From contig CAJINV010000002.1 of assembly GCA_905178155.1 (NCBI GenBank), forward strand, positions 9,554,650 through 9,618,649: DNA of 64,000 bases. The letters are read 5' to 3'. Below are positions 1 through 64,000 of the stretch, one piece after another (the stretch's first letter is position 1; the number at the start of each line of letters is the position of its first letter). The position numbers and the translations under genes are program-made. Under the pieces are notes generated by a model. That model saw only the letters and a program-made list of their open reading frames with translations, did no database searches and was not told where the DNA came from. Origin of the DNA: Amoebophrya sp. A120 (lineage: Eukaryota > Protista > Dinoflagellata).

Positions 1-1040
1 GGTGCTAAGGAGCGCCGGGACCCGGTGCTGCGGAGCGCCGGGACCCGGTGCGGAGGAGCGCCGGGACCGGGACTACAAATTACAAAAAGGAGCGCCGGGA
101 CCCGGTGCTACGGAGCGCCGGGACCCGGTGCTGCGGAGCGCCGGGACCCGGTGCTGAGGAGCGCCGGGACCCGGTGCCGCGGAGCGCCGGGACCCAGACG
201 GAGGAGCGCCGGGACCGGCACTACGAATTCATTGCGAAAAGGAGCGCCGGGACCCGGTGCTGAGGAGCGCCGGGACCGGGACTACAAAATGCAAAAAGGA
301 GCGCCGGGACCAGGTGCTAAGGAGCGCCGGGACCCAGCGCTGCGGAGCGCCGGGACCCGGTGCGGAGGAGCGCCGGGACCCGGTGCTGCGGAGCGCGGGG
401 ACCAGGTGCCGGGGCGCGCCGGGACCCGATGCGGAGGAGCGCCGGGACCCGGTGCTGCGGAGCGCCGGGACCCGGGCGGAGGGGCGCCGGGGCCGGCACT
501 ACGAATTGCAAAAAGGAGCGCCGGGACCCGGTGCTGAGGAGCGCCGGGGCCGGGACTACAAATTGCAAAAAGGAGCGCCGGGACCCGGTGCTGCGGAGCG
601 CGGGGGCCACGTGCCGAGGAGCGCCGGGGCCCGATGCTGAGGAGCGCCGACGCCCGGTGCTGCGGAGCGCCGGGACCAGGTCCTGAGGAGCGCAGGGACC
701 CGGGCGGAGGAGCCCCGGGACCGGCACTACGACTTGCAAAAAGGAGCGCCGGGACCAGGTGCGAAGGAGCGCCGGGACCCGGTGCGGAGGAGCGCCGGGG
801 CCGGGACTACAAATTGCAAAAAGGAGCGCCGGGACCAGGTGCTAAGGAGCGCCGGCAACCGGTGCTGCGGAGCGCCGGGACCCGGTGCTGAGGAGCGCCA
901 GGACCCGCTGCTGCGGAGCGCTGGGATCACGTGCCGGGGCGCGCCGGGACCCGATGCTGAGGAGCGCCGGGACCCGGGCGGAGGGGCGCCGGGACCGGCA
1001 CTACGAATTGCAAAAAGGAGCGCCGGGACCCGGTGCTGAG
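1..1040. repeat. GC-rich tandem satellite, ~22-bp unit GGAGCGCCGGGACCCGGTGCTG(A/C), with periodic longer variants containing ACTAC(A/G)AATTGCAAAAA
   Basis: Dozens of head-to-tail copies visible; repetitive ORFs in all frames are a by-product. Confidence 0.95.
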
Positions 1041-1041
1041 G

Positions 1042-1172
1042 CGCGCGATCTCAAGGTGCGTCACGCCGCATTTAGGCGCGATCCTTAAGGTGCGTCACGA
1101 TCCCGTGGGCGTCTGTTTTGCAGAACCCGCCTCCCTGATCCCGTGGGCGCCTGTTTTGCAGAACCCGCCTCC
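1042..1172. repeat. Short direct duplications at the satellite edge (GCGCGATC..AAGGTGCGTCACG x2; ~39-bp ATCCCGTGGGCG.CTGTTTTGCAGAACCCGCCTCC x2)
   Basis: Direct reading. Confidence 0.8.
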
Positions 1173-1346
1173 ACGGCCGGCGGGCCACCATGGGCCACCA
1201 GGCTTCTGGAAAGGGAGGGTCAGCGGAGGGAGAGAGGCCAAGCTAGGCCCTGGGAAGCCGGAAAGGAAGGCAATAGGAAGAGGCCTGAAGGAAGGAGGGA
1301 GGGGCGGTGAGGGTGCAAGGATAGGTGGGGTCCTGGAGTTGGGGGG

Positions 1347-2281
1347 NNNNNNNNNNNNNNNNNNNNNNNNNNNNNNNNNNNNNNNNNNNNNNNNNNNNNN
1401 NNNNNNNNNNNNNNNNNNNNNNNNNNNNNNNNNNNNNNNNNNNNNNNNNNNNNNNNNNNNNNNNNNNNNNNNNNNNNNNNNNNNNNNNNNNNNNNNNNNN
1501 NNNNNNNNNNNNNNNNNNNNNNNNNNNNNNNNNNNNNNNNNNNNNNNNNNNNNNNNNNNNNNNNNNNNNNNNNNNNNNNNNNNNNNNNNNNNNNNNNNNN
1601 NNNNNNNNNNNNNNNNNNNNNNNNNNNNNNNNNNNNNNNNNNNNNNNNNNNNNNNNNNNNNNNNNNNNNNNNNNNNNNNNNNNNNNNNNNNNNNNNNNNN
1701 NNNNNNNNNNNNNNNNNNNNNNNNNNNNNNNNNNNNNNNNNNNNNNNNNNNNNNNNNNNNNNNNNNNNNNNNNNNNNNNNNNNNNNNNNNNNNNNNNNNN
1801 NNNNNNNNNNNNNNNNNNNNNNNNNNNNNNNNNNNNNNNNNNNNNNNNNNNNNNNNNNNNNNNNNNNNNNNNNNNNNNNNNNNNNNNNNNNNNNNNNNNN
1901 NNNNNNNNNNNNNNNNNNNNNNNNNNNNNNNNNNNNNNNNNNNNNNNNNNNNNNNNNNNNNNNNNNNNNNNNNNNNNNNNNNNNNNNNNNNNNNNNNNNN
2001 NNNNNNNNNNNNNNNNNNNNNNNNNNNNNNNNNNNNNNNNNNNNNNNNNNNNNNNNNNNNNNNNNNNNNNNNNNNNNNNNNNNNNNNNNNNNNNNNNNNN
2101 NNNNNNNNNNNNNNNNNNNNNNNNNNNNNNNNNNNNNNNNNNNNNNNNNNNNNNNNNNNNNNNNNNNNNNNNNNNNNNNNNNNNNNNNNNNNNNNNNNNN
2201 NNNNNNNNNNNNNNNNNNNNNNNNNNNNNNNNNNNNNNNNNNNNNNNNNNNNNNNNNNNNNNNNNNNNNNNNNNNNNNNNN
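1347..2281. other. Assembly gap (N run) bounded by G tracts
   Basis: N characters. Confidence 1.
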
Positions 2282-2578
2282 GGGGGGGGACGGGGTGGGT
2301 GGTCGAATCCCAATGTAGAGAATACTCCAAAAAACGCGCCGCATATACTTTGCAGCATGTGTAAAAACAGGCATAGCATTCCTTGTGTGTCAGTTGTACT
2401 CTCAAGGTCATTCATAATCGCTAAAATCGTGAAAATACTGAATGTCCAGAAAAATTGAAAATTTTATCTCGAAAAAAATATCGAAAAACACGTCGCAGAT
2501 GATGTATATTCATGCATGAACATAATGCAAAATGTATAAAAGTACGCTAGAAAGCGAAAGAATATTCATCACGCGTCC

Positions 2579-2984
2579 TGTTAAAAGTGGGAAGGAACAT
2601 CGACCACTTATCGAGCAACACACCCTGAACACGCTCCAGGATGTGGCAGAACCTCCGAACCAGCTCGGTCCGGGAACGAACTCAGTAGATAGGTAGAACC
2701 AACCTAAAACAGAAGGAAAGCAGTGCAGTTCGTTCAGTGTTCATCCTGAAACAGGTACTGTCTACCACGAAACGCCTTGCGATTCCTGACATCAACGATG
2801 TCCCTCCTGGTGCTCTCTTCCTCTCTCCCCTCTCTCCTGGCTGCCTCTTTAGTTTCTACCCCTACGCTGAAGCCTTAGCTACGAAACGATTGCTACTCGA
2901 GAGGGCCGACACAATCGCGCGCCAGAAAGCCGTACGGTGGGGCGTGCACTCCCCCTCGTACGGTCCCTGACACCACAATTGTTA
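2579..2984 (-). repeat. 3' LTR of copia copy A (~406 bp)
   Basis: Starts TGTTAAAAG, ends CCACAATTGTTA next to the polypurine tract; shares GTAGAACCAACCTAAAACAG with the copy B LTR. Confidence 0.85.
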
Positions 2985-5807
2985 CAACCCCCCCTCCAAA
3001 AAAAGAGGTCTTGACATCAGTGTTGAAAAACGCGAGTTTTGAAATCCGATAAGAGAAGGTAGAAGAACTAAGCCAGGAGGAGGGAAGACCTTCGATAGCC
3101 ACTAGAAACCTCTATCGCCACAAGAGAAAAACCAGATGTAATTCAAAAAAGGAGAACGCGAAATCATACACGGAATTCTGAAACTGAAACTGCGAAAACA
3201 CGATAGGCATGAAGAACCGGGAAAGAAATATACTTTTAAGTTGTGGATGAACAGATTAATTTTGTACAAAACGACCAGAAGTGTAGAAACAGCATGACAA
3301 ACTAAGTCTGGCACTCTTATGCAGAACGCCGTTTAGCATTACAAATTGCCGCACTTGGTTTGTTGTGCACAGATCTCGAAAATAAATTTTGTTGAACTTC
3401 CGCGGAGACTCAACAGCGAAACGGAAATAAATGTAGTCGCGAAACCGAAAAAGAGCATCATCTTACAGTAGTGCGAATTCTTGAAAATTTTACACGAAGG
3501 TTCATTTTTTTTTGTTTGTAGCGAAACGACAGATAGGAAACAAAAGAAGAAGGACATCAAGAAACGTGGTTTGTAATGCTGAGAACGCGAGGTTGAAGGT
3601 ATTTTTGCCGAAAATCTTGTGAAACATAGCAAAGCCCACTGAGAAAGGAGCTTTTGCGTGCTAGAGAGAGGAATCAAAAATGTCAAAAATGTATAAGAGC
3701 TTGAGCGAGCGGGGCGAAGGCAACATGTTGCTACAGGATAAGCATGGTTATCAGTTGAGCCCCCGCATGCGAGTTTTAGGTCGTGCAAAAAAGAAGAACT
3801 TGTGCTGCTGTGATAACACGCTCTTGGCATTGTAAGCCTTCCCCCGGTGGGTATCTGGACACGATACCCCGAGAGCTGTAAAGTATGTTTGTTCGCAGTA
3901 GTATCCTGGTAGCTGTTTAAAAGTTAGAATCACGCTGGGAGAGAAGAAAAACAAAACCGGAACGAAGACCCCCGGCGGCGGTCAGGGTTACGAATTCACT
4001 TCACTCCAGCATTCCCAGCACCTCCGGGGGAAGCTGAAAGTCGGCGTCGTTATGTTGCAGGAAGCGGCGAACCATTTCGAGATCGCATTTCGCGATCTCT
4101 TTGGTCAAAATGTCGCTCGGGTTCGCCGCGCCTTTGATGTGAAAAATACAAAGGTCGCCGTCCTGCACCAGCCGCGAAATGAAGAAATAATCCGCCCGCA
4201 GGTTGCGTTCCGTTGGCGCCCGTATTAGCGTGTTGGTGCTGCTCCGGACCACGTTGTTGGAGTCGGTGCAGATCACCAGCGGTTGCACTGCCGTAGCCAA
4301 GCCGGCGGAAACACAAATTCCGCGAAAGTACAGCAACTCGCTGATGATCAACCGGATTGCCAGCAATTCCGCGCTTGTGCTACTGCTGAAAACCCGGGAA
4401 GGCTTGGCGCTGTAGTGCGTGACCAGGTTGTAGACCAAATCTTTTTCGTTTTCCCCCGCTTGTGCAGCCTCTTTTCGCTTGTTGAGGAGGCAAACCATTG
4501 CCCCCAGGCGTGGCACCAAACTCGCATCGACCAGGCCCAGAACAACGTCGGGGGAGCTGCTGGTGGGCAAAATTTTGATCGTGTCCTGCGCGTTTTCCTT
4601 TACCAGCGCGATCAGCTCGTTGACTTCGCTCACCAATAGCTCGTAGTCTTCCTCCGTTGCCTCGTCGTCCACCCGCCCTGCCAGGATGCAGATGCTGGCC
4701 ACAAAACTCACCTGGCACTTGGTAACCCACATAAGCTCCCCAATCGCCCGGCGCAGGGGCGATTTTCGTTTTCTGTTTTGAAAAAAGTTCTGCAACTCCG
4801 CGTCGGAAATCATCTTCATCCCCTGGATGAACGACTGCTGACCCACTTCGAAGCCGATGTAGGTGGAGGAGGATGAAGCCGCGAAAATTTTTCCTCCTTC
4901 TGCCTTGCTGAACGTGTCGTCGTCCTTGTCACTTGGGGCCAATTCCCCGTGTCCCGTGCAGGTTATAGTCCGGCCGCAAAAATTGTCGAAGTCCCCAGGC
5001 TGCAAGCAGGTACGGCTTCCCGGCGGGAACTCCTCGAAGACCTTCTCCAAACTTTCATGCGCCGCCCGGCTGCCACCGTACAAGGTGTCGTCGACGTGAA
5101 CACCCAAAATCCCCTCGATTTGAGCTTCCTGCAGCAAGGGGTCGTCGATGCTGCTGCTCATCAGTGGGTTTTGGTTTCTCCTTTCCTCATCGCTGCTCGC
5201 AACGAGGTTGCTCTCCGTTTCTGCTGCTGGTGGGGCTTCGGCCCCGTTTGCTGGTTTCTGTTCTTGGGCGGGTTTCTGCTTGGGGAAGTACCACAGGCAT
5301 GGGTCCTGGTTGTCCTGCCGCCAACCCGCTACCCGCAAGCTCTTGAAGAGGGACTTTTGCCACTGCAGTGGAGCGTCGGCCAGGCCGTAGATGCAGCGCC
5401 GCAGTTTTATGAACTTGCTGTCGAACCCCATGCCCTGAATCGCCTCCGGTATCTGCAGCCAAACTGGGTCGGTTAACAGCTCGCCGCGGAGGAAAGCCTG
5501 ACTAATGTCGGCAATGTTCGCGAGCTTGTTATTCTTGGCGAGCCAGTGGAGGATGATGAGGAGGGAGCTGTCGCAAAGGGTGTGGCAGCGCTTTTCAAGT
5601 CCCCCCTCCAACCTGGAGTCCATGTAGCCCTTCGCGCACCACCTCATCTTCGCCTTCACAAATTTCCCGTTGCAGAACTTCAAAGCGAAGACGATCCGGG
5701 ACGCCACCACCGAAGCGTCGGGGGGGGGCGGTTTCCTTGTGGTGTCAGGGACCGTACGAGGGGGAGTGCGCGCCCCACCGTACGGCTTTCTGGCGCCACA
5801 ATTGTTA
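2579..5807 (-). mobile_element. Internally deleted Ty1/copia LTR retrotransposon (copy A): full 3' LTR, RT-RNase H, ~70-bp remnant of the 5' LTR
   Basis: 5-bp TSD CGTCC at 2574-2578 and 5808-5812; ends TGTTAA...ATTGTTA as in copy B; PPT at 2987-2997; RT/RH homologous to copy B. Confidence 0.92.
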
Positions 5808-5818
5808 CGTCCTTGCAT
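4001..5818 (-). CDS. Copia reverse transcriptase-RNase H only ORF (605 aa from the ATG at 5818)
   Basis: ADISQAFL, IYGLADAP, GVHVDDT (RT); LVDAS, SSTSAELLA, CTDSNN, NPSDILTK (RNase H); no stops. Confidence 0.85.
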   Translation of the reverse strand: MQGRNNCGARKPYGGARTPPRTVPDTTRKPPPPDASVVASRIVFALKFCNGKFVKAKMRWCAKGYMDSRLEGGLEKRCHTLCDSSLLIILHWLAKNNKLANIADISQAFLRGELLTDPVWLQIPEAIQGMGFDSKFIKLRRCIYGLADAPLQWQKSLFKSLRVAGWRQDNQDPCLWYFPKQKPAQEQKPANGAEAPPAAETESNLVASSDEERRNQNPLMSSSIDDPLLQEAQIEGILGVHVDDTLYGGSRAAHESLEKVFEEFPPGSRTCLQPGDFDNFCGRTITCTGHGELAPSDKDDDTFSKAEGGKIFAASSSSTYIGFEVGQQSFIQGMKMISDAELQNFFQNRKRKSPLRRAIGELMWVTKCQVSFVASICILAGRVDDEATEEDYELLVSEVNELIALVKENAQDTIKILPTSSSPDVVLGLVDASLVPRLGAMVCLLNKRKEAAQAGENEKDLVYNLVTHYSAKPSRVFSSSTSAELLAIRLIISELLYFRGICVSAGLATAVQPLVICTDSNNVVRSSTNTLIRAPTERNLRADYFFISRLVQDGDLCIFHIKGAANPSDILTKEIAKCDLEMVRRFLQHNDADFQLPPEVLGMLE

Positions 5819-5938
5819 CACTATATTTACAGAATTTGTTACTTTTTCATTTTTTTCAAAATTTTATTTTTATGGTAGATTCCAATTAATGTGGTTAATC
5901 TAATCAGAAATATGAAAAGTATACAAGGAAACGCCAAT

Positions 5939-6304
5939 TGTTAAATAGCATCGAACTATCTTAGCAACGCACTAGGAACACGCTTCCCAGATGCGGCAGA
6001 ACCACCAGACGACCTTCGTCCGGAACTCGAGATAGTAGAACCAACCTAAAACAGCAAAGGAAGATGCGCATTGTCAGTCCACGTCCGCCATAGCATGCGG
6101 ATATCCTCGAAACACGAGCAGAGTACACGAATCCCTCTCGATTCTCTCCCCCCACTCCTGGCCCACGACTCTAGCGATATTCACGACCTTAACCAGCTAA
6201 GTACGACCCTGAAGCGCTAAGGCTGTAAAATCTACGATATACAGGCGCAGGCGTGCCAATTTGTGGCGCTGGTGGTGTGCACCCCACCAACACCACAATT
6301 GTTA
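5939..6304 (-). repeat. 3' LTR of copia copy B (366 bp)
   Basis: Direct repeat of 14194-14557. Confidence 0.95.
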
Positions 6305-6317
6305 CACCCCCCTTCCC
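6305..6317 (-). promoter_or_regulatory. Polypurine tract (GGGAAGGGGGG-TG) for plus-strand priming
   Basis: Purine run on the minus strand immediately 5' of the 3' LTR. Confidence 0.85.
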
Positions 6318-7455
6318 AAAAATAGGCTTGAGCATGGTAGCGAAAAGGTAAAAGAAGTACAAAACCTATGGTCGTCCTGGCCAGGAGGGGAAGAGCTGTT
6401 TTGTGTCCTCGAACTTCATTTCGGTGCCCTTGCACCTTCTGTTGTCCTCGTTCGGAGTGCCCTTGCACTCTGTGTCCTCGATACTAGTACACCCTGCGTC
6501 CCCGAACTGAATACGTTAAAAGCGTTTGTCCTCGAAACTAGTAGCTGACCACGAAATAAAGAAATTGTCCACGAGATGGTGAAAACCACGAGAATATGTT
6601 ATAACTTTTGACCGCGATAGGTGACCACGAAACTAGCATGCATTGCGGGAAGAGATGCTCACGCGCATAGGATGCAAATTGTACACGAAGCTATCTTTTG
6701 AAACCGTAAACGAAGATATTTTTTTTTGAAATTTTACACGAAGATATTTTCTTTGCTAGAAGACGCCGAACCTAGAGAGTTTTGTACAAAAGAGCATGAC
6801 AAATTGGAGAATGTATTTGAGTGCGAATTCATATAGAATACCGAGAACCTTATGTGAAGCTTGCAACGTGGTTAGTACAGCCAAACGATAACAAAGTGCG
6901 AAACAGCATGAGAAACTTCATTTTTCTGGTTCAGTTCTTAAAGGTGGAAAACTCCTGCTTCCGCCGTGTTTGGAGGAGAACAAGATGGAGAAACATATCA
7001 GAAGTAGGTCATTTTTCTGGAACTTTTTCCACGAAAAGCACAAGGTCTTGCGGGGGTAGAAACGAAATCGAAATCCTACATGAAGCGACGAAACGAAAGA
7101 GAAGGCATCTATAGTGGTCTAGGACCTGGCTGGAAGGTGCTCTGTAAGCCTGAGAACGCGAATTTTGCAACATGTCTGGTAGATATCTTACAAAAATAAG
7201 AAAATCCCCCTTAGAAACCGAAGTTGGAAGTTGAAAAATGCAACGTGATTAGATTTGAAAACCGATAGAGCTACAAGATGCCGCGGGTTAAGCTGTCAGC
7301 TGCTTTTCGCGCGATTCAGGTCGCGCGAAGGGTTTTTTTTACTAAAGATCTTAATTGAAGTTGAGCTCATTCTTGTTGAGCTTCCGCGGACACTCAACAG
7401 CCAAAACAAACAAAACCGCGACGCCCTCCCCGCTCGGGGGTGCGGGTTATAAAAA

Positions 7456-10400
7456 TCAACCGTCCCCCAGCATACACAGCACCTCCGGCGGAAGCGCAAA
7501 CTGCGCTTTGTGGTGCTGGAGAAAATCCCGGACCATTTCCAAGTTGCATTTTTCCACCTGCTTCGTCAAAATGTCGCTCGGGTTTGCCGCGCCCTTGATG
7601 TGCCACAAAAGCAAGTCGCCGTCCTGAATCAGCCGCGAGATGAAGTTGTAGTCCGCCCGTAAATTACGCTCACTAGGCGTCCGGATCATAGTGCTGCTGC
7701 TGCTGCGGACGATGTTGTTGGAGTCGGTGCAGATCACCAGCGGCTGCACCGACAGGGTGAGGCCAGCGGAAACACAAATTCCGCGAAAGTATAACAGCTC
7801 GCTGATGATCAGGCGGATGGCAAGCAGTTCCGCGCTTGTGGAACTGCTAAAAACTCGGGAAGGTTTGGAGCTGTAGTGCGTGATCATGTTGTAGACTAGT
7901 TTTTCTGTCCCTTCGTCGCCCTGTCCCGAAGCAGCCTTCTCTTTGTTCAGCAAGCACACCAGCGCGCCGAGCCGCGGCACCAGCGAAGCGTCTACCAGGC
8001 CCAGAATTACATCTGGGGCTTGGGAGGTGGGTCGGATATGTATGGCGTCGCCCGCGTGCTCCTTGACTTGCCCGATCAAGTCATTAACCTCCGCCACTAG
8101 CGCGCTGTACTCCTCTTCCTCGGCTTCATCGTTCACCATGCCGGCGAGGATGCAGATGTTGGCCACAAAACTCACCTGGCATTTTGTGACCCACATCAAC
8201 TCCCCGATCGCCCGCCTCAGTGGCGACTTTCTTCTTCTGTTCGCGAAAAATTTCTGCACTTCCTCTTCGGTGATCGGGGACATGGTTTTGATGAAGGATT
8301 GCTGCCCAACTTCGAACGCCAAAGCGCAGTCCGAATCCGCGCCCGCGACGATCTTTTCCCCCTCTTTCAGCTCGAAACCGTTTTCCTGTTTCTCCTCGGG
8401 GAGCAACTCGCCGTGCTTGGTGCATTTAATGGAGCGGCCGCAGAAATTGTCGCTGTCCCCCGGCTGCAGGCAGGTCCGGCTTCCTGGCGGGAACTGCTCG
8501 AAGACCTTCTCCAAACTTTCGTGTGCGCGCTGCGACCCGCCGTAGATGGTGTCATCCACGTGAACACCCAAAATCCCCTCTATTTCTTGCTCCTTGAGCA
8601 AGGGGTCGTCGATGCTGCTGCGCAGCAGCGGGTTTGCGTTTCTCCTCTCCTCGTCGCCGCTTGGCTCCGCGGGCGTCTCCTCTGGCTCGGCTTCGGTTCC
8701 GGTGGTTCGTTTCTCGTCTGCCGCTGCTGGTTCTGCTTTCTCCTTGGGGAAGTACCACAAGCACGGGTCTTGCAGGTCCTGCCGCCACCCGGCTTCCTTC
8801 AAGCTCCGGAACAAAACTTTTTGCCACGCCAAAGGAGCATCCGCAAGCCCGTACAAGCAGCGGCGAAGCTTTATGTACTTCGCCTGGAAGCCGAAAGCCG
8901 TGTTGCCTTGGATCGCGGTGGGGATCTCCAGCCAGACGGGGTCAAGCAACAGGTCCCCGCGCAAAAACGCCTGGCTGATGTCCGCGATGTTCGCCAACTT
9001 GTTGTGCTTGCTCAGCCAGTGCAAAATTACCAGCAGGGAACTGTCGCAAAGGGTGTGGCAACGCTTCTCCAACTTCCCGCCCTCCAAGCGGGAATCCATG
9101 AAGCCCTTCGCGCGCCACCGCATCTTGGCCTTGACAAATTTCCCGGAATTGAACTTCAAAGTGAAGACGATCCGGCTTGCCACCACCGAGGCCCCGGCCG
9201 GCCTGTCGTCTTGCTGGCTGCCCATGTCGAAAACCCCAAGGGCCTGGATTCCCTTGACCTCCGCCGCCCTTGCTTCGTCCACCAGGTGCCACAGGCCGTA
9301 TTTGTCTATCTGCGCCATCGTGAGCTCGACGCTGCACCCGTTTGGCGTCACTGCTTCCCAGTTCACTTCCCGCGGCTGCTCGATTTTCAAAAACAAGTGA
9401 AGGTCTTCCCGCTGCGGTCTGTCCTGGCCCGGTTCGAAAACTTGGAAGGGAGTTTGGTGCCCGAAGCGGAAGGCCTGGTCGTACCCGCGAAGAGTTGGTG
9501 GAACTTGGCAGCCCCTGCGGAACACCTTCGCTTCAACCACGTAAACATCACCCCCAAAGCCCGCCGCCGTCCCCGAAACCGGTCGCCCGTTCAGGAGTTT
9601 GTTTATTTCTGTTACTACCGGATCGCGGAAGGAGGATTTGAAGACCGTTTGGCGGCCGCGCTGGGTGATCAAGTCCTGCAGGAAGTTTGTGTTGCTCTCG
9701 ATGGCCCTCAGCTGGTTCTTCCAGTCCCCCGCCGTCCGTAACACTGGATCGCGCTCCACCGGGTCCGCTTCGACCAAAAACAACTTGTCATCTTCCTCCT
9801 CCACCCGAGCTCGTCCTGTGCTGGTTTGTGCAACAAACGCTTGCGCCGCCTCGGTTAGTTCGCAGTTGTAAACTGGGCCGGTGGAGATGTTGAAGGTGGA
9901 AAAGGCCGCGCCGCGGTCGTCTATTTTTGTTGCCGGTGTGGATTTGTCGCGCGTGAAGAGCGCGTCGCAACTCGTCATCAGCAGTCTTCTGGTTTTGCTA
10001 GCTGGCTCTTCGGGAATGGGCGATCCAAAAATTTCCTCCTCGAGGATGTCCTGCGCGCTTCTCTTCTGGCCGGCCGCCCCAGCTTGCTGCGGAACTGCTT
10101 CTGGTGGTGGTCGCGGAGGTTCGAGTGGTTGTACGGTAGAAGCTGGCTTTTGCTTTGGCGGGCGGCCCCGCTTTCGTTCCTCCTTTATGATTTTGCGCGG
10201 CGGCTGGAACGTCGGTTCTGCCGCTGCTGCGACTGGTAGCTTGCTGTTGTTCCCGGAAGTTGTGGTCTTCTTTTCTTCGCCTGTCCCGACCGCCCCCGGT
10301 GCGGAAACTTGTTGCTTGCGGTCTTCAGGCGCTGTAATTCCTGGAAGCGGGTGGAAGTCGATGGGGGCGGTCATGTAGTCGCCCAAGGGTCTCCCGTGCT

Positions 10401-12591
10401 GAATCTCTTCTGCGCTCATCACGAACTTCTTTACCTGGGCGGCCCGGTAGGGAAGAATTTTGTTGCTGCCAGAAGGCCTCACCAAAGCCTCGCCCTTGAG
10501 GGGATCGACCCCAACGCACGTCCCGGTCTGCCTCCAGTGCGCTTTTCCCCCGTGCCAGTTCTCCGACTGCTTGCCATGGGCCCGCAAAATGCGAACCGTG
10601 TCTCCCGGGCTTAGTTCGGAAATGTTCGTGATGGACCGGCTCAGCTTGTATCCGCGGTTGAAACGGCGAACCCGACTCAGCATCTCTTTCCACTGCACCT
10701 CGATCATCGCCTTTTTCTGCTCCTGCAAAGCCGACCCGAACTGTTGCAGGATGTAACGCGACCCCCGGTCGTCGTTGCCCTCGCAGTGGCCGTGGGCGAG
10801 GTTGTTGGGGCTGTAGCAGGTACCATGCGCCCCCGGGCAGGAATTCAACAACTCCTCGCAGTAGTCCAAAAGCTTTTCCTTCAACTCGAACTGGTCCGCG
10901 TCGACCTTTTTCGAGTTGTAGACCGTGTCCGCGAAATCCGCAATAGCCTTGGAAACACCCCGCAGGCCGACGATCTGTTCTAGCAGCGCGATCTTGGTCC
11001 CCCCGGTTAGCAGCAAAATTTTGTTCAAACTTTTATTGAACTTTGCGTGCGCCCGCTCCTCCTTCCCGATCATGTGCGGCGACTTGAACGGGATGGGCAG
11101 CCCAATTATGTCGTTCTCCACCAAGAACCCCTCTACTTCTGCGTTGATCTGGTCCGTTTTCTCGTCGTAAATGAAGCAGGTCGGGAACCCCCCGGCGCGG
11201 CTCTTGAAGCGATGCAGAGCGGCCGGAACTTGCGCCGGTGGCTTTTCGGAATTCGCGCCCGTTTTCTCCGGCAAGTGGTGGTCGATAAGGTGCAGGATCC
11301 GCTTCTGTGCACCGAAATCGAACATGTGGTAGACCATCCCAAGGGCGGTGCTAACTGCGTCGCCCCCGACCAGGAGGCGGGGCCGTGCTGCGAACTGGCT
11401 AAAGCCCACCGGGTGGAGGATGTCCCGCGTTTTGTCAAAGGTGGCGCACTCCTCGCACAGGTCGTATTTTCGGATCCCTTCGAAAAACTCCCTTTCCTTC
11501 GCGTCCTTGATCTTTTCCCCCAGGGTTGCAAAGTGGCCGCCGTTGTAGTGCAACCGCACTAGCCACTCTTTGCGCTCCCTCGTGATTCGCGGAAAACGTT
11601 CAAAAAGCTCCGCGATCGACGTCGGCTTGGGGCCGGCTAGGAACCCGCTAAGAAAGATCGAGAAAACCTGTTCCCGCGGACTTGCGGCCCTGAACTCCGT
11701 CTCCACCAAAAGAATGTCGTCCGCACTGTTCACCCGAAGGTCATCGCCCGCCAGTACTAGCATCTCTCCGCTGGTGCTAGTTTCGTTCCGGAACCCAAGC
11801 TGCCGCTGGAAGCTTCTTCCCACCAAAGGGTGGAACCGCCCTGGGAGCACCCGCCAGCACCCAGGTCGCCACGCGGTCCACCGTCCGTCTGTTTTCCTGT
11901 GTCGCATCGCAATGTTGGAAAACCCCAAGTCTGCTACTGCGCCCTTGGCCGTCTCCCAAGTCTTCTTCGGCCCGGTTTCAACAACTTGTGCTCCGAGTTC
12001 GCGCGCCCCGTCCGCCGGGAACACCAGGGAGCTCGCCCCAGTGTCGAAACAGGCAAAAAGCGTAGCGGTAACCAGATCGGCGCCCCGGCTCAGGTAAACC
12101 AGTCTTAGTCGTTCCACGGCTTCGCTGCCGCCCGCGGTAGTGCTGGTTTGTGCGTTTTGGATATTTACATGAGATTTATTTGCAGTTTTGCATGTGCTTT
12201 TCATCATCAAAGTCGACCCGAAATCGGTTGGCTTCTCCCTCGCTTGCTCGCTACCCGCTGCGGTAGCTGCCTCCGATTCCCGGTCTTCAAGATTGCGCTC
12301 CGGCTGCAAAAGGCTGCCGGGCCGCTTGGTCGAAATCTTCTTCCCGTCCGTCTGCAAAAGGCTTTCGGAGGAGGAAGACGTAGTGGTAGTGCTGGTAGTG
12401 CTTGTTTTTGCTTGCGGCAAAGTGCCGCTCGCTGTAGGTCTGGAAGGTGGAACGAAAATTGTACACGGTGAAGGAACAGGTCGCGCAGAATTCACATCAA
12501 AATCTTTTGCAGCATAGGCCGGAGCCACGTCGCGGCGCGTGGCTGTGCTGTTTTCTTTCCGGCTGCTGCTTTTCGTGTTTCCACTAGATAG
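7456..12591 (-). CDS. pol: Copia Pol (aspartic protease, integrase, RT, RNase H), in frame with gag after a single UGA
   Basis: FDTGAS protease; LHYNGGH..CEEC zinc motif; candidate D,D,E in GDAV / YDEK / KEER; LYGLADAP, HVDDT; RNase H motifs; frame open from 12591. Confidence 0.93.
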   Translation of the reverse strand, partial: LSSGNTKSSSRKENSTATRRDVAPAYAAKDFDVNSARPVPSPCTIFVPPSRPTASGTLPQAKTSTTSTTTTSSSSESLLQTDGKKISTKRPGSLLQPERNLEDRESEAATAAGSEQAREKPTDFGSTLMMKSTCKTANKSHVNIQNAQTSTTAGGSEAVERLRLVYLSRGADLVTATLFACFDTGASSLVFPADGARELGAQVVETGPKKTWETAKGAVADLGFSNIAMRHRKTDGRWTAWRPGCWRVLPGRFHPLVGRSFQRQLGFRNETSTSGEMLVLAGDDLRVNSADDILLVETEFRAASPREQVFSIFLSGFLAGPKPTSIAELFERFPRITRERKEWLVRLHYNGGHFATLGEKIKDAKEREFFEGIRKYDLCEECATFDKTRDILHPVGFSQFAARPRLLVGGDAVSTALGMVYHMFDFGAQKRILHLIDHHLPEKTGANSEKPPAQVPAALHRFKSRAGGFPTCFIYDEKTDQINAEVEGFLVENDIIGLPIPFKSPHMIGKEERAHAKFNKSLNKILLLTGGTKIALLEQIVGLRGVSKAIADFADTVYNSKKVDADQFELKEKLLDYCEELLNSCPGAHGTCYSPNNLAHGHCEGNDDRGSRYILQQFGSALQEQKKAMIEVQWKEMLSRVRRFNRGYKLSRSITNISELSPGDTVRILRAHGKQSENWHGGKAHWRQTGTCVGVDPLKGEALVRPSGSNKILPYRAAQVKKFVMSAEEIQHGRPLGDYMTAPIDFHPLPGITAPEDRKQQVSAPGAVGTGEEKKTTTSGNNSKLPVAAAAEPTFQPPRKIIKEERKRGRPPKQKPASTVQPLEPPRPPPEAVPQQAGAAGQKRSAQDILEEEIFGSPIPEEPASKTRRLLMTSCDALFTRDKSTPATKIDDRGAAFSTFNISTGPVYNCELTEAAQAFVAQTSTGRARVEEEDDKLFLVEADPVERDPVLRTAGDWKNQLRAIESNTNFLQDLITQRGRQTVFKSSFRDPVVTEINKLLNGRPVSGTAAGFGGDVYVVEAKVFRRGCQVPPTLRGYDQAFRFGHQTPFQVFEPGQDRPQREDLHLFLKIEQPREVNWEAVTPNGCSVELTMAQIDKYGLWHLVDEARAAEVKGIQALGVFDMGSQQDDRPAGASVVASRIVFTLKFNSGKFVKAKMRWRAKGFMDSRLEGGKLEKRCHTLCDSSLLVILHWLSKHNKLANIADISQAFLRGDLLLDPVWLEIPTAIQGNTAFGFQAKYIKLRRCLYGLADAPLAWQKVLFRSLKEAGWRQDLQDPCLWYFPKEKAEPAAADEKRTTGTEAEPEETPAEPSGDEERRNANPLLRSSIDDPLLKEQEIEGILGVHVDDTIYGGSQRAHESLEKVFEQFPPGSRTCLQPGDSDNFCGRSIKCTKHGELLPEEKQENGFELKEGEKIVAGADSDCALAFEVGQQSFIKTMSPITEEEVQKFFANRRRKSPLRRAIGELMWVTKCQVSFVANICILAGMVNDEAEEEEYSALVAEVNDLIGQVKEHAGDAIHIRPTSQAPDVILGLVDASLVPRLGALVCLLNKEKAASGQGDEGTEKLVYNMITHYSSKPSRVFSSSTSAELLAIRLIISELLYFRGICVSAGLTLSVQPLVICTDSNNIVRSSSSTMIRTPSERNLRADYNFISRLIQDGDLLLWHIKGAANPSDILTKQVEKCNLEMVRDFLQHHKAQFALPPEVLCMLGDG

Positions 12592-13905
12592 TCACGGGGG
12601 ATTCTTGTTCTCGCCAAATTTGGCGACGTACTCGGCCCGCTTCTTGCGCAAAGTCTCCTTCTCGGCCGCTGTGTGGATCTTCTTGCAGTTTCCGTACTTG
12701 ATGAAGAAGTAGCACCGGTCGCCCAGGCCGCAGTGCGTTCCCCCGCCGGGTCCGCGGTTCCCGTTCCCCGTGCCGGTGTACAAAAGCTGATAACCGTTGT
12801 TGAGGTGGCCGCGAAACCAGTCCGACCACTCTTCCCCCGTGTAGCTCGGTTCGGTATCCACCGGTGGGCAGGTCATCAGATTGGCGTGGTTCACCGGCTG
12901 GTTGTCCCGCGGGTAAATCTCCGTGTCGTTTGCCGCCCCGCTGTGTTTCAAGGTGTAGCACACCTTGGAAACTGTTGTCTGCTCCCCGAACACCAGCCGC
13001 GCCATGCGCTGGGTGGCGCGATCCAGCAGTGCCGTGCGGAGAATCGCATCACCCGCCACCAGGCTGCTGACTCCAGCGGACATTTTCGCCAAGGCGGTGT
13101 ACTCCCGCTCCTTGGCCCGGACGAAGTCCCCGACCTTGGTTCCCCGCGGTCTCAGCGACTGGAGCAGGGCGGTGGTGCGATCGTTTAGCGCCGTGGACGG
13201 CGTCCCGGTGTTGTCCAGCAAAAGCTGTTTCGCCAAGGCGAAAAGCGATTTCCCCGCGATGTTTTCCACCGTCTCCTGCGATTCCGCGTGCACCTTGAAC
13301 GCCCCGACCGCGATAAGGTCGAAGACGCTTTCCTCGTCGAATTCCAGCTTCATCATCATCCGCGCCCATTTCGCAAGCCGCGGTAGGTACTTCGCCATTG
13401 ACTCCTTGTCCGGCTGGAAGTGTGGCATCTGGTCCGAAATCTTGTCCGCCTTGATCGTCTCTTGCGGCGTCAGCGTGCGTCCCAACGGCTGCGGGAAGTC
13501 GAGCCAGTCCGACAGCATCGCCGCAATGGCGGTTCCGGGCTCCGCCTGCTCGGCGGGGGAAGAAGAAGCCAGGTCGGAAAACATTTTTTGCTGAAACGCC
13601 AGTCCGCCGCGGATTTCTGAAGTTCCAGTAGCGCTGCTCGCGCTGCTTGCCGCTGGTTCGGTCGTTCTTTCCGCTGCTAGTCCTGTGCTTGGCTTCTCCG
13701 GCGCCGCTAACTTGCCAAGCACCATGGTCAGCATGTCCGTCTGCCTCGCCATAGCCTCGCCCTGCTTGGCCATGGCGTCCGCAATCGTGCTCATGGACGT
13801 GCTGATCGCGTTCATAGCACCGCTTGAGACCGAAGAACCGCTGTCGAACTCGTCATCTGCGCCCGCCCCGCGGGTTTTACTTCCCTTCCGCTGCTTCTTC
13901 GCCAT
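12592..13905 (-). CDS. gag: Gag (437 aa) with C-terminal C-x5-C-x8-C-x3-H motif
   Basis: First long ORF after the PBS; position relative to pol; CGLGDRCYFFIKYGNCKKIH. Confidence 0.85.
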   Translation of the reverse strand: MAKKQRKGSKTRGAGADDEFDSGSSVSSGAMNAISTSMSTIADAMAKQGEAMARQTDMLTMVLGKLAAPEKPSTGLAAERTTEPAASSASSATGTSEIRGGLAFQQKMFSDLASSSPAEQAEPGTAIAAMLSDWLDFPQPLGRTLTPQETIKADKISDQMPHFQPDKESMAKYLPRLAKWARMMMKLEFDEESVFDLIAVGAFKVHAESQETVENIAGKSLFALAKQLLLDNTGTPSTALNDRTTALLQSLRPRGTKVGDFVRAKEREYTALAKMSAGVSSLVAGDAILRTALLDRATQRMARLVFGEQTTVSKVCYTLKHSGAANDTEIYPRDNQPVNHANLMTCPPVDTEPSYTGEEWSDWFRGHLNNGYQLLYTGTGNGNRGPGGGTHCGLGDRCYFFIKYGNCKKIHTAAEKETLRKKRAEYVAKFGENKNPP

Positions 13906-14179
13906 TTCCGGTCGGAATTAGGTGCGAGGAAAACCTGCCGCCCGGTCGGTATCCGGACAATGCTACCTTACGGCCGCAGAAGACGCTTCGCCGGTTTTCA
14001 AGCGTGTTTAGCGATCCCTCGTGGGTGGCGAAGACGGTATATACAGGGCAAGGCGGTGAAGCTCGTCGTCGTCACGCCGCGAGAGAGAACACCTGGAAAC
14101 GTGCAAAAACAGGTCGCGAACGGGTCCCACCTCGTCGCGCCGTGAGGAAATAGAAGAAGTCACCCCGGCAGCCTCTGCG

Positions 14180-14193
14180 GAGTTACGGCACCA
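14180..14193 (-). promoter_or_regulatory. Primer binding site TGGTGCCGTAACTC, complementary to a tRNA-His-like 3' end
   Basis: Abuts the 5' LTR; + strand GAGTTACGGCACCA resembles the eukaryotic tRNA-His end GAGTCACGGCA-CCA. Confidence 0.8.
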
Positions 14194-14557
14194 TGTTAAA
14201 TAGCATCGAACTATCTTAGCAACGCACTAGGAACACGCTTCCCAGATGCGGCAGAACCACCAGACGACCTTCGTCCGGAACTCGAGATAGTAGAACCAAC
14301 CTAAAACAGCAAAGGAAGATGCGCATTGTCAGTCCACGTCCGCCATAGCATGCGGATATCCTCGAAACACGAGCAGAGTACACGAATCCCTCTCGATTCT
14401 CTCCCCCCACTCCTGGCCCACGACTCTAGCGATATTCACGACCTTAACCAGCTAAGTACGACCCTGAAGCGCTAAGGCTGTAAAATACGATATACAGGCG
14501 CAGGCGTGCCAATTTGTGGCGCTGGTGGTGTGCACCCCACCAACACCACAATTGTTA
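14194..14557 (-). repeat. 5' LTR of copia copy B (364 bp)
   Basis: Direct repeat of 5939-6304. Confidence 0.95.
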
Positions 14558-16622
14558 CCAATACACTTTCCATCGTTTTTTAATTTATTGAGGCAAGCTG
14601 TTTTTTTTTTATTTTCATAAAATTTCTAAATTTTTCAAAAATTTGAAAAAACACAAAAGGTGCATACCACCTTGTAAAAACAATGAAAAAAAAACTATGT
14701 GGTAAGACAGACACGCACACTCTTCATATGTCCACGCACTCAGTGTAAAATACTTTGATAATCTGTATAGTTGCCTACTTTAAAAAAAAACAAGAAGGGC
14801 TGACCGCCAACGCCTCCTCAAGATGTGGTAAAAATGAAAGATCAAAGTAGATCGATTGCCTATGTTGTGTATTATGTTGGGCTGTCTTTATCTATTCACA
14901 TCTAGTTAACCTGATTTGGATAGGTGCGCACATGATTTTTGGAAATTGTGAAGAGAGGAGTCTTCCTCTTCTGGATATCTGGGAGAATACTTTCTCCAGA
15001 TCATCAGAAATCGTCTCTATATGATCCAGCTTTTCAGTATTAAGCTTTCTACAAAGGACGCGGGGCTCGTCAGTCTTGGAACGTCACCCATAGACTGAGT
15101 TTCCGCAAAATCGAGATGAGATGTATGGAGGCTGGCAGGCCAGGTTCTCTCCAACCAGCTTATCTCCAATATGGAGCCACTGGAATCCGGGCAAGAGTAG
15201 GGCTCCGCGGTGATTCAGAGGCGCTTTTGTGCGCTGTTTTTATGTATCGCGCCGGCCCTTTTATGGTGCGTCTTTGTATTCATTCAGCTCCGCCCGTCCC
15301 GCGGTGACGGGCTTCGTGTGTAAAGGATAAACGTACTGTCATATAGGTTTCCGAGGAGCCTGCTTGTCGGCGTCCGTAACCCAACGGAGATGGCGGCAGT
15401 GGCGCGGACCGCTTTGCTCTACGATTTAGCGTTCCTACGTCAGTCAGGTGGAGCCGCCGCGCGCTCCCACAAGTTGCGACGGCCTGGATTTTCAAGGATT
15501 CCGAGAAATCGGCCAGGCGGCGCCGGATGCGCGATGAGCGCGACCGGTTCCGCCGCGTCGTTTGCGTCGGCACAAGCAATTGAGACGCCAAATAATACTG
15601 GGCGGGGACGCAGGTGCGCGGCGACACGAGCCCTTTTCTGTGCGTGCCGCGGCCGCGGAAAAGCCGCGCGCTTTGTTGAGCGCGAGAAGCCCGCGCTCCG
15701 CCCTGGTCGCACTGCTGCTCCCAGTGCGCGGGCGAGGGGGCGCTTCAAGGAAGCGGGGCGCGGCACATATTTTCGTTCGCGTTGCGGGGCGGCCAGTTCT
15801 AGCTTCAGTGCGAATGGTCCCGTGGCGTCTACTTGCCAATCCAGCGTCTGGGGTCGTGGATCGGACAAGCTTTTCATCGCGTGCGCTGTCTGCCCTCGTC
15901 TCTGCATATCATATGGAATCACCGCAGTTGGACGTCCACAACGGAGCGCAGCGGTGACAGTACGCACGACGACCGTCCTCTAGTCAGATGCAAAAAGAGA
16001 GTCGAACGTCGAGGGAATTTCTACGCACAGACATGCCACTAGCGTAGATATTTAACTGCAACCCGCCAAGAACTGAAACTAGACGGACCGTGAGCGTCAT
16101 ACATTGAGAGCAAAGTGTCACTGCCGCAAAGAACTAGGAGCGAAGCGTTCACTTACCGAGTGTGAGGGAAGCAGAGAACTTTACGAATTCTCGGCATGGA
16201 TGCAACAAAAGCATACAACATGCAAAACCACGGACGCACACGCAAGAATATTTATCATGAACTCGACGAAACAGGACTCCGTTTGCTCTTTTTTCCAGTT
16301 TCTCGACCTCCATGCATGCCTGCCCGACGGGCCCTCCTCTATCGCATTCGAAAGGAGAAGTGGCCTTCGTTCGCCCATCTTATTTCACCCTGCATAAAGT
16401 AAGAGCTCACGTGCAAGAAGTTTCCCCTTACGTACAGATAAGTTCGGCAAGGAGATTCGGCTCGAAATTTGTCGATCCCGCAGTCTTTTTCGACCCAACC
16501 CCGATCTACCCAGCTGCCCTCCGATCGCGACCGGCTGCCTAGGCCTGCCTGCCTGAGCTACCATGCGCGGGCCTCTGGCACCGAAGAGGGCCTCGGCCTC
16601 TAAGTCCACGCCTCGCGTCAAG

Positions 16623-19600
16623 ATGCACCAGCCGCGCCGGTTGTTGTATGTTCTACTGCTGGTCGCGCAGCGAACGGCCTTCAGCAAGGCGGTCACGCAG
16701 TTCTCCTACTGTCCCTCGGTGGACAAGAACTCGCCCAATGGGCTCGCCTGCCAGCGGTGTTTGTACGACGAATTTTGCCCCCCGTCCGCGCCGACCTGCC
16801 ACCACATCCACAAGGTGTGCTACGATTCGACCGTGCCCTTCCAGTGCAACGTGAACGCGACGATCAGCGACATGTCGACTTCGGCGAGCTGCGAGGGAAT
16901 CTGCAACCCGACCTACCCGCCCTTCTTCTGCCCCAACGCCTGTTTGAACGAGGATTTCCCCTGCAAGTGGGTCCCCAACTGCAACCCGAACAGCGAGACG
17001 CACATGGCCTGCCTGCAGGGCTGCGAGGATATCCCAAAGGGCAAAAAGCTAGCGCATCGTATTTCATCTAAGCTGTAAAAATGAATCAAAATCGGTCATG
17101 GGCGACCCCACAGCATCCAGGTAATATTGGAGAAAATTTTGGCGTGTGCAGCTTCTTGATCTACAAATGCGCTAGCATTTTGTTTCGGGATAGGGGACCA
17201 CAGCTCGATCCTGCCGTCGCGCCTTTCTCTGTGCAGCAACTGCGCGCAGTGCAAGGCGGTGTACACCTGCAACCACCCGGACGTGCGTAACTACTGCCCG
17301 GTCACCTGCAAGACGCAGGAGTGCAGCGCGCGGTGCGGCCGCGACGAGCAGGGCGGCAAGGAGCACGGGATGGCGGTCAAGCAATGCTATCCGCCTGTGT
17401 AAACGCTTTGGATTCCCGAGGAGACCCGATAAGTTCAAAGCATGTGAAGACTTCCGTCCTACGAGGCGAGAAGTAGTTTCAACAGGTTTTGCAACACAAA
17501 ACTCGTAGGTCGCTCCGGCCAACGTGCTGTACTCTCCCTTAGATCTTGGATTTTACATAATTGCAGTAGTATTTTTGCGAAGCCACGCATGACAATAAAT
17601 GGGGGCCTGAAATGAAAGTAGACCACTCATCTCTCATGCTGATCAGAGAGAACTTGACGGTAAAATGTAGAGGCTTCCAACATGGTGAGGTGCATAAAAA
17701 ATGTTTCTTCCACAGTATTAAAGCGTGGAGGACCGAGTCCAGTATTTTTGCTTTTCCGGTTACTGCTCAGCTTCGGGTGGTCTTCTGGGGAACAATCGAT
17801 CGTTTTTGCACACCATAGCTGCTGGGAGTTTATCATCAACGACGGAAAAAGCTGCAACGAGATGATCAAGCGTGGGTACGACTGCCACTGCTCTTGCGGC
17901 GACCACTACGCCATGCACCGGCCCTACGCCTTCCCGGCGTCAACGAGCCGGAGTCTACCCAAGCCGGCGTTTTTCGTGGGCCGCGACCACGGCGGGGTGG
18001 ACCTCGGGCTGAACGTGACCATGACCGCGGGGCAGTACTTCCGGATCCAGGTGTCCGGCGTGGGGCTCGCGTCCGCCACGGGCGGGCAGACGGCGAAGAT
18101 CCGGATTCTGCAGTACCAAACCGCGAACATGGGGTGCGCCGAACCGCCCGCGCCGCACATGATGGGCATGGATGACACGAAGACGCCCTTCGCCGCCTCC
18201 ACCTTCTACAACGCGTGGGACAATGTGAAGATCGACGGCTGCGTATCATTTGGAAAAACGTCCCCACCCCAGAGTTGTCATGCTAATCTGCATGCTGAAA
18301 ATATTTCTCATGCGGAGCCCCATGAGGGGCATTCTCTAGTCGCGTTTCGGAATTCAGCATGATGCGCTAGATCTGTGATGCTGCTAAACTAGCTAAGCAG
18401 GACTACACTACGAGGCCAAACTTGTCATGCATAACTCCCAAGCCTTGGAGATTTGTGTTGCAAATTTCCCAATTTGACTATGGGGTGGAGACGTTTTTAC
18501 CCATGATACTGCGGCTCCTTCAAGGTCTGCCACTGCAACGGCGGGTGCCTGGTGCAGTCCGACTGGAACCACGTGGGCACGCTGAACATCGTCAGCCCGG
18601 CCGCCACGGTGCTCCCGGCGAGCGGCTTCGTGCGGCCGCTGCCGAACTGCCCCTCCGTCGTGGACCACTACATGCCCTACCTCCCGCGCAACACGCCAGA
18701 CATCGACGAGCGGGCTATGAACGCGGAGGAGGATACGGAGAAAGTGTCGCAGTTGCGCGTCGTGTTCCTGTTGCGCAACTGGCAGCAGTCGCTGTTCGAC
18801 TCCACCTGGGAGCGCACGCTGAAAAAGGTGCTGGCGCTGGAGCTACGGTCCTTCAACCCGCTTCTGAACGAGTGGATTCCGAACGAGGCGGAAAACGATA
18901 TCGTCATCACGACCAGCGGCACCAGAAGTCCCTTCTGGAGCGGGCGGCAGTTGGGGGAAGTAGGACCGGAAGAGAAGATTGAGACCATCGAGATCGCCGC
19001 GCCGGTCATTTTCGATCGCAGTGAATTGATGACACAACAAGAAGCGGAAGAACAAAGAGGAGGAAAAAATAGCAGAAGTACACCTAGAGAAGAAAGCAAA
19101 AACAGTAACGCGGCCCTCGCAGTAGACCCGCTCGCGAATGCCGGACTTCTGTACCACGACCCGAAGCGGCACATTGCGCGCCAGCGCGCGCTGAAAGAAG
19201 CCGAAGAGGCTTCGCTTCTTGCACAGAACAGCCGCAATTCCGCTGGAGAAAACAGCAGAATAGGCACTTGGTTCACCCCCTGGCGGCGGTTTCTCACGCG
19301 GCTATTCGCGGGAAGCCCAGCCTCCTACGAAGCTAACAAAAGAAAGTTCTTGAGGAAAACCAAACCGGAAGAAATAACAAATAACGGGAAGACTGCTTCT
19401 ACCACAGATAGTAATAGTCACGACATGGTGCAGCCGTCGGGCAGCAACACAGCGATAGAGGAAGCCAGCGCTGTCCATAAACAGCAGTCACCTGGCCATA
19501 GAGATAACAAAAATCCAACAGCAGGAACACCCGGTGCGGAGAACATCAAGCGGAAACTGACGATTATCGCCTGCGAGGACGACGACACCGCATTTCACAG

Positions 19601-22600
19601 CATTATGGGGGATCCCCTGACCAGCTGCCACTTCGCCGCCACGATGTTCGGCCTCGCCGCCGTGTGCACCGGCAAGGGCACCGACCTGGAGCGCGCGCGC
19701 GCCGCGGGGTGCCAGGGAACCTGCATATTGAGAGGAAAAACCCCCCCTCCCCATATCAAAACGAAGTTTCTGATGCTGGATTTGCGTACTCAAATCAGAT
19801 CTGTCTTGCTGGCGAGGACTGCGGGCTCCTGCCAAGCCTGAGTAGAGAGCTTTTGGCCTAGGCGCTTAGCATGAGAAACGTCTATGTTGTAGGCCCAACA
19901 GCATGACAAACCGCCTGCATAGTGCGGCAGAGCCTGCGGAGTTGTCTTCTTGCAATACAGACGTGATTTGCGACCTCAAATAAGCAACACAAATATTCGG
20001 AAACATGCCTTTTCGATATGGGGAGGGGGAATTTTCCTCACAATACTGCATCGACTACATTTGCAACGTGAACGTGAACAACGCCAACGCCGGCGGCACG
20101 ACCAGTACCACCGTGACCACGCAGAACGTGAACACGTTTCTGCCGGCCGGGGAGTACCTCTACGGCTACGTGAAGATCCGCACCGAGAAGTCCAAGGAGC
20201 AGTTGAAGCAGAAAGCCGACCTGATGCGGCAGGACCGGGTCAAACTGCAGGCCACCGCCTACCACTTCGCGAAGGAATCGCTGGTGACCAACTGGCCCGA
20301 TCACATGTGGGTCGAGATTACGGAGGAGCCGACCGTCACTAACCAACCGCCCGCGAGTACGGAGGCGGAGGACGAGGAGTTTACCAGCAGTGGGCTGTTT
20401 GTCGCCCTGCTTTGCGTGTTGGCGGTCGGGCTGGTGGTGGGGGGTGCGATGTGCTTCTGCAAACGCCAAGCGCAGTTTCAAGACCGGGAGGAGGAAGATC
20501 CCATGATTGCTAAGGCGAAAAAGATCGCACTGTATAAATGACTGGGTCATAATTTTTGATGCTTTCATCATTTTGTTTTCTGTATCTCTGTTCGTGCGCA
20601 CTAACTTTGACGATCACCTAGCAACTGCCTGCATTCGTGAAGTAGATAATCACGTAGCAACAGGTGTTGAGATAATGGATTAAGTGCCCCAAAACTTCAT
20701 ATTTCCAACTCCAGGGTGCTCCTGTTTCCGCTCGCCGGCCTGGGCTTCGTTGCGGTGAAAGGGTTCGAGAAGGTGAAGGCGTACTGCAAGGGGCCGCCCG
20801 AGTCCGAGGACGAGCAGGACTTGTGGGAGCCCCCCGAGGGGTTTCAGGCGTACGCCGGGGCGGAAGTGGTGCTGAAAAACCTGACGAAACTGGAGTACAA
20901 CGGCCTGAAGGGAAAATTGATGAAATACGTCGAGGACAAGGAAAGATGGCTCGTCGACGTGGTCGTGTTCCAAAGCACGGTGGAGGAGGAGCACAAGGAG
21001 CTGTCGCTGAAACCGGAAAACTTCCGCGTTCTGAAACCCCAGCACGGGCGGCAGAACCTCGCGCGCGCCAAGGGCCGGTGGAAGGGCGGCCTCGGCATAC
21101 TCGGCGTGGGCGGGACAAAAACGGCGCCAGCGCAGGACGAGGGCCTCTTCGAGGAACTCAACCTACCGGATTCACCAGAAAAAGTACAGGTTTTTTTTTG
21201 CATAACTGCTGATGACGCGAGAGACCGAGGCTTTTTATTGGGGCTGTGGATGTCTAGAGGGACAGATTGTCGTCCTGGAGCATATTTTTATCACCACATC
21301 GTTCATCCAGCAGTTCTACTTGAAGAATTGTTGCCTCGTTCAGATTGAATCAGAAAAAACGGGGCTGTAAAAATGTTGGGTTTTAAGTTTAAGAATTAAT
21401 TAATTCGTCCCCGGCTTGTGTGTGTCGGGGCCGGCGTCTCCATGTGGTGTCGGAGCGGATTCGGAGAGGCGCGGCGCAGATGTGGATTCTCGGCGACAGG
21501 CGACGGCGGCGGGACGGAAAATGTTTGATATACATGGCCGGGGAGTTTAATTTTCATGGCCACAGGGGAGGACGGCGCGGGCAATTTTGGGCCACACATG
21601 AGGGCAGTGGCCGCTCACTTTATCCAATACACACACGGACCAGGGCATTATTTACCTGGACACAGGTTATCGGGGAGTTAATTAATTTTCTTAGAAACTT
21701 AGTTTCTAAGTTAATTAATTAATTCGGGGGTCCTCTGTGTTCAGCTTCAGGACGAGCACTGGCAGCTTCGGCGCCCATTTTTAGCGCGCCCGGCACAGTG
21801 ACGCGGCGCGTTTTCGTGTGGCCGAGCCGCGCCCAAAAGCCAACGCGTACGGCTGCGAGTTTTGCGCGCGCGCGCAGATTTTTGTGTGCGTGAGCACGGG
21901 CGCAGAAGTTTACGTCTTTCGCGCGCGTGCGCGCACCCACCTGCGGTCTTTATCTTCATGCCCTGTGCGCGCACACAGTAATGCACGCGCGGAGACATCC
22001 TCATGTCCTGTGCGCGCACGCAATCGCGCGCGCGCGCACGCACGCAGCCTCGTGCCCTGTGCGCGCGCGCAATCTCATTCGTGCGCGCGCGCATGCAGAC
22101 ATCCACATGCCCCGCGCGCGCGCAGCCGTCAACGTGTCCTGTGCACAAAGCGCGCGCGCGCAACCATCCTCATGCCCCCCGGGCGCGCAGACATCTTCCT
22201 GTCCCGCGCGCGCTCGCTGGCGGTGGGCTCGCGCGCGCGCAGACGCGCAAGAGGTTGGGGCCGCACACGCAGGGCGAATAGCCCGCGCGCACACATAGGA
22301 GGTCGAGCCTGTGTGCGCGCGCGCTGAGAAGGCGGGCTGGCGCGCGCTCGCAGGATGCCTCTGGGCTGCCGTGGGCGAATGTGCACGGCAGGAATAGAAC
22401 GAGGTGGCCGCATCGGCCCAATGCAATGCAAATCACGGCGGCGCGTGGCATTTTTGGAATTACTTTGTAAAGGGCGGGCCTTTGTAGCTTTCACGCACAA
22501 ACGTGCTTTTCACTTTACTGCGCGCAGGTCAATCGCCCGCGCGCCCGCGCGGGCGTAGTGGCCACAAGCTGGGTATGCAAACAACGCCAAGAGGCTAGAC

Positions 22601-23333
22601 TGGCTTTTCACACACACAGTCCCGGAATTAATTAATTAACTTAGAATCTAAGTTTCTAAGTTAATTAATTAATTCCCGGAGTGTGTGTATGAGGAAAAAA
22701 CTAACTCCGTTCATCATGTCTGTCAGCAAATAATTGCACGACGGATCTTGTGTGGGTGTCTGTCTCTGAGTCACCTGTGTGTCTGTATCGTGCCACCCCT
22801 TGTTTTATCGAAAATTAATTCGTCAGTGCGAAAACATGTGTGGCAAAAAAAATAAATGCGCAGGCATCCTGTATGACGAAGTTTTCAATACTAATAATCA
22901 AATATCAAAAAGCTTACCAGGTCTTGGGACTTTCGCCGGCCCCGACACACACAAGCCGGGGACGAATTAATTAATTCTTAAACTTAAAACCCAATATTTT
23001 TACAGTATCGAAAAAACGAAATAAATCTGATTTCAGGTGGACCACGCGGATATGACAGCGAAGACGATAGATATCACCAAGCAGCGGGTTTTCAAGCCGT
23101 CCCAGCCGGCCGGCCGATTGCCAATTCGGCCGCGGGAGCCCGAAACGAGCAACCAGGTGGTCGCCGTGGAGAAAAAATCCATGTTCAGCAGCTTTGGCGG
23201 GATGTTTGGCGGGGGAGGCGCTAGCAAAACAAGTGCGACGTCGAACCAGGCTGCCATCGCCGGGAACAGCAACAACAATCGCCAGCTCGTGCAGGCACAG
23301 TACGGTGTGAAAAGCTACCGGCGCCCCAAGTGA
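16623..23333 (+). CDS. Multi-exon Cys-rich membrane protein: signal peptide, ShK-like Cys modules, TM helix, cytoplasmic SH3/KOW-like barrel. Approximate exons 16623-17029, 17198-17387, 17823-18243, 18514-19725, 20051-20531, 20715-21189, 23037-23333
   Basis: Splicing restores frame at each junction (CE-DH, KQC-WEF, DGC-GSF, GTC-IDY, IAL-VLL, VQ-VDH); CED..C..C..CPVTC motif; TM GLFVALLCVLAVGLVVGGAMCFC; VVLKNL..YNGLKG..RWLV..LKPENF. Confidence 0.7.
17030..17197 (+). mobile_element. Introner-type non-canonical intron
   Basis: GAGGA|TATCCC..GCTAGCGCAT / ATGCGCTAGC..GGGATA GGGGA|; removal restores frame. Confidence 0.75.
17388..17822 (+). mobile_element. Introner-type non-canonical intron (degenerate)
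   Basis: AATGC|TAT...ATA GCTGC|; removal restores frame. Confidence 0.6.
18244..18513 (+). mobile_element. Introner-type non-canonical intron
   Basis: Perfect DR CTGCG; IR TATCAT..AAAAACGTCCCCACCCCA / TGGGGTGGAGACGTTTTT..ATGATA. Confidence 0.9.
19726..20050 (+). mobile_element. Introner-type non-canonical intron, same family as 37197-37526
   Basis: Perfect DR CTGCA; ~35-bp IR containing CCCCCTCCCCATATC / GATATGGGGAGGGGG. Confidence 0.92.
21361..23009. mobile_element. Non-autonomous long-TIR DNA transposon (Mutator/foldback-like) inside an intron
   Basis: 72-bp IR at 21365-21436 / 22934-23005 with one mismatch; flanking DR GAAAAAAC(G), 8-9 bp; no transposase ORF. Confidence 0.8.
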
Positions 23334-24088
23334 GGCAATTGCTGAATTACAGCCCACTTTTTCTACTTGTGTGTTGTGCTCTCGCTGGCTGGCGTTTGCG
23401 GACAAGTGGGAAGGAAGCCAGGTGCGGTTTTGGAGATTCGGCCCCGGAACAAAGTTCTTGCTGTTGATGCAATGCCTGCAATAGGTACTGCAGCAGAAAA
23501 AAAGATTGCCAGAAAGTAGACGGCTTGAGGTGTAAAAACCGCAGTCGGAGTCCCCGTACTTTGATGTCTGTGCTGTGGTCCGCCTCTTGTCAGGTCCTCG
23601 TATTCAGCGGAAATTCTGATAATTTCCAGTGGCACAACACGCTGCAGAACCGCTTGGCGGCTACGTGCTGCAGGAGAGTCATTTGGGGATGTTCATCCAT
23701 GCTGCACTAATATGGTGAAGCACCATATTGACGACCGAGCCTGCTCGTTTCTTCGTTGCTTTGGATTCAGCTCTTGCGGATGATTTCTTGAACTCAGATG
23801 GGCCTCCGTTTACTCCGGACTGCCTCACGTCGGTGATTACAGCCCTGTCAGTCAGCTGTCAAAGGCATACTGGTTGTGGTGGTTCTTCTCGGTGTTGGGT
23901 GCATTTTGTTCTTTAGCGTAGAAGGCCCGTTTCAGTTTGTGCAGGCAGTCATAATTGGTTCCTCTGAACAAAAAGCTCGCGCGTTCAGCGTACTTCTGGC
24001 TACGTTGGAGACCCCACAGAAGTTGAGTTACTGTAGCAAAAGATACCTTTTTACCTTCTTATCGAGCAATAATATATAAGAACCTCCT

Positions 24089-25580
24089 ATGGCGACGTCC
24101 GTGTACGGAAGTTTTGGGGCGTCAGAGCGTCCCGCAACCGGACCGGGCGTCAAAACCAATACCGGAACGCAGGTGCACACTATGGCACTGGAAAAAGACA
24201 TGGATGTAGCCGATTTGCGTTCGTAGTTGCAAAGGCAGTAATAATTCTACTTCTTTCCATCAAACATCAGACCAGAAATAGTCCGCGTTACGGCGGTTGA
24301 GTATGGCCGTATTCCATTGGTCTCCATTTACATGGTGCTCCAAAAAAAAAGTACTGACTGCTTATGCATGTTCTTACTGCGGCGCTTTAGCACTGAGGAA
24401 GTAAAACAAGCGAATCCAAAAGCTACCGCCAGTTGATGTTTTTTTAGCCTCGATACTGCTTGGAAACCACGTGCATCACAACATATCCACAGTGACAAGA
24501 AAGTGCGCCCAGGAGGTTGATTTTGAAACCATTGTGGCGCTGTCCAAGCAGTTTACCGAGGAGTTGGAGCTGAAACAGGCCGAGAAGCAAGCGCTGACCA
24601 AAATAATATCGGACGCAAAGAAAGCTATCCAAAGGAATCAGGCCGTAATAGTGAAGAAAAAGGCACAACTGGAAAAAAGCGAGACGCAGAAACAGGATTA
24701 CGACAAAAAATTCAAAGAGCTGGAGGCAGGGAATGCGAAGCTAAGGCACGAATTGCAGGGCCTGCTCCGGGAAAACGAAAAGCTAGGTAGACTTTGATAA
24801 AGTATTTGAGAACAACGAAGACGAAGGTGCGCATTATGAAAGAATAGAGGAATTGTTGTCGTGTAATAGTGCACGGCTTGAAATGATCCATATTCTCGCT
24901 AGAGTCGCAAAAATTTGTACCTGCGAAATCGTTGCTGTGCGTTTGACGAGAAAAATGAAACAAATCTATCAGCTGTAGAGGTGGAAACAATGTCAGAGCA
25001 GATGCGGGAACTCTTAGCAGTGTACGGGGAGCACCGGGAATATCCTGTGCAAAAGTATCGCACTCGTAGTAAAAATCGCGTTTATGCATTACAAATCTCT
25101 TTCTCAAGATAAATCAGCATTACCAATTCAATTTGTAATGCTGGGCAATTTGTCATGCAATTTATACTAGTACGATGCTTTTGCATTGCATAGGGAACAA
25201 CTGGAGGCAATACAGAACATGTCCAGCACCTATAGGCGGGAAATTGGAATAGAAAAGAAGCACCGCGATGAGGTAGGGCACTTAGTAGTTTGATGAAAAC
25301 CTGTTCTTGCCGACACGGATTCGTTTGACAATCTTTTTTCTTTACAGAACGGGAACGAAATGTTGCCCTTGCCCCTAAAAGCAAAGCCGCTCCTTGCTTC
25401 CTTTGAACAGGATTGCTGTACCACTCTCATCCATCACAGGTAATGGCGTCCGTGCGGACGCACAAGACCGCGAGAAGCATCATGAACGACCGCGTCGCAG
25501 ACGCCACGCGGAGGCAAAACCTGCTGAAAAGCCACGTTGCAGACATCTTTGTAGCCAGTGTAGTGGCGCCGGGTGGATAG
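24089..25580 (+). CDS. Multi-exon coiled-coil protein of unknown function (exons approx. 24089-24205, 24513-24786, ~24940-25040, ~25420-25580)
   Basis: Heptad E/K/Q/L-rich segment EVDFETIVALSKQFTEELELKQAEKQ..; first intron GT-AG in frame. Confidence 0.55.
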
Positions 25581-27513
25581 TGCAGCGCGGCGCCCCACCG
25601 CACGCGGCCATCATAAGGTTCATGCTCAGTCGATGAGGTTAATTTTCGCATTTATTCCTTGTACTCTGATATTTCCGAACCACGACTCGGACTTTTCTCC
25701 TGACCCCCGACGCCTTGATCAAAATTCTGATGAATGCACCAAAAAACGAACTGCACACCACATTGCAGAAACACACATCGCCCGGGCTCCTTTCAGAAAT
25801 AATATGGCTCTAGAACCGAATCGCCGCAACCTAGCCTGTAACTGATCACAAACACAACATCGCTCTGAATTTCGAACAGCGTGATGTCATCTGCGTGCAC
25901 ACAAGACATCATGCAGCGCGCTCGTGCAATACAAACTCAAACATATAAGATCCAAAAAAGACGCACCTCTCTGATGCGCCAGGGCCCGCACGCTCGGGTA
26001 ATACTGCGTACGCAAATGGGGAGAGGTGCCTGCGTTCGCATATGCAAGCACACGCTCGTCCACCGAGGTTTAATTTTAATGTGTGCGCAATGTTGCGTGT
26101 GGCGCAAGAACCAAGATCTGAACCATGACTGATTAGCCCACAAGCTTCATGCTCCTGGTTGTATCTACATTGAAAGAAAATATACAAAAGAGGACAAGAT
26201 TCCGAGCCTGTGCGTGGTCTTGTCTGCTGCGTCTCCGCCTGTCAAGATCGTGATTTTTGAGTCTGAAATGAGCTCGCTTGGTACGATCGACCTTTTAACA
26301 GCGTGAGTATTTATCGTTCCACGTATCAAAACAAAAGGAAAAGGGAAGGCACTAAAGACACGGAGTTGCAGCTTTAATACCAGCCTATGCCACTTTTACT
26401 AAAGCTCTCGTTCTCCAGTGAGGCACAGCGACAAACTACCGAAAGCTCTTGTTCTGGCCGTCTATTGATTGGTAGTCGTACTCACTCGAAATAGCTGTGT
26501 TTTTACGTCATAACTTCTTCAAGCGTAATAAATCGCGAACATTTTGCAGTAGTCAGCGCCTTCGTGGCATAGAATTAGGATCGCATGAAGCAGACACGAT
26601 AAAATCGCTCGGCCTTTCTGAAGAAAATCTGCCAATTATAAAGTAGGATGGTTTTGAGCGCGCCGCGGCCTGCAACACCCATTATCCTTGAAGAATGATG
26701 AAAACAATGCGACCTGAGATAATCAGAAAAAACCCTAGCTAGTCCACGTTTCCCCATACCATACGGATATATCACAATTCATTCCCAGCGACACTCATCA
26801 TGCACATATTTCTTCGACGGCCCTACATAAAATGGACTTAATCCATTAGAAATAAAGGAAACATACCTACGTATTTTTTATCTCCGGCGACATAGTAACT
26901 TTTACCGCGTAGCAGGCGTAGTACTGCCACTGTTTTGTCGGTGGGGACGCCTGCTCTGGTGCCAGGACCTTGGTTTTTCACTTAAGTAGCGGGCTTTTTG
27001 CGGCTCCCCGCGGCCTTTGTAGATACTTACAACGAAGCCAGCTCGTAAGAAGCGCAACATAGCGCCTCCGGTATTTTTTCCACCTCGCGCGCGCACTCTG
27101 CAGGTATGGCAGGAGGCCCGCTGCAAGTTTTCTTCCGGAGTGAACCAGTCGCGCGCTCGCGCGGGGCCACCGACGAACATCGAGACGGTGGATGTACGAG
27201 CTTTGTTACCTGCAGTTGGTGACGCCCGGAACAGGTCGAAACTCTTATCTTCCAGCAGAAGGATTATGCGTGCTGCAGAATGATCGTAGTCGTACGAGTT
27301 CACCTCTGACCTGTACGCGAGCGCACGTGTCCACCTCCACTCCAGGAGGAAGCACCGGGAGAACAAGTCTGTTCCTCAGGAAAACTACTTATAGTTCGCG
27401 ACGACGTCTTCGCCCAGTAGTTTTACGAGCGGGGAAGTACTTGTAGTAGAGCTCTTGATGCGAAACAGGTTTTGTCACTTCGAGATTCAAGATCTCCTCA
27501 CAAGTCCGGCAAC

Positions 27514-30500
27514 ATGGAAAATGAACCCGACACAAACGCGGTGTCCGCTACGGAGCCGCTGCAAAATGGCGAACAACAACAAAACAAGTCGAAGCACACG
27601 GTGCAGCCCTGTACCGGGCACCAGCTGCCGAAGCAGGTGGTGGAAATCATGGTCCAGGTCCCTGCGGGCAACAGCGCGCACAACCATTTCCGCACGCCGA
27701 CCCACGCGTCAGCGAGCAGCGGTACTTCTACCGCGTTGCAGCTCGGACTAGGTGGGGCATTCCACCACAAGCTCTCCACGGTGGACGAGAACGAGATGCT
27801 GCTGGACGGGGCGGACAGCGGCACCACCTCCTGGCTCGCGACCGGAGCGGGAGGGAACAAGAAGAGTAAAACCACCTCTCGGGGCGGGTCGAAACATGCG
27901 AAAAACGCCGGGTCCGCAGATCTGACGAATACAAACGACAACCAGTCCTCTGCGTCTTCGGACGATGTGGGAGACGCGCGGACCCGGTCGAAGCAGCAGG
28001 TGCACCTTTTGGAAACCCTCTCCAGCGCGAGTTCCGACCAGTCCGGGCACAAAATGCAGAATCTCTTCTCGGCGCAGCTTTCCCCCTCCGACGTCACCAG
28101 CACCACGAGCCAACAGCAGGAGGCATACCCGCTTTCCTTGAAGATGCTCGAGGCAACATCGCATTCGAACATCTTTTCAGCAAGTCACGCGACAAGCCTC
28201 CAGCAGAGCCTGGACTTGCAATTTGAAGTGAACGAAGACCGGGAGGGCGTCGTGAAGTTGTTCACGGAGTATCAAAGTGAAAAGCGCCTGCCCCCATGCC
28301 CGGGAGTTTCAGATGGTTTTGTTGCATCAGGTTTTGTTGATTTTCATCATCCTAACTGCGAGCTGCTTTGTCGATGCCATCTAGTAGAGAAGTAGTTTCT
28401 ACTTCGCCTATAAAAGATTTGTAGTAGAGAAATCTTGTTACGGCTTCAGAATCGATGGGCTTTCTGCACCAATAAAATTATGTTGCTAGCATGTTGGCGG
28501 TGACTAATGTGAAGCAGCTCTCCGATAAGTTCTCAGATATAAGGGCGTTTTTCACTTTGAGACGTAGTGGGGCGGCTTCACAGAGGGGTGCATCGCGGAC
28601 TGGAATCACGGTGAATACGAGACTGCAACCTTTGCCATTCGGCACATGAAGTCTGGCGAGATCCTCTGTGCCGCGGGTATGACGACGAAGGGCTTGGCGA
28701 ACGAACCAACCGAGGTCGGCGCAGCAGCAGGAGATGTAGATGGCCCAGCAACAATGCAAATAAACCCGAACCTCATTCTCGCGAAGCCCGGGGTGCGGTC
28801 GACGCGGGTAACTCGCTCACAGACCGTGCAACAGCAGCAAAGACGGGCAGCCGCGGCGCTGGGCAAGAAGGGGAAGGGAAAGCAAGGAAAACAGTTCTTT
28901 TCTCATAAGGGAAACAGCACGTCCTTTTTGCCGGATGATTTGCACCGGGCGTCCACCGATCCAAATTTCGTCTGGGAGGATGATGACGACGACGACGACG
29001 ATTTTTACTACGAGAATATCCCCGGAGAAGAGGAGGATCAGGCGGATCAGCAGCCAGAACAAGGCAACGAAGCGGGCGGGAGCATCAACCAGGACGCTGC
29101 AGCAGACATGGCGTCGGCGTCGGTGGCGTCCAGCAAAAATCAGAAAAACAAGAAAAAGAAGGGACCGGGCGCTTCGATGAAAACGGTGCAAATTATAGAA
29201 CCGTCGAGCAAACAGCAGGCAGCGAAGGCAACAACCGGCCGGCGGCGAAAAATCTCCCGTAAAACGGTCTTGACGCTTTTCGCTACCGCGAAGGCGTGGA
29301 GGAGAATGGGCATGGCGGAGCTGTATGGTTGGGGACACAGGGCTAAAGATGTTTCTGCTAGAATCTGGTGAGGAGCCTCAACACCGTCAAGCCTGTGGTT
29401 AGTTGTCATTGCGACGGGAAGATGAAGAAATTAGCGCTTGGGTTTATGATGTAAACTGCGCATGATCCACAACTTCGTCCCGAGGATCATATTGCAATTT
29501 GGTTAATGATGAAATCATGCTATTATACCAATTTGGGTACTTAGCTGTGTCCTCCACTACTCAGTTTTAGCTCAACATTTTTGCCACATGTGTTTCCCCA
29601 GTCGATACCCGCCTGGTTTGGTTTATCAAAAGGACTTACAGCGGCTACAAATCCAGCCCGAAGGTGCGCAAGATCATCATTCCCGCGACGCAACCCGCGC
29701 TGAAGTTCTGGAAAAAATGCGGCGCCACGGACTTGCAGTTCAAGGACACGGACGCGATCGCCCGCCTGAACTACCGCAGATGCACCCTAATGGAGCTCAA
29801 GACCGCGGGTTGGGAAAGCGGACTGCTGCGCGAGATGACTCTGTATTTGATTGACTCTTTCTTGGGGAATTTCTGTCCTTTTTGTGCGCATGCCGCAGTT
29901 CGGCTCTTGTGTCGTGTGTGATGTAGTAGTACAATTGCTGGTGCTCTAGTGCTGTTTCCTTTAGATTTGCAATAATCGACCAAAGTTAAAGTAGAGTGCA
30001 GTTGCACTAACAACCTTTGATATGTTGCGCTTTTTAAGAACATGTTGACTTGGTCGTGAAAAAGTTTAGATTTTTCATTGGAGAAACCTTGCTAGATGTA
30101 GCGCTTTGCCCTGTCTCGTGATGAATGTATGCTGGAGGAAAAATCACTACTATAGGCCCATGATCGCTTTGCGCGCCGAGTTTTCCCGACTGGTGAACTA
30201 CGTGAAATTTGGGGAGAGCGCCGAGGACCTGACCACCATCCTGACGGAGTCGTCCGGTAACGCGATCAGCAACCGCTGCCCGGACGACGGGCAAACGCTG
30301 CTGTTCGACGCAGTGCAGAAGAAGGACCCGCAGCTTGCCTTCGAGTTCACGCGGACCTTGGTGGAGGCCGGCAATTTGTGGGCCGAGGTGAACGCGCACG
30401 TCGAGCCGGGCGAGCTCCAGCAAAATAAGCCGATCGGTGTTTTTTTGCCCAAGCAAGGAGGAACGCTGGACCACGAGGAAATCGTGGCTCCTGCCGCCGC

Positions 30501-33500
30501 GCAGGTCGGTCGGTCGGCAAAAAGTTCCAAGTCGTCCGCCGCCCCCTCAAACCACCCGCACGAGGGAGCCACCACGACGTCGACCAAAAGCAAAAAGATG
30601 AAGCGCGCCCCGCGGAACGCCGGGGCAAGCAAGAAAACGGCCACGGCAGGGGCACTGGAGGTAGAAAGCGCGGCCGCGTCGCCACCGGAGGGCGAGGGGT
30701 TTCACCTGTCGCTCAACGTGCTTGACGCGACCAACACCTCCGCTACCCCGTTCAGCAAGAAGTCCAACGAGCCGGACCCGCGGGCGGCGATGGATCCGGG
30801 GGCCATACCAGCGGGTCTTCTTGGCGCAGGAGCAAAGAAAGGAACCACTACGGCTGCCTCGACAGTGACTCGATCCTCCGACGGGGAAGCACTTATTGCT
30901 TCGCCGGGTGTAGTTTTTGCAGGCCACAACAGAATTCCCGTCGCAACCTCGCACATAGTGATCGAACACACGCGACTGGACACGCGGGTGCGGGTGCAGA
31001 CCAGTCCGATCGGCAAGCGGTTGCACGACGCCTTGCGGCACCAGAAGGAGAGCAAGGAGTTCCCCACGCTCGACGTGAACGCGTGGGACATGAACGAGCA
31101 GACGGCGCTGTTCTACGCCTGCAACTTCAACGACCGGGTCGATGTGATCGCGTACCTGCTGAAAAAGTTTGCCAACGTGAACCACGTGGACCGAAACCGC
31201 GAGACTTGCCTCTTCTACGCCTGTCGTCGCGGGAACCCGCGCACGGTGCAGGTGCTCCAGGAGCTGGGGAACGTGAACTACAAACAGAGGAACTGGAAGC
31301 TGTTGCTCGCCTTCGACTACCCGCTGCAAAAGGGCGTGTCCGCGGGGGCCGCCGGGGGGAGTAGGGCCGGGGACGGTGCTGGCGTTCAACCCGGCCCAGC
31401 CGCGGGAGACCACCAGCCGCGGGAAGGAGAAAGTGATGAAGCGAACAACCGGGAGCCCGTGGCCGACTTCGTCGGGACAAACAGTAGTGCCACCGCCGGC
31501 GCCGGTGGACTACAGCCACAGGGGTCGGAGTGGCGCGACACGCAGGAGGCGTGCTTGGCGTCCTACTTTTACGACGGGCAGAAGAGATCCAGCCTGCCAG
31601 ATTCCGAGCTTCCGCAATTTGTCTTGGACAACCGCGCGCGGCGCAACCTCGGGTGCGATGGCTGGATCAAGCGGGCGCAGCAAATGCGGGAGGAGGAGCG
31701 GCGGCGGGAGGCGGAGCGGCAGGCGCAGGTCGCCGCGCGAACCGGCGCGTTGGAGCAACGGGCCGCGGCAGCTTCTCCATCTCTGCCGGGCGGCGGCACC
31801 GCGCGGCGCGCCTCCGGGTCGAGCGCGGCGGCACTGCGCCGCGGATCAGAAAACGAGCTGATGGACCTGATTCCCGAGAACGAACTCGACAAAATGGAGA
31901 AGCAAAACCAGACTGCGTTGGACCAGAAGATCAAGGAGCTCGACGAGGACGAGAAAATCGCCGATGGGGCGGACCCACATCGGCCGCGCAGATCGCGGGC
32001 GTCCTCACGAGCGGAGCTGCTGCAAAGCGCGGGCGGATCCCGGGGAGCCGCGGCGAGGAGATCCTCCATCCAAGATCTGCCTCCCGCACCACACCTTCTC
32101 GCAAACGAGGTTGGTGCGGGAGCCGCCCGAAGCGCAGAGCTGGCGGCGCAGAACATTTCGCGGACGCCGCGAGGACCAGGTCCGACGTCAGGCGACGTGG
32201 ATGCAGACCGGGCCAACGCCGAACCCACGGTGGAGGACGTGCTCGCGCTTGTTTCCGCGGTCGAGGCGGGCGGAAAAACCGGGCCGGGTAGCTCGTCGGG
32301 TACTACGTCATTGGAAAGTGTGTTGGTGGCGGAGAACAAGAACCCGACAGCTAACGCTGGGCCATCAAATATTAACGGCAGCGAAGTAGTACCTGGAAAC
32401 CCGCAGGACGGCGCGGATGCACGGATCACCAATGTTGAGCGGCAGGAGACATCACCTCTCGCGGCTCCGAGCGGTAGTGACGTCCCTCGGGAACAAGAAG
32501 AAAGTGCAGGTCGTGCTGCAGGGTCTGCAGCGGTCACCGTACAACGAACGACTCCCACGACGATCCAGCCACTGCGCCCGATCACCTCGGTGTCGGACCC
32601 GAAGGCCCGCGGCATTTTCTGGTGCCAGCCGGCCCACGTGGGGGACGTCGTGGCCTGCATAAACGAGGGTCTGCGGCGCGAACGCGAGAGAAGGAAAAAC
32701 CAGGAGCTCCGTTCGGCCGGCGGTGATGCTGCAGCTGCGGAGGGTAGTAGCGCCCCTCTAGCAACGTCCGCGCACATTAATCCTGCCCAGGTTGTAGTAT
32801 CAGGAACCGCCTCCGTGCTACCCACAGCTCCGACGGTGAGTGCAGCCGCAGCCGCCCGGGCGCCCCGTTACGACGAGTTGGAGCCGGTGTTCGCAGTGAA
32901 TCCGCGCGGACGGGATCCCCCGTTCCCGATTTTGTCGCAGCGCCGGGTGCGGGCTCTTCGTCCGGAACAATCCGCTGCGGAAAGAACAAGCTCCTCGCGG
33001 ACGAGTTTTCAAAGGTCATGGGAAGAGGTGCAAGGAGACGTCCATGCGGCCGGAGGCTACGCCGACGCGGTGAACGCGCGTCGGGAGCTCCGGGGGCTCG
33101 ACCGCTTGACCGCAAGTCGGATCCTGACATCGGCGCCGCCGCCGGGCGTGACCAACAAGCGCGGGCGAGCGGAGGCGGAGGAAGAAGAGACCAGTACTCC
33201 GCTCTCGGCCCCACCAAGGCAGGAGGCCAAGCGACCGAAGATTCTGGTCGGTGCACCACCTGCATTGGGTTCAGCACCCGGCGGACCGCCGCGCGCCGGG
33301 GTGTCTGGTGTGTCGTCTTCTCAGCACGTTGCGCTTGTTGCGCGCAACGCCGGCCTCGGACCAGCACGTGGTACAGGTACAGTCGTGCAAAAGCAAGCGG
33401 GATCGGGAAACGCCGCGGCTGCAAAAATGAACGGAATTGTAGTTCCGCACAAATTCGCGGATGTTGATCTCGGTGCTCTGGGAGGCGCAGCGATTGTTCT

Positions 33501-34095
33501 TTCGGGAAAAGAGACGGAGCAACTCTTCCTCCCGCTGCACCGTCTGCCAGTGCGAAAGACCGAACCGGTACCCCAGCAGAGCTTCGGCCAGCGAGGGCCA
33601 GGTGTCGCAACGGCTTCTTCAGGTGGCCAGCCGCAGGCGCAAGCTGGTCCGCCAGGTGGTGGCGCAGCCGCCGAGCAAAAGCGTCCCCCGCGACCGGCCG
33701 CGCCGACTGCGACACCGGGGACCCGGATGCGGATGGCCGCGGATGCCGGATTGACGAGCCAGGACCGTTTTTTCCCGGCGACAAGCAATGCAGAACCGGC
33801 AGCGCCGCCTACTAACATTAATGCACTTGTTGTTGCGAATGGTGGACAAGAGGTCAACAACCCGTCTGCTAGCCGTCCGCCCGCATCCCCGAGAATTCCA
33901 GGGCCGACTTCCGTTTCTGTTTCTAACAATGCGCTGTTGAAGGGCGGGACGCCCGCGGCGAGCGCGCCCGTTCCTGCGCAAAAGGAGCAAGAGCAGCCTG
34001 GCACCGTGCCTGGGCCGCCGCAAGCGGCGAAGCAGACCGCGGGACCGCTGGCCCAGCACGGAGCGTTGCCTAAGTCCGATCTTCGCAGAAAATGA
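27514..34095 (+). CDS. Large GNAT acetyltransferase plus ankyrin-repeat protein with long disordered regions (exons approx. 27514-28269, 28568-29323, 29613-29842, 30156-34095)
   Basis: LFATAKAWRRMGMA (acetyl-CoA motif A) and PALKFWKKCG (motif B); ankyrin repeats DVNAWDMNEQTALFYAC and NVNHVDRNRETCLFYAC; in-frame junctions. Confidence 0.75.
28270..28567 (+). mobile_element. Introner-type intron
   Basis: CGGAG|TATCAAAGTGAAAAGCGCC / GGCGTTTTTCACTTTGAGA CGTAG|; yields TE-WGG. Confidence 0.85.
29324..29612 (+). mobile_element. Introner-type intron with decayed DR
   Basis: TATGGTTGGGGA / TCCCCAGTCGATA plus 5 nt; yields AEL-LVWF within the GNAT fold. Confidence 0.6.
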
Positions 34096-35106
34096 AATGG
34101 TCGGTCGAACTTCTGCGTCGACACCTCCCAGGGTCAGTTGCAATTTACCAAAGTAGGTGGTCGGCGGTCGTGGGAACAGCCAGGAGAACCAGGGCTTCCC
34201 GGCGACCTCTAGCCGGGCCTTCGCTCGACCCTTGGTTGGTGCACTATTTTTGGTTCATCGCGTCGGACAACACACGGCGATGGTGAAAACTCCGGAGTCG
34301 TGTTTACTTGGCGGCCTTCGGTTCGCTGGTTTGAGTACTGACAGATGCTGGTACTTACGTAGATCAGCGGTGCGAAGCGTCTCAGCGTTCGGTTTGGAAG
34401 CGCACTTTTTTGGATCTCCTCCGCTCCTCTGCCACGACTTTGGTCCATATGCGGGAACTGGGTTTTTAGAGGAGCGGCAGAAGGCCGCATCCGGGGATGA
34501 AAAACATCGGAAGTCCGTGTATTTACTAATACGACCGCGCGCCAGGCAAGACCAAGGATTGTTGATTATTGCATTGGCACATGGGGTGATCGCCATTTCT
34601 TTTTCGCGGCAGCACCTGGCATAAACGACTCATGTACTCTTTGGAATGAAACTCGCAGAAGTTGAACACGAAAGACGAACAGTGTGGCTCTTGTCGATGA
34701 CGATCACGGCATCGGCCGAAGAGAGGTGATCAGCACGCTGTAGTGTTCGAAGCATTTGGTTGTTCAGACATTCGGCTCCTTGTGGAAAAACAAATTTATG
34801 TTCGACGTTGCCTTTTGCTTTTGGTTTGCGAACTGTTTAGATCTCTTGCTGGTGCAAAAGCAAGTTTTCGCAAAGATCGAGACCAGATTTTGTGTCGTGC
34901 ACCATGCGGTGGCGCACAGAAGAAACACGCGCGTTGTCTGTCTCTTTGAATCGCAGCTCGATACGTACGAAGGCGGAAAGGTCATGGATCCAGAACTGCA
35001 GAATATTCACGTTTGTTGTTGCGTTTCTCCCCGTGGCTCTGTTTTATCTTTCGTGTATCCCAAAGAAAAAAGCCGGCAGGTCAGAAAAAAAATAATTAAA
35101 TAATAA

Positions 35107-35550
35107 TTGTTATTGTCAACAATAAAAGCAAAACAAAACAACAAAAAAAATTGCCGCCATACCATGCGGATTAGCTTCAGAGCAGATCAGCAATCCGCGC
35201 GAATCCAGGTGGGACTGTTATTGTCAACAATAAAAGCAAAACAAAACAACAAGAACAAATTGCCGCCATACCATGCGGACCAGCTTCAGGACAGATCAGC
35301 AATCCGCGCGAATCAGGGCGGGACGGTGATCGCCTGCGTTTTTTATTTTTGTGACGAATTTCGCCCATTCGCGCCATACCGTGCGGGCTGGGCTTCGTAG
35401 GGGGTTGCCGGCTTCGCCAATCCGCACGGCACGGCGCCCGCAGTCGGTTTTGCGGCTTTTTCCAGATTTTCTATGTTCGCGCCATAGCGTGCGGGCTGGC
35501 TTGCTGGCGAAGCTGCCGGCTTCGCGAATCCGCACGGCACGGCGGCCGCA
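35107..35550. repeat. ~109-bp tandem array (two pairs of units sharing CGCCATAsCrTGCGG) running into a 100-N gap (35551-35650)
   Basis: Unit 35107 matches 35216; unit ~35368 matches ~35476. Confidence 0.75.
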
Positions 35551-36014
35551 NNNNNNNNNNNNNNNNNNNNNNNNNNNNNNNNNNNNNNNNNNNNNNNNNN
35601 NNNNNNNNNNNNNNNNNNNNNNNNNNNNNNNNNNNNNNNNNNNNNNNNNNGCAGCGCAGTCGACTTTTCTCCTTTGGTCCTGTGATATCACGTGATATCA
35701 CGTGATATCAAAGGAGAAAAGTCTTTTTTCAAAGTTTAAAGACCCATAACAATAACTCACAATTTTGATGGTCATACGCACGATCTCAATGTTGATGTGC
35801 TCCTGCCTTTGTCGGTGTAGAACCCTCAACGGGGTAAGAGGAAAAGCAGCAGCACGCAACTGAACAACATGCTGACTTAGAAAGCGAATCGTACTACGCA
35901 GACGCTGTTGATAACTCTGAGGGTGCTATTCGACAAAGAACAAAGTCAAGTCGTCGAAACGAGAATACTTAAGTACAAACAGTTCTTATCTATCATCACT
36001 TGTCTTTACCCAAC

Positions 36015-39000
36015 ATGGAGGCAGATTCGTTGCGCACGGTCCCGCTCTCCCTTGAGTGGCGGAACGTGACGATCCAGGTGGGGGACAAAAAGATTTTGGA
36101 CAACGTTTCGGGCTACGTGCCCGCCGGCGAAACGCTGGCGATCCTGGGGCCCTCAGGTTCCGGGAAAACGACGCTGCTGTCCCTGTTAGCGGGCGTGTTT
36201 CGCTCCAAGGCACAGAAGGACACCTCGATCACGGGGGAGATCATCGTGGGAACCGGTCCGCAGGCGGCCGGCCCCGCGCGGGTGCACGCCTTCAGCCGGC
36301 ACATGGCGTACATGCGGATTGTGGAACAGTACGACACGTTCCTGGGGTCGTCCACGGTGTGGGAGCACCTGCTGCTGAACGCCGCGCTGCGGCTGCCGGA
36401 CAGCACGGCGGAAGAGCAGGAAGAAAAGATCGTGGAGATTCTGGACCGGCTCCGCCTCGCGGGCTACGAGGAGGTGCGGATTCCGTTTCTCTCCGGGGGG
36501 CAGAAAAAACGGCTCTCCGTCGCGGAGGAACTTCTGTCGAATCCGGCAATCCTGTTTCTCGACGAGCCGACGTCCGGGCTGGACTCCACCGTCGCGCGGG
36601 AGGTGGTCGAAATCTTCTACGACGACGAGCGCCGGGAGCAAGTGGCCCGGGAAACGGCGACCAACGTGACGAAGCGAAAAGAATCCGAGCAAGAAGCCGA
36701 CACGGGACCGGACAAATTGTCAAAAGTCGAGCCACCAAGAACTGTTGCATTGAAAATGCACGACGACGAGGCCGCAGACGAGCCGGTATCCCCAAGTGGG
36801 CAGCGAAAGCCGATCGAGAACAAGACACGTAAGAAAGATGCCACGAAACTTCTGCAGCCGTGGGAGCGTGCCAGGGCAAGGCTGGAAGCGAAGCTGAACG
36901 ACTGCTGCAAAGTCGATGGACGAGACAAGGCCAAGGGCCGTGACGATGATCTCGTCCCGAAGCACCAGAAAGAAAAACAGCAAACCACGATTGTGTACAC
37001 CATCCACCAGCCTTCCTCGCTCGTCTGGAGCTGGTTCTCGCACAGCATGTTTCTGGCGCGTGGCAAGTGTCTGTACTTCGGGCCCGCGGACGAAGTCGCC
37101 GACTATCTGGAGGCGAACGTACCGGATTGCCGGTGTCCGAAGGGATTTTCCGCGGCGGAGTTCTGCCTGGACGCGCTGAACGAGGACCACCACGTGTATC
37201 AAAATGAAAAATCCCCCCTCCCCATATCAAAACGGAAAGTTGTGATGCTGATTTGTGGCCACAAATCAGCTTTGTATTGCAGAGAGGCATGGCGGCCAGA
37301 TCCCCAGGCTAGGTAGGGGCGTATGGGTCTAGTTGTTCAGTATGGCAAACGGCTCGCCTTTAGGCCCAACAGCATGACAAATCGCTTCCATAATGGGGCG
37401 GAAGCTTCTGCCCTTGTCTTCTTGCAAGACAGATGTGATTTGTGGCCTCAAATCCGCAGCGCAAATTTTTGGAAACATACCTTTTCAATATGGGGAGGGG
37501 GGATTTATTTTCCTCTCAATAACGTGGAGAGTTTGACGGCGCTCCGCGCAAAAGAAGACCACGCAACGAAGGAGATCGGGAGGGTGAAAAAGAGTCATTT
37601 GCGTTGTACTGCTGGGAACAGCAGAAATCATGATGCTCTTGATCATGATCGCAATGATGAAAACATTAGAATAAACTCGTGGGGGCGAAACACGAAAAAT
37701 GTTGGGCGCGACGAGGAGGAGGCCAACGCCAAAAATGGAGGGGACATTATTGTCAACAAAGGCGACGATTCTGACGGCACCGGTCTGGAGGACGAGGAAC
37801 TAGAGCCCGGGTTTCTTGGCGAGGCGAGGCAGAAGTCCCTGTATGCCCCGTTTTCGGTCCAGTACTCTGTGTTGGTCACCCGGGTGTGGCGCGATCGCGT
37901 CCGGGACCGTAGCAAGACCCTGATGGTGATGGTGGGGAACGCCGCGCTGCTGTTCATCCTGTCCGCCATCTTGTGGCAGCATGGCAAACGCCCCCAGCAG
38001 AACAGCGGCCGGTTTTGCGCCGTTATTCTGGTGACCACCTTTCCCATGATTGGGGACACGATTAACTACCTGATGCAGGTCCTCTTCCTCCAGCCCCAGA
38101 TTCTGCGTGAGTACAACACGAAACGGCTGTACTACCTGTTTCCCTACTGGCTGGCGCAGCGCACCGGCGCGGCGCTGCTCGACTACGCGATGACCTCGGT
38201 TTTCTACGTGACCACCATGTTCTTCACCGTGGGCTTCTTCCCCGACTACCCTTTCTCCCGGTACGTGCGGGTGCTTGCCGCGGTGGCGCTGCTGCAGACG
38301 CTGGGCATGAGTTACGGCATGCTGCTGGGCAACCTGACGGATGATTTCACGCTGCTGCACGCGATTCTGCTGATTTTCTGCATGCCCTTCATGATGGTGA
38401 ACCCGGTTCTGGCGCCGGGGGTCGAGATCCCCCCGTGGCTCCTGTGGTACCAGTACGGCAGTCCCTACTACTGGGGCACCAAACCCCTCATTTGGGTGCT
38501 GTACAAGGACTACTCGATGCAAGACCTGGAGCCGAGCGAAACGGACCTGCGCGTGCGGTTTCCGCACTACTGTGTGTACCGGGATTCCACCGGTCGCAAC
38601 TACAAGTGCAGCGAGCTAGAGGCCGCGGCGCCGGGAGGAGGGCGGATTCCTCGCGCTCCGGGTGGATCTACCGCTACTTTGCAGGTTGTAGCCGGGGAGG
38701 ACCACCAACCCTCTGCGAGCTGGTACAACGAGGGCAAGCCCTTTCTGTTCCTGGACGGCAACGCCTTCCTCAAACAGCAGTTTGATGTGGACCCGGAGCA
38801 GCCGTTCCAGGAGGTGTATTTTCCGCTGCTGATGTGCGCCGTGATGCTGGTGGTGCTGAACGTCTCTGCCTTCGTCATGTTCGCCTTCCGCCACAAGTAC
38901 GCCTGCACCTGCTCCGTAGCATGCTCGAGGCGGCGGTTGTGTGGAGGCGGAAAACCTAGAAGTACGACGCGGGAACAGCACAATGAAGGAGAAAAGAACA

Positions 39001-39146
39001 AACGCAAGCCCGTTCGGGCAAGTAGTGGGCCCGAGCAGAGAGGAAAGGGCAAGAAAGGGCAGCGGAAGAGTACCGGTGCAACGGTAGAACAAGCTGATCA
39101 CGAGAAGCTGGAAGTGACGGAGCCGCTTTTGAACGACAGGGTTTAG
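36015..39146 (+). CDS. ABCG (White-type) half transporter; exons 36015-37196 and 37527-39146
   Basis: Walker A GPSGSGKTT, signature LSGGQKKR, Walker B LFLDEPTSGLD, TIHQP, C-terminal multi-pass TMD. Confidence 0.93.
37197..37526 (+). mobile_element. Introner-type intron, same family as 19726-20050
   Basis: Perfect DR ACGTG; IR CCCCCCTCCCCATAT / ATATGGGGAGGGGGG; yields HHV-ESL. Confidence 0.92.
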
Positions 39147-40033
39147 GCTAATTGGCTGTGTTTTGGTAGTGCAATTTTTGATGAAAAAACAATATAGTAA
39201 ACCTAACGATTTTTGTTGGAACGGGAAGCACAATCAAGTTTTGATGACTACGTTCGAAGCTGGTTCCTAATTCAGTTGCATGTGTGAAGTAGAAGTAGTT
39301 CCAGAATTCATATGGTGTTTCGGGATATTTTTTCCAAAAAGCTTCCCTTTCAGGATTGTATAGCGAAGCTTCTGCCCTCCTTTCGTCTCCATAAACAGAC
39401 ACGACTGCCTTTGCAGTCGCTGTTTGACAAAGAAACACAAATTGACGAGGAAACAACAAGTTCACAAACACATTGGAATACTAGAGACGGTGAGACAAGA
39501 CGCGAGTCATGGAGTCAGTAACTTTTTGCTGGCGGTACATACTGTGCTGTCTCCGCAAGAGGATCTTTTGCCTGCCCGTGGACGGACTGTGCACAGGTTT
39601 TTCACAGGTGCGAGGACCGGCAAGGGTCTGCTCTATGTATGTTCCAGAAGATGGACATAGAGTTCGACTAATACAGAAATACTAAAATGGTACTCGAGCA
39701 TACGCTTAAGGAGTCCAAGTCGAAGGAACTGGCTACGCTTCAGAGAGGATCAACAAGCAGTGCTTACAGCCAGGCCTTCGCTACCAGCTATCGTTTGCAC
39801 GCAGGGGCTAGCGGGCTGTTTATCTTGATGCGATAAATTTTTGTGGGCTCTATTGTTTCACAGTCGAAGTCGTACCACCAGGAAGTTTGTCCGTAAGGGA
39901 AGTTTTATTTTGCCAAAGAATTCTTTCTATTTCTTAGATAAGTACTTGATGGTGCGACACTTTGATTGCAATGGCATCTGGCGCGCAGTTCCATCGATAT
40001 TCTTAGAGTAAAGTTTTCATCAACAGCACTGCC

Positions 40034-41482
40034 ATGGGCCGCCTTCCCGACTATTACGAGCGGGGTAACTATGGCGACGGGCGGGAAGCCTACGCTGTCC
40101 AGTTTGTCGAGGAGACCGCGGAGCGTGGTAACGTGGTTGCGATTTTGCAAGCCCTGGAAACGTTTCACAAGCGATGGTCTATGTTGCATGTCGGTCCGGA
40201 GAAGGGTGCGCGCTTAGAAAAAGCGGTGGCTGACATAGTAAGTGCAGAAATGGATCATGTCGATGTGGATGAAGCGCAAACGGCAGCAGGTGGTGCTAGC
40301 GACTGTTCCGAATGGATGAAGCGGACGTCATGCGACATGCCGGGAGAAGATGTATTTCCAAACGAAAGACAGGCTTTGATGGAATTCCGCGTTTTAGAAG
40401 TCGGCACGTACATCGGCTACTCCACCTTGCGCATTGCGAAAGCCTGGGAAGACGCACTGAAAACGCGTTTTGTGGAGTATGAAAAAGCCAGCACGACCTC
40501 CGAGTCACGGAGCGATCGCCGACCGGAGGCCGCAGCGGCAGGCGGGAGCGGCGGTGGTCGCTGTAGAAGTAGCAACTACGGGGGTGCAACAGCGGGGCAT
40601 CAGGTTGGACTGGCACAGGACGCAAGAGAAAGTAGGAGAGCGGTACCCTCCGCACGGCAAGTGCGTTTGAAGCTGGTCACATTTGAGCGTAACGAGGAAA
40701 ACGCCGAGGCCGCGTTGCGAATTCTGACCCATGCGGGATACAGGGTCCATTTTGGTCGATGTGAAAAGAAGGACCGCGACACGGAAGCGAAGGACGGGGG
40801 TGCTACTACGGAGGGAAACATGTGCGCCGATGCCATCTCCGCCTCTCCCTACGGCGACAGCAACTTGGCACCAGAGCCTCGGGCGAGGCCGGAGGTATAT
40901 TCACCACAACACCTACGTCGACATTGTACTACAGAAGAAGCCCTCTCCCAGGTATGCACTTCGTGGGACGTCAGCGTTGACATTCACTTGTCTTGCGGGG
41001 CCATGGAAGATGGCCAGGACTCCATTCTATGGCCAATAAAAAGAAGTAGAAGACAAAACACAAGTGACATGATCGACCCGGCGGACAGGTACCTGCACTT
41101 GATTTTTTTCGACCACCAGAAGAGCCGCTACTTGCAGGACCTGCTTTGGTTAAAAGGTCTCGCTGTTGAATTCGGAAGCCTATTTCGCCCCCGACTGACC
41201 CGCATCGTCGCGGACAATGTCGCGTCGCAGGAACACCTCCAGCATCGCGACTTGGCCATTGCGCGCGGCAAGCGCAAGTCGAAGTGCCACTGCGTCAACC
41301 GGGGCTGCAATTTTTTGCAGTACGTCTTGCGCCAGTACGACACCGGGGTCTTTGTGGGGGCCGGAGAAAGCGACGGCATCTCTGTTTCAGTTTTTCGGGA
41401 CGATAAACACCTTCCGTGGAAAGAACGAGTAAGAACTCCTGTGTGCGAGGGCGCTGCTCCCGCTGTGAATGAAAATACTTAA
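40034..41482 (+). CDS. Catechol O-methyltransferase-like class I SAM-dependent methyltransferase with long insertions
   Basis: MLHVGPEKG, VLEVGTYIGYSTLRIA, TFERN, IFFDHQKSRYLQDL, IVADNV. Confidence 0.85.
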   Translation: MGRLPDYYERGNYGDGREAYAVQFVEETAERGNVVAILQALETFHKRWSMLHVGPEKGARLEKAVADIVSAEMDHVDVDEAQTAAGGASDCSEWMKRTSCDMPGEDVFPNERQALMEFRVLEVGTYIGYSTLRIAKAWEDALKTRFVEYEKASTTSESRSDRRPEAAAAGGSGGGRCRSSNYGGATAGHQVGLAQDARESRRAVPSARQVRLKLVTFERNEENAEAALRILTHAGYRVHFGRCEKKDRDTEAKDGGATTEGNMCADAISASPYGDSNLAPEPRARPEVYSPQHLRRHCTTEEALSQVCTSWDVSVDIHLSCGAMEDGQDSILWPIKRSRRQNTSDMIDPADRYLHLIFFDHQKSRYLQDLLWLKGLAVEFGSLFRPRLTRIVADNVASQEHLQHRDLAIARGKRKSKCHCVNRGCNFLQYVLRQYDTGVFVGAGESDGISVSVFRDDKHLPWKERVRTPVCEGAAPAVNENT

Positions 41483-42144
41483 TAGTGCCGTCTCAATACA
41501 CGAATACGAAGCGGCCATGCTGGCACTAGTGCCAGAAGTTCTTGTGGGGCGGTGAAAAACGACTGCTCTGCGCATTTGAGCATCTAAGCATCTTGGAGGA
41601 GGCGGGTTGTCTCAGTAGAACATCCATGGCGACATGTTTCATCGTAGTTGTACAAACTTTTCTACCCACCTTCACCATTAAGCAGGTTCATCTAGTTGAA
41701 TGGCAAGACTACGCAGCAGGCACAACTGCCGTCGCGCAAGGACCCTCTGTTGTTTTATTCCGCAGTGCAGTTCTCGTTTCATGCGCATGTTCATTCGTGA
41801 TCGTGTCTAGTAACGGTCGCAGCAAAGAACACGTGCTTAGAAAATACGGTTGGTCCTCAAGAATGAATGGTGTATCGGACGAGGCAATGCTGTCTTGATG
41901 TTTGCTACGCGGTATCAGAACCCTGTCGTCCCTCATGCAGCAGTACACAGTGCGGAGTTTTTCAGTATAGAAGCATTCGCAGTATCGTAGAAGGAGAGCA
42001 GCAGGTTCTTGTACAAGCCAAATACCGAACTAATACTTTAGCGAGGATAAAAGTGACAGCGTGAACTCGTTTATTTTCTCACACAGAAGATTCATATACA
42101 CATACACTTTTCCATTTTTCTCAAAGTTGAAGTTCGCAAGCCCC

Positions 42145-44101
42145 ATGACGGTCGTCGCAGCGGCTTCGTCCGACGGCGGTGCAGCAAACGGGGCCGCCAG
42201 TGCGTCGTCGAAGTCTGTTCCTCTTCCTGCAAACGTCGCGTCCGACAAAATTACGCACGCCGATGTGCTGCGACTAGTTTCGCTGCTCGAAAAGAAGGAC
42301 TTCGAAACCTGGAAGCAACTGACGGTCGAAAAGCACCTGTCGGACGAGTTCACCAGTCTGTCCGAGCAGCTTGAGCGGCTGGCGAAGCAGATGCTGCCGC
42401 TAAAGCAGCTGTGCGGGGAGCTGCGGACGCAGACGAAGCACGTCAGCGAGCGGACCGAGGTGCTGCGAGCGGAGGAGGTCGCGAAGCGGCGGGACATGGA
42501 GGAATACCTGGAAAAGCACATTGACCCACTGCAGCGGGAGGAGTATCATATTGAAAAGTGCAGCTGCCTCGTCAGATTCGGAAGAAATAATGCGAAGTGC
42601 TTGTATTGGAAAGTTATTTTATCCACATGGACAATGAAAGGACGAGGACTCTTGCTACTTGTTGGAAATTTCAGTGACACACAGCAGTACAAATTGCGTG
42701 ACGAAGCAATACTGTGTACTATGCAAGACGGGAAAAGTAAGTGTAGAAAAAGTTTGCAAGACAATGGCTTGCTCATTCGGAGGTAAGCGCGCTTTTCATT
42801 CTGATAAGTAGAACGAGAAATTCGAAAAGGAGATGCGGGAGTCGGACGAGCTGCAGGCCCGGCTCCGAACCTTTCTGGAAGAGTATGACCACCGCGAGGA
42901 ACTGAAGCGGCAGCAAAACGAGCTGCGGGAAAAGGAATTCGGGAATACGCAGCGGAAACGTGTAGTCATTAGTTCGGGTCGTCGTGCTGTCAGGGCCGAC
43001 AGGCAAAGACTTGACGTGCTGCGTCCGAGGGCTGGAAATGTTCAATTTGCCAGGACGCGCTGATGCCAAGAAGAGCTCAATTTTTTTTTGCCCTGCTGTA
43101 GTGTCATGGGTACAAAAAAGGCCTTCGAAGCCGTTTGGACAATACATTTTTGCCACTCGCGCCGTCAGTGAACATTTTGTGCGCAAGCAAGACGAGATTC
43201 AACATCTAGGCATGTTTTTCCCTGACAGACAGACAGACAGACTCAGGTCTTTTTGAAAATCATAGGCGAGTTGGATGAACAAATTCTGGAGCTGGAGAAG
43301 ACCACAGATCAAGAAGCGGCGGAACTGTGGCAGTGGGAAAAGCTATCGGCGCAAATTGTGTTGTGCACTGACTCGAGATGCAGTTCTTGGTCACATAATG
43401 TGTCTTTTTCCAATGCTTGCAGTGTGGAATCTTGTTGATACGTAAATGTATCGAACATTTACATTGTGTGTGCGATGTTCCTCTTTTTGAAGGTGTATTC
43501 TGTTGCGACGTCCGTTTGTTGATCACAAGCTTTGGCTTGTTGAGTCAAAAGAGCGCAACTTTTGCGTCGATAGGGGCAGAACCTGGTGAAGCAGAAGGAG
43601 AACGACAAGATTCGAGCGTCCATAAACGCACGAGTGGAGCAATTTGAGGAGTGGCAAAAGTCGCTGGAGCAGATGCACAAAGACTTCAATACTACGGGCA
43701 CGGACTTGCAGACACTTCGTATCAAATGTAAAAATGTCTGGGTCTGGAGGAATGCAACTTGTCATGCTAAATCTGCAGCGTGCAAAAATCTGTGTTGCAT
43801 GATTACCAAAAGTCGACCAATTTTGATCAAGTCGGGAGGTAGTTTCTCATGCAGGATAGGCATTAGAAAGGTCTCGCAGAATCTGTCATGCTGGGTCCGG
43901 CATTCCAGACCTCATGGGTCATGGAAAAGCAGCATGACAAATCGCGCATTCATCCAGACCCAGACATTTTTACACTTGATACTTCGGCTGAAGAAGCAAC
44001 TTTTGCTCAAAAAGAAGGACGAGGCGGCCTACCGCCTGAGTCACACCAAGGAACTCCTCAAAAGGAAAAAAGTCATCGAAAAAGAACTTGCGAATGTATG
44101 A
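42145..44101 (+). CDS. Taxilin-like coiled-coil protein, about 5 exons
   Basis: LKQLCGELRTQ..EEVAKRR and LQARLRTFLEEYDHRE resemble taxilin motifs; three junctions restored by the introner rule, one unresolved. Confidence 0.6.
42544..42811 (+). mobile_element. Introner-type intron, ends related to 28270-28567
   Basis: AGGAG|TATCATATTGAAAAGTGC / GCGCTTTTCATTCTGATA AGTAG|. Confidence 0.85.
43344..43577 (+). mobile_element. Introner-type intron
   Basis: TATCGGCGCAAA / TTTGCGTCGATA plus 5 nt; yields EK-QNL. Confidence 0.75.
43720..43986 (+). mobile_element. Introner-type intron (young)
   Basis: Perfect DR CTTCG; 29-bp IR with one mismatch, TATCAAATGTAAAAATGTCTGGGTCTGGA. Confidence 0.93.
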
Positions 44102-45045
44102 ACTCGCTTGGTCCTCCTGCTCGGGGGCAGAGGAAGATCTCGATAAGATTGTAACTGCGGGGATCGATTGCACTCTGCAGACGTCGTGAGATACAATAGT
44201 ACCACATAGCACTTCTACCGAGAATGCCCTTCTTCACGAGCTGAGGAATTTTCGTCTCCAAAAGTTCTTGGTTTCGAGCGTGTGCCGCGCTTTGCCCTTG
44301 CTACAATTGTGGCATCGTAGAATCCAAATTGTCTCCGAATCGGAGTGATCAGAAAGATCAGAATAAGAAAAGTGAATGAGACGGTCAGTGGCGACATCAC
44401 AAGCCGAGAGTCTCAATTCGAAAAAAAGTACCAGCACAAGATCCGACGATCCACATCCACCGCGTGATGAAAGTCTTGCAATAACTTTTTTCACGCCGTT
44501 CTAATTCTCGTCAAGACTTGGCTTTGCTAGAGCGGTCTCCGAGTAGCACAACAGATCTAGTCGCATGTGACGATCCGTATACCAAAAGATCAAACGATGA
44601 CAAGGATCGTGGAATTGTCAAGGACAACTCTACTTATTCCGATTCGTCGAGGGAAATACAATTACACCCTCGCCGCTCCGATTATAGATCCGTTTAGCAA
44701 GTTCGTTGAGTCCACCGTTGAAAGGTGAAGATACCTTCATCGATCTTGCGGCTCACGTCTTTCACTCACATATTTTCTTCAATCTTAATCACCGTCAGTG
44801 CGAATAAAGAGGATGCAGAAGTCGAATATTCCATGTATGCGATTTTACTTACGTAGCAAGTGTCATACTCGTCGACTTGGTAGCTCCGCAACGAAGAAGA
44901 AAGAACTACTAGCGACATTTCCCATGGGATTCCGACTTACACCTAAACTCCCAACATACGACGGTTGAATTTTTCCTGTGTAAGTATTGAAGTCACATCA
45001 CACCCACCGGAGTAGCAAGTAGAAAAATCACGACACCAGCAAATC

Positions 45046-46466
45046 ATGGCGAAAAGTAAGAAGGGAAAAGCGACTTCCGCCGCGGCGACGGTCCTCACGG
45101 ACGAGGAGCGCCGACGGCGCGAGGAGCAGCGCCAGGTGCAGCAACTGGTGTTGCGGCTGAAGAAGGAGAACGCGAGCGAGGAGGAGATCAAGCGCCAGAA
45201 GAACCGGCTGAAGACGGATTTGAAGTACTCCACGCAAGAGAAGCGCGACTACTGGCGGGAACAGAAGAAGAAGAACGCGGAGACCAAAAGAAATGTCGGC
45301 GCAGGTTGTGACCCTTCCTCGTCCAGCAGTGGTCCTCCTGCCACCGGAGAAGCAGCAGGAACGGGCCTAGGACCGCAAGAGGAACGAGTTGGCGAAAGTG
45401 AGGCGTGCAGCGTCGACGTTGCTGGTGGTGGTGGTACAACAAGCTCAGGGATCCTCGTCGGACCAAATTCGAACAAGCGGAGGAGAGGCGAGGAGACGGA
45501 TAGGGTACAAACCGCAAAGGCTGGGACCACCACCGCGCAAGACGACGAGGACCTGTCGGATTCGGCCGAAGAGGCGGACGAGAACCTGCAGAAACAGCAC
45601 GAGGTGATCATCATCCCGATCGTGTGGCGGGGCCGGCACGATCGGCACTTGCTGATGGAGGCCGCGGAAAACGTGAAGCGGGTCTTGGCGCAACAGGGTA
45701 TCAACACCTGGATCGATTCGAGGCGCCAGCACACGCCCGGCCAAAAGTTCGCGTTCTGGGAGCACAAGGGCGTCAAGTTCCGGATCGAGATCGGGCCCAA
45801 GGACTTCGAGCGCGGAAAGCTGTGTCTCTGTAAACACCCAGTCATCCCCGGGGACTTTCAAAACACAAAGAAAATGTACCGAATAAGGCCAGTTTTGATT
45901 ATTAATCTTGCGTCGCTTTTTCTTCCCGCGATAATTGACAGTGAGTTAATGCGTAAAAATGCACCATTCGAATTCCAAATCTCATCGTCTGATAAAGTTC
46001 CATTGATTTCGAAACTTCTGTCCCCACGGCTCAATAACACGACGCGATTATTAAAAAAAACAACAACAACAGCTTCGTCCCGCTGCCACCAGAGGGCGCA
46101 CGCGAGCTGCTCGTGCAGCTGCAGAAGTTTGGGTTCGAAAAGCTGCAGGGCACGATTCGCGACGCCGACGAACAAGGCGAGAACCACGAAGCGGGTGGTG
46201 AGGAGGTGCCCCGGGATTACAGCACCCTCTACGACCGGTCGAAGGAGATCGGGGGCACGGTGGCCGACTACACCCACCGCTTCTCGTCCACGCATGAGGT
46301 AACGAAGTTCGGCGGCGGCGGCATCCTCAAGCCCGGCGTGGGGGACAGGAGCGGCGCCAGTGGGGACGCACTCACGGAAAACTTCCAGCTCACGACAAAG
46401 CAAGCTGCAGAGGAGGACGACAACCGCGCGACACAACCAAAAAAGAAGAAAAGGAAAGTGCGATGA
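45046..46466 (+). CDS. Stand-alone ProRS-type (HGTP) anticodon-binding domain protein; GT-AG intron 45876-46072
   Basis: VIIIPI..IDSR..TPGQKFAFWEHKGVKFRIEIGPKD; no catalytic domain; basic N- and C-termini. Confidence 0.8.
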
Positions 46467-47089
46467 TGAGTTGCGCTTTTGTGCCGTGCATGATTGGGGT
46501 GCTGCGGCCCATTGACGTCTGTAGGCTCATAGTGCATTGTGTTTGTTGTTGAACAAGTGCGGTTGGAATTACTTAAACGAGCATCGAACCATGAAAGCAA
46601 GTTTGTGTAGCCACGCTGAACCTTGCAGACAACCAATACAGCCACAGCGAGCGAGAAATGCCGATTCGGTTATTGGAGAAGCCTCAGGAAATGCTTGCAG
46701 GATTCGCAATTTGTTGTTCGACTTCGTATCTTAACTGATTACTCGCTTTCGAATCATATTGACTTCGTACCAGCTGGGTGACTTCTACCAGCTTCAGGCG
46801 ACGAAAAAAATAGGCGAATGGTAGAACAAGTTCTTCTCTGCTCGTCAATGCAAGAGTGAGAGAAGCTGCACCCGATGGAGATGTGTGTCAGTTTGTTTTG
46901 CCAATGTTTTGACAGCTAGAGTTTTAAAAAAGCCGTAAATGATGTGCCAAAACTGCATAGACTTGCAAATGCAACAAGGTTCTTCGTCTTGGCACACCGT
47001 ATCGAATGTCGCTTCTTTTTCATTGCCAGCTCGTCGTTTTTGAAGTGGTGTTCCCACAAACTAGTTGATCAGCAAGAAGTAGGATTGAT

Positions 47090-47587
47090 ATGGCTTACGC
47101 CCACGCGGTCCGCGAGGTTTTGGGGACCATATACGTGAAGGTTGAGCGGGCGGAGGACCTGTTGCACCGCGATGGAATCGTCAGTACCTCTTCCGTGCCG
47201 CGGCCCGTCTTCGTCGGGAACCAGATCGTCCAGTACCGGCCGCCGCAGCCCGTCGGACAGATTCCCGTGCTCTTCCACCAGTTGAAAACGACCATCAAAG
47301 GCGTGATCCGGGACACGGCCTCCACCTCGGTTCTCGACCGCCTCCCGGTCGTCCGCGAGTTGAAGCAGACCTACGACTACGTGTTCGGCAACTTGAATGC
47401 GGACCGCGTGGACTCCATCCCCAGTCGCGTACACGACTCCCGGCTGAAACTGGAACAACTCGTCGCCCTCGTTCACGCCAAGGCCGGCGGCAGCGCGGCC
47501 GATGACGTGCTCAGCTGCGCAACCGCAGACCTGAAGTACGTGGATCCTTGGCCCTACGTGCATCCGACGGGAATCGGAACATTTTGA
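47090..47587 (+). CDS. Hypothetical protein (165 aa)
   Basis: ATG-initiated ORF with GC-rich codon pattern like neighbouring exons. Confidence 0.55.
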   Translation: MAYAHAVREVLGTIYVKVERAEDLLHRDGIVSTSSVPRPVFVGNQIVQYRPPQPVGQIPVLFHQLKTTIKGVIRDTASTSVLDRLPVVRELKQTYDYVFGNLNADRVDSIPSRVHDSRLKLEQLVALVHAKAGGSAADDVLSCATADLKYVDPWPYVHPTGIGTF

Positions 47588-48248
47588 AAAAGATTTCGTA
47601 CCAATAATTTTGCAGAGACGTTTCTCATTTTTGACTGTACGATGTTGGGACTCGACTACACAAAGGAACGCAGTAAATCAAGAATTTTCAAGAAACACTC
47701 ACATACTACGACTTCTTCCCGCTGCGGGTCTCACCAACCCGGAGCTGCAGACAGTTTCTGTTTCCCAAATCGCAACCTTCAACGAGGTCGAGACGAACTG
47801 AAGCGGAAGCTTCTTTTATGAGTAATACTTCGGGTCGATGAAAATAAAGCGACTTCGCCAGCAAGTTCTATTTTGGACAAGGATGGGACGACGATAAAAG
47901 TGTCTTGTTCACATGTTCGCGTTCCTATGCATGAGACTTTTTTCACGTTCAGATTCAGAACATGCGGGTTATTTTCTAATTCTCCCTACGGTTACCCTTA
48001 CCAGTAGGAACAGAGCGCCACTGCCGCTTACTCCGTTTCGGTTGTGTCGGCCGAGTAGCTTTATGTCGAACCGCTTTTCGTTATTTTTACGCTCAGGAGG
48101 TGCGGCAAAAAGAAAAACAAAAAGTAAAATAGCGTATTCGTAAAGCTAGCCGGCTTTCATGCTATTGCTTGGGCGCGAAACCTACACACGAATAATATAT
48201 GTAGTTGCTTGAGTGCAGATCTTCGTTTGTAAAGTCAATGTGAAAATT

Positions 48249-50516
48249 ATGAGGTCGCGGCGGCGCAAGGCCGGCCTCGCTTCGGTTCCGAAGCCACGTG
48301 TCTCTCCACCTGGTCGCCGAAGTTTCTACCACGCGGTCGCGGTTCACTATGTGTCGTTGGCCGTTGGCTTTTTCGTGTCGTGTGTGACCGGTGTCTTGGT
48401 CGTTCCCTCCAAGGAAGACAATGCTGGTGTGAACCAAATCGCGACACCGGTGGTCATTCCGAGCGTCGCGACGCCAGCGGAAGTGGCGAGCGAGGATGTT
48501 GAGGGTGGGAAAAAGAAGGGACCCGGCGACAGTGCGGTTGGCGAAGACCGAAGCGTCAGAGGTGTTGAAGGTGCACCAGAGGCACCACCTGCTGATGTAA
48601 CCACGCCAACAACCGCCGCGAGTACGCGCAGCGGTGGGGTGGAACAAATTGACCGCCTGGGTGAGGCCACATCCGCAGATGCAAGGAACAAGGAGGCGCT
48701 CGGATCCACTTCTTCAACGCGAGCAGGTGGTGGTCCGCTGCAGCAAATTTCCGGGAGCGGAACAGCCGGGGGTGCTTCGTACAGCACTGGAGCGTCGCAC
48801 GGGCAGAACGTGAACAGCAACAAACCCCGGCCAGCCATCGCAGAGTTCAAGTCAACGCTGCCGCTGCCGCCGCACATCGCCTTCAAGTATCCGCCGCGGA
48901 TCGAGGACGTGTTGGATGAAGAGGTGAATTCCTTTGCCGGAGCCGCGTCCAAATTTCAGGACGGGGACATTTTGAGCAGCGCAGCCCCCGGTGCTGCTTC
49001 CTCGGCGGGCAGCGCGCCCGGCGGGGCCTTGTCCGGTGCCAGGTCGTTGCAGAATGCGTACCCGACCGCCCAGGAGTTGGCCGACATCCAGAATCCCCAC
49101 CTCTTTCGCGACGCGACAGGCTCGGCTTCCTCCCCGGGCGGAAGCGGTGCGGCTCGTACGGAAACCGTGCTGTCCACCCCCGTGCAGCCCGCCAAGCTCG
49201 GGCCGGCAACGGAGCGCAGAATTTTGGAGCAAGCGATCGCGCGGAACGGGGTGCTCTTTGAGCCGCGGGACCAGGTGGCGCCGAAGGTGCCGCAGAGCGC
49301 GGTGTTCGAGCGGAGCCTCGTGAAGATCCCGGACCAAATCGGCAGCGCGCGGGCCGGTGCGGCCGCACTGGGCTCGCCCGCGGAGGTGGCCGGAAATTTC
49401 GCGCGCGAGTGGGCGCAGAAGGCCGACCTGCAGGATTTACCGACGCTGTCCATCGCGCCCGCGGACCAGTATCCGCTCCTGGACGCGGCGGACCCGCAAC
49501 TGGCCGCGGCGAAAGCCGCCCAGGACGAGCGGGTGTGGGGCGAGCAGGCAGACCGGAGTGCCGACGCTACGGGCGAAGACCTGCAGGACGACAGCACCAC
49601 ACCGGGCGAGGAGGGCAGCACGACCACATCCGCGGCAACAGGCGGTCCGCCCACCGGACCCGGCGCCGCTGTGCCGTCCGCCACGGTGTGGGATACGCAG
49701 AAGTTGGGAAAGTGGGTGGACAACTTTGCGGAGCGGGCGGTGGCGCTGACCACGAAGGCCATCACGCCGAAAATAACGCAGAACGTAGAGCAGGTCGTAC
49801 GGGCCGAGCTGGTATGAAAGCGAAAATTGCGTGGTGCTCTTTTGCTTGCAAGTACTGAGTATTGATACATAGCTGAGATAACTGTCACCTGAGTAAAAAT
49901 TTCGCAACAAAATATGCTGCGAATTTGCTCCGCGAATGTGCTGGTCCATCCAGCATCAGCATTTCATCCCGGAACAAGCGCAATATCAATGTGCACGGGC
50001 GAGATGAAATAAAGTAGAAAGTTAGTACCTACGACCGCGTGCCGCCTCGGCATAGCTTCCCATCCATGCGCAAGAAAAGATGCATGTTGCCGCCGCCGAG
50101 GACGCACGATCTCCAATTTTTAGCTCTCATAGCTGGCGAAGGCGTTTCCGCCGCCCGCCGTAGCACCGGTTCCCACGCCGGGCAGTGGCCAGGGTTCCTC
50201 GTCCGGCTCCTTTGGGTCTAGCGGTAGCGCGGCAGCCAATGCCAACATGTCCGTGGCTAGTGCGTTTTCTGGCTCCGGAAGCCGCGGGACCGGGTCGTAC
50301 CCCGTAATATCGGGTAGCAGCACCGGAAGGCTTCCGATCAAAGAGGAGGGCACTGAAATTCAGCCGAGCACCCCAGCGGTTCCGGGAAGCAAAGGTAGTG
50401 TCGTCATTAACGACGCCCCGACGGTTGTGGTGCAACGGGTTGTGCAGTCGACGCCCCCGGAAAACAAAATCGACATATTGGCGTACAAAGACCTCTATCC
50501 GGTGGGTAGCAAGTAG
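48249..50516 (+). CDS. Low-complexity Ala/Ser/Gly/Pro-rich protein with an N-terminal hydrophobic anchor; intron ~49813-50136; 3' end uncertain
   Basis: Long ORF, TM-like AVAVHYVSLAVGFFVSCVTGVLVV, in-frame second exon. Confidence 0.65.
49813..50136 (+). mobile_element. Introner-type intron that is also readable as GT-AG (49812-50132)
   Basis: Perfect DR GCTGG; IR TATGAAAGC..AAAATTG / CAATTTT..GCTCTCATA. Confidence 0.88.
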
Positions 50517-51284
50517 GGAAAATGTATGCTACCAAGAATGCCTGGGCATCAGTTGTTGCGCCACGACTACTTTTTCTTTTCCAGTAGACCGGAAGGATTG
50601 CTTTCTGTGAAAGTTAGACTATAGTTGTGACAGATTTGTTTCTCGTTTCGAGGTCAGAAGTTCTGTTTTCAGCCAACAAGCACACTAAGATCGAGAAGAA
50701 AAACAATGGCAGTGGCTGGTTTCACTCGGACTTTTTGTTCCCTCGGAGCAACCGTGTTCCGTCAGTGTTGGGAATATGATGTGGATCGAAGCGCAGCTCG
50801 CAAGAAGAAACGCTCTCTTTATCTGGACTGCTTGTGAGTGCTTACTCTCTTGCTTCGATTTGCAGTGCACGAGGCAATGGCGTATTGTTGTTACAAAGTA
50901 CGGTATCGTAGAAAGTGACAGCAAACAGTAGGTCGATACAGCGAGCGCTATGTCGCTACACAGGCTAGTCCTTCTGTTCGACACTCTGAATTCTGGTATA
51001 CAACTTTATGTGATTTGCAAATATTTTGAATTACGTTGACTATTGTCCTTGTCCTTTCCTGCATTACTTTCGATGGTCGTGGTATAGCGCTCTTCATGTA
51101 GTTAAGTCCGTGGAGGCACAAATGCGTATGCAGCAGCATTAGGACGAGGAAGTGTGCTCTCTACACCGGTAACAGGAAGGATAATTTCCATGATGATGAT
51201 GTCCTATTAAGACGGACTAGAACCAGTACAAAAACGCGCAAGTAGATCTCTGTAACGACGTGGCGTGCGCCGGACCAATTCCTG

Positions 51285-53220
51285 ATGGCATCAGCAGGGA
51301 AGGCGGGTTCGGCAGCCCGCGACAAAGAGATTCGGGAGGTCTTCGATATCACGGAAAGGCTAGCATACCATCTATCATCCTGATGTAGTATGCGAAAATA
51401 AACAGCACGGCAAATAAGCACTCTTCTGATCATGCGCACGCCCGTAGCGCGCCGCTGCGGGAATGCAGCACAAGAAAGTTCTTTTGCAATACTGTGAATC
51501 TTTTCATGATTCCGAAATATGGTATGCTAGGACTTTTCTCCAGGATGTGCGACCTGTTTGACAAGGATAAGAAAAATGTGGTGAAAATAGAAGAGCTATC
51601 GGATTGATGCGAAGGTTTTGCTGTCCCGGAAGAGATGAATTCGTGCTAGGCCAAGTCTCGCTTCCGAAGCATGCATCGTGTTGTTTGTTTCAGAAGTACA
51701 ACGCTGCAACTCCAAAAAACTGTATTTCCGATTTCGTAGCACTTTTTTTCACGCAACGTTGGCCACTTAAGAACGGCGCACTTTGACAAACCGGACCAAG
51801 TGACGAGCGCATTCTTTTCAATTTCATGCAAGACGAGTACAGCAATAAGCAAATGTTAAAAAATGTAGTCTGTCAATTTGTTGAATTCGTATTTGAATTT
51901 GGGAAGTAAAAGTATCGTTTGCAAGTTGCGCACGTTTCTCAGCTCTCCGCCCGGGGCAGTTTTTACCTGAAGAAAAACTCGGACTCATCTTGCGGTTATC
52001 CGCTACAAATGCAGTGTCTGGGTCTGCGGGAGAGTTGTGATGCTATTTTGAGGAGCAATGGTAAAAAGCAGAGGTCATGGTCACTGCACAACAGAAGAGC
52101 CTGACAAACTTTCTCACAGCTGCGGAGTTGTGTTGCCTAGTCTAGTGCGAACGGAAAATCGCATTTCTGTAAACTAGAAGGAGCAAGTACAAGCCGCATC
52201 CGCGATAATATTCCGTTGCAACGGACCTGCATGGCTACGGAGTCTGCTGTCCTCGTTTTAGCCGCGCATAAAAACCAGTTCTGCAATCAGCCAGACGCAG
52301 ACATAATATTTCCATGGTATAGCGGTCATTGGGGTATCAACTTTCGGACGCCGAGATCGGGCAGCTCGAAGGCCAATTCTTCGAACCGAAAGCACCCCCG
52401 GGGTCGGCACGCACCTTTGACTTCGTAAAGTTGCTCGAGATCTTGAACAGCAGCGAGACCACCATCCTGCGCAATGCCACGATGCAGAAGCGGTCGGATG
52501 CGATTTACGAGGCCTTTCGGGTGTATGGGGGTGTCAGGTGCTGGGAGCGCGACAGAATGGAAACTGAAACAGCTTGTCTTGCAGAAAACCGATTATACCA
52601 GTCGGATCTTCAGGCCCGCAGCGGTGCATGATGTCAAAGTTTGCCTACGCGTTGAGTTAGCGGGTCGCGCCAGTTGCAGTGACCAAGATAGGCACTTGTT
52701 CTGTTCTGCTCTTCAAGAAACTTTTCAGCACGTGTAGGAGCCTTAGTAGCCTTACAGTCGGGGCCGCTTACCTGCTCTGCTGCGAAACAGGCACTCTCTG
52801 CATGGCACTTCATTTATCAGAAAATTATATATGTTTTGCCTATCTCCCACCTGGCACTCTCACAGAGGCTTCGACGTCCGAGACACCGGCGAAGTGGATA
52901 CGAAAACAGGCGACTCCCCTGCCCCCTCTTTTGCATTAAACTGTTTACACGACTCGAAACATCAACGGCAAAAAAACATCTTCTGGATGCTAAGTAGAAT
53001 CCCGGCCTGAAGGACCGTCTCAGCCGTCGGAGCTTGTGGTGCAAGCACTGGTAGTACGAGGCAAGAAATTTGTAGCGAGTACTTGGCATAATTTCGCATG
53101 AGAAATGAGAGGAAGGGGCAGTTGGCTATGACCATACAGGACCTCGCGGAGTTGAAACACGTGCTGAGTACCATAGGAGAAAAGATGACTGAGGAGGAGC
53201 TGGAGGAAGTGTTTCAGAAC
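51285..53220 (+). CDS. Calmodulin/myosin-light-chain-like EF-hand protein split into small exons (51285-51346, 51553-~51596, ~52323-52523, 52870-52898, 53142-~53220; last exon unresolved)
   Basis: Spliced: KEIREVFDLFDKDKKNVVKIEEL..RSLGYQLSDAEI..IYEAFRVFDVRDTGEVDLAELKHVLSTIGEKMTEEELEEVF. Confidence 0.85.
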
Positions 53221-55669
53221 TACAGCGCGTCCGTATCCTCGTGAGAAAAAATTATCCCCCATCGTCCCAACAGAAACTCGTTTCTTGTTCATTTGATGCG
53301 GCCTGTGGGCCGCATCTAATCTCCTAGGAGTGATTGCAGGCAAAGCGAGACAAATAAAAATTCTCTGCATTTGCAATCCGGTATGACTATGCAACAGGAC
53401 CTGCATGCTCGAGAGCTTTTTTGGCGCTGCTCTAAGTACTCGGGACTTAGACAAAGATGACTTATTTCTGCGGGAGGGGAGATTTTTCTGCGTGATATTC
53501 GGAGCAGTTGAATTTTTCCGAATTTTTGAGGACTTCACTCCAGAACTGACGGCCGGCTCGCTTGGAGGATATCGTTCGCATTACTGCAGGTGCCAGCACG
53601 GCAGACAATAGGCTTGAATACCACGCAGCTCTTTATTTAGGAGCCCACCTGCAACATCAATACCTGAGACCGCACGAACTGACTTTAGGTGTTGGCTCGT
53701 GATGTCCCTCAAGCTCGCTCAAACCCAGCGACAGATGTTTTACCAGAGCAGCCTGATGTTCTCGTTTCTTCGTAGAGGAACTGAGCAGTTTACATCAGTA
53801 AAAAAAGTTGACGATCGTAGCGCACCTTTCTTTGTGGTACGAACATAAGAGGAATATACTGAACGCGTTCCCGCCCCGTTCGAAAGTCGTCTTCGGAAGG
53901 TTTACTGTGTCGTGCCTGTGTAGTTGATAGAATGGCGAGAGGACTGCTCGAAGTCGTGACAGTCATCGTTCGAGTTGAGTTTATCGTCCTGCTCCTCGGA
54001 ATCGCTGAGAAGCAGAAGAGTGTGTTTTCGGAACATCGCGCTGCGTCAATCGGATTGAGTATGTAGGTATTTGGAAGCAATGTCTGTCTTGTTTCCATAG
54101 CGCGTCATGATATATCTTCGTCATCCTCGTGGCGTGCGAAGCCTTAACTTCAATCCACCATTGAACTGCAGCAGAAAAGGAAAAAATTTAGTAAAACGCG
54201 GCCGCCGTCGGCTTTTATTGTGGTGGTCGGTCGTAGGACTTCCAGTGTTTTTCTTATACTTATTTATCACTTTCTGTCACTTTTTTGAAGGCCTCTCAGT
54301 AGACTTCAGCTGGAAGAACAACAAGGTCCATGTCGATAAGTAGTAGTGCCAGGTAGCCGAACTCGCCGACCCTCGCAGTTGAATCGCGACACGTCTCGGT
54401 GCACGATGCCGGCCATATCGTGCTGAAAAGACCCTCCGACATAGGAACTTCGACCTGTTTGTGAAATGAATTTATGAAAACTGTGTCAGTACGTACGTCG
54501 TTCATTAATGTTGTGTATCGAAGGGATTGTGATATCCTCGATTCTATGAGCTTTCTTCCGTGCGTTCATGTGTCGGGAAGTGGTGGTCTTTTCGCTCTGA
54601 TACAGTGGATACTTCGCAGGGATGCTAACGGACCTCCTGGACTTTCCCGTGTTTTATCAGATTCAACTGCGCCTTCGTATTGTCTTGTACGTGCAACTAC
54701 ATGAAGCCTAGCGCTTCTGGTTGGCCCCCAGTATTTTTTTGCAGGAAAGAATAGGAGAAAGGGTGGCTAGCTGTCGCACTGGACATGATTGGTAATTAGT
54801 GCTCGTCAGTAGCAGGAGCACCATCAATTTCATTGTGTGCAGAAAGCCAGAAATTCTTGCTTTGTTTCCAGCAGATAGAGGCTGCACGAACTCAAACTGT
54901 GTGGTCCTTCGTGCCACGGTGGTCCATTTCAGGGTGTTTTTGTTTTAGGTTCGCAGCGGGCGCATGTGTGTCTGTGGGAACGAGGAGGGCGACGATTTGT
55001 TGCCGACCCCAGCAAATCAATGAAGCAGGGTATTTTTACAGTCGAGACTCCGACTGAGGATGGCTCGGCTTCAATTTTCAATTTGTACTACAACTCCTAT
55101 GCCGTGTTGCAAGAATCGTTAAAGTCATGTGTCACTTTCTTGTTACAACGGGCAAAAACGTGATATTCCTACATTGTCATTGTATTGCAAGACAAGGCTG
55201 TATGAAGGTGTGTTTGCACTTGATACGGGGCAATCAACCTCCCGGAGCACAGGGCCAGCTCGAGGTATCGCATTGGAAAAAGAATCCTCCTGGATTAAGT
55301 CGCGCTGTTGTGCGTGGTCCTACCGTGCAATCGCGCGAGATAAAGAGAGGCTGGCATTTTATTACTTACACAACAATATTTATGAGATACAAAAGGTCTG
55401 CGAACAAGGATCTGTTTGGTGCAAGACGTATTCCCAGGCACGCATTCTCTTCGTCCGCATCTTTAGATATAGTGAACTAGGTTCGCTTCAAAAGCGCACG
55501 ACAGCAGGGTGGCAGTGATTCAGTCTAGATGTTTTTTCCATCCACACCGTGATTTTCCGCCATACAAGAGACGAGCGAAACAGCATGTGGTTACGCCGGA
55601 ATTCGAAGGACGCAGCAGCGCGGCAGTTTTCTCGCAACGAGCGCAACGGGCGGCGACGTTTCGGTAGCA

Positions 55670-57085
55670 ATGACCGGTAGTGCACGCGCGGGCGGAGCGC
55701 AGAGGAAAAGGAGGGCCGGAGGGTCGACGACCTCTTTCGCGGCGTACAATGCGGACAAGTTTATTCCGCTGACACGCTTTCGTCAACAGCACCGGCGGAC
55801 GGAATACGGCAGGGGCAAAAAACTCTCTCACACTGTGTCTGCATGTTGGGAACGAAAAATAAAGGTGTGGTAGGAATTTGTATTTTTTAGCATGCCATAT
55901 GATGATGATGGTTTTCGCCAGAGGAACGAAAATTCCCCGTCCGGCTCAATGAATATGTCACTGCAATGAATTCTTGGCACCTTCACTACCGTGGTGTAGC
56001 CATAAGTACTTCTGCGCCTTTTCTCAATGGGTGGAAAGAACGTCTCCAAGTACTGAAACTCAGAACGAGACTGGGAAAGCGTTTTTTCCTTTCGATACAG
56101 AAGACGGGCGGCTGTGTGCGGCTGCTTTCATCCAAGACCAGCAACCCTTCACGAACTGCACCGACATTGCCGCCCCCACGCCTTTAGGCCCGGAAAAAAG
56201 GTCACGCGGTCGTGCACAATAGTTGAAGAGTAAGCTTGCATGTTGCACACAACCTTGAAGATGCTGCCAGCATATTTTGGTTATGCAAAAACGTACTTAA
56301 ATTAACACAGCACAAGAACAGTTCATGTGGCATGAGTACACATTTCCACCCTTGGTTTCCTCTCGGTGAGAAGAGAACTTTGGTGCACCTGTCATGTTTG
56401 TTGGTCGCAATCGTGCTGCTAGGAATTCAATTGATTCGAATTCTCACGACTGCGTGGCTTTGGCAAGTCATAATCCTCCGCCGAAAACGTCGTGGGTCGC
56501 GAATGGTGCTACGTCGAGGCTTATCCAAGTGTAAAGTGTCCCCTTCAGTTTGGAACAAAAAAGAAGACTTCTTTTTCTTTTCATGCAAAGTTGGATCGGG
56601 TTGAATACAGGAAAGCAGATATTAGAGCTTTCTTCGGGCACTAGAGATGCATCACAACTAGAGGCAATGTCGCGCAGACGCAGCCAACGCAGAAGTCTGA
56701 ATTCCTCTGAGCGGGGCTCTTTCCATGATGATGTCGCTCAGCTACTCAACAAGCCAGTGAACGGTAAGTACATGAATAATGGACTTGATATTATTTGAAG
56801 ATGAAGAAAGTACATACAAAAAGCTAGAGCTGCGTCACCAAAACGGTAATTGCGGTAGCTTACATGAATTGAAAATTCAACGTAAATTTAAGTTTTCTTT
56901 AGGAGAATTTAGATTATCATCCCATGCAAGAACAGGTGAACCGGCACCAAATTGGGGCTATTGCCAACCTGTTCCGGATTACGACGAGCTCCGGCACGAC
57001 CTGGACAATGATAATCTGTCCGGTGTGGACCTTCCGGAAGGCGTGGAGCTTTCGGACGCCGAAATTGACAAAGCCGCGGAGATAT
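55670..57085 (+). CDS. Exons encoding an apicomplexan CCp5/FNPA-type fibronectin type II-like domain; probably part of a larger multi-exon gene (~54.2-60 kb)
   Basis: Spliced FRQQHRRTE-DGRLCAAAFIQDQQPFTNCTD..GREWCYVE..NWGYCQPVPDYDELR; family recalled from memory, not searched. Confidence 0.65.
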
Positions 57086-60000
57086 GAACTGTGACTGCGC
57101 CTGGGTCGGGAAAAGTGCGCGATCTTGGCGTTGCTGCTTTTTGCATGGACAGGAATCACCTTAGATCACTTGTTCCCGCGAGCATGTACGCTTAACTTTG
57201 TCATAAAGAAAGTAGCTAACGATGGCTACATCTACAACGAGCCACGTTTTTGCAGGACAAGATCTGCGGAACTCGTCCTCCGTTCCATGCATAGCAGAGT
57301 TCATCTGCGTCTTTCTCTTGTTCCGAATCAAGCATCACAAAATTGCATCGTTCCGAACCCAGGAATGTATTTGCGTTGCATACGAGAAAGCGGCCGAAGC
57401 TGCTGCGATGTAAGCAAGGCGTATTTCAAGAAAACACGAAAGTGTAATTTTAGGATTTCTTTCATCGTTCTTCGGTTCCGTACTGCTCTGGTGTATACAA
57501 CAAGAAAGGCTGTCAGTGTGAACTACTCTCTTTATTGTGAGATGAGTCACGATAACGAACCTATAACTAAATCGACGAGGAAACAGAATGGCACAACTTT
57601 ATAGCCCGAAAACGCGTGTTGTTTCTGTAGAATGGATTTTTGAAAAAACCTATGTAATATGCGAGCCTGGAGCCGGAAGGACAAGAGAACGGAGAAAAAA
57701 AGACACACCAACCCTCGCTACTTAAACGTGAGCTGGTGTCTTGAAACACTACTCCATTGACGTGTACTTAGCTTCTGAATGAAGCTCTAATTATTATTAT
57801 GCTTTTTGGCACTGAAACTGTAGTAGCTAGTAGATATCGCTGCCATAGAGCGTCTTTCACAACGGAGCTCATGCAGTAAGTTTTCGGTTTCTATTGATTC
57901 TATGTGGTACAACTGCTACTGGTACCCCATAATCGGATAATGTTCGGTTCTATTTCTGCTCCAAAATCTCGTATTGTCGGTTGACGTGCCAACATGAACT
58001 TCGTGCGAGAACAAATATGAAGTGCAAGCCGTAAACTAAGAATTATCGTCACCGTCAAGAAACACGAACACTACGTGCCCTCGGTCTACTGGTCGTCCAA
58101 AAGAAAGGCTTAGAGGTCAACATCGGTGGAAACAAAATCTCTACGTATTCATTTCGTACAGTCCTTAGAAATCACCGCTACGCTGGATAATCGCTGCGTT
58201 CCTACGGTGAGAAATTATTTCGTTGCGTAGCACGTACGAGCAATGTGAGTCATGCTATTTTTGCGTATTTCTATTTTGTGTCCAATGAATATGGACACCA
58301 GCAAGGTGAAGAAGATGAAGGTGGTTGAAGGGGCAAAGAAAGGTAGGAGCAAGAGCCCTGCCTTGAAAGAGAGGGTTTCTGCGTTTCCGACATGTCTGCT
58401 GCACATGCACGGTCTCTGCGAACCCGGCCGTCGCAGCAATGAATTTTGATTTCGCTCCGCGCCTGCTCCGCTTTTTTTTTTGTAGTTAGGGATGCCACTG
58501 AAAATAGAAGCGCTGCACAACTTTCGCTGATTTCGCATCTGCACCAAAGCAACTACTTCTGCCCAAGTCGTATTCGTATTCTGGGCACTCGTGCACGTAC
58601 ACGTAGCGCTCGCGCGCGGCGTGAAGCGGTAGTAGAGAGCAGATTCAACAACTTCGTGCAAACTCTGGTGCAGTCGTAGACCGCAAAGGCATAAGATACA
58701 TCGTGCAAATTAGTGGAACCCCGTGCAGACCGGCGCGACTCGTTCTCGTACAACCCGCAAATTTCTCGTCGTGCAACTGAGAAGTAGACTAAGCACAGCC
58801 TGCTTTTCTGGCGTTGTAGGAAGCGATAAGAACGACCTGAATGTGTACACATCAAGCATATGGTACATGATCCGTAATATCACTCACCTCGACATTGGAA
58901 TCGCAACATAATGTCACTCACCTTGACAGGAGTTTGTTTTCGTAGAATAACCTCGCCCCGTAGGTTTTCTTTGCGTCCGCAAACTTTTCCACGCTACTAG
59001 TTTTCCTCAAAAGACGAGAACTAAGCCAACTACTTTCCCTCTTGTAAACAAAAAAGTTTTACGAAATAATTAAAACAACGTTTTACAACGAAACGCAGAC
59101 TTTGCAACGAACCAACCGAACAACCGCTGGTGACACCTCTCGCTATCAACTTCACCTCGAGCTGACGACGTCCAAGCGAAAGAAGAACGTCGGCGCCCTG
59201 TTGTATATCAAGTTGAAAACACCAGGGCCTCTCCTACAAAAACTGTCTTTAGGAGTAGCTGTGCGCTCCATGCGAAAATTCTGCGTACGAGGCTGCAGCC
59301 TCGGCCTTTTGAGAGTATGATCGTTTTTGTATCGGCTCATTCGTGAAAATATATAACGACGCCCATGCCCTTGCCGGACTTTGCAGCCGCACGAGCGGAA
59401 ATCTGCAATAGCAGCAGATGCAGCGAAATGGCGTGCGAAGTACGCAGTCTCAGCAGAAATCATATTCATATTATAAGTAGGACTTGCACACACACACCCA
59501 CGTGAATGTATGTTGTGTGTGTCTGTGTCTTAGTGGGGAAGGGCCCTGGTGGTTTTCCATCTGATGCTTATCCACAAAAAACAAGTACACGGTTGCAAGT
59601 TTGGAAACCTTCGTTCTTTCGGGAGAAAAAATATCCATGAAAAGAAGTTTTTCAAGTTTCGTACAATTTTGCCAGGTCGTCGAACTACGTAAGTGTTTTT
59701 CACGACGCACCAAAGGCGGACATGCATTTCCAATAGTTATGCAGCTACCTCCACATCTCTATTTGTAGCGGGTGATGATCTAGTGAGCAGCAAGAGCCTC
59801 GATCGAATGTATGAGAGAGAAGGTAACGTTGTTGTGCTCATCTCTTTGTAACAACGGAACGGCATCAGCTGCTCTCTAGTAGGGACCAGCGGGATGGAAT
59901 TTTAGATGTGAGCAAAAAGGGCATGCTAGACTGAAAAACTTATTTCCATGATAGAGGACTAACTGAGATTTTTACCAGCGTGATTTTTATCATTTGTCGA

Positions 60001-61049
60001 AACAATTCCCTTTCCCCGTGCCATCTTTTATCTCACTTTGCGGATTGTCTTTTTTCACCGTTGCATTTGTCATGAGCAGGAATAAAGAAGTAGGAGCCAA
60101 AGTATCGCTGTCATGGTCGCATCCGACTACCAATAGTGGGACCTTGTTTTCATGTGAGTTCACATGAGGAGCAACGCGCAACTGCAGCATGGTGCTCTTT
60201 TGCATCACAATAGCAAAGCGATACGAACGGGCAAGCGGTAGATTTGTGATGACAGATCATGTAGTTTTGTGCTAAGGGAGGGTGGAATTTCTTTTGACAG
60301 TGATCCGTACCGGAGCGACGGGGAAATCATGCTGCGACGCGCGGCGCTCTATGCACGGTAAGGACTGGGTCAGGGTCAAGGATGAAAGCGCGCTATTTTT
60401 TATCAAGCTCAGCGCGTTTTAAGATTTGCGAGTCATTGCCGCTGCGAAGAAGATTGTGATGCAAGGTCGCAAATACAAGCAGCGCGGGGAGATATGAACG
60501 CCTTTTGATGTGTTCTTCCAGCTACTTATGCATGTCGAATTTTATTCAGTATCTGTGGAACCGTGCGCGTGCCTTGCACAAATTAGGAATACAGGTGTAG
60601 CACGATAAGGCGCAACCGACAGTGCTGTGGGATAATATGTTGCATGTGGGAAGAGCACGGCGAAGATTGAAGTTTTTCCTGTTGACCCTGACATGTTTTT
60701 TCTATTGGATACGCTCTTTGAGGGCCTGCGGCAGCTTACCAAAATGAAAATTGTCCCCAGCTTAGTGATGCGTTTGAAAAACCCAACCAGACGGATACTT
60801 GGTTCGAACTCCAGAAGAAGTTTCGGTCAAAATATCACGTACGTAGGCAGGCTTCATGTTTTGTGGTGAGTGTGCCTCCTGCACCTGCACCTACAAGCAC
60901 AAGTTTCTGGGGAGGACCACGTGCGCGCATTTTTTGCGCTGGTTTGTTCGTACTTTTAGCACAGAAGCAGGCTATTCATCTGGTAAGCCTGGTGCTTTGT
61001 GTCATAGGTCGGGGGACAATTTTTAGGGCGATACGATTGGGAGAAGCCC

Positions 61050-63378
61050 AGCTGTCTAAAATTCAGCCGATCAGTACAACGGTGAACCCGCTGCAACAGG
61101 ACACGGATGAGGATTGCTTGCACACGTTTAAGATTTTGGCGCAGACTACTACGAAGTGCATGCATCCTATTCATGACGCTGAAACCTGTGAGTACGCGGC
61201 CAAGGTCTGCAATCAGGCTCCGCTGGGGGTTTCAGGCACTCCTGCGGGTCCGCTTACATTCCATTCGACGACACCTGTGAGCGTGACCGCTTACCAGGGG
61301 TGCACGGTGACGCGCAACGCTTTGGTTCCTGCGGACGATCGAATTGTCCGTTTCGGCGGCGCGCCGGGCACGAGCGCTTCGCAACAAACCTCCTTTGGTG
61401 CTGCAGCCGATCCAAGCGTAAAGCACATTTGCTTCAAAAGCGATCACATCGGACAAGGCAAGTTTACCCTCCTTGGTCGGTCATCGGCCGCAGTAGGGAC
61501 CAAGGGGTTCTACCCTGCTGACTCGACAGCCATTCCGCAATGTCAAATCGGTTTTGACGCACCCGCGCGCTACTGCAATCCGGGGAACATGACACAAATG
61601 CCTCCGATTGGGCTCGTCAGCAGCCTCAGTTCCGTGACTCCCCAACTTCCTCCAGCCACTGCGCCCGCCTCCTATCTGTATCGCAGTTGCCTTGTGGAGG
61701 GCCTGGCGAACTCTCAGGCGAAACAGCTGAACATCCTCTCTGAGTTCAGTACCACCGCCACGGCTACCAAAGAACAATTCAAGTACGGGTATTTGGGGAA
61801 CAATGCTGCGTTACACCACAACCTTGGTGCCCCTGCCACTGAGAACCTGGGTCCGGAGACGAATCTGGTCCGGAGCATTTGCATGGCCCGAGTGCCACGG
61901 GGCGCTTTTGAAGTGATGGGCACGACGAGCGAGCAGTGTCATCCCGCCTTTGACGTGAATTCGACGGATTGCAACTCTTGGAACGCCGCAAAAGTTTTTG
62001 GCACCGGACTCGCTGACGTTGTTACCACCGCTGCGAATCAACCGTCACGTTTGAACTGGGAAGTGGTATCGGACGCCGGTTCCACCAAAGTGCCGGCGAC
62101 CACTCGCGGCTTCAGTGTGAGCCCGGTCGGTTTGAATCCTTCCCTGGGTGGCGGGAAGGTTGGCTGTTACGTCAACGTCAAAAATGACGCCGTGTCCGGC
62201 GAGGTTTTGAGCGCTGTCGCCACGCGCACCGCTTCCTACGCGAAGAACATGGACGCGAAAGCCCGGTCCGTCTGTCTGCGGAGCCAGGTCTGCAGTTCCG
62301 GGACGTACGAAGTCTTACCGCCGGGACGCCAGTGCGCGTACGGGTTTGCAGCGAAGGTTTCGACAACAGGAGCGAATACGTTCGCGCACGTGGAAGCCGA
62401 GATCTATTCGGACTGCTTAGTGTCGTTGGGGCCTATCGGCAGCGGGATGGATCTGCAGCGGCATGTGGACCCGTTGTCGACTGCGGGTGATGTGGTGATT
62501 GACGCGCGAACCATGCAGGTGGCCGTGATCGCGACAGACGGGATACCCGGTTTGTACCAACACGCCGTGTGCCACCGCGTTCTGCCATGTGGCGACAAAA
62601 ACGTGGAAGTGCTTCCCTACGGCTCACAGTGCGCGGTGGATTTCCTTACCAGCGCCGTCGCTTTGACCACGACCACGCTCACTGCCCTGGAAAGCGATAT
62701 CAAAGGCTCCTGTTTCAAGCAGAGTAACTTTGTTAATTTTAATACGACATTTGATGCAAACTTGTTGGACACCGCCACTGGGACCGCCTTCTGGGCAGCT
62801 CAGGCAGCCGGCCGACCTGGTCACGTGGCACTCCGACAGCAGGCAGCGGGTTCCATCGACACTATGACCCTGGACCAGCGCGTAGAGGATTATCCGATTT
62901 GTCTCACCTCGCGGCAGTGTACGGATGCCACGGTCGCCGGTGCCACAGTGCCGGCGGAGATTCTTTCCCCGGGGCAGACGTCGTGCAAGTCCGGCGCCCA
63001 AGGCGGGTTCGAGTTGAATGCAGTAGAGTGTGCCGGTGTGCGTACGGCTTGCGGTGTGCTGGGCTCTGAGATGGAGGTGTTCCATCGGGATGACATGCCG
63101 CTCGGGTGCAGCGTGCTGGGGAATTTTGCCGCAGTGCAAACTGGCGACGAGGAAAGCACGGTGTTGGTTTACAATTATGGCGGTGCACTTTACAAGTCCA
63201 AGAAAATTTTGCCGCGTTTGATGGAAAACAAGCTGAAAACCCGCCGAGTGTGCCGCCGCGATTCGACGCCAGGGGCGACTTCCGCGCATACCTGTGCGCA
63301 CGACCTTGCCCGGCTCCTGCAGTACGCCCCGCAACCGGGAATGTCGGACCGCGCGAGCATGGTCGTGTCGAAGACAGT
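61050..63378 (+). CDS. Large exon of a Cys-rich extracellular protein with repeated C..GF..C / GC..R.VC modules; start and end uncertain
   Basis: 875-aa ORF with periodic E(V/I)LP.G.QC and R..C motifs. Confidence 0.65.
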
Positions 63379-64000
63379 ATTCCGTGTGAGAACGTTCGCC
63401 TCCCACATTCATATTTTCATATTTTCTCTTCACCAGTCCCAGTCGCTCGCTCGGAGTAAGAAAAAGAATAAAGTAGGGAGTACCTCCTGAGTGATATTTT
63501 CATTTTCCATGTAGGTCCGTCTCGGTAGCAGGAGCAGGAGCATGAAGGTGTGCGATGCGCGCACCCGAGAGAGGTACCTACTGTGTCGCACAGTGGCCTT
63601 GGAGTGCTCTTGCATTCAGCTTTTGTGTTTATTCATGCTCTAATCCTCGCAATCGTTCGGGATCAGAAAGTAGCTCTGAGATGCTGGCAAACTACTCGCT
63701 AATCGAGACGACTGCGCCTCTGCAGGCCGAAACTTGTCATTTAGAGCCTGCAGAGTTTGCTTGGGATGGGTTTTCGGTTTTTATTCCTTACATCCAAACT
63801 TAGACTTAGATCTTGATCGTGTCTATGTTAAGGGGGGACGTTTTCGCATAGGATAAGTTGCGGGCTCGCCCGCCGCCGAAGTGGGTGTTGCAAGTCAGTA
63901 CTATAAGACCGGCGGGACCAACACGCTCGTTCATTTCGTTCTTCTGGATCGCAACCCTCTTCCGGCGTACGAGGGGTGCATGGATGTCGTGAGCTTCGCC

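Follow-up and report, generated by a model that had tools for sequence, protein, structure and literature searches.

The question raised by this locus, a 64-kb stretch of Amoebophrya sp. A120 DNA (hereafter the window) that holds both introners and two copia retrotransposons, is which agent mobilizes the tens of thousands of introners in Amoebophrya. In A120, Farhat et al. 2021 (PMC7789003) detected no transposase, and they concluded that general transposase-mediated mobilization is thereby ruled out. An earlier note on the window proposed that a copia integrase tolerant of a TA end, or a Ginger-like derivative, inserts the introners. Our analysis lowers the standing of the copia integrase and does not name the enzyme. 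The introners are short, have inverted TAT...ATA ends and 5-bp TSDs, and are likely moved as DNA by a dedicated cut-and-paste transposase.

Introners of the window

Ten introners, one of them probable, are listed here unstranded:

18244-18508: introner, 265 bp; TSD CTGCG
19726-20045: introner, 320 bp; TSD CTGCA
25041-25192: introner, 152 bp; TSD GGGAA
28270-28562: older introner, 293 bp; TSD CGGAG/CGTAG, one end mutated
37197-37521: introner, 325 bp, within an ABC-transporter gene; TSD ACGTG
42544-42806: introner, 263 bp; TSD AGGAG/AGTAG
43720-43981: introner, 262 bp; TIR of 37 nt (95%), TSD CTTCG; reading frame restored when removed with one TSD
49813-50131: introner, 319 bp; TSD GCTGG
51997-52321: introner, 325 bp; TSD GCGGT
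60350-60711: probable introner, 362 bp, with a degenerate TIR; TSD CGCTC

These elements are of the same type as the published A120 introners (PMC7789003), whose IRs likewise begin with TAT followed by seven loose positions and an A run, and which carry short direct repeats at exon borders and no internal transposase. Two traits go beyond that description, a repeat of constant 5-bp length and a subterminal motif; the paper names no mover. An unbiased scan of the window for a TIR with a 5-bp repeat returned 10 matches, 5 of them TAT...ATA, while five shuffles gave 1-3 matches each and no TAT...ATA; thus, the TAT...ATA elements exceed chance. AAAA occupied positions 11-14 in 10/10 ends from the window scan.

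The four introner ends that the earlier note had likened to the copia end all read as it gave them, including both ends of the 43720-43981 element with its TSD CTTCG. However, TATCAA (=TTGATA) starts just those four of the 20 ends of the 10 introners. At 28270 and 37197, read on the minus strand, the opposite ends are not TTGATA, and the TSD at 28270 is mismatched. Exactly at 43720, the match of 33 contigs from run X1 to the window breaks off, and alignment of the window with L022 showed no difference in introner presence or absence. Contig 11 of run X3, a run tentatively classed as RNA by software, skips 37192-37521 (the introner plus one TSD), joining 37191 to 37522; for this one element, intron-type removal from RNA restores the reading frame. 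Alignment of the raw RNA runs X9 and X10 placed just 19 and 3 reads.

End signals in the sister assembly

In a near-conspecific sister assembly, 259 TAT...ATA elements were found across 132 loci; three long pairs (1031, 1045, and 4208 bp) were read as chance pairings of two elements and left out of the later end and clan comparisons. Members span 112 to 2940 bp, and the 2940-bp one has a perfect 43-bp TIR and interrupts a 929-codon frame. The common signal is TAT-N7-AAAA, inverted at the two ends; information in 72 cluster-representative ends is concentrated at positions 1-3 and 11-15. A subterminal motif, TGT[CAG]ATGC, is present in 245/252 of the short elements, where it usually lies 31-50 nt from an end; in the sister-assembly introners it sits 33-45 nt inward. 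In one clan collected with no TSD filter, 57/69 paired ends showed an exact 5-bp repeat, 12 showed no repeat of at least 3, and other lengths were absent; the TSDs are near-random in sequence. After removal of the element, a stop-free 300-nt flank was present at 121/227 sites, a count that has no control and is hence not taken as evidence. Run X1 placed 9,962 contig pieces on an introner-bearing 14 kb, compared with 88 on the 13-kb copia region.

Like MITEs, the introners have TIRs, a TSD of fixed length, and high copy number, and have no coding capacity. They do not resemble TRIMs, which have terminal direct repeats and a primer-binding site: introner ends are inverted, and 0/252 introners share a 10-mer with the E2 primer-binding site.

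Many unrelated introner families have nothing in common but these end signals, which could be splicing signals. A host process might suffice without a transposase, for example if the unusual splicing machinery reverse-spliced the elements and reverse transcription or repair completed the insertion. Consistent with such a process, U1 snRNA appears to have been lost (PMC7789003), and a transposase has been found neither in A120 nor among the ORFs of sister loci and long members. Reverse splicing alone, however, should give no fixed 5-bp target duplication, and the inverted placement of the signals at either end is what recognition at the DNA level needs. We regard a host process as unlikely.

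Two copia elements with one TA end

The copia elements and their parts, all on the minus strand, are as follows:

2579-5807, minus: copia E1, defective; TSD CGTCC at 2574-2578 and 5808-5812
5737-5807, minus: E1 5' end; inverted repeat I3, 60 nt, 98%
5939-14557, minus: copia E2, full length and young; TSD CCAAT at 5934-5938 and 14558-14562
12595-13917, minus: E2 ORF in gag position, 441 aa, no Pfam match; one in-frame TGA between it and pol
7459-12591, minus: E2 pol, 1711 aa; protease-like DTG, integrase, RT, and RNase H in copia order
10732-11604, minus: E2 integrase domain; HHCC and D-D-E residues invariant in an 8-sequence alignment

E2 has the hallmarks of a Ty1/copia element: LTRs, a PBS-like TGG directly after the 5' LTR, a purine tract ahead of the 3' LTR, an integrase upstream of an RVT_2-type RT, and a 5-bp TSD. 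Its LTRs (14194-14557 and 5939-6304) are identical at 364/364 aligned bases, with one 2-nt indel. No tRNA gene was found in the 64-kb window. E1 retains one full LTR (2579-2984), about 1 kb of 3' non-coding DNA, and the RT/RNase H half of pol (RVT_2), with no gag, protease, or integrase. Its 5' end runs from the first 12 nt of the LTR to a flipped LTR 5' hairpin and then jumps to the RT region; in each of the DNA runs X1 and X2, a single contig covers the interior, 2949-5766, with 0 differences.

The right ends of E1 and E2 both read CAATTGTTA, at 5799-5807 and 14549-14557, and the internal LTR copies at 2976 and 6296 run on as CAATTGTTA-CA. The other end is canonical, TG on the plus strand and CA on the element strand, so that these are TA...CA elements with one TA end of two. 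The earlier reading that both insertions join host DNA at a TA end with a 5-bp TSD was borne out by the perfect TSDs CGTCC and CCAAT. Because both TSDs begin with C, a TGTTAC end with a 4-bp TSD is also formally possible; a TA end with a 5-bp TSD is the more usual reading. The junction is read from two insertions, E1 and E2, and no further clean LTR-host junction was among the matches listed when contigs were aligned to the copia region.

The TACA Copia elements of plants (maize Hopscotch and the lotus TACA elements; PMC9804982) likewise start with TA and end with CA, and the LTRs of 364-406 bp and the integrase ahead of the RT in E1/E2 are also as in that group. E1 and E2 differ from TACA Copia (PMC9804982) in their protist host, in an integrase that is divergent and has its named relatives in Amoebophrya A120, in retaining TG just within the 3' LTR boundary, and in the hairpin that opens the LTR. 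The copia U3 end probably moved separately by two bases, from TG-TAACAA to TAACAA, which yields TA...CA ends like those of the plant elements.

Introner ends compared with copia ends

If copia were the mover, an excised hairpin intron would be packaged and reverse-transcribed by it, and a TA-tolerant integrase would insert the product with a 5-bp TSD. TSD length is indeed equal, TA stands on one side of both copia insertions, the E2 integrase looks intact as judged from its residues, E1 could represent a defective copy that was inserted in trans with just 12 nt of one LTR, and no transposase is known in A120. In addition, the U3 end agrees at 8/10 bases with one abundant introner clan (TATCAAATGT; P = 0.005 when this clan is taken alone, 0.08 as the best of 24), and at positions 4-9, a range picked after seeing the data, it ranks within the best 1.7% of TA sites.

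Against this, the U3 end agrees with the other introner clusters at 2-7 of 10 bases, carries A at position 3, which is T in 20/20 introner ends of the window, and shows no A run at positions 11-15. Scored over positions 3-16, the window introner ends were positive in 20/20 cases (+2.4 to +16.9), whereas the copia U3 ends scored -12.1 to -17.2, values equalled or bettered by 36-60% of TA sites. At the nucleotide level, introners and copia match over 22 nt at best (E = 0.016), and the IRs of the sister strain A25 begin with TTA, not TAT.

The reverse-transcribed hairpin fares no better. Since the element is removed from RNA together with one TSD, a reverse-transcribed intron would hold 5 host bases that are missing from new copies, and site-specific trimming of its ends would be required; the copia primer site, as noted, is without a match in the introners. 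Moreover, the substrate that integrases require is a free DNA duplex with two 3' ends, and a single fold-back strand does not supply one. The copia integrase acting on a reverse-transcribed hairpin is thus, in our judgement, very improbable.

TGT[CAG]ATGC is absent from both LTRs and from gag-pol; the 2.2 kb of copia 3' non-coding DNA holds four copies, exceeding a background of 0.34 per kb. A fuller version, in which copia would package introner RNA using this motif as a packaging or recognition signal and a TA-tolerant integrase able to use the 12-nt LTR of E1 would insert copies with 5-bp TSDs, seems to us equally remote. Were copia the mover, it would constitute a new way to make introns, which is unlikely on present evidence. 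The TA-end likeness is likely coincidence, or at most a distant kinship of enzymes. No X3 contigs and, from X4, short patches alone fell on the copia region, which has no bearing on expression.

Search for a transposase

As the earlier note had stated, no transposase was detected in the window: Pfam transposase families matched none of its 14 and 90 ORFs, a negative that is weak because Pfam missed the window's own integrase too. Nor did one appear among 116 long ORFs from sister loci or among the 23 ORFs within three long introner members, and these three negatives stand against DNA transposition. An autonomous TAT..ATA element carrying the introner TIRs and a transposase, the find that the earlier note named as telling against copia, did not turn up in the 64 kb plus about 590 kb of non-redundant sister DNA.

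An integrase profile matched E2 alone among 13,053 ORFs, and the integrase relatives P0006 and P0008 matched Pfam rve weakly. Word-based searches for standalone integrase relatives, of a kind that would overlook a distant Ginger-like enzyme, gave 1, 9, 4, and 1 matches. Six long matches were scanned (P0012 was not among them) and rejected: four contain RVT_2 and two, by eye, an RT-like HVDD. P0003 (323 aa) matches 240 residues, and its tail appears by eye to be a shifted pol frame; it is taken as a probable broken copia copy. Viral contigs held no integrase relative, and their two pattern matches are due to chance, lying inside a phage-like ORF with no second TIR.

Probable DNA transposition and known families

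With symmetric TIRs, a subterminal motif, 5-bp TSDs, and no copia primer-site match, the introners resemble non-autonomous DNA transposons. Because they carry end signals absent from the two copia elements, they are likely moved by a DNA transposase. Such an enzyme would bind the A run and the subterminal motif at both ends, excise the element, and insert it at a cut staggered by 5 bp. Splicing by the host would then take away the element and 5 nt, so that insertion would be nearly harmless.

The DNA-transposon idea for introners is already in print, and no described family fits fully. The Ginger-like, integrase-related transposase offered by the earlier note is still plausible, and was already proposed by Gozashti et al. 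2025 (PMC12130899), as a Ginger-like DNA transposon rather than the integrase of an LTR element. Their A120 introner family 38, which they class as Ginger and report to be homologous to a Copia integrase-like region, shares a TIR architecture, a 5-bp TSD, and TA/TA termini with our elements (PMC12130899); it is about 808 bp long, and the likeness is drawn from its published description.

Integrase-like DNA transposons with TA...TA ends are known (PMC10045372, PMC6839031). IS3EU/GingerRoot elements (PMC10045372, PMC6839031, PMC12730594), which encode an integrase-related DDE transposase, resemble the introners in TIRs, in TA...TA ends (259 elements here; TAYGG in fungal IS3EU), and in GC-rich targets of no fixed sequence. 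In contrast, their TSD is 6 bp, a length seen in none of our 69 paired ends, and no transposase was seen here; the introners are not filed as members. Tdd-4/5 of the Ginger2/Tdd group make 5-bp TSDs (PMC2836005), yet Ginger2 ends are TGTNR (PMC2836005) and Ginger ends TG...CA, unlike the TAT of introners, which are thus not assigned to Ginger1 or Ginger2/Tdd either. With hAT5 (PMC12730594) the likeness is the 5-bp TSD length alone. An enzyme of the integrase-like DDE clan, IS3EU/GingerRoot-like or Ginger2/Tdd-like, is the most likely mover, at roughly an even chance, and a different kind of class II enzyme, for example hAT5, is possible but distinctly less probable. Handles for finding the mover are the 5-bp TSD combined with TAT-N7-AAAA ends, the subterminal motif at its set distances, and the TIR of the 2.9-kb member.

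The window also contains, at 21361-23009, a TIR element with an 8-9-bp TSD, which points to class II transposition operating in this genome.

Structure of the Copia Elements E1 and E2

Two copia LTR retrotransposons adjoin one another in the window, both on the minus strand, and are related.

5939-14557, minus strand: E2, complete copia element with LTRs, gag-position ORF and pol
2579-5807, minus strand: E1, partial copia element reduced to a single LTR plus the RT half of pol

The two E2 LTRs agree in all 364 aligned bases and differ by a single 2-nt indel, and a primer-site-like TGG lies downstream of the 5' LTR. The coding part of E2 comprises a gag-position ORF and, in pol (1711 aa), an integrase that precedes an RVT_2-type RT; the HHCC and D-D-E residues of the integrase are invariant in an eight-sequence alignment, and its named relatives are Amoebophrya sp. 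A120 proteins (59-65% identity). These relatives, with the match of the introns to published A120 introners, suggest that the window comes from A120 or a closely related strain. The opposite end of E1 consists of 12 nt of LTR followed by a flipped LTR hairpin and then a jump into RT. The earlier note described both insertions as joining host DNA at TA with a 5-bp target-site duplication (TSD), and this holds: each element meets the host with CAATTGTTA at one junction and with a canonical CA at the opposite one, making E1 and E2 TA...CA elements, and the TSDs are CGTCC (E1) and CCAAT (E2). Because C begins both TSDs, the junctions formally permit a second reading, in which the element ends TGTTAC and the TSD is 4 bp. 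The internal LTR copies extend as CAATTGTTA-CA, which suggests that the LTR start has shifted by two bases. In their ends the pair resemble the TACA copia elements described from plants (PMC9804982), and they belong to an already known kind of element.

A strong hairpin opens both LTRs (-31 and -44 kcal/mol, values without a shuffle control; 14513-14557, 2912-2984 and 5737-5807), and its interior is flipped in the truncated end of E1. In E2, gag and pol share one frame, with only one TGA between them (12592-12594, minus strand) and CTA as the next codon. A TGA followed by CTA is a leaky stop context, and this arrangement suggests that stop read-through would produce the E2 pol. A GC-rich tandem array of 23-nt units gives way to an assembly gap, which stands directly ahead of E1 (1-1050 and 1347-2281).

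Introners of the Window and of a Sister Assembly

An unbiased scan of the window, demanding only a terminal inverted repeat (TIR) flanked by a perfect 5-bp repeat, returned 10 matches, five of them TAT...ATA; five shuffles of the window gave one to three matches each and zero TAT...ATA. Looser scans, which demanded an A run or a profile score, enlarged the window set to 10 introners. In all 20 of their ends, positions 1 and 3 are T and positions 11 and 12 are A, and AAAA at 11-14 is present in 17 of the 20 (10/10 from the unbiased scan). The four TTGATA ends cited in the earlier note read as stated, but the choice was selective, since only these 4 of the 20 ends start TATCAA. A contig of X3, a putative RNA run, joins 37191 to 37522, which takes out a 325-bp introner together with one TSD and restores a 948-codon frame. 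The window introns match the TAT-N7-A-run end consensus already given for A120 introners in PMC7789003, and are a known element type; the same paper has the inverted repeats of sister strain A25 starting with TTA. Another intron, at 45876-46080, skipped by X3 contig 14, is not TAT...ATA and is without the TGT[CAG]ATGC motif described below.

The sister sample comprised 132 loci of one assembly, retrieved with a pattern from the 43720 introner; the loci overlap (about 590 kb nonredundant), and the clan used as query is over-represented among them. Over 4.2 kb, one locus shares 97.5% identity with window 52084-56304, so the assembly represents a close strain. An unbiased scan of these loci gave 321 matches, 259 of which were TAT...ATA, and the single match starting TAA reads like the inner register of an introner TIR. 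In the queried clan, with no TSD filter, an exact 5-bp repeat was found at 57 of 69 paired ends; the remaining 12 had no repeat of at least 3, and other repeat lengths accounted for 0/69. Target sites were near-random and slightly GC-rich. The sister elements form 39 clusters, three of which were dropped as chance pairings; longer members measure 496, 652, 972 and 2940 bp.

L073:11261-14200 (sister locus): 2940-bp TAT...ATA element with a perfect 43-bp TIR and TSD GCCGT

This element interrupts a 929-codon frame and contains repeated CCCATCCA words. In the window and the sister loci it is the best lead to an autonomous parent, with no transposase seen in it; no Pfam family matched the ORFs of the 652-, 972- and 2940-bp members. 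At a separate sister locus (L009:2635-6090), a C5 cytosine methyltransferase gene runs across two adjacent ORFs.

A Subterminal Motif

TGT[CAG]ATGC occurs in 245 of 252 introners shorter than 400 bp, mostly 31-50 nt from the ends.

43760-43767 and 43932-43939: example pair of TGT[CAG]ATGC motifs

In several unrelated clusters it lies at 33-34 or 41-45 nt, sometimes also at ~55 nt, a spacing of roughly 10-nt steps; it is absent from some small clusters. As background, long ORFs carry 0.12 copies per kb and other DNA 0.34 per kb. The motif, which was not found in the published literature searched, may be a site for a transposase or a splicing factor. In the copia elements neither the two LTRs nor gag-pol contain it, and four copies, above background, fall within 2.2 kb of copia 3' noncoding DNA (3292, 3336, 3572-3579 and 6794), in ~1-kb stretches of both E1 and E2. 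This sharing is only a weak hint of a link, because the E1 and E2 stretches are related to each other and noncoding DNA elsewhere holds similar clusters.

Comparison of Copia and Introner Ends

The likeness of TTGATA to the copia TTGTTA was assessed with a profile built from 72 cluster-representative introner ends and scored over positions 3-16. The 20 window introner ends score +2.4 to +16.9, against -12.1 to -17.2 for the copia U3 ends (equalled or exceeded by 36-60% of TA sites) and -5.6 for the U5 ends (12%). Over positions 4-9 alone, a range chosen afterwards, the U3 end ranks among the top 1.7% of TA sites. It agrees with the TATCAAATGT clan in 8 of 10 bases, a level reached by 0.5% of 3,048 other TA sites, and with other introner clusters in 2-7 of 10; 7.9% of TA sites do equally well against one or more of the 24 consensus ends. 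These comparisons indicate that the likeness is real for the TATCAAATGT clan, marginal after correction, and fails at the positions common to all introner families. Introners of the window and the sister loci share a terminal signal that the copia U3 lacks. The best nucleotide match between introners and the copia region is 22 nt (E 0.016). In contigs of the DNA run X1, 9,962 pieces align over 14 kb with introners versus 88 over the 13-kb copia region, a large contrast although pieces are not copy numbers; the E1 interior is represented by one contig at background depth.

Mechanism of Introner Movement

Class II transposases leave elements of varied size and unrelated interior that have symmetric TIRs, inverted motifs near their ends and a TSD of fixed length. 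The introners show all of these, and are likely moved by a class II transposase. The earlier note proposed that a copia integrase, or a Ginger-like derivative, could insert the introners, possibly after reverse transcription of the excised intron. The 8/10 clan match and the rank over positions 4-9 speak for the copia route, and the observation behind it is confirmed, if selective. Against it, none of the 252 introners has a 10-mer in common with the E2 primer site, and the U3 ends fail the introner profile. Reverse transcription would also require a primer, second-strand synthesis and removal of five host-derived bases that differ per site, none of which was seen, and an LTR integrase is not known to excise an element from the chromosome. 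We therefore regard the copia link as highly improbable, short of refuted. The literature searched, which lay mostly outside subscription papers, yielded no earlier suggestion of an LTR integrase acting in trans on these introners.

In keeping with the earlier note, Pfam found no transposase in 14 and 90 window ORFs. None was found in 116 long sister-locus ORFs, picked by length and composition, nor did an integrase profile detect one among 13,053 ORFs; these negatives are weak evidence because Pfam also missed the window's own integrase. PMC7789003 likewise reports none for A120. The window holds a further TIR element.

21361-23009: 1.65-kb TIR element, arms 72 nt long (99%), TSD of 8-9 bp, palindromes nested within

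By these features it is Mutator-like; its ORFs had no Pfam match. Together with a Mutator-type family listed for A120, it suggests that class II enzymes, though none was detected, have acted in this genome. A Ginger-like mover of the introners, the other option in the earlier note, is plausible and already published. In PMC12130899, A120 family 38 has flanking TIRs and homology to Copia/Gypsy, is likened to Ginger, and is listed with a 5-bp TSD and TA/TA termini; some Copia elements are themselves introners.

Follow-up and report, generated by a model that had tools for sequence, protein, structure and literature searches.

A fixed cut around the terminal stem of hairpin introns in Amoebophrya sp. 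A120, and a possible stem-guided spliceosome

Within the text of Farhat 2021 (PMC7789003), non-canonical introns make up more than 60% of all introns of Amoebophrya sp. A120; the position of their hairpin relative to the splice site is called 'variable', their borders 'unknown', and their repeats are given as 3-5 nt. The same text lists U2, U4, U5 and U6 and 83 of 89 spliceosomal proteins for A120, with U1 not detected. Elsewhere, the spliceosome of Fritillaria removes non-GT-AG introns, Entamoeba invadens keeps a fixed distance from branch to 3′ site (-8), and excised euglenid introns have been reported as circles (PMC3935182; PMC11282704). Here, we show for a 64,000-nt stretch of the A120 genome, referred to as the window, that its hairpin introns are the published introner elements (IEs) of A120 (Farhat 2021) and that they are cut at a fixed position relative to their terminal stem. 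The kind of element was already known; the fixed cut rule does not occur in the literature texts searched.

The initial annotation had described 15 introns as a TAT...ATA stem plus exactly 5 nt. All 15 intervals are present in the sequence, starting with TAT in 13 cases and TAC in 2, and the arm preceding the last 5 nt ends in ATA in 12 (the others being AGA, ATG and ACA, one of each). Of the 5-nt repeats, those of the five copies singled out as young are perfect, and the other ten retain one to four matches. Ten of the 15 are skipped at exactly the predicted length (168, 435, 270, 325, 289, 324, 206, 346, 243 and 298 nt) in transcript-type contigs, which come from one sample and whose RNA status is itself a guess; the five starting at 28270 (barely covered), 37197, 42544, 43344 and 43720 have no joint among the matches listed. 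Nine further hairpin introns are skipped in the transcript contigs. The raw RNA run X8 yielded only 19 matching reads, all on one repeat.

The proposed link to the Amoebophrya introners holds, as inverted repeat (IR), direct repeat, repeated families and non-GT-AG splicing all match. In an arm table of 21 window and 140 locus elements the IR measures 8-20 nt (TAT, seven variable nt and an A run). The direct repeat is a perfect 5 nt in 104 of the 140 locus elements and reaches at least 4/5 in 128, the elements having been found without credit for the repeat. Family copies in the loci and the transcript joints together establish repeated families spliced without GT-AG. Window positions 45046-45870 are 100% identical to an A120-labelled protein (P0121), and the ABC transporter query returned only an A120 paralogue at 74%.

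The elements are miniature inverted-repeat transposon (MITE) copies with TAT...ATA ends and a 5-base target duplication: they combine terminal inverted repeats (TIRs), a constant target duplication and insertion polymorphism. In the related locus L046 an element starts where the window site (56974-56978) is empty, its 3′ end lying beyond the L046 contig. Their interiors fall into unrelated families (157-576 nt), and both orientations occur (29:24, 8:7, 8:7, 9:7 and 4:9). As possible cognate autonomous elements the related loci showed only three long TIR pairs (972, 972 and 4208 nt), known from their TIRs alone, and the pattern of the second family had no match among viral contigs. In 60 kb of sequence from related loci the element scan made 34 calls, as against 2 and 0 in two shuffles. 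A separate element score, trained on the same window introns, was for that reason left out as a chance test; a motif-free stem scan (220 pairs) was too noisy and was discarded.

Where does the cut fall? The length removed equals the stem plus 5 nt in all 18 joints tested, as had been proposed. The proposed placement, with the 5′ cut at the base of the stem and the 3′ cut 5 nt past it (0/+5), is excluded by all five unambiguous joints, where the two cuts fall 1 nt ahead of TAT and 4 nt past ATA (-1/+4). Across the 18 joints, 0/+5 fits 13 and is rejected, whereas -1/+4 fits 18, its register having been picked within the slide range to match the motif in 13. Only the introns annotated from 29324 and 52524 are unambiguous among the original 15, and both move one base to the left (29323-29611 and 52523-52868); three more unambiguous introns show the same shift (24180-24459, 54415-54606 and 54654-55229). 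The five lie in four genes and in dissimilar elements; for five unique joints to share a single offset out of six, the chance is about 8e-4. Thus the 3′ offset, which the initial annotation had suggested measuring on introns with decayed repeats, is constant in 5/5 repeat-free joints. The idea that splicing removes the element and one target-site copy is also supported. Because the mRNA retains 4 nt of the left copy and a single nt of the right one, its message is not altered by a fresh insertion. The literature texts searched state neither a -1/+4 rule nor any branch site for Amoebophrya.

Table 1. Hairpin (IR) introns in the -1/+4 register and canonical introns of the window. Rows marked (s) rest on the sequence only; 'newly listed' marks introns outside the original 15, and in the evidence column 'listed' refers to the matches listed.
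Feature	Position	Strand	Evidence
IR intron AT..GG	17029..17196	+	RNA joint skips 168, slide -3..0
IR intron CT..TG	17387..17821	+	RNA joint skips 435, slide -3..+1
IR intron, young, perfect CTGCG repeat	18243..18512	+	RNA joint skips 270; family copies in loci
IR intron, young, perfect CTGCA repeat	19725..20049	+	RNA joint skips 325, 4/4 runs
Canonical GTA..CAG intron	20532..20714	+	RNA joint
Canonical GTA..CAG intron with AT-rich inverted-repeat insert	21184..23036	+	RNA joint
IR intron, old, unambiguous, CT..GC, newly listed	24180..24459	+	joint 24179>24460, both=0, 4/4 runs
Canonical GTA..CAG intron, C at -7	24787..24972	+	RNA joint
IR intron, young, perfect GGGAA repeat, newly listed	25040..25196	+	RNA joint skips 157
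Canonical GTA..CAG intron	25273..25439	+	RNA joint
Predicted IR intron	28269..28566	+	stem, open joined frame; low RNA cover, no joint
IR intron, old, unambiguous, GT..CG	29323..29611	+	joint 29322>29612, both=0, one contig, X2 only
Canonical GTA..TAG intron	29843..30155	+	RNA joint, one contig
Predicted IR intron, young, ABC transporter gene, highly repeated family	37196..37525	+	stem, ACGTG repeat; both flanks align with paralogue P0002; no joint listed
Predicted IR intron	42543..42810	+	stem, open frame; RNA contig pieces end at 42541
Predicted old IR intron, TAC start, weak stem, newly listed	42945..43268	+	open joined frame; no RNA match listed
Predicted IR intron, old	43343..43576	+	stem, open frame; no RNA match listed
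Predicted IR intron, young, highly repeated family	43719..43985	+	37-nt arms 95% complementary; family pattern found in 148 stretches; no RNA match listed
Canonical GTA..CAG intron	45876..46072	+	protein P0121 reproduced by no other junction tried
IR intron, young, perfect GCTGG repeat	49812..50135	+	RNA joint skips 324, not in X5
IR intron 1, EF-hand gene, arm ends ATG	51346..51551	+	RNA joint skips 206
IR intron 2, EF-hand gene, decayed, arm ends AGA, newly listed	51596..51977	+	derived: joint 51597>52322, 12 intervening letters
18-nt micro-exon flanked by IR introns 2 and 3	51978..51995	+	12 letters map to 51980-51991; spliced frame open
IR intron 3, EF-hand gene, perfect GCGGT repeat, newly listed	51996..52325	+	joint 51597>52322 plus 12 letters
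IR intron, old, unambiguous, GT..GG	52523..52868	+	joint 52522>52869, both=0, X1 and X2
IR intron, TAC start, GA-AG readable at offset -2	52898..53140	+	RNA joint skips 243
IR intron, slide -1..0, newly listed	53233..53501	+	RNA joint skips 269
IR intron, repeat 0/5, unambiguous, AT..GT, newly listed	54415..54606	+	joint 54414>54607, both=0
IR intron, old, unambiguous, TT..GG, newly listed	54654..55229	+	joint 54653>55230, both=0
IR intron, slide -1..0, newly listed	55265..55550	+	RNA joint skips 286
IR intron, TAC start	55804..56101	+	RNA joint skips 298
IR intron, TAG start, slide -1..0, newly listed	56184..56476	+	RNA joint skips 293; orthologue L046 differs at +1..+3 after ATA
Predicted IR intron	56521..56737	+	stem, open frame; no RNA match listed
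Predicted canonical GTA..CAG intron	56764..56935	+	(s)
Predicted IR element	59205..59570	+	strong stem (s)
Predicted IR intron, TAC start	60736..61037	+	stem, open frame (s)
Predicted IR intron	63377..63859	+	stem, open frame (s)

The bases at the cuts are largely free. Splicing at nearby GT/GC/GA-AG sites, the outcome that would have spoken against a stem-defined intron, is rejected for 17 of the 18 verified introns, which cannot be read in that way, or as AT-AC, anywhere in their slide range; the exception, annotated from 52899, is readable as GA-AG. Their ends are thus not the GT/GC...AG of U2-type introns. Position +1 takes any base and the 3′ end any pair, with no preference for G+1 (48/144, mirror 40) or for AG (15/144, about 15 expected by a hand estimate). 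Three positions are kept in 18/18, U+2, A+3 and A-7, also in those introns whose repeat has decayed to 18/50 matches, and it is therefore likely that sequence at the stem base is read too. Accordingly, the claim that geometry sets the splice sites is supported insofar as the geometry is fixed relative to the terminal stem, and is not supported for geometry alone. Among the traits of U2-type introns, a U at +2, a purine at +3 and an A near the 3′ end, where a branch A would lie, occur in 18/18, but the same bases make up the end motif of the transposon. The bases with which U+2, A+3 and A-7 pair vary (A-5 in 17/18, T-6 in 16/18, T+4 in 15/18), mostly by changes that break pairs. The related loci show the same skew (17 vs 6, p=0.035; 20 vs 9, p=0.061; 14 vs 5, p=0.064); contrary copies there, known from genomic sequence only, carry G at -7 in three cases and T at +3 in one.

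Stem pairing itself appears to be selected at the RNA level. In ten old verified introns G·U pairs outnumber A·C pairs 27 to 7 (p=0.0008), and in six predicted introns 13 to 3, as against 128 to 120 in 144 young ones; element interiors show no G·U skew. The excess is absent from locus elements with a repeat of at most 4 (36:35, n=38) or at most 3 (19:16, n=15), several of which resemble mis-joined young ends, and non-cognate arm pairs are likewise G·U-rich (174:88; own versus cross, p=0.17). From the occurrence of both orientations, together with the skew in old stems, it follows that an intron is defined by its ends alone, whose pairing appears to be selected in RNA.

The canonical introns of the same genes served for comparison. 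All seven start with GTA and six have A at -7 (background 40%, p=0.019); for the RNA-verified ones the latter count is 4/5 (p=0.09), in ends that are A-rich. A de novo search of the loci gave no A-7 peak (15/45) with a finder that was right in only 1/12 window calls; another found none of the five verified window introns exactly, and the three finders tried were too imprecise. Canonical introns lack comparable stems: their values, -3 to -9 kcal/mol, resemble those of cross pairs. In the -1/+4 register the hairpin introns read N-U-A...A(-7), resembling the GTA starts of their GT-AG neighbours. As far as Table S4 of Farhat 2021 goes, 9/9 main A120 types have T second, and 9/9 main A25 types start with TT with an IR starting TTA, where the types may reflect aligner placement within repeats. 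With that reservation, A25 may use the same N-T-A register at a different offset from the stem.

Fixed -1/+4 erasure in either orientation likely represents scar-free removal by an altered spliceosome guided by the hairpin, a reading to which we give a probability of roughly 0.55. In the pre-mRNA, base pairing between the two arms would place both intron ends next to each other and would stand in for U1 and for AG recognition. The 5′ end would be read as N-U-A, in the register of the initial GTA of ordinary introns. The predicted branch nucleotide is the A of ATA at -7, from which the 3′ cut would be measured instead of being located by an AG. Against this reading stand the missing preference for G+1 or AG, bases that a spliceosome normally pairs, and the stem, which would need to be opened before U6 and U2 could bind.

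Could the introns be removed without a spliceosome? An endonuclease and ligase that recognise the base of the stem (TAT/ATA), with cuts 1 nt ahead of it and 4 nt past it, as has been proposed for euglenids, would accommodate entirely free first and last bases, the working of both orientations, the seeming selection on pairing and the lack of such stems in the canonical introns of the same genes; euglenid introns are built in the same way, their stem lying inward of both ends, and have been reported as circles without lariats. It sits less easily with the N-U-A register, which coincides with canonical GTA (7/7), or with stem-base changes that mostly break pairs yet spare U+2, A+3 and A-7, and we keep it as a tentative alternative. 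Equally tentative is its larger corollary, a second, spliceosome-independent mRNA splicing system in A120, with an origin independent of that of euglenids, which would recognise paired ends and cut tens of thousands of introns at -1/+4. Self-splicing ribozymes would also explain precise removal without GT-AG; with families in both orientations, unrelated interiors, no Rfam match in the window, group I/II catalytic cores included, and an intron (52523) that with its flanks folds no better overall than shuffles (z=0.73), this is the least credible reading.

Two further readings concern the joints themselves. Hairpins with short repeats promote template switching by reverse transcriptase, and joints created in this way, or during assembly, might mimic splicing in RNA evidence that consists of contigs from one sample with a guessed status. 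Such artefacts are very improbable, as five joints without a junction repeat share one common offset, intron length is not a multiple of 3 in 11 of 19 cases, intron removal from the EF-hand gene yields a clean 163-residue protein, and the same contigs also skip five GT-AG introns. Moreover, DNA run X5, whose gap-free contig over 43957-57000 sets the extent of this comparison, contains none of the 11 listed joints. The offset may instead be real and restricted, with -1/+4 used by the window families and other offsets by other A120 families or by stem-less non-canonical introns elsewhere. The 'variable' splice sites and 3-5 nt repeats in the text of Farhat 2021 would agree with this, as would a rule drawn from only five unambiguous joints in four genes. 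We consider it unlikely, since these joints stem from dissimilar elements and most locus elements (104/140) have the perfect 5-nt repeat; the apparent variability would arise because junctions slide within repeats.

If the -1/+4 rule is true, it would provide exact borders for many non-canonical introns, and so correct gene models, and would account for low-cost spread through coding DNA in either orientation. For the mechanism, the choice narrows to a lariat branched at A-7 or a full-length circle. Either outcome would be of consequence: a spliceosome needing neither G+1 nor AG, or a second genome-wide case of non-spliceosomal mRNA splicing. Were the latter true, any TAT...ATA element with a 5-base duplication would be erased, in either orientation and in any target sequence.

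The euglenid nonconventional introns (Milanowski et al. 2014, PMC3935182; PMC11282704) share with the A120 elements a MITE-like origin, a stem set back from both cuts that joins non-canonical ends at fixed offsets, a short stem-base motif, junction repeats and a register solved from repeat-free introns. Their motif is CA/TG at +4,+5/-7,-6 with Y|R junctions, neither of which is found in A120, where TAT/ATA lies at +2..+4/-7..-5 with no junction preference. Fritillaria borealis (PMC13326754; PMC11282704) likewise has non-GT-AG introns with TIRs and target-site duplications (TSDs), and a changed spliceosome; it prefers AG-AC and AG-AT ends, keeps U1 and has a duplicated U2AF, whereas A120 has no preferred ends and its U1 was not detected. 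In algae and core dinoflagellates, introners with TSDs and TIRs (Gozashti et al. 2022, PMC9860276) also arise by DNA-transposon insertion, and splicing removes the element and one duplication's worth of sequence; those introners carry splice sites or co-opt them from element or target, while the A120 elements need neither G+1 nor AG. Closest are the A120 introner elements in the text of Farhat 2021 (PMC7789003), with the same IR of TAT, 7 nt and an A-run, short repeats, families and GT-AG introns alongside. Compared with that description, the window has a repeat of 5 nt, a cut fixed at -1/+4, a conserved N-U-A and A-7, and signs of selection for pairing at the RNA level.

The hairpin (IR) introns of A120, built of TAT...ATA inverted-repeat arms and 5 further nt, are known elements whose cutting rule we now correct, with RNA support, to a 5' cut 1 nt before TAT and a 3' cut 4 nt after ATA (the -1/+4 register). 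The evidence consists of joints, at which a contig skips an intron, in four contig sets taken as RNA (X1-X4) from a single sample of a single study. These sets behave like RNA: five GT-AG introns are missing from them, and bins between genes have no coverage. Outside repeats, coverage by the DNA-like set X5 is even across 37-57 kb, and its contig over 43957-57000 is gapless. Mapping of window 37001-57000 with X1, X2, X8 and X5 gave at least 15 joints, 4 of the listed ones repeat-derived, and mapping of 16001-34500 with X1-X4 gave 12. Together, the two regions hold at least 19 IR introns supported by contig joints. At sequence level, all 15 intervals of the initial annotation are as described (13 starting with TAT and two with TAC, 12 with an ATA arm end), and the five perfect 5-nt repeats claimed for young copies are present. 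RNA joints match 10 of the 15 lengths exactly, while the other five have no row among the joints listed; at least nine further IR introns have RNA joints, two of which were worked out from a joint that spans a micro-exon. Spliced at -1/+4, the six introns of the EF-hand gene leave a clean 163-residue protein, in which Pfam finds a weak EF-hand match only, in one exon (E=0.006).

Slide ranges were computed for 18 IR introns, and a further one was fitted by hand (Table). The removed length exceeds the stem by 5 nt in 18/18 joints, so the "stem + 5" length proposed initially holds, but its register, with cuts at TAT and 5 nt after ATA, fits just 13/18; a 5' cut 1 nt before TAT fits 18/18 and one 2 nt before fits 10/18. 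Five joints do not slide, and every one is -1/+4 (chance ~8e-4), with the letters between flanks unresolved in the joint table and no extra letters listed for them. At joint 24179>24460 the contig coordinates are contiguous (one side ends at 215, the next piece starts from 216); joint 29322 is supported by a single contig. In both versions Val is encoded at 52523 and Leu at 29323, which hid the one-base shift from the earlier protein check. The claim that GT/GC/GA-AG sites are not used is borne out, since 17/18 introns are unreadable as GT/GC/GA-AG or AT-AC throughout the slide range. It is unlikely that the rule is less uniform genome-wide than within the window.

Features of the window and of loci in a related assembly
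Feature	Coordinates	Observations
LTR retrotransposon, minus strand	window 5939-14557	two 367-nt LTRs, 99.5% identical; RVT_2 match E=1.6e-9; 2132-codon frame with one in-frame stop; likely target duplication CCAAT (5 nt); minus-strand end appears to start TA, not TG
Partial copy related to it	window ~4500-5750	
Insert with inverted repeats in 1853-nt GT-AG intron	window 21376-22998	repeats AT-rich, palindromic, flanking a GC-rich, GCGC-rich core
Coding tiles	window 16500-64000	+ strand 257 vs 4; resembles co-oriented gene blocks described for Amoebophrya
EF-hand (calmodulin-like) gene	window 51285-53547	163 codons, six IR introns, 18-nt micro-exon
IR intron fitted by hand	window 51596-51977	
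Non-sliding joints	24181, 29324, 52524, 54416, 54655	
Canonical introns	20532, 21184, 24787, 25273, 29843, 45876, 56764	
Orthologue of window 52084-56979	L046	95.6%
Insertion-site difference	window 56974-56978; L046 1-86	empty in window; start of 43720-family element in L046
Second IR element type	L043 1429-1722; L067 63-355	ends TGTCAG...TGACA
Long TAT...ATA pairs with 5-nt repeats	L061 6001-6972; L071 6001-10208	972 nt; 4208 nt

In kind, the hairpin elements belong to the non-autonomous TIR transposons and carry a duplication of 5 bp. One exon in the window matches a protein labelled Amoebophrya sp. A120 at 100% identity, and searching a single related assembly with a pattern built from the element at 43720 gave 148 stretches (145 loci, 610 kb). 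When these loci were scanned with neither repeats nor G·U pairs scored, and calls were oriented by their coding signal, 140/768 raw calls were kept, of which 104/140 have a perfect 5-nt repeat and 128/140 at least 4/5 matches; a second scan, with repeats credited, kept 193/398 as oriented. The difference at the empty site we read as an insertion polymorphism between strains. The long pairs may reflect copies nested in one another or arms paired by chance, or may be candidate longer elements. A new insertion is therefore silent: after a -1/+4 cut the mRNA retains four bases from the left copy and one from the right. Five families are found both with and against the direction of the host gene (29:24; 8:7 with 2 ties; 8:7; 9:7; 4:9), so no internal sense-strand signal is required. 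Neither G at +1 (48/144 vs mirror 40) nor a terminal AG (15/144, with ~15 expected by hand estimate) is preferred in the targets.

Under strand-neutral decay G·T and A·C mismatches should be equal, and selection on the transcript would favour G·U. Ten verified old introns (repeat ≤3/5) have 27 G·U vs 7 A·C at positions 4-26 (p=0.0008), and in 9/10 the sense duplex is stabler than the antisense (p=0.004). Six predicted old introns gave 13:3 (p=0.02), young locus elements 128:120, and interiors little skew (G-C 0.04, T-A 0.01). In 6/10 old introns at most 1/34 non-cognate pairings match the true pair in stability. Part of the G·U excess comes from arms that have shifted towards G and U, since it also appears when non-cognate arms are paired (174:88; own against cross, p=0.17), with young cross pairs at 734:819. 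No excess is seen in the locus sets with repeat ≤4 (36:35) or ≤3 (19:16), which are mostly young or mis-joined. These comparisons lend moderate support to stem pairing being used or selected in RNA.

What joins the ends? In the -1/+4 register, T+2, A+3 and A-7 are invariant in 18/18 introns, with +1 free (A7 G6 T3 C2) and the partners variable (A-5 17/18, T-6 16/18, T+4 15/18), counts limited by a register chosen inside the slide range for 13/18. In the loci, deviations at kept positions vs partners were 9 vs 20 (p=0.061), 5 vs 14 (p=0.064) and 6 vs 17 (p=0.035) under three filters, with G at -7 in three copies and T at +3 in one. Seven canonical introns (five by RNA, one by protein, one predicted) all start GTA, show no conservation past +3, lack terminal stems and have A-rich (40%) rather than pyrimidine-rich 3' ends; A stands at -7 in 6/7 (background 40%, p=0.019; RNA-verified alone 4/5, p=0.09). 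Position -2 of verified IR introns is G in 12/18 and A in 0/18, with A in 43/144 young locus elements; this small, post hoc bias could mean that AG ends are avoided.

Our best reading, at a probability of about 0.55, is a spliceosome without detectable U1: the paired arms would bring the intron ends together, N-U-A would act as 5' site, and the A of ATA would serve both as branch point and as the mark from which the 3' cut is measured. An endonuclease/ligase route, as put forward for euglenids, is a tentative alternative, well short of even odds. That the joints are reverse-transcription artefacts is very improbable, and self-splicing by a ribozyme slightly more so.

Elements and genome were already known, and the new part is the corrected, RNA-supported cutting rule, with which the mechanistic question, so far open, becomes directly testable. 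Our literature search found no statement of this rule, which the figures of Farhat 2021 (PMC7789003) or Roy 2023 could contain. We drew comparison systems from PMC11282704, PMC3935182, PMC12130899, PMC9860276, PMC11453091, PMC12005148, PMC12787238, PMC13326754 and bioRxiv 10.1101/2022.06.08.495308. Farhat 2021 describes these elements, treats the position of their splice sites against the hairpin as variable and does not settle the mechanism. In its Table S4, the second base is T throughout 18 predominant intron types, and types of strain A25 begin TT where the A25 IR begins TTA; these types, in a table that aligner placement could bias, are compatible with a common N-U-A register.
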